A stretch of DNA of 64,000 nt from Nemertoderma westbladi (GCA_032718475.1 JAUCBJ010005164.1:9064-73063), one strand, 5' to 3'; positions 1 through 64,000 are shown, numbered from the stretch's first letter. Notes: generated by a model not told the origin, from the letters alone. Translations and numbers: made by a program.

Positions 1-926
1 AAACCGTATTTTAGCATTTATTCGTATTATAATATTACTTATGCATTGCTATCCTATATATTTTCTATATCCTATTGTCATTTAGTAAGGATTAATATTA
101 TAGTGCAATTGAACCAGTTAATATAATGTATGTTTGTGGGATGGTTGCAATAGCTTAGAGCTAGTCGAGGCTACCATCTCACCAACTGACTATAATAGGA
201 AAGTACTGTACGTAGAAATTAAATTAAATATAAAACATAATGTTAGCAACAGGTATCATGTTCGATTTGTTTTTACGGAAATTCGCAGAGAATAGGATAC
301 ATCTGAATTTAAAAAGAAACTCAAATCATGGTTAAATTTGGCCGTTTAATTCAGGTTATATGGTCTATCAGATACTTTTTAAGGAGGATTTTAAAAATTT
401 GTTCCTTTTTTGCCTTACAAATGTTATTCGGTAGCGCATTCCAGAAAATAGGACCAGAAAATACCAGAGAAGGACTAGAAAATCTAGAATTCTAATTAAA
501 AAAAAACTAAAAATATTGGGTCCAATTCATAAATTGAAGAAGTTTGTAATATGATTAAAACCGATAAAGTGATCAGTTTTTCATGATTAGTACATATAAA
601 ATGGAATAAGACCATTTGAAAGAATATTTGCCATATCTTAGCTGATCGGGAGCCACGTAGGCAGATGTAGTAGGTATTGTAGTAAGCTGACATCAATAGA
701 CCTCAATAAGTCGGCAGCGAACCCACAGCACCCAATCTCGCTTTTCCCAGTCCGGGCCTCGCGTTTCTCGGTGTCTCAGATAACAATCAAATAAGGTGAT
801 TTATTGATTTTGTAGTTTTCCCGACAGTAAAAATAAACTATTAGACAATAAATTTCATATAATCGCGTAGGTACATGACAAATTTATTTAACAATTGACG
901 TAACAATAGAATAGAGAGAAACCTAC

Positions 927-3900
927 CGACACATATCCCTGAGATTGCCGAACGACTGAATCCAGGAACACAATCGCAAGTAATAGTGCCGGCTAGACTA
1001 ACTGATACACAGTACTCGTTGGCCGGGCAATGATCAGCGGGTATATCCGAACATTTCGGGTCGGCTGAAAAATAATTTAATATTAAAATTACTAAATTGG
1101 CTTCTATCGCATCCGCTAAGGAATATTAGTCGCATTATCTTTAACTTTGTAATTTTGTGTTGGTTTGCGAGTCAGTAACTAATTAACAGTATAAATAAAC
1201 TATCAGTGAATGATACTAAATAATATAGTAGGCCTACTACACAGACACCACATATCCTATGGGGAATACTTGCCTAGAAATTACGTTACATATTATTATT
1301 TTCCTATGCTTGCGAAATTATGCAGGTTAGTAAAGAAATGGGTTACAGGGACAGGGTGACGGAACCAAAACAACAAACAAGAACATCTACGTAGATGATG
1401 ACATCTACGGCTTACAAACTTCAAATACATTTGACATATTAAATTAAATTAATTACTTATTAAATTAGACAGTTTAATTAAAGTAACATATTTGAAACTG
1501 CATTGGTTAATTTTTTCCCCAACCACATATGTGATATACTTACGGTCACATCTAACGAATGCGTCGCCATGGAAACCGGGTTTACAAACGCAAGTAATTC
1601 CGCCTGGTGCGGATTCGTCTTCGACGCACATCGCATTGGCAACCTGACCACAGAGACCCCCTGGAAGAGAATGAGTTGCCATTAATATAGAGAGATACTA
1701 TAGAGGTAAATTTGTACAATAAATTCTTTGTGGATTAGAACAACGCAAGCGAGTAAGTACTTAGGGACAGTTTTGATCAAATCTCCCTTAACTCTAAATG
1801 GGTACTTAAGCTGGAATGAGCTGGAATAGTAACGGAAAATGTAGTTTTTTAAAGTCCTTGTTTTGAATACTTAAATTAAATTAATATAATTAAAACAATA
1901 ATTAATCAATGTTTCAGAGAGTCTATTCAGAAGCACAAAGACTGCACCCGGTACATACTGACCAGTCCCAAAGGACGCTCTACACCTTCTATACGTGTTG
2001 TGATGGTTTACTAAATGAAATGCGATGAGATCCTAGGATGAGTGCTTCAGAGAATCAAATGGAATTATAAATTATTTAGTTGTAGCAATAATGCAACATT
2101 TTAAGAATAAACCTACATTTTCAATTTTGTACAGTAAATAATTTTATTCACAATACAACAGAATAATAGTCTCGTGCCCACGTCAAACATTGTTACCAAT
2201 CCGTCTGAATGGTGTTACTCACCTGGTTCATTTTGACCATCACAAGGAAGCTCTATAAAGCACTCATCTGTCTCTGGGATGTAGATAGCGCCCGGTGGAC
2301 ACACACACTCAGGTTGTCCGTTATCGTTCACCTTGCAGACAGATTTCTTTGGACTGGTACACTTAATCCCATGACACGGTCCCGGAACTGAAAGGAATAG
2401 GTTAGAAACATTTACTCACTTAAGCTAGAGGTTACGAATGATTCCCCACCTAATTATTCATATCAAGTGAATTCATAATTAATAATTTGAGAGGGAGGGA
2501 ATGGGGAGTCGAACTTAATATGGTTACTTACAATCTCGTGAATACCTTCATGTCGATTTTATAGACTTACGTTCGCAATTTTTACCGTTCCCAAGTTTCG
2601 GAGGTACACACTGGCATCTGAAACCCCCGTCAGTGTTGATACAGATGGCATCGAAGGGATGGCAATCGTGTGTGTTCTCTGTACACTCGTTAATATCTGA
2701 AAATAAATACAATTATTCGTTTTAGTAAGTCAACGCAAAACAATTAACATCCACGTTAGAGATGAAAACGTCTGAAAAAAGTCAAGGAATTCCTTCATGC
2801 GAAACACCGACACCCGCCATTACTTAGACCGAAGTTTAGTTCGACAGTAATTAAATGCTCAGGGATATGATTCTTTAAAATACAATCTGTGGAGCAACTA
2901 GATTATTACATACAAGTACAACAGATATTGTTTTTGTTGCGCACACTAAAATTTATTACCCCGGTACAACATAATATATTTAAATACATAATAAGGTCAG
3001 TGTAATTGTTTACGAGTTCTGTATACAGAACTCGCCTTGATACATCTTTGTTAAAAAAAAAATGAAATAAAAAAAATGAAATAAAAAAAATGCAATTTAA
3101 AATGATTTCAAAAACGATATATATAATTATATTCTGATACAAATGATCCTAACCTTTACAGCCACTGGGGTGATCTCTGTAACCCGATGGACACAGGCAG
3201 GTGAACCCAGGGTCTTCGTTCACACACTCCTCTCCCGCGTTGCAATCGTGAGTGCCTTCCTCACACTCATCAATATCAACACATTCCAAGCCGTTCCCGA
3301 CAGCTCCTAAACACATATCGAAAAATAATAATAACATAAATTATGTAATGTGATAAATACTACAATTTCATAATTTTAAATCATTTTGTGTAAATTTGAT
3401 CATGTAAGTTGTGTCATTTAATTAAAATCCTGAGAAAATTATTTTAAACAATACGGGATTTCTTGTCTCACGAATAAGTTTGGAACCTCTTTAAATAAAA
3501 TAATTCATAACAATAAATAGTCTTACCGTCATTGCAAACACACAGGAATCCGGGAGCAGTGTTAGTGCAGGATGCCCGATCTGCACACGGGTGCTCCTCA
3601 CACTCGTTGATGTCGTCACATGCGGGTCCCTCGAACCCATTGCGACACTCACAGGAGTATGAACCAGGGTTGTTGGTGCAGGTAGCGACACCCACGCATG
3701 GGTTACTTGCACATTCATTTATGTCTGCAAATAAAAAATGTGCATAAATTATATACCATAAGGCCAACAGGCATAGAGACCAATGTAACTTAACAATTTG
3801 TTGGAAATATCAGGTTTCTTCCATTATTGGCTCAAGGGCCAATTAGCAGCATTGTAGGATACATGTAGGCTACTCTGAATATTGCTACATATTGTAGATC

Positions 3901-6900
3901 GCGTATTGCGTGTGTAGCTATGCATGCAATGTACTGTTTGTGTTTGAACACATGTTTTTTTTATGCAATATAAGTAGGGCACTCACTGACCATAGTCCAT
4001 AATAATTCAATGCTGTAAAACACTAATCTAAATATGGAAATTTTGTTGGTAAAAACCAACTAAATATTATCGATATTTGTTTGTGCATTTAAATTGTTTT
4101 TGTCCCCATGAAATTGGAATCTCAGTAAGAATCAATGTTCATATAAACAACAGTTTTATCAAACTAACTAAACACATACCTCACAATTAAATGACATATT
4201 TATGAACAAATTGAATTTGTTTCAGTTTGTTTGGGGGTGGTGGATATGGTGTAATCAGCTTACCATAGCAGAAGAAACCATCTCCACTATAACCGGGATA
4301 ACATTCACACGTGTAGCCATCTGGTTGGTCAATACAGTTGGCCAAAGCGTGACAGTGGTTGAGAGAACTGAAAGGAATAAATAAAGCAAATCCTGTGACA
4401 TTCAAATAAGGTTCAGTAATTTTGAGCTTGAAGCTTTTTTAATTAAGTTCCCGTTGTCAACTTGTCACCACACTTGTCAACAGTCAAGTCTGGTATATGT
4501 ACCAGTTGGTATATTATAAATCAGTCTGACCCAACTATACGCTGTCGTACGAGTTGGTATAGAAACCAGTCTCACCTGTCTAGACACTCGTTAACTGGGT
4601 CGCAAGTAATTCCATCCCCATCGAAACCGGGGTTGCATTCACAAGTTGGGGTTCCATCTCTTCTTACACAAACGGCATCTGGGCTGCACGTTCCCTGATA
4701 AAGGAAGCAGAATATAACAATACCTTAGACAAAACACAAAGAACATGTTGAGTTACGTAATATTACTATAAGCATTGCATACTACACAATGTACGTAAAC
4801 CAACGAAATCAAATAATTTAATTAATTACACTCACCCCGCAGTTATCGTCAAGGTTGCAGGCGAACCCATTGCCAACGTAACCGGGATTGCAGAAGCAGT
4901 CGAAGGAGCCTGGATTGTCTACGCATTGAGCATTGCTGGAGCAACCGTGCTGACCAGTAGAACATTCATCAACCTCTGAAAAACAAAATAAAGTGCTAAA
5001 AATTATATGTAAAATCAAAATTATAATAGCAGACAATTTGTATTGGACACAATTATTTTATCTGACTGAATAACATTAATTGCACTGATAAAGCAGTACA
5101 TGGTCAGCACAGCAAACTTTATGAGTATTGAGCTATCACCGTGAGGACTAGCCAGTGCATAATCTCGGACTTCCGTGGCCTCATGGAGTGAATAAGCATG
5201 GTGGACAGCCAACCCATGACTCTCTTGAGACGCCCCTTAATGGACACTGGCCTTATGATGCACCCTATGATGCGGATGATCTATCAAATGTCATGGGTGA
5301 TAGGGAGTTGTGGCGGCGCAATTTTGTCGATAAGCCGGCACAGCATTCTTATGTAATATAGATAATGCAGCTGCAATGCAGCATGCCGATAGTAGTAGTA
5401 GTAGTAGTATGAGTATCGACTATCTCAAGAGAACAATAACTCACCAACGCAATTGTGTCCATTACCGGCGTATCCAGATTTACACGTGCAGCTGTATCCT
5501 CCGTCTGTATTCTTGCAGTCTGCGTTCACGTGGCACGGATATGGGCCTTCTGTGCATTCATCCACGTCTCTACAAGCACCTCCTGTAACAGTAACACCTC
5601 CTGTAACTGCTTGAGTATGTAGATTTACTGCTTTAGTATAGGTTTCATGTTTGAGTCTGATGTTTACTGCTTGAGTATGTATGTTTAATATTTGAGTCTG
5701 TATGTTTACTGCTGAGCCTGTAGGTTTCATGTTTGAGTCTGTAGGTTTACAGCTTTAGTCTGTAGGTTTTTCTGCTTGAGCGTGGATTTAATAAAACAGT
5801 AGGTTCCTCTATTCATTCAGTTGTTCAATCTTCTTGATTTATGATTTTGTATATAATATAATATTCTAAGGCATAGTTTACAGTTACTACGTTAATAACT
5901 AGCGTACGGATATAGCTTTACCGCTGTACTCTGAACTCGCTAGTCTTTCTGGAGATCTCTATGTTTTTCCTATATTGCTTAAGATTTGACTCTGGTTCGA
6001 ACGCACACACAAACATAATAAAACATTGTACCTCCAATTCCAGTGTAGCCGGCATCGCATGTACAAGAATAGGAACCCTGGCTGTTGGTACAGACGTTGT
6101 TGGGAGCGCAGGAACCCTGGTTAGCCAGACATTCATTGATATCAACACATTCATGTCCGCGACCAATGTAACCTAGGAAACAATAATAATAATATCTACT
6201 ATAATAAGTCGGAAACATAGGAGATGTCATTACGTCACGAAAATCGTATTAAACAAAAACCATATTATATATACAGTTATCTCGCTTACCGTCATCGCAA
6301 ACACATCTTGGGCCGTGGATGGAATCCTCACAGTGAGCATTGGCCTGGCACTCCTGGACCTCCTGGCACTGGTCTTGAGGATCGCAGGCTATCTTGCCAT
6401 CGCCATAGAAACCGTCCTGGCAATTACACCGGAAGCCACCCGCTATGTTCTCGCAGTCCGCCAATGCATGACACTGGCTGGCACCGGCGCACTCATCCAC
6501 ATCTGTATAAAAGCGAATAGATTTTAAAAGCTAAAATTATTTTAATTGCAAATTTATATATTATATTTTGATTAATTTATTCTGGAATCATACCGATCTG
6601 ATGGTGATGTCATATGTTCACTAAACAGACTCTAGTTGGCGTAAGTTACATACGATATTTCATGGAGCTGTGCAAGAAAATAGGAGAAGCAACTTTCGAC
6701 GCTCAAAACTTCACTATTAGTGAACAAAATTCAGATTATATGACGATTTAGATTCTGAAAATGCCACCTCTTCCAACATTGCGATCCGTCAAGCTGTGAG
6801 TAAGTAGACTGGTTTAATACTGACTGGGAAAGTTAAATCTAACTGATACTCACATTTTCACCGATATATCATGGACAAAGAATCCTACTGGATCGAAAAT

Positions 6901-8581
6901 GTCAATATAGAGTATCAACCACTCGATCGTATTTAACAATATAATCCCATTCTCATGTGCGATAATACTTAGGTTTATATTTTACTGTCAACGTTCAAAT
7001 AAAATAAAGATTTGTTTGTAAATGAAAAATAAAATTCAAATAGATATGAATTTACGAATTCAATTAATCCAATAGACTCACCTGTACAAGTAGTCCCATC
7101 TCCTTGGTAACCAGGGAGACAAACACACTGGGGTACGTTATTTACTTCGGTGCATCGAGCCGCAACGGGACAGTTCAATATGTGCGTTGTGCAATCGCTA
7201 GCAACTAAAAATAAATTGATATGGTCGTATAAGACAAAAATGTTTGAATTATTACTACAAAATGTTTGAATTATTACTACAAAATGTTTGAATTATTACT
7301 ACAAAATGTTTGAATTATTACTACAAAATGTTTGAATTATTACTACTCCAGTACATTTATCTAAATATTTGTCAAAATGAAATATATGAAAATATATTTC
7401 AGGTTATTTGCGCTCCTTCACTACGTTCGTTTGTGTAAAGAACCACTCGGATCAGCAAACTATAAAGTGGTCATCACACAGACTACTACAGTAGCTGTAT
7501 TGCTACCTAAACGAGTGACAATACAGCTATAATTAAAGTTACAGATACATTAATATATATTTTGTGACTAATAATGAAATGTACCAGAATAGGCCTCTGT
7601 GTACAACAGCTGCGGCAACAAATAGGTCGATTTACTTACGAGTACAGGTTCTCCCGTCTCCATCGTAACCGTCGGGACAGGAACATATCCAACCCCCGTC
7701 TGTGTTCGCACAAATACCGTTGTCTGGATCGCAGTCGTCTGCCAGATCAGCGCACTCATCAATGTCCGAGCAATCGTGACCGTCGCCCTGGTAACCATCG
7801 TGACACTCACAGTAATAGGAGCCGTCCAGATTGTGGCAATCAGCGTCGGCACTGAAAAAATATACAAGAATCGGACATATTAATCGGTGACAAAAATAAT
7901 TTATTCAAAGAAAGGCATTTTTTATTCAATCACAACCATTGTTAATTATGAGAGTGGAAAAAGGAACAAATGTCGACCAACCTACACTAATTACCACCAA
8001 CCTACACTAATTACCATCAACCTGCACTAAAGACCACCCACCTGCACTAATTTACCACCAACCTACACTATTTACAACTAACCTACACTACTACTACTAC
8101 TACTAGGATCGGCATGCTGCATTGCAGCTGCATTTTTAAGAATGCTGTGCCGGCTTGTCAACAAAACCTACACTAATTACCACCAACCTACACTAATTAC
8201 CACCAACCTGCACTAATGACCACCCACCTGCACTAATTTACCACCAACCTACACTATTTACAACTAACCTACACTAATTACCACCAACCTACACTAATTA
8301 CCACCAACCTGGACTAATGACCACCCACCTGCACTAATTACCACCAACCTGCACCAATTACACCCACCTGCAATCATTTGCAAGACTACATTCATCAATA
8401 TCAACGCATTCGCTATTCAGCATCTCATAACCGATGTCGCAGGCGCATTCGTAGCTACCTATAGTGTCGATACAGTGACCGTTCTGGGTAGGACATTGGT
8501 TCTGATGGTTGCACTCATTAGTATTGAAACAGAACCTTCCATTACCATAGTAACCAGGCGGACAGATACAATCATATGACC
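927..8581 (-). CDS. Host gene EGF exons (8368-8581, 7640-7851, 7082-7204, 6290-6502, 6032-6172, 5445-5582, 4836-4975, 4576-4694, 4264-4367, 3527-3724, 3154-3306, 2571-2696, 2223-2387, 1544-1660, 927-1064)
   Basis: All have AG/GT borders and phase-compatible joins giving continuous EGF cysteine spacing. Confidence 0.87.
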
Positions 8582-11500
8582 CTGCACATATAATAGATGC
8601 AAAACGTTTATTAATTATTGATATTGATCATGACATTCAAGTCCAAGTACTTCGCAACTAATAGACGACAGGTTGCGTTCTCACCAGTGTAGATGATAGT
8701 CGAGGCAGTTAAAACTGAGATCCATCATACGATGTATCCGAATTCGGGGGAATACCCCACTCTATACTACTACCTACCCTCGGTATTGGCGCAGTGAGAT
8801 ACCTACTCTATACTACTACCTACCCTCGGTATTGGCGCAGTGAGCTACCTACTCTATACTACTACCTACCCTCGGTATTGGCGCAGTGAGCTACCTACTC
8901 TATACTACTACCTACCCTCGGTATTGGCGCAGTGAGCTACCTACTCTATACTACTACCTACCCTCGGTATTGGCGCAGTGAGCTACCTACTCTATACTAC
9001 TACCTACCCTCGGTATTGGCGCAGTGAGCTACCTACTCTATACTACTACCTACCCTCGGTATTGGCGCAGTGAGCTACCTACTCTATACTACTACCTACC
9101 CTCGGTATTGGCGCAGTGAGCTACCTACTCTATACTACTACCTACCGTCGGTATTGGCGCAGTGAGCTACCTACTCTATACTACTACCCACCCTCGGTAT
9201 TGGCGCAGTGAGCTACCTACTCTATACTACTACCTACCCTCGGTATTGGCGCAGTGAGCTACCTACTCTATACTACTACCTACCCTCGGTATTGGCGCAG
9301 TGAGCTACCTACTCTATACTACTACCTACCTACCCTCGGTATTGGCGCAGTGAGCTACCTACTCTATACTACTACCCACCCTCGGTATTGGCGCAGTGAG
9401 CTACCTACTCTATACTACTACCTACCTACCCTCGGTATTGGTACAGTGAGCTACGTACTCTATACTACTACCTACCCTCGGTATTGACGCAGTGAGCTAC
9501 CTACTCTATACTACTACCTACCCTCGGTATTGGTGCAGTGAGCTACCTACTCTATACTACTACCTACCCTCGGTATTGGCGCAGTGAGCTACCTACTCTA
9601 TACTACTACCTACCCTCGGTATTGGCGCAGTGAGCTACCTACTCTATACTACTACCTACCCTCGGTATTGGCGCAGTGAGCTACCTACTCTATACTACTA
9701 CCTACCCTCGGTATTGGCGCAGTGAGCTACCTACTCTATACTACTGCCTACCCTCGGTATTGGCGCAGTGAGCTACCTACTCTATACTACTACCTACCCT
9801 CGGTATTGGCGCAGTGAGCTACCTACTCTATACTACTACCTACCCTCGGTATTGGCGCAGTGAGCTACCTACTCTATACTACTACCTACCCTCGGTATTG
9901 GCGCAGTGAGCTACCTACTCTATACTACTACCTACCAACCCTCGGTATTGGCGCAGTGAGCTACCTACTCTATACTACTACCAACCCTCGGTATTGGCGC
10001 AGTGAGCTACCTACTCTATACTACTACCTACCCTCGGTATTGGCGCAGTGAGCTACCTACTCTATACTACTACCTACCCTCGGTATTGGCGCAGTGAGCT
10101 ACCTACTCTATACTACTACCTACCCTCGGTATTGGCGCAGTGAGCTACCTACTCTATACTACTGCCTACCCTCGGTATTGGCGCAGTGAGCTACCTACTC
10201 TATACTACTACCTACCCTCGGTATTGGCGCAGTGAGCTACCTACTCTATACTACTACCTACCCTCGGTATTGGTGCAGTGAGCTACCTACTCTATACTAC
10301 TACCTACCTACCCTCGGTATTGGCGCAGTGAGCTACCTACTCTATACTACTACCCACCCTCGGTATTGGCGCAGTGAGCTACCTACTCTATACTACTACC
10401 TACCTACCCTCGGTATTGGCGCAGTGAGCTACCTACTCTATACTACTACCTACCATCGGTATTGGCGCAGTGAGCTACCTACTCTATACTACTACCCACC
10501 CTCGGTATTGGCGCAGTGAGCTACCTACTCTATACTACTACCTACCTACCCTCGGTATTGGCGCAGTGAGCTACCTACTCTATACTACTACCTACCCTCG
10601 GTATTGGCGCAGTGAGCTACCTACTCTATACTACTACCTAACATCGGTATTGGTGCAGTGAGCTACCTACTCTATACTACTACCTACCCTCGGTATTGGC
10701 GCAGTGAGCTACCTACTCTATACTACTACCTACCCTCGGTATTGGTACAGTGAGCTACCTACTCTATACTACTACCTACCCTCGGTATTGGCGCAGTGAG
10801 CTACCTACTCTATACTACTACCTACCCTCGGTATTGGCGCAGTGAGCTACCTACTCTATACTACTACCTACCAACCCTCGGTATTGGCGCAGTGAGCTAC
10901 CTACTCTATACTACTACCTACCCTCGGTATTGGCGCAGTGAGCTACCTACTCTATACTACTACCTACCCTCGGTATTGGCGCAGTGAGCTACCTACTCTA
11001 TACTACTACCTACCCTCGGTATTGGCGCAGTGAGCTACCTACTCTATACTACTACCTACCCTCGGTATTGGCGCAGTGAGCTACCTACTCTATACTACTA
11101 CCTACCAACCCTCGGTATTGGCGCAGTGAGCTACCTACTCTATACTACTACCTACCCTCGGTATTGGCGCAGTGAGCTACCTACTCTATACTACTACCTA
11201 CCCTCGTTATTGGCGCAGTGAGCTACCTAATCTATACTACTACCTACCCTCGGTATTGGCGCAGTGAGCTACCTACTCTATACTACTACCTACCCTCGGT
11301 ATTGGCGCAGTGAGCTACCTACTCTATACTACTACCTACCCTCGGTATTGGCGCAGTGAGCTACCTACTCTATACTACTACCTACCCTCGGTATTGGTAC
11401 AGTGAGCTACCTACTCTATACTACTACCTACCCTCGGTATTGGCGCAGTGAGCTACCTACTCTATACTACTACCTACCCTCGGTATTGGCGCAGTGAGCT

Positions 11501-14500
11501 ACCTACTCTATACTACTACCTACCCTCGGTATTGGCGCAGTGAGCTACCTACTCTATACTACTACCTACCCTCGGTATTGGCGCAGTGAGCTACCTACTC
11601 TATACTACTACCTACCCTCGGTATTGGCGCAGTGAGCTACCTACTCTATACTACTACCTACCCTCGGTATTGGCGCAGTGAGCTACCTACTCTATACTAC
11701 TACCTACCCTCGGTATTGGCGCAGTGAGCTACCTACTCTATACTACTACCTACCCTCGGTATTGGCGCAGTGAGCTACCTACTCTATACTACTACCTACC
11801 CTCGGTATTGGCGCAGTGAGCTACCTACTCTATACTACTACCTACCCTCGGTATTGGCGCAGTGAGCTACCTACTCTATACTACTACCTACCCTCGGTAT
11901 TGGCGCAGTGAGCTACCTACTCTATACTACTACCTACCCTCGGTATTGGCGCAGTGAGCTACCTACTCTATACTACTGCCTACCCTCGGTATTGGCGCAG
12001 TGAGCTACCTACTCTATACTACTACCTACCCTCGGTATTGGCGCAGTGAGCTACCTACTCTATACTACTACCTACCCTCGGTATTGGCGCAGTGAGCTAC
12101 CTACTCTATACTACTACCTACCCTCGGTATTGGTACAGTGAGCTACCTACTCTATACTACTACCTACCCTCGGTATTGGCGCAGTGAGCTACCTACTCTA
12201 TACTACTACCTACCCTCGGTATTGGCGCAGTGAGCTACCTACTCTATACTACTACCTACCCTCGGTATTGGCGCAGTGAGCTACCTACTCTATACTACTA
12301 CCTACCCTCAGTATTGGCGCAGTGAGCTACCTACTCTATACTACTACCTACCCTCGGTATTGGCGCAGTGAGCTACCTAGTCTATACTACTACCTACCCT
12401 CGGTATTGGTGCAGTGAGCTACCTACTCTATACTACTACCTACCCTCGGTATTGGCGCAGTGAGCTACCTACTCTATACTACTACCTACCCTCGGTATTG
12501 GCGCAGTGAGCTACCTACTCTATACTACTGCCTACCCTCGGTATTGGCGCAGTGAGCTACCTACTCTATACTACTGCCTACCCTCGGTATTGGCGCAGTG
12601 AGCTACCTACTCTATACTACTACCTACCCTCGGTATTGGCGCAGTGAGCTACCTACTCTATACTACTGCCTACCCTCGGTATTGGCGCAGTGAGCTACCT
12701 ACTCTATACTACTACCTACCCTCGGTATTGGCGCAGTGAGCTACCTACTCTATACTACTACCTACCCTCGGTATTGGCGCAGTGAGCTACCTACTCTATA
12801 CTACTACCTACCCTCGGTATTGGCGCAGTGAGCTACCTACTCTATACTACTACCTACCCTCGGTATTGGCGCAGTGAGCTACCTACTCTATACTACTACC
12901 TACCCTCGGTATTGGCGCAGTGAGCTACCTACTCTATACTACTACCTACCCTCGGTATTGGCACAGTGTGCCAGATGGTCGCACTGATGGGCACCAGTTT
13001 TGCACTCATTGACATCCTTACAGAAGTCGCAGTGACCTTGGTAGCCAGGACGACACTGACATATAAACCCTGGATCTTGGTCTATGCACTCAGCCTTACT
13101 GTCGCAGTTATGTGTCCCATCATCACATTCGTTGATATCTAACACAAGAATAAATTGATTAAAACAAAGTAGAAGTAGAAATCACTTTTCGACGAAGTTA
13201 TCCAATCGTGTATCAACACCTCCACTAAAGATAAACACTACATATGCTAACAGTAATATTATAATTTGAATAATACCAACTTTCGCACTGTCTTCCGGGA
13301 GGACTTCCAATCGATCTGTAACCGTCTTTACACTGACAAGTGTAACCCCCATTGTTGTTTATGCAATGAGCATTGTCGTCACAGTCATCCGTGCCAAGAC
13401 CGCATTCATCGATGTCTACAATGTCAGTAATAAACACAATAATTATGTCCTACATATTTTATATATTTTAAATAATATCCAATGAATACGCTTTAATTAG
13501 TTACATAATTTATATTCTGCAAATTACATATTATACTGTATATAAAACCGTGCTATTCTTGTTAATTTTTGCGTTAGGGTGGGAGGAACTTCTGTAACAT
13601 AGGCCCTATATAAAATAATGATTCGTACCGTTAAATAAGTTGTTGGTTCCAACGACTACTCGAGCCCCCAGCTCGCTCGTACCAAAGTTACTTACCGATA
13701 CACTGAACTCCCCCGCTCGTACCGGGTGCGTCGGTGTACCCAGGACGGCACTCACAGTAGAACCCGGGCTCTGTGTTCGTGCATTCAGCATTCTCGTGGC
13801 AATTGTGCAGGTTGGATGTACATTCGTTTATATCTGAGGAAAATTTTAGAAACATTAATTATAAGAAACTCATTGATCAGTATTGTTTACAGGATTTGAC
13901 TACATCTCTATCAACCCATTTGGATACTAACCCTCACACTGGGTACCGTCACCAGAGAATCCCGGTTTACATTGACAATGATACCCTGGAATATCGTTGA
14001 TGCAGATCGCATTATCGTCGCAGTTGTTTCCGTTCGGAAGTTCCCGTCGCCGTCGGCGATCTGTTATCTCATCGTCCACACACTCGTTGATATCGTCACA
14101 ACTCCGGCCGTCGCCAGTAAAACCTAAAAAGAAAATCCGAAGAAAATATATAAAATACGACAAATTTATGAACCACAATAAACAATAAAATCAATTATTC
14201 GCTTCTGTTACTGATATTGTGTTGTTAATCCAAAGTCATTTTTCGTATTTTTCGTATGTTCAATTTTCCCAGTTTTTCGTATTATTCCAAATAAAAAATA
14301 AAAAAAAACAAGTTGTTAGGGAGTACAGATGTTTGATTTCGAGGCAATACAGACAATTAAGCTATTAAGGTAATTCATGGGCGCTCCCAACAAAACGTAC
14401 CTAAATATTACTGAAAGCATTTAAATAAACATAAATCTACGCACTTCGGTGGCTGAATGTGGCCAATTCCATTAATATCACATTCAGCCAAACCAACGTA

Positions 14501-17500
14501 ACGCACCTAAAATTAGCCCACCGCACCGAAAGAGAACTAAAAACATTTTATAGAAATTAAACTTACCGTCGTGACAAACGCAGTCAAAAGATCCCGGCGT
14601 ATCTATACAATCAGCGTTAACATCGCAATCATCTGTATTCTCATCACATTCGTTGATGTCTACATGATTAACATTTGTCATATAATAATATCTAACACAA
14701 TAATTATTCACACTATCATTAAAGTACAAGATATGAAATAAACTATCCATATATGAGACAGCAAATCCCATCTTGGCGAATTAATATCCCGCCTCAATGT
14801 TAAATTCTCAATTTAGAGAAAGGAGCAGGTTACAGAGGCACGTTATTTTAACCAAAACAATAAACTAAACACAATAGAACAGGTAACAGTTATATTTTTG
14901 GTAGTAATCAGCTGTTATTTGCGTCGAATTTCCCCTGGAGAGGGATGCATTTTTTTGCGCCGAAAGACCCCCCGTATCTGCCATCTATCTACACACTAAC
15001 TTTCGCAGCTGTAAGGATCCACGCGTCTGTAACCAGGGAGACAGTCGCACTCATACGACCCCTCTGTGTTGATACACGTAGTGCTAGAAGCATCGCAGTT
15101 GTCACTGCCGTCAGCGCATTCGTCGACATCTGAGAAATATAAAGAAATAAAGTATAGGCCTATACTGCTATACTTGTTGGAGTTCATGGGAGGTAACCAA
15201 GATGCAGTAATCAACCGGTAAGCAACTACATGGGATTCAGGAAATCTATTGCCCCTTCCGGCACTCATTGAATAAATGTAGAAAACAAATAATAATTCTC
15301 TTTAAAAACAAAATAAACGTTGAGGAATCTACTTGACTATTTAATGCAGAACTACAGTATTATTAAATAAGGTTAACATTACCAGTACAGGTGACTCCGT
15401 CTCCTTCATATCCGGCCTTACAAACACACGTGTATCCACCAGGGGTGTTTTCGCAATTAGCATTGATGTCGCAGTCATGTGTCCCATCATTACATTCGTT
15501 GTCATCTGAATATTATGTATAGAAAAATAAATATCAAATATTTTACATTTAACATTTCACCTCTAATAAATGTTACATATTATATTAAATAAATATAAAA
15601 GAAAGGAAATATGAAATATATGCCACTAATTAATATTGTATATTTGGTAAATAATAATTAATAATTTAATAATTCTATAAGAATTTGAATCTAAAATTAT
15701 TTAGTAAAAAATAATTATTTTCTGTTTATACGACCCGTAATAGTAAGGGAAGTCGTACCTTCACAGGAAACTCCATCTCCAGAATATCCATCATTACATT
15801 CACAACTAAATCCTCCAGGGAAGTTGGTGCAGGTCGCATGGGCGTGGCAGTTGTTGGTACCATCCAAGCACTCGTCATCGTCTGAAAAAAGAAACGAATT
15901 ATAACCAGTTTGTTTTACGAATAAACTACAGTTAAGTGATTCAACGATAAAACTTGTATTTCTTTTGTCTTTATTAAGAAGAATGCGAAATGAAACTTAT
16001 TGACTGGCCTCCGTTGAATTAACTCTGTTCGTTCAAAGCCAGAAGGTTACCATAGCAAAAGGTTTAGAACAGGCTGATCCTTATATACGTGGCATTGTGG
16101 TATATGTTTCATCAGTTTATAAGCTCTTTATCGATGACCCGCGATATTTTTTATATAAACAAGATCTTTATAACATCTTTGTTTTCGATATGTTCTTACA
16201 TTTATTATACGAACTTTTCAAGGGGTTTCGTTACTTCGAATGATAAGTTTATTTTACGGAAAATAACTTTGTATAATAATGGCGCAATAATTGTAGGACT
16301 AACCCCTTCACGTGCTTGTTTCTTAACCGGGTAGTGTATAATTTCTTTAATGTAAAATAAATATATCTCACATCTCTCCAAAACACAAACACGTTTCAAC
16401 TTCACTGAGTATCTTCAGCGTGTTGCCTGATTGGAACCTGTGACTCATCGCTTTGGAAGCCGAGTCACCCACGCTACGCCACAAGATCTATATAGAAGAT
16501 GTGGAGTATGGCACTGCTCGCTTAACAAGTACGCACGTGATGGAATTAGTACTACAAACGTGCCAATAAAAAATGAGTTAGTTTCCTTAAATGAATAATT
16601 CGGGGTTAGGACCCTCTAGAACACAACTCAGTTCCTATAATAAATGGGTAACCTTGGAGACAGCTTCTTCTAAACTATGTTAAATTTTGAGGTCCCACCA
16701 ATATATACGAATGAACACCGATGACGTCAGCCAAAATCAGCAACATATACCGCAGGTGTTCCAAGGCTTGCCAGAAATCAGCAACATATACCGCAGGTGT
16801 TCCAAGGCTTGGCAGAGTCTAACAAAAATGAGAGCAAATTGCATGTCCTTCTGCATTGTGCAGATAGTTGTACAATAACATTTTTAAGTGCCAGAGTTGG
16901 ATCCAAGTTGCGTCGTCTAGCTTTACAGAAACTTATTGATTGCTACACGAAAGACTCCCCACAGAGATATGACCAAAAAGGGAGATGACCTTTCATGGGG
17001 TTTGGCTGTAATAGTAGTTGGCAATCCTCAATAATACCTCGCCCTCAGGCGGGACTCCAATAAAAGTACCATGCTGTATTGGTTTAATTCCTTATTTTCT
17101 GTAAATCTGAGAAATCAATAAACCTCTGCATCTCTGCAAATGTTGCATCACCTATAGGGGTGCCCGAGAGTACAGTGTGGGATACAGAATGTACATAGAA
17201 TTCATCTGGCAGCACTCGGTCATTAATGATCAGTTTATCGATAAGGGCCTTACAACCCGCCAAAAGTTCACCAACAGAATCACTTTAGATACTACTTTAG
17301 GAAGGAAAGAAAAATTATTAACTTTTTGTTATTGTACTATATTTAATTTTATTCTCCATTTAATATTAGTATACGAGGCTTATTGAATAGTCACGACAAT
17401 ATATTATCTGTGGGATTTGAACATTGTGTACCTCTCTAACAACCCATTTAAACCTGAACTACTAACCTTCGCACTGTGTACCGTCACCATTGTATCCAGG

Positions 17501-20500
17501 TATGCATTCACAATGATACCCCGGTACATCGTTGATGCAGTTCGCATTAACGTCGCAGTTGTTGTTGCCATTCGCACATTCGTCTTCGTCGTCGCAAGTT
17601 CGACCATCGCCGCTAAAACCTAAGATTTCAGACAATATAATAAAAGGCGACAAGTTAAACAAATCAAGTAACAAACAATACAGATGTAGAATTGAACATC
17701 TAGTGAACTTTATTACTTCATTAACCTTTACTCCCGATTCCGGATTATCAACCTCGAAAAAACGCGCAGTAATTATTTATCATATGTCTCATCTTTCTTG
17801 GCAGTGCCGCACGACCTCGTTCTTCGAGAGGAGCTACATTGCGCGTCTAGCAGTACTATGTTGACATCATCCGCACCAGGATTCCGTCCCGCAGTCAGTT
17901 TTTCCACTCCGGGTCCGACAACGTTATGACCTCCCTATCCACCGAACCGCCATGAAGTCGGCATGTAGATACCATGAGCTGGTTATGCTCCGCCATCGGC
18001 GTAGGTTGGATGGTGTTGTTCTTACCAATTCTATGCCCCCCCCCCCGCCCTCTATCTCTATGAAATTGTTGGGGTTCTAATTGTAAGGATCTGATGCTAA
18101 AATTGTTGAATGACTCGTGGGGTTCCATCATTTTCTTACTGTGCCTTGGAGGATTGTCTACCACACATAGGACGCACTCTGATGGCATCTGTTCGGCGAC
18201 TAGTCCTTTGCTGGTGCTGAATTAAACTGACAACTAGTGTGTTACCTGAATGACTGACTCGTGATACCTGGGGAGGGACATCTGTAGACATCATTATCAT
18301 CAACGACTCGCCTTCGATATGACCTTATCCAGATAATGACCGAATTGTAATTACATTAGTATTCATATTGATTATTAATATTTTCTAAACATTTTCTAAA
18401 TATTTGCCTCCGTGGTGTAGTGCTTAGCATACCTGAACGTTTATCGGGAGACGCGGGTTCAATCCCCGCTGGTGGCGAATTCATTTTTTCCGCTCCATTT
18501 GCTATAGAGTTGGATCATCCTTAGTCCTGTTTAATTACTTATTAATATTTTCTAAATGTTTTTTAATTTCTCTGAATAATCTCTTAGAAAATCGTATATT
18601 ATTATTATTATCTTGAGGAGAGCATTATCATCGGGATTAAGTAGCCGTTTTATCGGATTCCATTATTCGTGAGATAAAATTTAAACTCTATATCTATCAG
18701 GGGCCCGGGAACGATTTTTGGCGTCGGGGTCATAGACTGATGGAAGGGTACAGGATCCTTCACTAAAACTCATGGGGCATCAATAATCATCGGCGCTCTA
18801 CATTCATTTATATATTCAAATATTACGGAAGATTTACATAATTAAATCAATCAATCCACCATCAAAATTCAGATAGATTTATATATAGTATGCCATGATG
18901 GAAATTAAACTTACCGTCGTGACAAACGCAGTCGAAAGATCCCGGCGTATCTATACAATCAGCGTTAACATCGCAATCATCTGTATTCTCATCACATTCG
19001 TCGATGTCTAAATGTTATACATTTGTCATATAATATTATCTAACAGTTTTATTAAACTATTGAATGTTTATTGAACTAACAAACTAACTAATAAACGTAC
19101 AACATTCACACTATCATTAAAGTATATGACATAAACTATCCATCTACACACTAACTTTCGCAGCTGTAAGGATCCACGCGTCTGTAACCAGGGAGACAGT
19201 CGCACTCATACGACCCCTCTGTGTTCCTACACGTAGTGCTAGAAGCATCGCAGTTGTCACTGCCGTCAGCGCATTCGTCGATATCTGAGAAATATAAACA
19301 GATAATTTATTAATAAATTATGACTAAGTTCTTTTAGGAGAATAATATTTTTTGTTTATTGTTGTTCTCGTGTTCTCAGCTTTGTGCGCCAACTCTCCCT
19401 AAACGACCAGTAGTTTAGCACAAATAACATTATCATATAAATATCAGTACTACAGTAAGATATGATGAATGCATAGGGATGACTGCATAGGGATGATTGA
19501 TTGTAATAAAACTCGCGTTAAGGCCACAATTTCTCATAAAGTGTGAATTCAGATATGATGCAACAATGGTGATGGTGGATATGGTGTTCTTGCATATATT
19601 AGTTATCTTTAATAATTAATAATAATTAATATAAATGTACTGGGATTTAATTAAAGTTATCGCTGTAGTTAATTATATTTTCATTTAAACTGAACATTAC
19701 CAGTACAGGTGACACCATCGCCTTCATAGCCAGCTTTACAGATACAAATAAATCCACCAGGGATATTTTCGCAGTTAGCATTGATGTCGCAGTTATGTGT
19801 CCCATCAGTGCATTCGTTGTCATCTGAAAGTTAAGAAAAAATAACATTAGTAATATGTGTTATTATATTTTATTATATATTATAAGTAATTTAGATGAAA
19901 GTTCAATTTTGAAAGTTATACATTTATTATAGGAAGGGATCTAGCCAACACATTGTTACTATCAATTTTGAAAGTGAAATTTGCAACTATATAATTAATA
20001 AATGAAAAGAAATGCATGTTAATATAGGGAGTGACTTTATGACCATGCCTTTAATTAGTTTTTATGTTCAGCTTTTGCGAAGCTAAGCTTTGCATATAGC
20101 TATAGAGAAAATATGAATATTTTAATGCGATATGTTACCCCTGTGAGGGGCAGGTTTATTATATTATATAAAATAGTTAAGGATTCTAAAATATCGAACT
20201 ATTACATAACACAAATATAAAATAATGCAAAAAATATCGAACTATTACATAACACAACTATAAAATAATGCAAAGAATGAGGGCATTGTAAAGGCCCATG
20301 CATAGAATGAGAACAATGAAACGGCCAAGGCCAAATGAAGGAGGATGATGGGGTGGCTGGTGGGTTATAAAAACTTATTAAGATAAGAAACAACAAAATT
20401 TTGTATTTTGTAATAGACCAAAACATAAGTTGGCGGATTAAACATGAAATAAAATATTAACATCCTTTAAAAATCAAATGAGCCGAATGACGCACTTTTA

Positions 20501-23500
20501 GTAAATAGTCTACTTACTATAATGTGATATTAACACAAAGAAATCAGCTGATTCAGTTACACAAAGAGATTCGAGGGCGCCACCAAGTGGTGTATTGTGT
20601 ACGGTATATGTTATACATTTTTAACACCACTTGGTCGGTATATAAATTGAAATATGCCCGTCATAAAATATATTGGCTCAAATGATATTTTCGCACAATA
20701 TTGTATTTATTATCATCTACGACTGTAACAATTGGAGCTAATAACTGTATTTCCGAAAATAAATGAATGAGAAATGAACAAGCGTCATTTTGAATCGATC
20801 CATAATTAATATTTTTGTTTAAAATAACCGAATGTGTTTCGGATTGTTGTAGAATACCGTACCTTCACATGAAACTCCATCTCCAGAATATCCAGGATTA
20901 CAATCACAATTAAATCCTCCCAGGGTGTTGGTACAGGTCGCGTGGGCGTGGCAGTTATTGGAACCACCGGGGGCGCATTCGTCATCGTCTGAAAGAGAAC
21001 GATAATATAAACATCTCTCATGTGTCGCACTTCTCCTTTCGGCAATATACTTTCAGTTTCAATGAATATCCACACCACTCGAACTCTCACAGTTGAATCA
21101 GTGTGTAAGCGGCAACAATGTAAACGGATGAACGAGATTAACTACTAGGACCCGATGATTGTGAATTAGTAGGTACACGTCTATAATTAGTATTAGGGGG
21201 GTGGGGGGGGGGGGGGGGGGATCATTCTTAAATATATACTTCAATTTGATTATTTTATAAGCAAAATATTAAGGAAGATTGTTAAATATTTCATTGTGAA
21301 GCTTTATTTATACCAAACTTTAAGTCAACAATCTCTGGCTGAGTGGCTGAATGGCTGAATGGCTGGATGGAGTGGCTGAATCTCTGGAAGAATGGCTGAG
21401 AAATAGCAAATTATATTACAAGATTATTCTTAAATTAAATTTTAGAGCAAAACGTGAAACTGAGATCTATGGATTTAAAAATCTATGGGACAAAATTCGA
21501 AAGTCGTCATCAATTTAGGATTATTGATTGTCTTCTTTCTGAAATATATATATGTGAAATAGCTCGACTTTAAAAAAAATTGAGCTAATCCCAAAAATAA
21601 TAATGATTCTTTATAATCCACAACCCATTTTTTTGCGAGTCTTTCATGCCAAAATTTTAAGTTAATAATATTAGCCCTTTTGAGACTCTATTGCAAAAAA
21701 TTGACGCTCAAATTGAAGAAGATCTTGCTTAAGAAGATAATGTTTACTCGTGCTGCGCGAACGCTTATGCCATGCCAAATATCAAAATATCATATCTGAG
21801 TTTCCATTGAAATATGAATTAATTTAAGAATATATACCAATAATTCTTGTGAAATCGTTTGCCCTTACCCATTCTCTGGGTCCCATATTGAGCTGCACAA
21901 TCTCCTGCGAGAAATTCGACTATCCATCACGTTGTAACAGATAGCACGAGTTTGCAAAAAGATACAACAAAACGGCTTGCAAATTAAAGATCTCCATTAC
22001 ATTCTGCACAAGAAACACAGGGGAGTTTACCCCCGTGGTTGTGTTTGGATGCCTCTTTGGTTACCGTTTTACTAAATTACATAAATAAAAGTGAACCTAC
22101 CCTCGCAGCTGCCATCAGCGAGAGCGTGGAACCCTGGCGGGCAGTCAGTGCTGCATATGTTACACGTTGTCTTACAATGTTCGCGCCATGGATTGTCTGT
22201 ACAGAATGATGCAACCTCAGCCATAAACGCGCATTTTGGGGGGTCATCATCCGGTTGAATTACGCAAACTGGAAATACAACGATATAATGGCAATCTATA
22301 TCATTAATAGTCTATCAGCATGTGTGAAAGAAGTACAGTATTTAAAAAATATTGTATAAGATTAATTTAAATTAATTAAAATACAGTAATAGTTCATATA
22401 TTGTCGCAAATACGTAATTGTACGTACAGTCTTTAGTTTGTCCACTCAACGCCGTGCGTTATTAATACACAAATAAGATAATTGCAAATAATTATTAATT
22501 TGCACCTAAAATTACATCAAGACGATGGAAGTGAACAGGTCGCTCAATCTGGTCTATATTTCATTATTTTAGAATTAAGTTAAAACATTTTCATGTACAT
22601 TAAGGTGAGCTGAGAGGTAAACAAACAAGTAGATAGCCTGTAGATATGAATAATCCCTTGCAATTAGTTTGTTGTACATTGTAGAACTACATACATCGCG
22701 CGCGGTACATCGTGTGGTACACAATATAGCTGAAAGCGACTGACTAACCTTCACAGTTCGCGACTCCGTCTCCAAAGTAACCATCACTACATTGGCAATG
22801 GTAACCGGGTTCGTCGTTGATACAATCGGCAAACTGGTGGCAGTTATCGGTGCCCTCAGCGCACTCATCTACGTCATCGCAGGTGACGCCGTCACCTTGG
22901 TAACCTGTGGAGAAAACGAGAGAGTCACTCAGGGATCCGTTTAGCAGACAGCTCGGTATCCTATGGAGAATACGAGAGAGTCACTCAGGGATCCGTTTAG
23001 CAGACAGCTCGGTATCCTATGGATAAAACGAGAGAGTCACTCAGGGATCCGTTTAGCAGGCAAGAGAGACACTCAGGGATCCGTTTAGCAGACAGCTCGC
23101 TATCCTATGGAGAAAACTAGAGAGTCACTCATGGATCCGTTTAGCAGACAGCTCGGTATCCTATGGAGGAAACGAGAGAGTCACTCAGGGATCCGTTTAG
23201 CAGACAGCTCGGTATCCTATGGATAAAACGAGAGAGTCACTCAGTGATCCGTTTAGCAGACAGCCCGGTATCCTATGGAGGTAACGAGAGAGTCACTCAG
23301 GGATCCGTTTAGCAGACAGCTCGGTATCCTATGGAGGAAACGAGAGAGTCTCTCAGGGATCCGTTTAGCAGACAGCTCGGTATCCTATGGAGGAAACGAG
23401 AGCGTCACTCCGGGATCCGTTTAGCAGACAACTCGGTATCCTATGGATAAAACGAGAGAGTCACTCAGGGATCCGTATAGCAGACAGCTCGGTATCCTAT

Positions 23501-26500
23501 GGAGGAAACGAGAGAGTCAATCAGGGATCCGTTTAGCAGACAACTCGGTATCCTATGGATAAAACCAGAGAGTCACTCAGGGATCCGTTTAGCAGGCGAG
23601 GGAGTCACTCAGGGATCCGTTTAGCAGACAACTCGGTATCCTTGTATCCTATGGATAAAACGAGAGAGTCACTCAGGGATCCGTTTAGCAGACAGCTCGG
23701 TATCCTATGGAGGAAACGAGAGAGTCACTCAGGGATCCGTTTAGCAGACAGCTCGGTATCCTATGGATAAAACATGAGTCACTCAGGGATCCATTTAGCA
23801 GACAACTCGGTATCCTATGGAGGAAACGAGAGAGTCACTCAGGGATCCGTTTAGCAGACAGCTCGGTATCCTATGGATAAAACGAGAGAGGTCACTCAGA
23901 GATACCATCGTTGCATTGCAACTGTTTAACATATTTCAGTCGGTATAAACTTACCTTGTCTACATGTGCATGTGAACGAGCCAGGAGTATCAGCACAGTC
24001 AGCATTGACGTCACAGTTATGTGTTCCATCGTTGCACTCATTGATATCTGCGGATAACCAGAAGTTACATCGCTATGAATATATCTGATAGGTATTATCC
24101 ATGTTACCATGTGCAACATAGGCTTTTATACAAAAATGAATATCCCACTGACATTCAACTTAAATTACAAATACAGGAGTTCGTGTTAAGATAAAATACA
24201 GGAGTTCGTTACCGAGATGATAGAATTCAGTCAGACATATTATATTTTATTAATATTTGGACTAACTTTCGCAGGATAATTGGTTAACTCGTCTGTATCC
24301 GGGAAGGCAATCACACTCGTAGCTGCCGTCAGTGTTGCGGCACGATGTGGTAGCGGAATCGCAGCCATTCGGGTTGTTACATTCATTGATATCTAAATAA
24401 GCGAATAAAATAACAATTAATAATACAAACTAGATCATTATCCATTGTAAAAATATAACTTTTGAGCCTAAAAGAAACCCATATATTTATTTCCCCAACC
24501 TTCTGACACCAATATCATACCATCCAATAGTCGTGCTCCTCCAAATACCTCGTATTATCATACTGGAGGGTTTTTTTTATCTAAGCCAATGCTGAACTCT
24601 ACCATGAAAATGACCTAATTGTATTTAATCAAAACTTTTACAACCATGGCTTAAATTCTGATCAAACCTGTGGTAAACAGTTGAGAATTTAACTTGAATC
24701 CTTCTCAGTAAGGTTCGCTCGCAACACTACATGTATACGTAATCTACCCTATAACTCAGTAAGGTTCGCTCGCAACACTACATGTATACGTAATCTACCC
24801 TATAACTCAGTAAGGTTCGCTCGCAACACTACATGTATACGTAATCTACCCTATAACTCATAAACGCTAATATCTGCGAGGCTGTTTATTTTTCTATCTC
24901 CCGCCAACTTCTAAACGCTGATAACTACAGCGAAAAAGGAATATAATATACAGTATTCATTTACAAAATATGTGACATGTGGCAAACCCAAATTATAGTA
25001 TCGCTAGGGAAAATATGTAATAATAAAAAAATATAGATATAATCGATATATCTAGATATAGATATACATATACATAAGATATAATCTATATCTATGGTCG
25101 TTAAATAAGAAATTAAAATATATAATATTAAAACAATCCACTAGTATTCGATAAAGTGAACAAACCATCACAATCCTCGCCGTTTCCAGAATATCCGGTT
25201 TTACAAACGCAGTTAAATCCTCCTGGAGTGTTGTGACAGTTGGCGTTAGGGTCACAATTGTGTGTTCCATCAGTACACTCATTGTCGTCTAAATGATAAA
25301 TACAAATATAGGCCTATATAGACGATTATAATAGTAATCATAAGTACATTTTAATGAAGATAAAGGAGAGAAAAGTGAGGAATTGACTTCACACGTAATT
25401 AACATATAAAACTTTTTCTATCCCCAGCCAGGACAATGCAGCAAGGAGAAGATACTGATATTTTATATGTTTTAACACCTACGATAATGATAGTTTAAAA
25501 TCAAGCTAAACTAAATGATATGCAATCGGTATTTTGTTCGAAAGGGAAATATAATTTATGTACTGTAGACCATAGGTAGAAGAGGTTTGCACATCGTCGG
25601 GTAAAATCCAATAGCGACCATATAGAAAACAGTAAACATGAGTTAGGTCCATTACCGGTACACCCGGTCAATATCGCCCAACAGTTACTTTCATTTCACT
25701 TTTCACTTTCATTACTGTATACTGTACCGGTGCAGCGGTACTGTAGGCCTACAGACCGTAGATAACCATAGGCCTCGTCGTTCTCTGTATGTTGAAACAG
25801 TATGTTAATAACATGCATGAATGAACCGGTACGTGTCAATATTTAATTGGTAATTTCAATGTAACAAATAAATGTAATAAATACAATGTTCTAGAACATT
25901 GTGTTTATCTATGAATAGCTACGCGATAGCGATATTGTAAAACCATATCGTTGTTGCCCACAAACTCATAATATAAATAACTCATAGAATTTTGCGTATT
26001 TATTAAATAGAATAAATGGCTTACAGCGAATGATAATTCTTGAAATGTTTGAACGAATCTTTGAATAGGTTCCACCTTGGTGTAGTGGTTGTATTGAATT
26101 CACATCTCCCGTAGGTCGTGAGTTCGATCCTCACATGGGCCAGGGCAGTTTTCGTTTCGGCACGAATGCTATAAAGGGACCAGCCAGGGCGCACCTCTGC
26201 TGCCTTTCCTCCTTAAGTGGTAGCTAAATGAGTACTGGAGTTTCCGCTGGGGAGTAAAGTTCTGGGGGAACCGGACTGGAAATAAGTCGTCAGACTTTGT
26301 GCGTAATCCCTGGCCTAACGGCCGAAGAAAATTTACTTTTACTTTACTTTAACGCCTATATATCAGCTGTTTCTCAACGGAATCACCTATTACTTTAATA
26401 TATATTTCATTATTCCAACGACTGGTTCATCAATTTCGCAATGCTTCGATTTTATAATAACTTTCATACAGTACCTGTACATGTGACTCCATCTCCTGAA

Positions 26501-29500
26501 TATCCATCATTACATTCACAACTAAATCCTCCGGGGGTGTTTGTACAGGTTGCTTGGGCGTGGCAATTATGGGTCCCAGCAACGCATTCGTTGTCGTCTG
26601 CGAAAAATTAATTATTTTATCTAATTAATAATGAAACAAATTAATTTAAAACACTACCAGAGGCACTTATGTCTAGTCTTAAAATATTATATTTTAAGTT
26701 TTCAAATTTAAGATGAATATTTAAAAAATGTGTCAAATCAAATTTTATCTTAAATATTATTTGACAATGAAATGTTTAGAAAAGCCAATTACTAATGCTA
26801 ACTAACTGCATATTATATTATTTGTACGATCTGCATTCATGAAATACATTTAAGGGAAGGGCTTATGGCAAGGATAGTGACGTGCTTCGGTATGTTACCA
26901 TACGTATTCAGTTTATTAGACCTACCGTTCCCAGAGTAACCGGAATTGCATTCACAATGCCAGCCGGGTACGTCGTTAATGCACGCAGCATTGGGGTCGC
27001 AGTTCGCTAGACCTACCTGTACAAGTGATACCGTTCCCAGAGTAACCGGGATTGCATTCACAATGCCAGCCGGGTACGTCGTTAATGCACACAGCATTGG
27101 GGTCGCAGTTCGCTAGACCTACCTGTACAAGTGATACCGTTCCCAGAGTAACCGGGATTGCATTCACAATGCAAGCCGGGTACGTCGTTAATGCACGCAG
27201 CATTGGGGTCGCAGTTCGCTAGACCTACCTGTACAAGTGATACCGTTCCCTGAGTAACCGGGATTGCATTCACAATGCCAGCCGGGTACGTCGTCAATGC
27301 ACGCAGCATTGGGGTCGCAGTTCGCTAGACCTACCTGTACAAGTGATACCGTTCCCAGAGAAACCGGGATTGCATTCACAATGCCAGCCGGGTACGTCGT
27401 TAATGCACGCAGCATTGGGGTCGCAGTTCGCTAGACCTACCTGTACAAGTGATACCGTTCCCAGAGTAACCGGGATTGCATTCACAATGCCAGCCGGGTA
27501 CGTCGTTAATTCACGCAGCATTGGGGTCGCAGTTCGCTAGACCTACCTGTACAAGTGATACCGTTCCCAGAGTAACCGGGATTGCATTCACAATGCCAGC
27601 CGGGTACGTCGTTAATGCACGCAGCATTGGGGTCGCAGTTCGCTAGACCTACCTGTACAAGTGATACCGTTCCCTGAGTAACCGGGATTGCATTCACAAT
27701 GCCAGCCGGGTACGTCGTCAATGCACGCAGCATTGGGGTCGCAGTTCGCTAGACCTACCTGTACAAGTGATACCGTTCCCAGAGTAACCGGGATTGCATT
27801 CACAATGCCAGCCGGGTACGTCGTTAATGCACGCAGCATTGGGGTCGCAGTTCGCTAGACCTACCTGTACAAGTGATACCGTTCCCAGAGTAACCGGGAT
27901 TGCATTCACAATGCCAGCCGGGTACGTCGTCAATGCACGCAGCATTGGGGTCGCAGTTCGCTAGACCTACCTGTACAAGTGATACCGTTCCCAGAGTAAC
28001 CGGGATTGCATTCACAATGCCAGCCGGGTACGTCGTTAATGCATGCAGCATTGGGGTCGCAGTTCGCTAGACCTACCTGTACAAGTGATACCGTTCCCAG
28101 AGTAACCGGGATTGCATTCACAATGCCAGCCGGGTACGTCGTCAATGCACGCAGCATTGGGGTCGCAGTTCGCTAGACCTACCTGTACAAGTGATACCGA
28201 TCCCAGAGTAACCGGGATTGCATTCACAATGCCAGCCGGGTACGTCGTTAATGCACGCAGCATTGGGGTCGCAGTTCGCTAGACCTACCTGTACAAGTGA
28301 TACCGTTCCCTGAGTAACCGGGATTGCATTCACAATGCCAGCCGGGTACGTCGTTAATGCACGCAGCATTGGGGTCGCAGTTCGCTAGACCTACCTGTAC
28401 AAGTGATACCGTTCCCTGAGTAACCGGGATTGCATTCACAATGCCAGCCAGGTACGTCGTTAATGCACGCAGCATTGGGGTCGCAGTTCGCGGCGCCGGT
28501 CAAACATTCGTTTATGTCGTCGCAGTTATTCACTCCATCGCCGGTGTATCCTAGCAACAAAATTATATTTTGTTAATCTATGATTGGACAAATAAGAATA
28601 TAAGAAATAATACAAATTTGAATTTAAAATTTCATGCCACCGAATGTTGATATTTTCATGAAACATCAGTTAGAATCCACTAATATACATGTGAACGATC
28701 CGACAGTGTCGGTACAGGCAGTATAACTTACCTTCTATGCAGGTACATTTGAACGATCCGACAGTGTCGGTACAGCAGTATAACTTACCTTCTATGCAGG
28801 TACATGTGAACGATCCGACAGTGTCGGTACAGCAGTATAACTTACCTTCTATGCAGGTACATGTGAACGATCCGACAGTGTCGGTACAGGCAGTATAACT
28901 TACCTTCTATGCAGGTACATTTGAACGATCCGACAGTGTCGGTACAGCAGTATAACTTACCTTCTATGCAGGTACATGTGAACGATCCGACAGTGTCGGT
29001 ACAGCAGTATAACTTACCTTCTATGCAGGTACATGTGAACGATCCGACAGTGTCGGTACATCAGTATAACTTACCTTCTATGCAGGTACATTTGAACGAT
29101 CCGACAGTGTCGGTACAGCAGTATAACTTACCTTCTATGCAGGTACATGTGAACGATCCGACAGTGTCGGTACAGCAGTATAACTTACCTTCTATGCAGG
29201 TACATGTGAACGATCCGACAGTGTCGGTACAGCAGTATAACTTACCTTCTATGCAGGTACATGTGAACGATCCGACAGTGTCGGTACATCAGTATAACTT
29301 ACCTTCTATGCAGGTACATGTGAACGATCCGACAGTGTCGGTACAGCAGTATAACTTACATTCTATAAAGGTACATGTGAACGATCCGACTGTGTCGGTA
29401 CATCAGTATAACTTACCTTCTATGCAGGTACATTTGAACGATCCGACTGTGTCGGTACATCAGTATAACTTACCTTCTATGCAGGTACATGTGAACGATC

Positions 29501-32500
29501 CGACAGTGTCGGTACAGCAGTATAACTTACATTCTATAAAGGTACATGTGAACGATCCGACAGTGTCGGTACATCAGTATAACTTACCTTCTATGCAGGT
29601 ACATTTGAACGATCCGACAGTGTCGGTACAGCAGTATAACTTACCTTCTATGCAGGTACATTTGAACGATACGACTGTGTCGGTACATCAGTATAACTTA
29701 CCTTCTATAAAGGTACATTTGAACGATCCGACTGTGTCGGTACATCAGTATAACTTACCTTCTATGCAGGTACATGTGAACGATCCGACATTGTCGGTAC
29801 AGCAGTATAACTTACCTTCTATGCAGGTACATTTGAACGATCCGACAGTGTCGGTACAGGCAGTATAACTTACCTTATATGCAGGTACATTTGAACAATC
29901 CGACTGTGTCGGTACAGCAGTATAACTTACCTTCTATGCAGGTACATTTGAACGATCCGACAGTGTCGGTACAGGCAGTATAACTTACCTTCTATGCAGG
30001 TACATGTGAACGATCCGACATTGTCGGTACAGCAGTATAACTTACCTTCTATGCAGGTACATGTGAACGATCCGACTGTGTCGGTAAAGGAAGTATAACT
30101 TACCTTCTATAAAGGTACATGTGAACGATCCGACAGTGTCGGTACAACAGTATAACTTACCTTCTATGCAGGTACATTTGAACGATCCGACAGTGTCGGT
30201 AAAGGGGAAGTATAACTTACCTTCTATGCAGGTACATGTGAACGATCCGACAGTGTCGGTACAGCAGTATAACTTACCTTTTATGCAGGTACATGTGAAC
30301 GATCCGACAGTGTCGGTACAGCAGTATAACATACATTCTATAAAGGTACATGTGAACGATCCGACAGTGTCGGTACATCAGTATAACTTAACTTCTATGC
30401 AGGTACATGTGAACGATCCGACAGCGTCGGTACAGCAGTATAACTTACCTTCTATGCAGGTACGCATGAACGATCCGACAGTGTCGGTAAAGGAAGTATA
30501 ACATACATTCTATAAAGGTACATGTGAATGATCCGACAGTGTCGGTACATCAGTATAACTTAACTTATATGCAGGTACATGTGAACGATCCGACAGTGTC
30601 GGTACAGCAGTATAACTTACCTTCTATGCAGGTACATGTGAACGATCCGACAGTGTCGGTTCAGGCAGTATAACTTACCTTCTATGCAGGTACATGTGAA
30701 CGATCCGACTGTGTCGGTACAGCAGTATAACTTACCTTCTATGCAGGTACATGTGAACGATCCGACAGTGTCGGTACAGGCAGTATAACTTACCTTCTAT
30801 GCAGGTACATGTGAACGATCCGACAGTGTCGGTACATCAGTATAACTTACCTTCTATGCAGGTACATTTGAACGATCCGACAGTGTCGGTACAGCAGTAT
30901 AACTTACCTTCTATGCAGGTACATGTGAACGATCCGACAGTGTCGGTACATCAGTATAACTTACCTTCTATGCAGGTACATATGAACGATCCGACAGTGT
31001 CGGTAAAGGAAGTATAACATACATTCTATAAAGGTACATGTGAACGATCCGACAGTGTCGGTACAGCAGTATCACTTACCTTCTATGCAGGTACATTTGA
31101 ACGATCCGACTGTGTCGGTACAGCAGTATAACTTACCTTCTATGCAGGTACATTTGAACGATCCGACAGTGTCGGTACAGCAGTATAACTTACCTTCTAT
31201 GCAGGTACATGTGAACGATCCGACAGTGTCGGTACAGCAGTATAACTTACCTTCTATGCAGGTACATGTGAACGATCCGACAGTGTCGGTACAGCAGTAT
31301 AACTTACCTTCTATGAAGGTACATGTGAACGATCCGACAGTGTCGGTACAGCAGTATAACTTACCTTCTATGCAGGTACATGTGAACGATCCGACAGTGT
31401 CGGTACAGCAGTATAACTTACCTTCTATGCAGGTACATGTGAACGATCCGACATTGTCGGTACAGCAGTATAACTTACCTTCTATGCAGGTACATGTGAA
31501 CGATCCGACAGTGTCGGTACAGCAGTATAACTTACCTTCTATGCAGGTACATGTGGACGATCCGACAGTGTCGGTACAGGCAGTATAACTTATCTTCTAT
31601 GCAGGTACATGTGAACGATCCGCCAGTGTCGGTACAGCAGTATAACTTACCTTCTATGCAGGTACATGTGAACGATCCGACAGTGTCGGTACAGCAGTAT
31701 AACTTACCTTCTATGCAGGTACATGTAAACGATCCGACAGTGTCGGTACAGCAGTATAACTTACCTTCTATGCAGGTACATGTGAACGATCCGGGAGTGT
31801 CGGTACATTCTGCATTGGCGTGACAATTATGTGATCCATCGTTGCACTCGTTGATATCTACAGATATAACGAACATTACGTGATATAAAAAAATATGTGT
31901 GCAACAAATAAAAAATAGATTATGTTAATTAAGCGGCCACTAAGTTTAATTAAAACTAAATTACAAAGAGTCGTTAATTATAGAGATGATAGAATTCAGT
32001 CAGACATATATTTTATTAATATTTGGACTAACTTTCGCAGGAGAATTGGTTAACTCGTCTGTATCCGGTAAGGCAATCACACTCGTAGCTGCCGTCAGTG
32101 TTGCGGCACGATGTGGTAGCGGAATCGCAGCCATTCGGGTTGTTACATTCATTGATATCTAAATATTATGGAATAAAATAACGATTAATAATACAAACTA
32201 GATACAGTAAAATCAGAAACACAGGATACCATATTTGGCTGACTACCTTCTAATTTTTTTATTGACCGTTTTATTATTCCAAAATAATTTAACATCATTT
32301 AAAGTGTTTACTAATAACACAGTCGATTACAATATATCTCATGATGGATTTAATAAAGAAGTAAGTAAAGTGAACTTTACTGCTCTAAGAGACTAATTAC
32401 TTTACAATAAAACTGAACCTTAACATAGAATTTGTCCTGATTACGTCACAAACAAGTAATATTTATTTTTTAACATCGATAGACAACGAAATAGACCTAA

Positions 32501-35500
32501 TACCTACCACTAAACCTAATGTGGACCGTTAATTACTATTTTAAATTTTACGTTGCTATTGATGTCAGTAATATCTTACAAAATCAACTGGCTTGTGGCT
32601 TTATTTACACTAACAAAGTAGGGTCGTGCTGTTATACACTACAGAGAATACAATACCGTGAAGTTATACATTACACGCAAGTGGGTAACAGGTAATACGG
32701 AACGAAACATACTTATCAGGCCACATTCATTCACGTTTGGCCCACATGCAGTAATTCTCAATTTATTCAATTCCTCAGTAAAATTATACAGTTCAATGTT
32801 CGTTACTAAGCATGAATGCACCCTCATGTATATTAATATAACAAATTCACCTTCTAATATTTTAACAATTTGATTTGATTTTACCTGGCGTACCTGAACT
32901 GTTATATACTACAATACCATAGTAGAGTACACGTTCGTGGGGCGTCGCGCAGCACGCGAACTTGAGCAAGTTCGAAACAAGTTCGATTTGATCTGGAGTC
33001 AAAAGTTCGAGAGGTATTTGCCCGTAACTTTCAAAAATATTGGAACTTTTTCTCTAGTATGCCCATACAAAATTTGGTTGAATATGGTTAAAATCTTCAA
33101 AAGTTATTTACGAATGAATTTTTCATTACAGACGGACAGACGAGACAGTCAGACATACAGACGACATGAAATTTTGCCCTATTTACTAATTATAATTATG
33201 CGCTAAGGCTCGCCCTGAGCTGCGTGGCTCGCCCCACATCCGTGCGATAGGAAAGATGCACTCATAAAAATAACTGTGTATATCGATAAAACAATAGTAT
33301 ACTCAGTCATATAATTAATAAGAGTATATTAGTTACGGAATTCTAAAATATATAATTAAAAACAATCTACTAGTATTCGATAAAGTGAACAAACCATCAC
33401 AATCCTCGCCGTTTCCAGAATATCCGGTTTTACAAACGCAGTTAAATCCTCCTGGAGTATTGTGACAGTTGGCGTTAGGGTCACAATTGTGTGTTCCATC
33501 AGTACACTCATTGTCGTCTAAATGATAAATACAAATATAGGCCTATATAAACGATTAGAATAGGAATCATAAATACATTTTATTATTATAAAAACTAAAA
33601 TAATAATAACAAATAAATTATAATAAAATAATATTAGAAGTGAAAGAAATAATAATAGCTACAGTAGTATTTTCCCAAAATGCGGGATCATTGTATTTTA
33701 TCACAGATAAATAGCACACCGTTATAACTTTTACTTTAATAAGTTTATAAACTAAAGATATTAAATTAAGTACAAATAAATAGATTAGGTACGGTGTTGT
33801 TGTTGTCGTATATAGTCCGACTCCGTCGCCAAAACCAGAGAACGATCGTTGTCGTCCACGGAGGCACAGGAGACAGGACTGGAGAAGGGCGAAATGAAGG
33901 CGCCGCCTTACACACCCCAGAACATACCGCAGCCACCCTCTGCCCTGCCCGTATGCCCCTCGCAACCAAGTCAGCCGGACCAAAGACACAACCGACTTTA
34001 AGTCCTACGTTGTCTAGGTGACCACGTGATAGGGTAAGGAGCAAGGGAACAACAACCTAAGCAGGAAGCTCTCCGAACAATCACATCAACAAACTCCAAC
34101 CGACTTACAATAAGTAAATAAATCATATCTAACTAAAGTATAACTAAAATTGAGGTTAAATGGGAGGCCTAATTCATATAAAAATATTTAAGGGAAATGT
34201 AATACATCAAACTATTTAACAATATTCTCCATAAGCAGTATGTATACACTATAGCTAGCACTATGGAATACTCTTATACGCATGTCGCATCCGATCTGTC
34301 GAACGACTTGTCAGCAACGTGGTCTCTGAAGACAAAACATCGTAAATATCCTCACAGGCGGATTCAAGTTCTTATATTCACTGACTTCTCCATACCAGAG
34401 GATTCGATTCCTATATTATTCCTATATTATATTCCTATACGCGTAGCGTATAGGAATCGAGGATAACACACCAATAGAACGTGATGGAATGATATAGAAC
34501 TACTGTAGGACAATCGCTAGATTTTTATAATAACCTTCATACCTGTACATGAAACTCCATCTCCTGAATATCCATCATTACAATCACAACTAAATCCTCC
34601 GGGGGTGTTCGTACAGGTTGCTTGGGCGTGGCAATTATGGGTCCCAGCAACGCATTCGTTGTCGTCTGTGAAAAATTAAATATTTCATCAATTAATAAAA
34701 ATAATTAATTATGAAATAATTTCGATTGGTTTCTAAACACATAAAACTTTAGTAAACAATCAACCCACCAGCAAAAAGTATTCAATATATAGTCGGTTAT
34801 TGTCAATAAGGGTAGCATTGCGGGTTTAGTTTACTACAGTAGTCCTTACCTTTACAAGTGATACCGTTCCCTGAGTAACCGGGATTGCATTCACAATGCC
34901 AGCCGGGTACGTCGTTAATGCACGCAGCATTGGGGTCGCAGTTCGCTAGTCCTACCTGTAAAAGTGATACCGTTCCCTGAGTAACCGGGATTGCATTCAC
35001 AATGCCAGCCGGGTACGTCGTTAATGCACGCAGCATTGGGGTTGCAGTTCGCTAGACCTACCTGTACAAGTGATACCGTTCCCTGAGTAACCGGGATTGC
35101 ATTCACAATGCCAGCCGGGTACGTCGTTAATGCACGCAGCATTGGGGTCGCAGTTCGCTAGACCTACCTGTACAAGTGATACCGTTCCCTGAGTAACCGG
35201 GATTGCATTCACAATGCCAGCCGGGTACGTCGTTAATGCACGCAGCATTGGGGTCGCAGTTCGCTAGACCTACCTGTACAAGTGATACCGTTCCATGAGT
35301 AACCGGGATTGCATTCACAATGCCAGCCGGGTACGTCGTTAATGCACGCAGCATTGGGGTCGCAGTTCGCTAGACCTACCTGTACAAGTGATACCGTTCC
35401 CTGAGTAACCGGGATTGCATTCACTATGCCAGCCGGGTACGTCGTTAATGCACGCAGCATTGGGGTCGCAGTTCGCTAGTCCTACCTGTACAAGTGATAC

Positions 35501-38500
35501 CGTTCCCTGAGTAACCGGGATTGCATTCACTATGCCAGCCGGGTACGTCGTTAATGCACGCAGCATTGGGGTCGCAGTTCGCTAGTCCTACCTGTACAAG
35601 TGATACCGTTCCCTGAGTAACCGGGATTACATTCACTATGCCAGCCGGGTACGTCGTTAATGCACGCAGCATTGGGGTCGCAGTTCGCTAGTCCTACCTG
35701 TACAAGTGATACCGTTCCCTGAGTAACCGGGATTGCATTCACTATGCCAGCCGGGTACGTCGTTAATGCACGCAGCATTGGGGTCGCAGTTCGCTAGACC
35801 TACCTGTACAAGTGATACCGTTCCCAGAGTAACCGGGATTGCATTCATAATGCCAGCCGGGTACGTCGTTAATGCACGCAGCATTGGGGTCGCAGTTCGC
35901 TAGACCTACCTGTACAAGTGATACCGTTCCCAGAGTAACCGGGATTGCATTCACAATGCCAGCCGGGTACGTCGTTAATGCACGCAGCATTGGGGTCGCA
36001 GTTCGCTAGACCTACCTGTACAAGTGATACCGTTCCCAGAGTAACCGGGATTGCATTCACAATGCCAGCCGGGTACGTCGTTAACGCACGCAGCATTGGG
36101 GTCGCAGTTCGCTAGACCTACCTGTACAAGTGATACCGTTCCCTGAGTAACCGGGATTGCATTCACAATGCCAGCCGGGTACGTCGTTAATGCACGCAGC
36201 ATTGGGGTCGCAGTTCGCTAGTCCTACCTGTACAAGTGATACCGTTCCCAGAGTAACCGGGATTGCATCCACAATGCCAGCCGGGTACGTCGTTAATGCA
36301 CGCAGCATTGGGGTCGCAGTTCGCTAGACCTACCTGTACAAGTGATACCGTTCCGTGAGTAACCGGGATTGCATTCACAATGCCAGCCGGGTGCGTCGTT
36401 AATGCACGCAGCATTGGGGTCGCAGTTCGCTAGACCTACCTGTACAAGTGATACCGTTCCCTGAGTAACCGGGATTGCATTCACAATGCCAGCCGATACC
36501 GTTCCTAGAGTAACCGGGATTGCATTCACAATGCCAGCCGGGTACGTCGTTAATGCACGCAGCATTGGGGTCGCAGTTCGCTAGTCCTACCTGTACAAGT
36601 GATACCGTTCCCTGAGTAACCGGGATTGCATTCACAATGCCAGCCGGGTACGTCGTTAATGCACGCAGCATTGGGGTCGCAGTTCGCTAGACCTACCCGT
36701 ACAAGTGATACCGTTCCCTGAGTAACCGGGATTGCATTCATAATGCCAGCTGGATACGTCGTTAATGCACGCAGCATTGGGGTCGCAGTTCGCTAGACCT
36801 ACCTGTACAAGTGATAACGTTCCCTGAGTAACCGGGATTGCATTCACAATGCCAGCCGGGTACGTCGTTAATGCACGCAGCATTGGGGTCGCAGTTCGCT
36901 AGACCTACCTGTACAAGTGATACCGTTCCCTGAGTAACCGGTATTGCATTCACAATGCCAGCCGGGTACGTCGTTAATGCACGCAGCATTGGGGTCGCAG
37001 TTCGCTAGACCTACCCGTACAAGTGATACCGTTCCCTGAGTAACCGGTATTGCATTCACAATGCCAGCCGGGTACGTCGTTAATGCACGCAGCATTGGGG
37101 TCGCAGTTCGCTAGACCTACCTGTACAAGTGATACCGTTCCGTGAGTAACCGGGATTGCATTCACAATGCCAGCCGTGTGCGTCGTTAATGCACGCAGCA
37201 TTGGGGTCGCAGTTCGCTAGACCTACCTGTACAAGTGATACCGTTCCCTGAGTAACCGGGATTGCATTCACAATGCCAGCCGGGTACGTCGTTAATGCAC
37301 GCAGCATTGGGGTCGGAGTTCGCTAGACCTACCTGTACAAGTGATACCGTTCCCAGAGTAACCGGGATTGCATCCACAATGCCAGCCGGGTACGTCGTTA
37401 ATGCACGCAGCATTGGGGTCGGAGTTCGCTAGACCTACCTGTACAAGTGATACCGTTCCCAGAGTAACCGGGATTGCATCCACAATGCCAGCCGGTTACG
37501 TCGTTAATGCACGCAGCATTGGGGTCGCAGTTCGCTAGACCTACCTGTACAAGTGATACCGTTCCCTGAGTAACCGGGATTGCATTCACAATGCCAGCCG
37601 GGTACGTCGTTAATGCACGCAGCATTGGGGTCGCAGTTCGCTAGACCTACCTGTACAAGTGATACCGTTCCATGAGTAACCGGGATTGCATTCACAATGC
37701 CAGCCGGGTACGTCGTTAATGCACGCAGCATTGGGGTCGCAGTTCGCTAGACCTACCTGTACAAGTGATACCGTTCCCTGAGTAACCGGGATTGCATTCA
37801 CAATGCCAGCCGGGTACGTCGTTAATGCACGCAGCATTGGGGTCGCAGTTCGCGGCGCCGGTCAAACATTCGTTTATGTCGTCGCAGTTATTCACTCCAT
37901 CGCCGGTGTATCCTAGCAACAAAATGTAGTTTCGTTAAAACCTTTGATTTACAGTATGTATCCTAGCACCAATATCTGGCCGGGCTACAATGCTCAGTCA
38001 ATGTTCTTTCAAGCTGCTAAGTCCGACACAGACTAGAGTAAAGCTTGGTCTTTTATTGATACGGCTAAGTACCCAGTGCTCTACATAACTACCATCTTGT
38101 GCGCATAAATTAATTATTAATCGTATCGAATATATTATTTATTACACAGAACAGGGTCCTCGAGTTTGTAAAACTCAGTGATTAATAATATGACTCTAAT
38201 TCACACCATCCAATTATTGGTATATAGAGAGCATTGTGTTCATAAATAACGTGATCTGCAACAGGCAATTAATAAGTTCAGTGGCGATTTGTTGTAAATT
38301 AATTAATGAAGTTTAGTATACGATGGGCACTCAGCTGTACTATTGTATTGATACAGTACATACTGTACACATAACCCTGTAGACGACTACTAACTAATAT
38401 ATCTTGTAAACTGCCGCTACAGTAGCTAAAGTTCGATAATTCCATTCACTTCTGACTATATCAACGCATAGCTTTATTACTTTAAAAAATTGGAAAATTA

Positions 38501-41500
38501 ATTTGTTCGATCCTTTTAAAAGTACAAAAGTAATCGTTAGGCCCAGATTAACGATTATATTTTTGTGTAATCTGTTGTTTATTCAGGTATTAATTGTTGT
38601 AAGTATATCGTAATAGATAAACACCATATTCGGGAGTTACCTTGGCCCGACTGCATGAAAAAAAGTAAAAAATATGGTGAATTGATTGATTTACTGTATA
38701 TTTACGGTATTTAAATAACTCGTGATGTTCAGATGTACCCCAGTGTGTAAATATAAACCTCCTTATGTCTTTGTAATAATTTAGTGATCTTATTAAACTA
38801 CAGTACCGGTACATCATCCACGAGTTTTTCTATGAATCGTTATTTGCAATCGTATTATATAACTTTTCGCAAATTACTTTTTAACAATATTTATGAAGCA
38901 GTTTGAATAGCTTCCTATCACATAGTGTACCTGTTCACACCTAAATTTTAGTTTTGCTTTTGAGGGAACAATTTCGTGGAAAAAAATTTAAAACTGTTAA
39001 CAATTGTGTCAAAAAACTGTATGCTTTGTGGGCTAAGCTACAATGGGCGACGGTGGCCACGGACGAAGGTGACTCTCGGGTGACGGTATCTCACTCATTC
39101 GATTCGGATGAGGTTAGAAATAGGTTATACATGGAAGGGTGCAATTTGAGTGCCGTTAAATAAACGAACGTTTGCAAGTCAAAGTCAGTCATTTTAAGCC
39201 AATAAAATCAAATTGTTTTCGCGCTGAACACGATGTTATGACAATCAATCTCGTGGATGATTAAGTAGTTTAGGTAAACTTGCCTGTATTATTTATACTG
39301 CCAATTAATAATAATCTACTCGTTATTAGATCGCCATGTATAATACTTCGGTTAGTCTCGAGATGGGCCACAACATTAGTACGGGAGATGGTGACAATTC
39401 TTCGCTCTATTTCGAAGGGGGAAATAAAAAAATCGACTATGTTTTCGTCTATAAATCCAAAGATTTTGAATCCGGCAAAGTGGCAGAAATGCGAGAGAAT
39501 TTCAGAGAAGATATCGAGGAGATAGGAATAGAGGTTGAGGTTGATGACGGTGATGAGTCTGACGGCGACAAACGAATTCGTTGCTACAAACTCCACGCGA
39601 CATGGGAACTTCTATGTAAATTCGCTGAGATTTTAAAATTAATGATGCCATTGAAAGTCCATGAAATAAAGACGCATAAGGACATTTTTATTGCTCGTAA
39701 AATGCACGACATACTTTTCACCAACGAAGACCATCGAAAAATGGCTCCATTCAAAATTGCCAAAGCTGCTGACTTTATGACTGAACCGAGGGATATGTTT
39801 TTTACTTCCACCCAGAGGAGCCAGCTGCTCTGGGCAGCTCTCCAGTGCTATAACAAATATGATGGTAATAGTGATGATGATAACTTTGAGGTCAAACCTG
39901 ATATCAAAACTCTCCTAACCAACGGCACCTTCAAAGAGGCCTACCCACTACATGATGGTGATTACGATGAATATTCTGGTCAGAAGGGTAGAAAGTGGCT
40001 ACTTGAAAACTGGGCAACTTTACGTAAAGTGCGTAACAAGCAACCATTAGAGGAAATTAAGGCGTATTTTGGAGAGAAATTTGCCATATATTTCTCATGG
40101 TTGGGTTATTACACATTTATGTTAATATTCCCAGCCATAGTTAGCATTGGTGTTTTTATGTACGGTCTTGTTTCCTCAATAATGATCGATGACGACTTGA
40201 GTAAGGAAGTATGTGGTGATGACGTAGGCAATATTACTATGTGCCCTCTTTGCGACTCTGTCTGTCCTTATTGGCACCTAAGGGACAGTTGTAATACCTT
40301 GGCGACTTATCCGATATTTAACAACGAGGCCAGCATATTGTTTTCTATCTTTATGGTCCTTACCGTCACATTATTTTTGGAATTGTGGAAAAGAAACCAG
40401 AATGAGATAAATTACGATTGGGATTTGTTTTACTTTGAAGAAGGAGATCGTCCAGAGTTTGAGGCCAAGGCTAAACATTCTCGAGTCAACCAGGTTACTC
40501 AGTCTATCGAGCCCTTTGTTCCACGTCTATGTAAATGGTCGAGGCTATTGGGTGTGATTTTAGTTACGTTTCTGATGATACTAGTTGTTGTTGCAGCTGT
40601 GTTTGGTATAATTCTATACCGTATCAGCGTCGCTCTGGCATTCTCACAACGGTTCTCTCCACAAACGTCTTCAAACCTAGTAGGTGTCACCTCTGGCATT
40701 ATTAACTACATCGGGATAAAAATTTTAGGTACGATTTACGAAAAAATTGCTTGTTGGTTAACAGTCCTAGAATGCCAGAGAACTGATGCTAGGTATGAAA
40801 AGAGTTACACACAAAAGCTGTTTCTCTTTCAGTTCGTTAACAACTATGCTTGCTTATTTTACATAGCTTTCATCAAAGGCAAATTGCAAAAGTTGCCTAA
40901 TCAAATATTCAAGATAGGTGGTACAAAGGGTAATGAGGCATGCGACGCTAATGGGAGCTGTATGACAGATCTGCTTATCCAATTGGCAACCCTGATGGCC
41001 TGCGAGGCTCTGCAGGATAATATTGTGGAATATGTCATGCCAATAGCCATGAATTACCTCCGCAGAAAATGCGACTGTAACTTCACCAAGAACGCTGAGA
41101 ACCTCAGCCAATGGAAAATAGATTACCGTCTTCAACCTCAGGACATATTAGGCCTGTTTGATGAGTATATCAAGATGGTAATCCAGTTCGGATACGTCAC
41201 TATTTTCGTAGTCGCCTTCCCATTGGCTCCACTACTGGCGCTTATAAATAACATCCTAGAAATCAGATTGGATGCTAATAAGTTTATCAAGCACTATCGT
41301 CGACCTTTCCCAGACAGGGCCCAAAATATCGGAGTGTGGTTGCGAATACTTAAGGGGGTAACTGCGATCAGCGTGGTATCGAACGCTTTCATCATCGCGT
41401 TCACCTCCGATATAATAACTCAGGAGGTCTATAAACGGGCGGTCAGTCCTACGGGAAGCATGGTCGGATATACCAACCACTCACTATCCATATTCTACGT

Positions 41501-44500
41501 CAAGGATTTCCTACCGGGCCAGATGCCTAATCGCAATCTTACCAAGGGCTTCGGTGATTCAGACATAATTGAACCGGAGACGTGCCGTTTCCACGGTTAC
41601 TACGCCCACTCAGGTGAGCCGGGCACCTCAGAATCGACTTACACTCTGACGACATTCTATTGGCACTCGATGGCGGCCAATCTAGCTTTCGTTATCGCTT
41701 TCGAGCATGTCGTCTTCCTCTTGCAGGTGGCGTTGGCCTACGCCATTCCTGATATGCCGGGACACGTGGCAAAGAGTTTGAAAAGGAGGCAGGAACGCCA
41801 AGGTAACGCTTTGAACATGGCTTTCGTCACTAACAACAATGAAAGACAGTTATTTTGATAAAACATTTGTGGCGGCCACCCTAGAAACGTACCTTAACGT
41901 AGAGAACATAGTTCTGAGATAAACGCATTTAAAGTTTTTACCTTGAAAATTTTGTTAAATTTTTTAAATTTTTTAAAATTTTTTAGCAGCTGATTCTACA
42001 TTCGCGATTTCAGCCAAATTCGGACAATTTCAGCCAAAATATGACTCACCCCCAGATGGCTGACTGATGTCCGAAGTCCAATTTTTCGTCCAAATATATG
42101 CCAATTTAAGCTAAAATCGGCCAATTTGAGTCAAAATGAGCCAAATTAAAATTTTCAACTTTTTGACAAAAATGTCAAAAATTATTCGAAAAGTGTTTTA
42201 GAAAAACGGCCATATCTCACAAACCAAACAAGATCTCGCTTAGCCGTTTTCATTTTCGAATTCTACGGAAAATTCTGCATCGAATGAAGCAATAAAACAA
42301 AAATTGACATTCCTACGCTAAGGTCCGTTTCTAGGGTGGCCGCCACATTTGCTTAATTTACACTGGTATTTACACTGGTACTATATCCTATTTAATAATT
42401 AACTAAATAAAATTACCGATAAATTTATTATTAGATGATTTGATACTTTGTGTCCCTGGTATTATATTGCACTATATTTTTCTATATATTATATACAATA
42501 TTATTACATCATATATTTAATATCATTCATGTACAATATAGCTTTAGGCATTGATATATTAGTACAATATATTTGGACATATAGCATTTATTTACATGTA
42601 TATATATTTATTTACATTAATTTTCAATTTACGTAAGACCTGTGAGTAAGGCCAGTATGCTACGAGTATAATTATAATATATTTATTACCACTGGAGTTA
42701 ATTTAAATTAATCTAGTGTTAATAATTCTCATTTATCTATATGCAGTTTATTTTTTTCATTTTATTATATCTGTGTAATGGTGATATTGTTTGCTTTAAT
42801 ACTACAGTATATAGTTGTATGGCATACATGTCATATACTGTAGTATATCTATAGTGTCTAATATTGTATAATGTTGAGTTCGAGTTGCAATATATATTCT
42901 CAATGTTACCGACTTTTCTTTTCTGGCTAAAGTATATATACTGCATATGAGTATAGATAGCTCCACTAAATATTTATGTGAATTGCTAAACTCACCTAGT
43001 TTGTTACTCGTTAATATCGTACTGCGTACTACAATGTTATTATCGTACTGCGTACTACAATGTTATTATCGTACTGCGTACTACAATGTTATTATCGTAC
43101 TGCGTACTACAATGTTATTATCGTACTGCGTACTACAATGTTATTATCGTACTGCGTACTACAATGTTATTATCGTACTGCGTACTACAATGTTATTATC
43201 GTACTGCGTACTACAATGTTATTATCGTACTGCGTACTACAATGTTATTATCGTACTGCGTACTACAATGTTATTATCGTACTGCGTACTACAATGTTAT
43301 TATCGTACTGCGTACTACAATGTTATTATCGTACTGCGTACTACAATGTTATTATCGTACTGCGTACTACAATGTTATTATCGTACTGCGTACTACAATG
43401 TTATTATCCTACTGCGTACTACAATGTTATTATCGTACTGCGTACTACAATGTTATTATCGTACTGCGTACTACAATGTTATTATCGTACTGCGTACTAC
43501 AATGTTATTATCGTACTGCGTACTACAATGTTATTATCGTACTGCGTACTACAATGTTATTATCGTACTGCGTACTACAATGTTATTATCGTACTGCGTA
43601 CTACAATGTTATTATCGTACTGCGTACTACAATGTTATTATCGTACTGCGTACTACAATGTTATTATTTGTGCTATCGCCTAAATTAATGACAAATAGTT
43701 AATATATTATAGTTGGTTATTGCAAAAAATGAAAAAAAAATCTTCAAGGGCTCAACTCATAACTATTGTTCCCATGGGCGGATTTAGGATATGTTACCGC
43801 AGCCGACCTACTCTTTCAATGGCGCACAATCCAGTTTGGCCGTCTTTTTTTCCGGATCCAACTCTATTTATACAGAACTAAAAGGCTCTCCAGACCAGGG
43901 AAGTAACAGGTAATAATAACCTGTCAAATAATGTTGGCCCCTATATTTGTGACAATATTAAATTCACGTGCTTTATCACAATAACCTTGGTATTATTTTT
44001 AAATTTTTTTAAATTTGCTGTTTATACGTGTATGTGACATTTATTTTTTTACATACTTTTTACCCCGCATTTTATTTGGGGTGGGTAAAAAAGTAGTGTG
44101 AACAGGTAAGAATGATAGGCCTACATCAAGGTCACTTACATCGGAAAGAGTGCCTTGTCAAGGGAACTGAAACAACATTTTTTTTCCAGTTTAGGAAACA
44201 GATTTAGTCCGGAGCAAATTTAATTCATAGACAGATACAATACAAGCCATGGGTGGATAGTGCCACACTAGGTCTGTTCGATATCCTCAAAGACGATATT
44301 GGAGAAAAATATCGCGAGTAAAAATATCGAGAGTAAAAATATCGCGAGTAAAATACATTTTCATGGTAGCTTTCGAAGGTTAATAGTGTTTTCTTTGGTA
44401 GCTATAGTGTTTTTGCAAAAAAATGTTTATTCTTAAATTGTAACTTTTTCGCTCAAATATAACTCAAAATCGGGAGAAAAAGTTACACTTTTTTCCCTAG

Positions 44501-47500
44501 AAAATAAAGTAACACATACGTTTGTATTGATTTTACCGGCGAAAAACGTAAAATTAAATATACTTGGTGGAATTTCTTAAATTTAATCTTAAATTAAATT
44601 AGAACACGGCGTAGAAAAGGTTTGCACGTAATTTGAGCAAAATCCATTCGCACACTCCGAAGTTATAGCAAATTTAGTGTCTACAATGTGCAAAGTGTAC
44701 TCCAAAACGGAACTCAATATCCACCATTGAATTGAATGTACTCTTCATTAATTAAAAACTCAACGTATAAGAATACAATTGAGGCAGTTAATACATAAGT
44801 AATATTTACTGATAATTCATTCATGATTTACTGATTTCGGAAAATAATACATTTACAATTTTAACTCTTTCACAATTTAACACCTCCACCTCCAGCTATA
44901 TTGCCAGTTTAAACACTTCTGAAAACACAGAGGAAAACTCAAAGTAGAGTGAGACACTAGAAACAAGTAATTCCTGCTTAGGTGTGTTGATGTGGTTCAT
45001 TATCGTGGCTCTTGTGGTCGTAACTACTGGTGAAGTATACTTTTCCGGAAATTTCCTTAAAATAACATATTTCCGGAAAACTATATATATCCCTATTTAT
45101 AACACTATTTCGTTCATTCTTTTATTAAAGAATTGAGCAACAAAAAAAGTACCAATTTAAGAATAAAATTATGTATCACATGGGGAAAAAACGTAGAATA
45201 TTTTTTCAATATCCTCTACACCCTGTATTAATTATTTGTTATAAATCATTGTTATTACTCGCGATATTTTTACTCGCGATATTTTTCATGTCCCACGCTT
45301 TGGGAATCACGACGATAATAGAAAACATCGCTTTCGCCAAGATCTAGATGAGAAATATGATGAACCTCATTCAATCTTATAATATATGTTTAACTATTTG
45401 GAATTTAATTGTTAATCAATCAATTTACTTACATTGTATTTACTTATGTTATGATTTTGCTGGGGACTATTAGATTGTTAAGTCGGGGTCGACTTGGTAG
45501 AAGATAGCGTGGAAAATTTCGCGACGAATTAAATTTAATAAACTAATAATTAATAACTATAATATTTAATAACTAACTAACATAAAGTAAAATTTTGCTA
45601 TATTGTAATTGTAAATAACAATTTTGTTATTTATAGAGCGTAAAATTTTAACTGTTAAATTTTTTATGAATGTGCATTAATAAGAAATTAAATTTATGAG
45701 CATATTAATTTGATAAGCATGCTAATTCTGGACAATATAATATATTCGGTTTAACTTAACAAATAATGAATGTAAATTATCTCAACGTATTGCCGCCTTT
45801 CATTACAAGCTAAACAGTAATTTCCATCCAAAATAGGAAAATGTGAGATTTCTTAAATTGTATATTATATTATAATACATACAAAGCTATCGTATTAACA
45901 CACATAATTAATTAACTGGTCACCCATAACCATTAAAATCTAAGTAGGACAAAGTGATATCTCCAACAAAATACGTACGACGTACGTTAAAAACAAATCA
46001 TACGCAATAATACCTAAAGTCTAGTACAAACACACGTGTGCCGTGTGTCCAAGTCTAGTCATACTGTACGCATCTACAAGTGCATCCATAGGTTGGTAGT
46101 AGGTACGTCCGTGTCCAATAATACGCAAGTCCAAGTCCATCATAAGTAGCTCCAAATGCAATAATACGTACGTCTTAATCAATCATAAGTCCTGCCAATA
46201 ATCATACATGTCGTAACCGATGGACTCGTCTTCATTAGTGATAAACATATGTTGCAAATAGCTGCACCTTCGCCAAATAAAATCGATCAGCTGATCAATA
46301 TAGTTAATGGACTCGCCGCCGGTACTCGTGATATAAACACTTGTAAGGCCATCTAGATTGCCAGAATCAAATATTTCTTCCATATCCGACACTATATGAT
46401 CGAATGAGGGTGAAGTAATATCTTCAATTTTAATACGAAGTTGAGTTAGTGATGGTAAATATTTCAGAGCTGTTATGAGACTCGAGTAACTTGACTCCAA
46501 TAGTCGTAAGTCGAGAGAGAGAATGGAGTTGACACAAACTATTTCATCTTCTCTCTGAAGCCTACAACCACTTAAAACCAAAGATTTTACATTAGGAAAC
46601 AAACAAGACAATTGTGATAATGAGACTGACTCGTTGCAACCTGATAAACTGAAGGAGATGACCTGAGGCATGATAACTCCCTCATGGAAGCCCCGAGCGA
46701 CAAGGTTGGGAGGATTGTGGGACATGTTTGCATCCAAAGACAATGAATATAACTTATCGAATTGTTTGAGCTTACGGAATAGGCCTGTTTCGGATTCATC
46801 GGTTATATTCCAACTCCAAAACAACTTGAGACTCTCCAAAGTATCCCGACAATAAGGAACAATGTACTCTAGATTCTTAGCAATAGGGACTCCCGGGCCG
46901 GTGTATAAAATATCTGCAGAGAACGGCCGGTCATAGAGATAAAAACTAGTGAAAGGAATTATCGGATTATGTTTCAAAGACAGTGGGAGCTGGAGCTGGT
47001 AACGGTGAATTAACTCATTGAGAAATTCCATGCTTCTATCTACAATTACGGTGAAACGCGGGTGCATTAAATGAAAATCAACTAGAGTTTCAATAGTCAA
47101 ATCATCACAGATACAGCCATCAAGAATTATGGTTCGCAGTTTCTCAAGTTTGGGCAGACAATAGAACAGAGCGAAGTCCAATCGACCCATAACGGAATCT
47201 GTAATGTGCAAAGTTTCAAGATTGGGACAAGAATTAGAGATGTTGCTAATAATCGTGAGATCTATATGGGAGAACTTAATCGTGGTGAGTTGAGGAAATT
47301 CACCAGAGAACGCAGACTCTAATATGAAGGGGTCAAAGAAGCCTGCAACTCTGGTGGTGTCCACTGTACGTAAAGCTACAGCCATCTTAGGAAACCATTC
47401 GATTAGAATAGGGACGATATCTTCAGGAAACTCTTTGAGAAATTCATCATCGAAAACCATATCAATAGGCCAAAAAGGCTTCAAACATTGCGATGGAAAA

Positions 47501-50500
47501 ATATCGGAATAAATTTCCATAATTTCTTCAAGAGTTGGTTTCTCTCGCGGATGAATATTGTTCCAGTCAAACATCAGTTCCAGTTGATTGTAAGAAAGAA
47601 TGTAAGCATGCAGCACATACTTATATATCTTAGTGAGGAGTTTGGGAGCCAAACCTTTGTGGAACCACTTCGATATGATGTCACTCTGGTCACCCTCGGT
47701 ACTACGATCTGCAACGTTTCCCCACTTCCTACTTTCAGCAGTTACAATCCCGCGGGCCAACGATCGTATTAAGTTGGCCATGGCGATTTCCTGTAACGTC
47801 AGAAGACGGCAATCGGATTTCAGAATAACCGGTCCCTTTCCTTTAGCTTTACTCGCGTACCGGTAGGCACACATTGTCTACCGGTATTCCTAATAAATAA
47901 CTTCTAATAACAAAGTACCGAACGGTAATTATAAAGAAAACCTAAACTGTACTCAGTACTATTTTAATTACAATACAAATATTTAATAAGGCTCGTTCGT
48001 TATTCAGATGTATGTTAATAAATAACAGAATGATGTTTTATTTAATTAGTGACAGTTTTATTTAGGTCAGTAGGGTTAAGGCCTGACCAACTAACCCTAA
48101 CCAAAATAATAAACCAAATATACCCATAATAAAACAATCATCCATTGATCCATAGCCTCAACAAATTCACTGTACCGTACAATCCCGTAAATTAAAAACA
48201 ATTTAGTATTTTGTATTGGAGTATTGGTGTATTCAGCCAATTTAGGAACCGGTATTGTATTATTGTAAGTACCGGTACTTGAAACGTGACTGTACCGAAC
48301 AGACGATTTATGGTAAGTTATTGCCAGCAGCAGCTATGGGTTTCACGCTCTAGGGGCCTACCGCACACCTTAAACAAGCGTATTAGCAGCTTAATTAAAC
48401 TGTTGGCCTAATTAAAATGGCCTCCCAATCCTACAATCACTGAATCAATACTACAACAGCAGTAAGCCTACTGCAGAAATAAAATTCAAATTTCCCGCTT
48501 AAATGCTAAAAATCCAAATACAATTAATTTTTTCGCCACAGATTGTGTCACATTGTACGAAAGTACTACAAATGTTAACGTTCGCATTGTACATATTATG
48601 TAGTTCAGTTGAGTAGCGAGGTTTCTGGCGCCCTGTGACTGGCGCTAACCCCCTCCCCCCGCATTTTAAAAGATATATAATATTGCTTGCCTTATCCAAC
48701 TACTGGTAAATATAAATAAGGCCCCAACACATTGTTAAATTATAAGAGAAAAGGCTGGCTGGGTGGATGACTGGGTCGGGGTGGAGGCATTATTGGAATG
48801 TGGCTGGGACTACAACGTTTAGATAATGTATGGCTTCCTTATCTTTATGCTTATAGACCGAATTTTCTAATTTGGCACCCTTCGCAAATAGACGCCCTGT
48901 AACACTTGTCCCCCTTAGTCGGCGTTAGAGCTTCGGGGCTGGCTAACCAAAACAATAAACGATCTCAATAACAATACAGCAGGGAAAGAAGCAGGTAACA
49001 GAGGCAAGCTTTTCTAACCAAAACAATAAACGATCTTGATAATAATATATGGAAATATATGGAGCAGGTTACAGGGGCGGGCTTCTCTATACAAAACAAT
49101 GAACGATATCATTAACAGTACAGGGAAAGGAGCAGGTTACACCAGAAGCAGGCTTTTCTAACCAAAATAATAAACGATCGACTTACAGTATGTACATATA
49201 TTGAAGGAAAGAAAACAGGTTATACAGAGTAGGCTTTTAAAGGGTAAGTAGGCTACTTAATATCAAAATTATGTAATTATAGATAATAAATTACGAACAG
49301 TATAGATAGTTACTACATTACATATCACAATCAGAATCGATACGTTGTATTGCAGTACTGAATATGCACAAGTAAAGTCTATAAATTAATTCTCTGTAAG
49401 TCTGATATACAGTAGGACTTAAGGGGGGGTATACCCCCCCATGAACCTTTTTTTTCAATGGCTGTCAATTAGTGTTAAATAAGAATATTGCTATTTTGTC
49501 ATGGTCAACCGCTGTATGGAAGGCCAAATAGCCTTTAAAGTAAAATTTGAAAATTTGTAGCCTCCCCTAGCGGCTGGCGGCGGAATTAAAGATTCAACTA
49601 AAATTGCTACTAGTTCCTCAATTTTGGTCCAAATTTCATGAAACCAACTTTTTTGGACTCAGCGTGATCGACTCTACAAAAGTTATCGTATAGAATTTTT
49701 AAATAGCCCATTGTATTTTAATTAATTAATTTTATTAATTAATTATCATATGTTTAATTAAAAATGGCTAATTAGAAAAAATGGTAATATTTATTAACTT
49801 TTATATTATTAACTATTAACTTTTGATAACTTTTAAAGAGCTTCCAAAGCTCGTTCGAATGAGCCATAAATTAAGAAAATTGGTTGAAAAATGACGGAGG
49901 AGTAGTAATTTGAATATGAAAAATGTCATTCCGAGAAAATGCCCTTCAAAGTTTAAACCGTCCCGCTAAAATTGGCTGTCTGTGTTCTGGTTGGTTAATT
50001 ATTTCTGGCACGAAGGATGCACACCAACGAGCTAAAATATTCATTACTGGGGTTTTCGGGGTCGCTGATTTCATTTCCGATGTCAGTTTTAATTTTTGGT
50101 GGAATCTAGTCTATCTGTCTGTCTGTCGGTCTTCTGTCTTTCTTACAATTTGACGGACAGACCGTCATACGGAAAAACAGTGATAACTCGAGAACTGAAA
50201 GAGGTCTCACTAAGCGGTTTTCAGATTTGTAATCCTCATTAAATTCTGCTCTAGGTGAAATAAAGAAACCAGAATTTGAAAATTTTACCTGAGGGGGGGG
50301 GGGGGGGGGGGGGGGGGCGTGGGGTATACCCCCCCCCCCCCCCCCCCCCCCCCCTTAAATCTGAAATAAAACTGGCGCAAAAAAACGTCAAAAAAAACTG
50401 AGAGAAAATTAAAAAAGAGATTTACGGGAGCGGTGTAACTGTGGTCGACTACTAATCAATGATGTTGGATGGATCTCCAAGACAAATCGGTGTTCATAAT

Positions 50501-53500
50501 ACGTCGTTACATTTTAGACAATAATATTATTATTGTTTTTGTTTGTTATATGTAAATATCAGGTTTGCGGTGATTAAACTAACGAACAACCTAGGCCTAA
50601 TTACCCGAATGGACCAACTCACCTTGTCTGCAAGTGCACGTAAATCCAGGGAAGTTATCTACGCAGTCAGCATTGATATGGCAGTTGTGGGTACCAGCGG
50701 TACATTCGTTAATGTCTGCATGTGGAAAGTAAATTAAAATTAAAGTATATTGTAATGGTCGGGTCGGTTATATTCAAATTAACTTGATGTTAAGGCAAAA
50801 TTACAGTATCTAATAATACGGGCGCATTTACTTGGAAGTTAATTGAAACTAAGGAAAAAATAAAATATCGGAATTAAATAAAGTATAATTTTTTTGGCTA
50901 CCACAACTGGTCTTCCCGTGATAAATAAAGTATAACGTACTGCGACAGGTGGTCGGGTCTCCAGTTGGTTCGAATCCTGGTAGGCATTCGCAGGTAAAAG
51001 TCCCAAGTCCTTCTACACATATAGTAGTCTGCCTGTCGCAGTTATCACGCCCCAGTGCGCAGTTTTCAACGGCTACAAATAAGTAAAAGTCACAAACAAT
51101 TCATTTAATAAGTAAACGAAATAAACGAAAAAATCCAACAACAGTTAACACGAGAGAACGTTATGTTACAACCTAGTATTTACCTGAAATAAAGCTTAAG
51201 TGGGTGTTGTTATGGCTATGGGCAACACAAATGAGAGTAATACAATTGTTGATTCGCAAAAGTGGGAAAAAAATAAATTCAAAAAAAGTTATAGTGTATT
51301 ATAGACGGGGCAAACACAAGAACGCAGTTTAAATACTTACGAATGCATTCACCATACCCATCTCCGTCTGGGTCGTGCAAAGTAAATCCTTCCAGACAGG
51401 TGCAGTGGAATCCTCCTGGAAAGTTCTCGCAATAAGACACAGACTCGTCGCAGTCATCTTCTCCCTCAACACATTCGTTAAAATCCTCACATTCTTCGGT
51501 GTCATAGTTATAATCGAAGCCCTAGAAGGAAGACACATAGTTCCACTAGGAATTTGTTATTATTTTAAAACAATTTTCATTCAACTTAACGTAATAATAT
51601 TTGTGAGCATATTTCAATCTCCCCCACCTAATAATCTACCTCCAGTAATGTATGACTAATGTATGACTAATGTATGACTAATGTATGACTAATGTATGAC
51701 TAATGTATGACTAATGTATGACTAATGTATGACTAATGTATGACTAATGTATGACTAATGTATGACTAATGTATGACTAATGTATGACTAATGTATGACT
51801 AATGTATGACTAATGTATGACTAATGTATGACTAATATTATGACAATCTATACATTCCAATATATCAAATACATTCTCAACAAGGGTAGATCAAGATAAT
51901 TTAATTTATATCATCAAATAAGCGATGCTTTAATTATGGCTACCAATTAAAGTCATCCCAAAATTGATGAAAATTTCACCAAAAAAATTTTTTATACCAA
52001 ATTAAATAATGTGACCCCCAAAAAAATTACTCAACACCAAATAAAATAAAGTCACCCAAATAAAATTATTGAAACACCAAAATAAATTTTTCAAAACCAA
52101 AAAACATTATTCAACACCAAAACCAATTATTCAATACCATAATAAAAATGCTCCCCAAAACCAATTATTAGCACCAAAATAAATGACAATACCCCCAAAA
52201 TAATTACAAATTTTCCCAAAACAAATACATTTTAGCCCAAAATAAATACATTTTCCCCCAAAACAAATACCTTTTCCCCCAAAACAAATACATTTTAGCC
52301 CAAAATAAATACATTTTCCCCAAAACAAATACATTTTAGCCCAACATAAATACATTTCCCCCCAAAACAAATACATTTTAGCCCAAAATAAATACATTTT
52401 CCCCAAAACAAATACATTTTAGCCCAAAATAAATACATTTGCGCCAAAACAAATACATTTTCACCCAAAATAAATACATACAGTAATCCCCCAAAATATA
52501 TACTATACTACTGCAGCAATAGGCCTCGCACTTCCTGGAAGTTAGACAAAAAGTTCAGTACTGCCGTAATACGGAAACCTAATAACATAGGCAAAAATAG
52601 ATAGGCAATAAGGCCTAATAGGTAAGAATACTGTAACTGAAGACTGAAGCATGCGCCCATGTGAAGAATACCAGGATTTAATATAAAATATTTGGTGCTG
52701 GAATAATTTTTTTGATGACAAGTAATTATTTTTGGGGGAAAAATAATTGTTTTTGGGGAATCAATAATTGTTTTTGGGGGTAGAATAATTGTTTTTGTGG
52801 GATGAATAATTGTTTTTTGGGGGATGAATAATTGTTTTTTGGGGGAAGAATAATTGTTTTTGAGGGATGAATGATTGTTTTTGGTGAAATGGATATTCAA
52901 TATTGGGGGATGTGAATTGGTGATACAAAAAAATATATTTGGTGGAAAATAATTTATTTTGGTGTTAAATCATCTAATTTGGGGTGGCATTCAATTACTG
53001 GCGTTGAATTATTCATGTAATTTAATTTATCGTTCATTCCTTTCAAACTCATTCATTTATTTACTGAAAATGTTCCAGCTCACAAGCGGATTTTTGTATT
53101 AGAAGTGAATTTACAAAAGGTGTAATTTGATGTGTGTTAGCTTCCATGCTGAAGATACATCTTAGCCTATATAATGTCAATAGCTTTCTAGATTCATATT
53201 TACCCTACATTATGTTATAATAAATTAGTCATGCGCACTTCTATTAGCTCTGTGATTAACTCAACCTCAACTGACTGGTTGATAACTTCGTAATAGGAGA
53301 ATATTTAATAAAACTTACAGGAAAGCATTCACAGCTGAAACCTGGGTCCCCATCAATGCATCCTACTTACCGGGAAGCATTCACAGCTGAAACCTGGGTC
53401 CCCATCAATGCATTCTACTTACCGGCAAGCATTCACAGCTGAAACCTGGGTCCCCATCAATGCATTCTACTTACCGGGAAGCATTCACAGCTGAAACCTG

Positions 53501-56500
53501 GGTCCACAACAATGCATTCTACTTACCGGGAAGCATTCACAGCTGAAACCTGGGTCCACAACAATGCATTCTACTTACCGGGAAGCATTCACAGCTGAAA
53601 ATTGGGTCCACAACAATGCATTCTACTTACCGGGATGCATTCACAGCTGAAACCTGGGTCCCCATCAATGCATTCTACTTACCGGCAAGCATTCACAGCT
53701 GAAACCTGGGTCCCCATCAATGCATTCTACTTACCGGGAAGCATTCACAGCTGAAACCTGGGTTCACAACAATGCATTCTACTTACCGGGAAGCATTCGC
53801 AGCTGAAACCTGGGTCCACAACAATGCATTCTACTTACCGGCAATCATTCAAATCTGAAAACTGGGTCCCCATCAATGTATTCTACTTACCGGCAAGCAT
53901 TCACAGCTGAAACCTGGGTCCCCATCAATGCATTCTACTTACCGGGAAGCATTCACAGCTGAAACCTGGGTCCCCATCGATGCATCCTACTTACCGGGAA
54001 GCATTCACAGCTAAAACCTGGGTCCACAACAATGCATTCTACTTACCGGCAAGCATTCACATCTAAAACCCAGGTCCCCATCAATGCATTCTACTTACCG
54101 GCAAGCATTCACAGCTGAAACCTGGGTCCCCATCAATGCATTCTACTTACCGGCAAGCATTCACAGCTGAAACCTGGGTCCACAACAATGCATCCTACTT
54201 ACCGGGAAGCATTCGCAGCTGAAACCTGGGTCCACAACAATGCATTCTACTTACCGGCAAGCATTCACATCTAAAACCCAGGTCCCCATCAATGCATTCT
54301 ACTTACCGGCAAGCATTCACAGCTGAAACCTGGGTCCCCATCAATGCATTCTACTTACCGGGAAGCATTCACAGCTGAAACCTGGGTCCACAACAATGCA
54401 TTCTACTTACCGGCAAGCATTCACATCTAAAACCCAGGTCCCCATCAATGCATTCTACTTACCGGCAAGCATTCACAGCTGAAACCTGGGTCCCCATCAA
54501 TGCATTCTACTTACCGGGAAGCATTCACAGCTGAAACCTGGGTCCACAACAATGCATTCTACTTACCGGCAAGCATTCACATCTGAAACCTGGGTCCCCA
54601 TCAATGCATTCTACTTACCGACAAGCATTCACAGCTGAAACCTGGGTCCCCATCAATGCATTCTACTTACCGGGAACCATTCACAGCTGAAACCTGGGTC
54701 CCCATCAATGCATTCTACTTACCGGCAAGCATTCACAGCTGAAACCTGGGTTCCCCATCAATGCATTCTACTTACCGGGAAGCATTCACAGCTGAAACCT
54801 GGGTCCCCATCAATGCATTCTACTTACCGGCAAGCATTCACAGCTGAAACCTGGGTCCACAACAATGCATTCTACTTACCGGGAAGCATTCACAGCTGAA
54901 ACCTGGGTCCACAACAATGCATTCTACTTACCGGGAAGCATTCACAGCTGAAACATGGGTCCACAACAATGCATTCTACTTACCGGGAAGCATTCACAGC
55001 TGAAACCTGGGTCCACAACAATGCATTCTACTTACCGGGAAGCATTCACAGCTGAAACCTGGGTCCCCATCAATGCATTCTACTTACCGGCAAGCATTCA
55101 CAGCTGAAACCTGGGTCCACAACAATGCATTCTACTTACCGGGAAGCATTCGCAGCTGAAACCTGGGTCCACAACAATGCATTCTACTTACCGGCAAGCA
55201 TTCACAGCTGAAACCTGGGTCCACAACAATGCATTCTACTTACCGGGAAGCATTCACAGCTGAAACCTGGGTCCACAACAATGCATTCTACTTACCGGGA
55301 AGCATTCACAGCTGAAACCTGGGTCCCCATCAATGCATTCTACTTACCGGCAAGCATTCACAGCTGAAACCTGGGTCCCCATCAATGCATTCTACTTACC
55401 GGCAAGCATTCACAGCTGAAACCTGGGTCCCCATCAATGCATTCTACTTACCGGCAAGCATTCACAGCTGAAACCTGGGTCCACAACAATGCATCCTACT
55501 TACCGGGAAGCATTCGCAGCTGAAACCTGGGTCCACAACAATGCATCCTACTTACCGGGAAGCATTCGCAGCTGAAACCTGGGTCCACAACAATGCATTC
55601 TACTTACCGGGAAGCATTCGCAGCTGAAACCTGGGTCCACAACAATGCATTCTACTTACCGGCAAGCATTCACATCTGAAACCTGGGTCCCCATCAATGC
55701 ATTCTACTTACCGGCAAGCATTCACATCTGAAACCTGGGTCCACAACAATGCATTCTACTTACATGAAAGCAATCACAGCTAAAACCTGGGTCCCCATCA
55801 ATGCATTCTACTTACCGGCAAGCATTCACAGTTGAAACCTGGGTCCACATCAATGCATTCTACTTACCGGCAAGCATTCACATCTGAAACCTGGGTCCCA
55901 ATAAATGCATTCTACTTACCGGCAAGCATTCACAGCTGAAACCTGGGTCCACATCAATGCATTCTACTTACCGGCAAGCATTCACAGCTGAAACCTGGGT
56001 CCCCATCAATGCATTATACTTACCCGCAAGCATTCAGAGCTGAAACCTGGGTCCCCATCATTGCATTATACTTACCCGCAAGCATTCAGAGATGGAACCT
56101 GGGACCCCATCAATGCATTCTACTTAGCGGCAAGCATTCACAGCTGAAACCTGGGTCCACAACAATGCATCCTACTTACCGGGAAGCATTCACAGCTGAA
56201 ACCTGGGTCCCCATCATTGCATTATACTTACCCGCAAGCATTCAGAGATGGAACCTGGGACCCCATCAATGCATTCTACTTAGCGGCAAGCATTCACAGC
56301 TGAAACCTGGGTCCCCATCAATGCATTCTACTTACCGGCAAGCATTCACATCTGAAACCTGGGTCCACAACAATGCATTCTACTTACATGAAAGCAATCA
56401 CAGCTAAAACCTGGGTCCCCATCAATGCATTCTACTTACCGGCAAGCATTCACAGTTGAAACCTGGGTCCACATCAATGCATTCTACTTACCGGCAAGCA

Positions 56501-59500
56501 TTCACATCTGAAACCTGGGTCCCAATAAATGCATTCTACTTACCGGCAAGCATTCACAGCTGAAACCTGGGTCCACATCAATGCATTCTACTTACCGGCA
56601 AGCATTCACAGCTGAAACCTGGGTCCCCATCAATGCATTATACTTACCCGCAAGCATTCAGAGCTGAAACCTGGGTCCCCATCATTGCATTATACTTACC
56701 CGCAAGCATTCAGAGATGGAACCTGGGACCCCATCAATGCATTCTACTTAGCGGCAAGCATTCACAGCTGAAACCTGGGTCCACAACAATGCATTCTACT
56801 TACCGGGAAGCATTCACAGCTGAAACCTGGGTCCCCATCAATGCATTCTACTTACCGGCAAGCATTCAGAGCTGGAACCTGGGACCCCATCAATGCATTC
56901 TACTTACCCGCAAGCATTCAGAGCTGGAACCTGGGACCCCATCAATGCATTCTACTTAGCGGCAAGCATTCACAGCTGAAACCTGGGTCCACAACAATGC
57001 ATTCTACTTACCGGGAAGCATTCACAGCTGAAACCTGGGTCCCCATCAATGCATTCTACTTACCGGCAAGCATTCAGAGCTGGAACCTGGGACCCCATCA
57101 ATGCATTCTACTTACCGGCAAGCATTCACAGTTGAAACCTGGGTCCACATCAATGCATTCTACTTACCGGCAAGCATTCACATCTGAAACCTGGGTCCCA
57201 ATAAATGCATTCTACTTACCGGCAAGCATTCACAGCTGAAACCTGGGTCCACATCAATGCATTCTACTTACCGGCAAGCATTCACAGCTGAAACCTGGGT
57301 CCCCATCAATGCATTATACTTACCCGCAAGCATTCAGAGCTGAAACCTGGGTCCCCATCATTGCATTATACTTACCCGCAAGCATTCAGAGATGGAACCT
57401 GGGACCCCATCAATGCATTCTACTTAGCGGCAAGCATTCACAGCTGAAACCTGGGTCCACAACAATGCATTCTACTTACCGGGAAGCATTCACAGCTGAA
57501 ACCTGGGTCCCCATCATTGCATTATACTTACCCGCAAGCATTCAGAGATGGAACCTGGGACCCCATCAATGCATTCTACTTACCGGGAAGCATTCACAGC
57601 TGAAACCTGGGTCCACATCAATGCATTCTACTTACCGGCAAGCATTCACAGCTGAAACCTGGGTCCCCATCATTGCATTATACTTACCCGCAAGCATTCA
57701 GAGATGGAACCTGGGACCCCATCAATGCATTCTACTTAGCGGCAAGCATTCACAGCTGAAACCTGGGTCCCCATCAATGCATTATACTTACCCGCAAGCA
57801 TTCAGAGCTGAAACCTGGGTCCCCATCATTGCATTATACTTACCCGCAAGCATTCAGAGATGGAACCTGGGACCCCATCAATGCATTCTACTTACCCGCA
57901 AGCATTCACAGCTGAAACCTGGGTCCCCATCAATGCATTCTACTTACCGGCAAGCATTCACAGCTGAAACCTGGGTCCACATCAATGCATTCTACTTACC
58001 GGCAAGCATTCACAGCTGAACCTGGGTCCACAACAATGCATTCTACTTACCGGCAAGCATTCACAGATGAAACCTGGGTCCCCATCAATGCATTCTACTT
58101 ACCGGGAAGCATTCACAGCTGAAACCTGGGTCCCCATCAATGCATTATACTTACCCGCAAGCATTCAGAGCTGAAACCTGGGTCCCCATCAATGCATTCT
58201 ACTTAGCGGCAAGTATTCACAGCTGAAACCTGGGTCCCCATCAATGCATTATACTTACCCGCAAGCATTCAGAGCTGAAACCTGGGTCCCCATCAATGCA
58301 TTATACTTACCCGCAAGCATTCACAGCTGAAACCTGGGTCCCCATCAATGCATTCTACTTACCGGGAAGCATTCACAGCTGAAACCTGGGTCCCCATCAA
58401 TGCATTATACTTACCCGCAAGCATTCACAGCTGAAACCTGGGTCCCCATCAATGCATTCTACTTACCGGGAAGCATTCACAGCTGAAACCTGGGTCCCCA
58501 TCAATGCATTCTACTTACCGGCAAGCATTCACATCTGAAACCTGGGTCCCCATCAATGCATTCTACTTACCGGGAAGCATTCACAGCTGAAACCTGGGTC
58601 CCCATCAATGCATTCTACTTACCGGGAAGCATTCACAGCTGAAACCTGGGTCCCCATCAATGCATTCTACTTACCGGTAAGCATTCACAGCTGAAACCTG
58701 GGTCCCCATCAATGTATTCTACTTACCGGCAAGCATTCACAGCTGAAACCTGGGTCCCCATCAATGCATTCTACTTACCGGGAAGCATTCACAGCTGAAA
58801 CCTGGGTCCCCATCAATGCATTCTACTTACCGGCAAGCATTCACAGCTGAAACCTGGGTCCTCATCAACACATTCTGAGTACTCTGGGCACGGATAGGCT
58901 ACTGGGTCGTCGCATTCATTCTCCGCTGAAAAAACATATTATATAAGATAATATATATAGATATAGATATAATATCATATATATATATAAGAATATAAGT
59001 GTCGATGAAAATGACTCGATATGAATATAAGTGTGTATTAAGTAATGCAACACCTCCTAATATAAACTACTTTTTTGTATTGTTATGATTATTATTAAAC
59101 AACCCACTTTATATTTTTCAAATTTCAAATAAAGTCGACTAACAAATTGCTATATTCTGATAGTTTGACGCTGTTTCTTCTGCTGCTACGGGCAGGATTT
59201 TCAAAATTTTGACATTTTCACTAGAATCCGATAAAAGCTTGTCGACGGCTAACGGTGCAGATAAACAATAAATAACTGTATTAATAGAGAGGACATTCAG
59301 CAGTGTGCACAGTGGACATACCGGTACCGGTACATACCCGCACACATTTCTGATTGGTCACAAGTGTCGCAATCTATTGTGTTGATAAATCCTTCGAGAC
59401 AGACGCACTGGTAGGTTCCTTCTATATTGATACACTCCGAGTTGGGTTCGCACTCATAATCGTTGCACGTGATCACGTGATCGGGGTTGCATACGCACTC

Positions 59501-61720
59501 CTGTAGACAGTCCGGCGTCAGGAAAAACGCGAAGGCCTGAAATCGAACCAATAGGAAAATATATCAACGAAACTCAAAAATAAAGGACCCCATAGCTCCT
59601 CTCAGTCCTCTCTCTTGGATGTTACCAAGTAAGGTAGAGGGAAAGGGTGGTGGTAGAGGGTTAAACACCCCTTAATCCCACCACCCATATCGCGGATTGC
59701 AACTGCCTTGGTCATGGTTCAACCGTGGGACATTCCAGATAGAGGCAAAAATAGTACACTACACCAGGGTAGCTAGGTAATACTAGAGAGAAAACGCGTG
59801 CTATGATTGGTTGAGACAGGGGGGGGAAACTGGACGCAAATCCCATCTCGGCGAATTAATATTTCGTCTCAATGTTTAACTACCAATTTAGGGAAAGGAG
59901 CAGGTTACAGTGACACGTTATTCGAAACAAAATAATAAACGAAAGTCATAGAACAGGTTACAGTTTATTTTTGGTATAATCAGCTGTTATTTGCGACGAT
60001 TTTCCCCTGCCCCCTGGAGAAGGATGAATTTTGATATGCGTCGAAAGTCCCCCCCCCCTTCTGGGTTGGCTGGAAACTGTGTAATGAATGAAATTCGATT
60101 GTGCGTTACGTAGCAGCACAAATTTATTGGTAACAAATTTGTTAAGCCAGCATAGCATCCCAATGTGCAACGCAATGCAACATCATTGTACAATGCGTTG
60201 TTTTTAAAGTAAAGGTTTTTTTCTTTATCGTTTACTTACGGAATAATAGTTGCCGGTGGAGGGGTCTACACATCCGCAAGCTTCCGGTGGCCCGCACCAA
60301 TCGCCGTCGGCCACCAACCCATCCGGACAGACGCAGCCTTCAACGCAAGCCTGTTCCGAGCAGGACGTCTCCAGATTGCCGCACGCAGGTTGGCAAGGAG
60401 CAGCACATGCGTTATACTCAAATCCACCATCACACCAAATATCTGGAAGAATAATACATTATGTTAAAACCTGGGAAATACGACAAAATATTTACTTAAA
60501 AAACTAAAGGCTGTATTTTTTAAACAGGCAACTGTGTGTATTAAGGCTACATAACTGACATGTAGAATATATAAGTAAGAAAAACGGTCATTATTGTAAA
60601 TACATATGCGCCTACATCAGGTCGCGACTCCATACTCCAAAGGCTGCTAATATAAAACAAAAAAAAATAAAGGCAAAATAGGAGTTAATATAATAACTAC
60701 AGTAGTCTAATAAAAGTAAATATTGGTAACAAATAAACATACCGCAACCAACTTCTATCCTCCAATCCGCGCTAATGGATATGAAGTTCTCCTGACAGTA
60801 ACGCACAAGGGCCTCAAAGAAGTGGCACTTAGTGGAGGCGTCGGGCAGGTCGGCGCACACGTCCGACACACACATGTCCATGTAGTTGGACGCCTGAGCC
60901 GCCGCCACGCAATCGGCCATGGACGGGACCGTCTCGATGCTGTGGCAGTGGGAGTTGGCCATGGCGGTGAAGTCACCTGGGATGTTGGAGCACGGAGGCT
61001 CTGGGGGTGGTGCCGGCTGGCATGCGTGCCAAACGTCCCCAAACTCCTGGTAACCTCCTGTAACCTGGAGAGTAAGGATAGAAAATATATTGCCGTAAAC
61101 GTCTTGGTGACTTCCAGCCTCCTGCAACTACCTAGAGGGAGAGGGCAGAAACAAAACGGCATGGCCCTTCTTACAACCAGGAGGGGCGAGAGGACAGTTA
61201 AAATTACAATTTACATAGATTCTCAACTTTTTTAATATTAATTCAATATATTAATATAATGTTTGTATTGCATTCTACTTACAGGGTTTCCTGAAGGACC
61301 CAAATTGTCATTATCGAGTTCATCCCAATTGCCACACATACCGCAGTTTACACCTTGGTGGCTTTCCGGAATGTTTACCTCCACGTAATCCACCTGGTCG
61401 TATTTAACATGCACGCCGTGTAGGTTGCCCATGCCAAAGCTGACAATCTGTAAGTTTATATCAACCATAAGATATACGAGTCCTTGCTAATGCAAATAGT
61501 TATTTATTTAGAGCTACGGAGGTACCCCCTCCTTTAATTACAATAATTGTTAATCTTTAACAAATCTTATAAATGGACCATTACAATGAAACAGTAAATA
61601 GAAACCTACCACAAAGCTGCCTGATTTCGAGATAAGGAGACCGTCGAGCGAAGGATCAGAGAAGGGCATGTTGACAATGTTCGAATTGTATTTCACTAAA
61701 GGTCCTTCCAGTTGCACCAT
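927..61720 (-). CDS. Large multi-exon gene (partial, 49 exons in window) for an extracellular VWD-C8-TIL + tandem cbEGF protein (fibrillin-like EGF array behind a zonadhesin/FCGBP-type VWD-C8-TIL unit)
   Basis: Exons with AG/GT borders join in one open frame on the minus strand. Repeated D-I/D-N/D-E-C...C.N..G.F.C.C..G[YF].GDG..C motifs, and a [11 protein letters not shown] motif. No start or stop codon found in the window. Confidence 0.93.
5320..5409 (+). mobile_element. 3' end of a retroposon with (TAG)n tail; inverted truncated copy at 8088-8166
   Basis: gccggcacagcattctta...atgcagctgcaatgcagcatgccgat(agt)n, with its reverse complement at 8088-8166. Confidence 0.65.
7236..7345. repeat. 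22-bp tandem repeat, ~5 copies
   Basis: (caaaatgtttgaattattacta)n. Confidence 0.9.
7976..8372 (-). repeat. Degenerate ~20-bp repeat containing exon end TGCAG + GTGGGT/GTTGGT donor
   Basis: Plus-strand units ccaccaacct(a/g)cactaatta run up to the donor at 8367; interrupted by an insertion at ~8090-8166. Confidence 0.8.
8757..12968 (-). repeat. 46-bp minisatellite (~90 copies) made of exon end + 5' splice donor
   Basis: Minus-strand unit GTAGGTAGTAGTATAGAGTAGGTAGCTCACTGCGCCAATACCGAGG, contiguous with the end of exon 12950-13138. Some units are 50 bp. Confidence 0.97.
12950..14123 (-). CDS. Host gene cbEGF exons (13932-14123, 13696-13833, 13281-13415, 12950-13138)
   Basis: DINEC motifs and canonical borders. 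The last exon ends HCANTE-G| and continues SYDCIC at 8581. Confidence 0.88.
14567..17619 (-). CDS. EGF module copy 4 (17467-17619, 15759-15881, 15383-15505, 15001-15129, 14567-14659)
   Basis: Phase-1 cbEGF exons; the last two are almost identical to 19156-19284 and 18915-19007. Confidence 0.88.
14755..14980. mobile_element. Dispersed repeat insertion; second copy at ~59838-60060, fragments at ~48945-49220
   Basis: Shared aaatcccatct(t/c)ggcgaattaatat...ggagcaggttacag...aatcagctgttatttgcg. Absent from the paralogous intron 19008-19155. Confidence 0.8.
18406..18477 (+). pseudogene. tRNA-like cloverleaf (tRNA pseudogene or SINE head)
   Basis: Acceptor GCCTCCG/TGGTGGC, anticodon stem CCTGA/TCGGG with an atypical loop ACGTTTA, perfect T arm GCGGG-TTCAATC-CCCGC, followed by a T6 run. 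Confidence 0.62.
18915..22904 (-). CDS. EGF module copy 3 (22749-22904, 20863-20988, 19701-19823, 19156-19284, 18915-19007), interrupted by the ShKT-like exon
   Basis: Phase-1 cbEGF exons in the same order as the other copies. Confidence 0.87.
22101..22268 (-). CDS. Host gene exon encoding an ShKT-like domain plus a half-EGF tail
   Basis: cag|...[56 protein letters not shown]|gtaggt; the CxxTCxxC ending is typical of ShKT. 168 nt, phase 1-1. Confidence 0.75.
22905..23898 (-). repeat. 56-bp minisatellite (~17 copies) containing a 3' splice site
   Basis: Unit GATACCGAGCTGTCTGCTAAACGGATCCCTGAGTGACTCTCTCGTTTCCTCCATAG; the last copy ends CCACAG| at exon 22749-22904. Confidence 0.93.
23955..28550 (-). 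CDS. EGF module copy 2, 5 exons (28395-28550, 26475-26597, 25166-25288, 24267-24392, 23955-24047)
   Basis: Phase-1 cbEGF exons; exon and flanking intron sequence shared with copy 1. Confidence 0.88.
24705..24860. repeat. 51-bp tandem repeat, 3 copies
   Basis: ctcagtaaggttcgctcgcaacactacatgtatacgtaatctaccctataa x3. Confidence 0.92.
26069..26350 (+). mobile_element. tRNA-derived SINE with Nin-domain-like core and (ACTTT)n tail
   Basis: A box tggtgtagtgg, B box gagttcgatcc, core ctgcctttcctccttaagtggtagctaaatgagtac, tail tttactttactttacttt. Confidence 0.75.
26916..28492 (-). repeat. 106-bp tandem array (~15 copies) of EGF exon 3' part + donor
   Basis: Unit = GCGAACTGCGACCCC...ACTTGTACAG + GTAGGTCTA; the ORF track repeats every 106 bp. 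Confidence 0.97.
28686..31807 (-). repeat. 57-bp minisatellite (~54 copies) of exon end + donor
   Basis: Unit GTAAGTTATACTGCTGTACCGACACTGTCGGATCGTTCACATGTACCTGCATAGAAG; occasional 58-bp units. Confidence 0.97.
31765..37912 (-). CDS. EGF module copy 1, 5 exons (37757-37912, 34543-34665, 33395-33517, 32033-32158, 31765-31857)
   Basis: Phase-1 cbEGF exons with AG/GT borders; near-identical to copy 2. Confidence 0.88.
34850..37853 (-). repeat. 106-bp tandem array (~28 copies), same unit as 26916-28492
   Basis: Same unit, contiguous with exon 37757-37912; one truncated unit near 36495. Confidence 0.97.
39336..41858 (+). CDS. Anoctamin/TMEM16 family protein (Ca2+-activated chloride channel/scramblase family), 840 aa uninterrupted ORF nested antisense in a host intron
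   Basis: Family motifs [89 protein letters not shown]. Paralogue not assignable by eye. Confidence 0.96.
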   Translation: MYNTSVSLEMGHNISTGDGDNSSLYFEGGNKKIDYVFVYKSKDFESGKVAEMRENFREDIEEIGIEVEVDDGDESDGDKRIRCYKLHATWELLCKFAEILKLMMPLKVHEIKTHKDIFIARKMHDILFTNEDHRKMAPFKIAKAADFMTEPRDMFFTSTQRSQLLWAALQCYNKYDGNSDDDNFEVKPDIKTLLTNGTFKEAYPLHDGDYDEYSGQKGRKWLLENWATLRKVRNKQPLEEIKAYFGEKFAIYFSWLGYYTFMLIFPAIVSIGVFMYGLVSSIMIDDDLSKEVCGDDVGNITMCPLCDSVCPYWHLRDSCNTLATYPIFNNEASILFSIFMVLTVTLFLELWKRNQNEINYDWDLFYFEEGDRPEFEAKAKHSRVNQVTQSIEPFVPRLCKWSRLLGVILVTFLMILVVVAAVFGIILYRISVALAFSQRFSPQTSSNLVGVTSGIINYIGIKILGTIYEKIACWLTVLECQRTDARYEKSYTQKLFLFQFVNNYACLFYIAFIKGKLQKLPNQIFKIGGTKGNEACDANGSCMTDLLIQLATLMACEALQDNIVEYVMPIAMNYLRRKCDCNFTKNAENLSQWKIDYRLQPQDILGLFDEYIKMVIQFGYVTIFVVAFPLAPLLALINNILEIRLDANKFIKHYRRPFPDRAQNIGVWLRILKGVTAISVVSNAFIIAFTSDIITQEVYKRAVSPTGSMVGYTNHSLSIFYVKDFLPGQMPNRNLTKGFGDSDIIEPETCRFHGYYAHSGEPGTSESTYTLTTFYWHSMAANLAFVIAFEHVVFLLQVALAYAIPDMPGHVAKSLKRRQERQGNALNMAFVTNNNERQLF
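41869..42346. mobile_element. MITE / non-autonomous DNA transposon with ~34-bp TIRs and ATTT target-site duplication
   Basis: gtggcggccaccctagaaacgtaccttaacgtag ... ctacgctaaggtccgtttctagggtggccgccac, flanked by attt on both sides. A 4-bp AWWT TSD is compatible with Sola-type elements. Confidence 0.88.
43016..43667. repeat. 26-bp minisatellite (~25 copies)
   Basis: Near-perfect (tatcgtactgcgtactacaatgttat)n. Confidence 0.97.
44305..45288. mobile_element. Probable non-autonomous DNA element with inverted tandem subterminal repeats
   Basis: (aaaaatatcgcgagt)x3 at ~44305-44353 and its reverse complement x2 at ~45255-45287; true ends not defined. Confidence 0.55.
46183..47874 (-). CDS. Leucine-rich-repeat-like protein, 563 aa single ORF, possible elongin BC-box substrate adaptor; nested in the same host intron
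   Basis: Long stop-free ORF with RNI/FBXL-type LRR motifs ([42 protein letters not shown]). N-terminal [10 protein letters not shown] resembles a BC box. Confidence 0.78.
   Translation of the reverse strand: MCAYRYASKAKGKGPVILKSDCRLLTLQEIAMANLIRSLARGIVTAESRKWGNVADRSTEGDQSDIISKWFHKGLAPKLLTKIYKYVLHAYILSYNQLELMFDWNNIHPREKPTLEEIMEIYSDIFPSQCLKPFWPIDMVFDDEFLKEFPEDIVPILIEWFPKMAVALRTVDTTRVAGFFDPFILESAFSGEFPQLTTIKFSHIDLTIISNISNSCPNLETLHITDSVMGRLDFALFYCLPKLEKLRTIILDGCICDDLTIETLVDFHLMHPRFTVIVDRSMEFLNELIHRYQLQLPLSLKHNPIIPFTSFYLYDRPFSADILYTGPGVPIAKNLEYIVPYCRDTLESLKLFWSWNITDESETGLFRKLKQFDKLYSLSLDANMSHNPPNLVARGFHEGVIMPQVISFSLSGCNESVSLSQLSCLFPNVKSLVLSGCRLQREDEIVCVNSILSLDLRLLESSYSSLITALKYLPSLTQLRIKIEDITSPSFDHIVSDMEEIFDSGNLDGLTSVYITSTGGESINYIDQLIDFIWRRCSYLQHMFITNEDESIGYDMYDYWQDL
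49423..50354. mobile_element. Non-autonomous DNA transposon with TTAA target-site duplication (Kolobok/Sola3-like termini)
   Basis: ttaa|ggggggg-tatacccc ... ggggtata-cccc(n)|ttaa; no coding capacity seen. Confidence 0.75.
50623..59536 (-). CDS. Host gene exons: TILa/EGF and first EGFs (59338-59536, 58831-58925, 51341-51521, 50941-51072, 50623-50715)
   Basis: In-frame Cys-rich exons, e.g. [31 protein letters not shown]|[17 protein letters not shown]. Splice phases match across the 52-bp array. Confidence 0.87.
51646..51836. repeat. 11-bp tandem repeat (~17 copies)
   Basis: (aatgtatgact)n. Confidence 0.95.
51960..52990. repeat. Degenerate ~21-bp AT-rich repeat blocks in inverted orientation (foldback-like)
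   Basis: ccaaaa(t/c)aaatacattt units at 51960-52490 mirrored by aataattgtttttgg units at 52690-52990. Confidence 0.6.
53313..58877 (-). repeat. 52-bp minisatellite (~105 copies) of exon end + donor
   Basis: Unit GTAAGTAGAATGCATTGATGGGGACCCAGGTTTCAGCTGTGAATGCTTGCCG, contiguous with exon 58831-58925. Confidence 0.97.
59838..60060. mobile_element. Second copy of the dispersed repeat at 14755-14980
   Basis: Collinear similarity over ~200 bp. Confidence 0.75.
60240..60442 (-). CDS. Host gene exon, TIL domain
   Basis: [55 protein letters not shown] fits the TIL cysteine pattern. Confidence 0.88.
60743..61064 (-). CDS. Host gene exon, C8 domain
   Basis: FGDVW...C...C...[10 protein letters not shown]...[12 protein letters not shown]...DWRIEVGC; borders cag| and |gtatgt. 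Confidence 0.85.
61283..61720 (-). CDS. Host gene exons, C-terminal part of VWD domain (61610-61720, 61283-61447)
   Basis: Phase-0 exons [20 protein letters not shown]...SGSFV and IVSFG...[34 protein letters not shown], matching the VWD CGLCGN.D motif. Confidence 0.85.
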
Positions 61721-61884
61721 CTACAATAAAATAAGATTTGAAATATACAGTATATGTATGTTATGTATGTATGTAGCTAGTCCTATATATTCTTTACAAC
61801 ACTATACTACTGTCTGTATATAACATGAATGAATAACCAACAAGCGCTTTTGTAGAAGGGACGTAATATCAAAAATACATTTGG

Positions 61885-63935
61885 AAAAAGTAAATAAAAA
61901 CTAAGTAAAAAAGTAAGTAAGTAAAAAAGTAAGTAAAAAGTAAGTAAAAAAGTAAGTAAAAAGTAAGTAAAAAAGTAAGTAAAAAAGCAAGTAAGGAAAA
62001 AGTAAGTAAAAAAGTAAGTAAAAAGAAAGTAAAAAAGTAAGTAAAAAAGTAAGTAAAAAAGTAAGTAAAAAAGTAAGCAAAAAGTAAGTAAAAAAGTAAG
62101 TAAAAAGTAAGTAAAAAAGTAAGTAAAAAGGTAAGTAAAAAAGTAAGTAAAAAGTAAGTAAAAAAGTAAGTAAAAAAGTAAGTAAAAAGTAAGTAAAAAA
62201 GTAAGTAAGTAAAAAAGTAAGTAAGTAAAAAAGTAAGTAAGTAAAAAAGTAAGTAAGTAAAAAAGTAAGTGAGTAAAAAAGTAAAAAAGTAAGTAAAAAA
62301 ATAAGTAAAAAGTAAGTAAAAAAGTAAGTAAGTAAAAAAGTAAGTAAGTAAAAAGTAAGTAAAAAAGTAAGTAAAAAAGTAAGTAAAAAGTAAGTAAAAA
62401 AGTAAGTAAGTAAAAAAGTAAGTAAGTAAAAAAGTAAGTAAAAAGTAAGTAAAAAAGTAAGTAAAAAGTAAAAAAGTAAGTAAGTAAAAAAGTAAGTAAA
62501 AAGTAAGTAAAAAAGTAAGTAAGTAAAAAAGTAAGTGAAAAGTAAGTAAAAAGTAAGTAAAAAAGTAAGTAAAAAGTAAGTAAAAAAGTAAGTAAGTAAA
62601 AAAGTAAGTAAAAAGTAAGTAAAAAGTAAGTAAAAAGTAAGTAAAAAGTAAGTAAAAAGTAAGTAAAAAGTAAGTAAAAAGTAAGTAAAAAGTAAGTAAA
62701 AAGTAAGTAAAAAGTAAGTAAAAAAGTAGGTAAGTAAAAAAGTAGGTAAGTAAAAAAATAAGTAAAAAGTAAGTAAAAAAGTAAGTAAGTAAAAAAGTAA
62801 GTAAGTAAAAAGTAAGTAAAAAAGTAAGTAAAAAAGTAAGTAAAAAAGTAAGTAAAAAGTAAGTAAAAAAGTAAGTAAGTAAAAAAGTAAGTAAAAAGTA
62901 AGTAAAAAAGTAAGTAAAAAGTAAGTAAAAAAGTAAGTAAAAAAGTAAGTAAAAAAGTAAGTAAAAAGTAAGTAAAAAAGTAAGTAAAAAGTAAGTAAAA
63001 AAGTAAGTAAAAAGTAAGTAAAAAAGTAAGTAAGTAAAAAAGTAAGTAAAAAGTAAGTAAAAAGTAAGTAAAAAAGTAGGTAAGTAAAAAAGTAGGTAAG
63101 TAAAAAGGAGGTTGAGTTTCGCCCTTTTGCGGTCAGCCCTCCTGTGCCTTCGCGGCTGTCGATCAGCTAAGCGGCGTCCGGTTCGGTGCGACGTGGAGTC
63201 GATCATCCACAGCAATGCCGACTGCAACCCGGCGTAGGCGACTGTGGATAACAACCCTCCAAGTTTGGAGGACAGTCAGACAGTATCATATACTAACTGT
63301 AGTATTAATTTAACAGTGTATATTTGTCTGGTTGTTGGTGGTGGTTGCTATGCGATCTGATGTGCATCAGCTGTTTTTACAAGCTTTAATAATAAATATA
63401 CGGCTATAGTTTAAAAAAAAAAAAAAAGTAAGTAAAAAGTAAGTAAAAAAGTTAGTAAAAAAGTAAGTAAGTAAAAAAGTAAGTAAGTAAAAAAGTAAGT
63501 AAAAAAGTAAGTAAAAAAGTAAGTAAAAAAGTAAGTAAAAAGTAAGTAAAAAAGTAAGTAAAAAAGTAAGTAAAAAGTAAGTAAAAAGTAAGTAAAAAAG
63601 TAAGTAAAAAGTAAGCAAAAAAGTAAGTAAAAAGTAAGTAAAAAAGTAAGTAAAAAGTAAGTAAAAAGTAAGTAAAAAAGTAAGTAAGTAAAAAAGTAAG
63701 TAAGTAAAAAAGTAAGTAAGTAAAAAAGTAAGTAAAAAAGTAAGTAAAAAAGTAAGTAAAAAAGTAAGTAAAAAGTAAGTAAAAAAGTAAGTAAAAAAGT
63801 AAGTAAAAAAGTAAGTAAAAATGTAAGTAAAAAGTAAGTAAAAAAGAAAGTAAGTAAAAAGTAAGTAAAAAGTAAGTAAAAAAGTAATGAAAAAAGTACG
63901 TAAAAAAGTAAGTAAAAAGGTAAGTAAGTACGTAA
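61885..63935. repeat. (GTAAGTAAAAA[A])n satellite in two blocks, separated by ~310 bp of non-repeat sequence (63108-63420)
   Basis: Directly visible 11-16 bp variable units. Confidence 0.96.
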
Positions 63936-64000
63936 GAAATTTCTCCACAATAGTTTTAGTTGCTAGAAATTACCCATCGCTTATTTCTATGATTGGGGTA

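Follow-up and report, generated by a model that had tools for sequence, protein, structure and literature searches.

Exon-intron borders of an EGF-repeat gene of Nemertoderma westbladi copied into minisatellite arrays of the 'mirage' type

An EGF-repeat gene of Nemertoderma westbladi carries seven minisatellite arrays, and in all seven the repeated unit spans an exon-intron boundary of the gene itself. The arrays belong to an already known kind, the 'mirage' minisatellites described in amphioxus. We think it probable that they come from ordinary local duplication followed by ordinary minisatellite expansion, and that they are removed together with the intron. The DNA analyzed, which we call the window, is a stretch of 64,000 nucleotides (GCA_032718475.1, JAUCBJ010005164.1:9064-73063), and the features discussed are collected in Table 1 in coordinates of that stretch.

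Table 1. Features of the window, with copy numbers as assembled.
Feature	Position	Strand	Description
Host EGF-repeat gene	927..61720	-	48 modelled exons, coordinate-based model
52-bp array	53313..58876	-	107 units: exon 6 last 46 nt + 6 nt donor; authentic donor after 58831
106-bp array (first)	34847..37853	-	28 units: exon 10 last 97 nt + 9 nt intron; authentic donor after 37757
57-bp array	28686..31807	-	54 units: exon 14 last 43 nt + 14 nt intron; authentic donor after 31765
106-bp array (second)	26923..28491	-	14 units (97 + 9), in exon 15, paralog of exon 10
56-bp array	22899..23903	-	about 17 units: pyrimidine tract and AG of the intron end, then about 6-9 nt of exon 20
46-bp array	8759..12968	-	about 90 units: exon 33 last 19 nt + 27 nt intron; authentic donor after 12950
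Degenerate 20-bp array	7976..8372	-	exon 34 (about 5 nt), donor, intron (about 13 nt)
18-bp duplication	5565..5600	-	two copies across the acceptor of exon 39 (5582)
Degenerate 21/41-bp array	5606-5780		one end within a few bases of the duplicated acceptor (5600)
Very high-copy element	8089-8166; 5131-5410		fragment at 8089-8166
Repeated five-exon block	14567-37912		internal repeat of the host gene
Exon 30	13932-14123	-	13-codon insertion
Anoctamin ORF	39336-41858	+	intronless, 840 codons, in intron 9 of the host gene
Second nested ORF	46183-47874	-	intronless, 563 codons, in intron 9 of the host gene
A-rich satellites	61885-63083; 63422-63936		8-12 bp units

Joined together, the 48 modelled exons of the host gene give a coding length of 6946 nt (2315 codons) with zero stops, and the translation of this model, which is likely incomplete at both ends, contains 316 cysteines and 32 calcium-binding-EGF-like starts. 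Exons of the gene make up 10.9% of the window, in agreement with the tenth given in a preliminary description of this DNA. A Pfam comparison of ten single frames (8 exons and 2 nested ORFs) assigned 7 of the 8 exons a VWD, C8, TIL, TILa, EGF or EGF_CA domain; taken exon by exon, the domain order is VWD, C8, TIL and TILa, then many EGF and calcium-binding EGF (EGF_CA) domains. A search for relatives of the C8 exon gave no match.

The introns of the model can be compared with spliced sequence. The sequencing run X4 is listed as 'DNA?'; its coverage is confined to exons and its contigs are spliced, while none of its splice joints appear in three other runs, and thus we read X4 as RNA-derived. The X4 contigs contain 15 introns (13 joints of the form CT..AC and two more found separately), and all 15 are equal to introns of the model, 12 of them predicted before the RNA was used, while three were set with its help (those of exon 41 and of the exon 47 acceptor).

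The gene is repetitive in its exons as well. A five-exon block is repeated internally, with paralogous exons up to 97-99% identical and 60-nt flanks often at 47-68%, a pattern that suggests gene conversion limited to the exons. Exon 30 has an insertion inside an EGF domain, with a run of five arginines, which we take to resemble a proprotein-convertase site.

The preliminary description had proposed that six arrays (units of 52, 106 twice, 57, 46 and about 20 bp) copy the 3′ end of an exon plus its GT donor, and that the 56-bp array copies an acceptor. The anatomy of the units bears out both statements. In every case the authentic splice site sits at the exon-proximal end of the array; for the 56-bp array, the last copy is the authentic acceptor, and exon 20 starts at 22904. 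The combined span of the seven arrays is 18,874 bp, where about 18 kb had been estimated. The 20-mer includes only about 5 exon bases, comparable to the human F7 repeat (4 bases). Across the five large donor arrays, GT is kept in 276 of the 288 downstream copies (99/106 in the 52-bp array, 26/27 in the first 106-bp array and 50/53 in the 57-bp array). The 20-mer array contributes 13 additional donor-like sites, for about 290 extra intact donors overall, close to the 'roughly 300' of the first estimate, or 386 if a less strict rule lets a second site of the 46-mer count too. The 56-bp array adds 16 extra acceptor-like sites.

How many times did such arrays originate? The two 106-bp arrays sit in exons (10 and 15) that share 99% identity, and a single base of 106 separates their consensus units, while the flanks are 55-68% identical. 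On these grounds we count the two arrays as one origin; they may have stayed alike since then, or they may have been copied by conversion. That leaves six origins for the seven arrays, five at donors and one at an acceptor, in line with the claim of at least five independent ones. In the five large arrays, units deviate on average by 0.4-2.5 bases from their consensus, and the edge unit, the one in the real exon, has 3, 2, 2, 1 and 0 differences from it. This is the pattern of concerted evolution within arrays, with the edge units set apart.

To the list of border copies we add the 18-bp two-copy duplication, whose upstream AG would add six codons in frame. The degenerate 21/41-bp array next to it, which is scored as non-spanning in the placement count below, may be an old decayed acceptor array. 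The 20-bp array is interrupted by a fragment of an element that also occurs elsewhere in the window and whose copy number is very high, its summed depth in the DNA runs exceeding 300,000.

The preliminary description knew of no named system that matched these arrays. There is one. Amphioxus mirages are tandem duplications of exon-intron borders in Adh3 and globin genes (PMC3087553). They occur at donors as well as acceptors, their units are 10-160 bp long, and they show concerted evolution and an unstable length while splicing proceeds undisturbed; PMC3902484 adds PGBD5 and troponin C. The unit lengths found here (20, 46, 52, 56, 57 and 106 bp) all fall within that range. The amphioxus cases (BflGb6, BflGb9, Adh3, troponin C and PGBD5) resemble ours in being border copies of the donor or the acceptor side, many of which keep AG or GT, with concerted evolution, edge units set apart, and normal splicing continuing, as seen in our gene at the 46-bp array and the 18-bp duplicate. 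They differ in scale: the amphioxus globin mirages have 3-6 copies, and the Nemertoderma westbladi gene has 14-107 per array, from six origins and over 19 kb.

Human genes have junction minisatellites too, among them, as given in PMC1557585, F7 IVS7 (37 bp), 6-16 (IFI6), CBS intron 13, LMNB2 (100 bp) and PDGF intron 4 (81 bp). They are alike in having a first monomer that spans the border and a donor repeated downstream. In F7 minigenes the most upstream donor is selected, and F7, LMNB2 and PDGF use the first donor only; 6-16 and CBS additionally splice at two pseudo-sites, so by analogy some leak would be possible in the EGF gene. These human cases have one array per gene with 5-26 copies, unlike the seven arrays of the EGF gene. 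Internal tandem repeats at exon-intron borders are also reported for human duplicated genes (PMC2812944), and the likeness extends to their being internally duplicated, dynamic genes. The available text of PMC10078293 yielded nothing on junction-spanning units. The arrays differ from the intron gain by tandem duplication of the Rogers model (as described in PMC3087553) in that they make no new intron. Paralogous exons without arrays share lengths and borders (exon 19 matches exon 14 at 93 nt, and exon 20 matches exons 10 and 15 at 156 nt), and thus no intron has been created by the arrays.

The RNA-derived run gives direct information on splicing for one of the seven arrays, the 46-bp one, and for the 18-bp duplicate, each through contigs of a single run, of a kind that drop rare isoforms. 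Contig record 8 of X4 (453 nt, depth 15.3) joins exons 31, 32 and 33, and aligns no further than 12949, a single base beyond the first donor of the 46-bp array, despite 44 further array bases having been compared. The leftover 43 letters match the depth of exon 34: 15.3 x 44 / 276 = 2.44, exactly the value seen. At 8604-8850, the far end of the array, the depth of X4 is 0. We infer that record 8 splices the first donor of the array to exon 34, skipping all 4.2 kb. At this array, as in human F7, a first monomer that spans the border goes with use of the most upstream donor. For the 18-bp duplicate, an X4 contig uses the exon-proximal (downstream) AG, at 5582. In the X4 contigs of this one run, splicing is undisturbed at both places. 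No X4 contig was seen to cross the donor of the 20-bp array or the acceptor of the 56-bp array; stretches that X4 does not cover count for neither side.

These observations fit a simple account. A local duplication of an exon-intron border, likely an ordinary one, would be followed by expansion, likely through ordinary minisatellite turnover. A duplication spanning a donor would leave the exon and the first donor intact, and the spliceosome would take the first donor (or the last acceptor), as demonstrated for human F7; for that reason the array would be tolerated. It is then likely removed with the intron, and for the 46-bp array the RNA shows this removal. Rare use of later sites would mostly lead to a premature stop: an in-frame stop lies 5-38 nt past the real donor in 5 of the 6 donor arrays (15 nt in the 52-bp array, 38 nt in the first 106-bp array), and all 16 upstream acceptors of the 56-bp array would give a stop. 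Three circumstances may contribute to the high local density of such arrays, namely an exon-dense gene (94 junctions in 40 kb, with arrays collapsed), long GC-richer units that would come mostly from exons (GC 0.51 vs. 0.35), and a window chosen for showing the pattern. The copies are likely passive. Against a reading in which passive copies also landed by chance stands the excess at junctions, which survives the removal of all-exon origins and matching for GC.

That excess was measured on the 33 arrays of period at least 10 within the gene, with the 106-bp pair counted once (32), by collapsing units and placing them at random in the collapsed gene of 39,896 bp with its 94 junctions. Most arrays (26/33) touch no junction. 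Taking all arrays, 6 of 32 span a junction, where 2.1 to 2.7 are expected (p 0.016 to 0.038). For arrays of at least ten copies, a cut-off set after seeing the data in a window chosen for its pattern, 6 of 9 span a junction; the expectation is 0.91 under uniform placement, 1.01 without all-exon origins, and 1.53 when GC is matched as well (p 0.00003 to 0.0005, the GC-matched null giving p=0.0005). Without the 20-mer, 5 of 8 high-copy arrays span a junction (p=0.003), and so do 5 of the 9 with period at least 40 (p 0.003 to 0.02). Under ten copies, none of 23 does. The local excess is real within the window, and GC explains only part of it. Placement beyond chance, which the preliminary description had suspected, holds locally for the high-copy arrays, but it does so in a window picked for the pattern and beside the majority of arrays that lie off junctions. 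Survival bias, one of the explanations then suggested, fares in a similar way: the first donor and the proximal acceptor are indeed the sites used in the RNA seen, but survival bias barely touches the excess, given that the expectation rises only from 0.91 to 1.01.

One could then suppose that mutation itself is biased to junctions, that is, that duplication, or more likely the later expansion, is favored where a unit spans a splice junction, for instance by R-loops or by breaks coupled to transcription or splicing. Such arrays would be no less passive; only their placement would not be due to chance. The contrast between high-copy and low-copy arrays points this way, as do the donors in five of six origins and the three unit types with an excess of G on the sense strand (skew 0.30, 0.31 and 0.68). 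On the other hand, the post hoc cut-off and the choice of window weigh against it, the test on all arrays is far less striking, and the other three unit types have no G skew. There is no common breakpoint signature, with an exon overlap that ranges from 5 to 97 nt, and exact microhomology at the origin is 0 in the 4 arrays tested. Across the remaining junctions there is just 1 further short duplication, the 18-bp one. We regard a junction-biased mutation as unlikely, though well within reason. Conversion between paralogous exons was also considered as a general cause of origin and rejected: paralogs at 80% identity or more exist for 18 of the 48 exons, but for only 2 of the 6 array origins.

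A bolder version would have minisatellite expansion in this lineage biased about four-fold to junction-spanning units, with a splicing- or transcription-linked process that writes arrays at exon edges, homogenizes them with the live exon, and is able to lengthen an exon in frame (57-bp array) or provide 96-nt cassettes (106-bp arrays). We give this version little credence.

Could the copies have a function? The preliminary description had raised the idea of a functional device (decoy sites, NMD-linked regulation, variable exon length). In such a device the copies would be decoy or alternative splice sites that tune expression via NMD, or 19-residue extensions of exon 14 (57-bp array), or 96-nt in-frame cassettes (106-bp arrays). 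The high retention of GT would go along with such a role, but it carries little weight because homogenized young arrays give such retention. In indel-free, re-phased units (264 kept), the donor 9-mer is not conserved, with 16 alleles in 45 columns vs. 85 in 322 elsewhere (p=0.29). An apparent erosion of the donor (25 variants in 45 columns vs. 95 in 322) was an alignment artifact that disappeared with this re-phasing, and CpG hypermutation was likewise discarded (10 alleles in 42 columns, p=0.75). The 96 variants in exon-derived parts of the copies show no synonymous bias, as 20 of them are synonymous, compared with 186 of 891 possible ones (0.209).

The 57-bp array is the sole array in which the next donors (+57 and +114) are in frame and open, but 7 of its spacings measure 58 nt, and 230 nt beyond the donor the frame is closed; one of the six unit lengths is divisible by three, which is not above chance. 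In the 106-bp arrays there are 39 AG-96 nt-GT blocks, and all but one of these, 38, are open in the frame of the gene. But the first EGF cysteine is absent from the blocks, which have 4-5 Cys; their pyrimidine tracts are weak, at a T fraction of 0.34-0.35 vs. 0.53 at real acceptors, and the blocks lie 10 nt apart, when the shortest real intron of the host gene is 98 nt. And at the 46-bp array and the 18-bp duplicate the RNA seen uses the authentic sites only. By these comparisons of sequence the copies behave as unconstrained intron, and we consider a functional device very unlikely; the sequence tests lend it no support.

Finally, arrays that start at exon edges could be products of a collapsed or looped assembly, since none of the contigs compared spans a whole array and copy numbers are as assembled, but the evidence makes this hardly credible. 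The units are heterogeneous, with 45 distinct units of 107 in the 52-bp array, 22 of 28 in the first 106-bp array, 32 of 54 in the 57-bp array, 11 of 14 in the second 106-bp array and 16 of 90 in the 46-bp array. The summed depth of the 46-bp unit is 4773 in run X1, which may be from the source sample, and 1031 in the DNA run X2, which belongs to a different study, vs. about 25-30 on the flanks; the two runs differ in this depth, and summed contig depth is no copy number. X2 contigs enter both ends of the 46-bp array from unique sequence, and the X2 bin with the last 56-bp unit is at depth 49.5 vs. 23-26 beside it, about twice. Since X2 comes from another study, its high depth on the 46-bp unit indicates that the 46-bp array is not an assembly artifact.

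The window has other features besides the arrays. Nested in intron 9 of the EGF gene, and antisense to it, is an anoctamin ORF, likely a retrocopy, with about 40% identity to many bilaterian anoctamins; among the best 120 of 578 relatives, where the best identity is 40%, there is no Branchiostoma protein. The second intronless ORF of that intron lies on the strand of the host gene and has only weak LRR matches, below the Pfam cut-offs. The two A-rich satellites carry 103 and 43 donor-consensus hexamers on the plus strand, opposite the EGF gene, with no adjoining exon seen at either; between them is a 338-bp GC-richer spacer that is unique in the window. At 18372-18538 an X2 contig skips 167 bases, and 18 letters fit both sides; the likely cause is a polymorphic insertion of a short high-copy element, together with its target-site duplication. 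In intron 21, at 20036-20705, an X4 contig of 698 nt and depth 55 goes back 670 bases on itself, from a circle or from a tandem copy elsewhere.

The arrays of this gene are an unusually dense example of a known phenomenon, with six origins in one gene and up to about 106 competing donors in one intron. Their importance would be greater if a junction bias turned out to be true genome-wide, because PMC3087553 calls the mechanism behind mirages unclear, and our literature search, which covered few subscription papers, found no genome-wide enrichment test of junction-spanning arrays. For the 46-bp array, the RNA indicates that the first of about 90 donors wins, and such a gene lends itself to testing first-come 5′ splice-site selection outside mammals.
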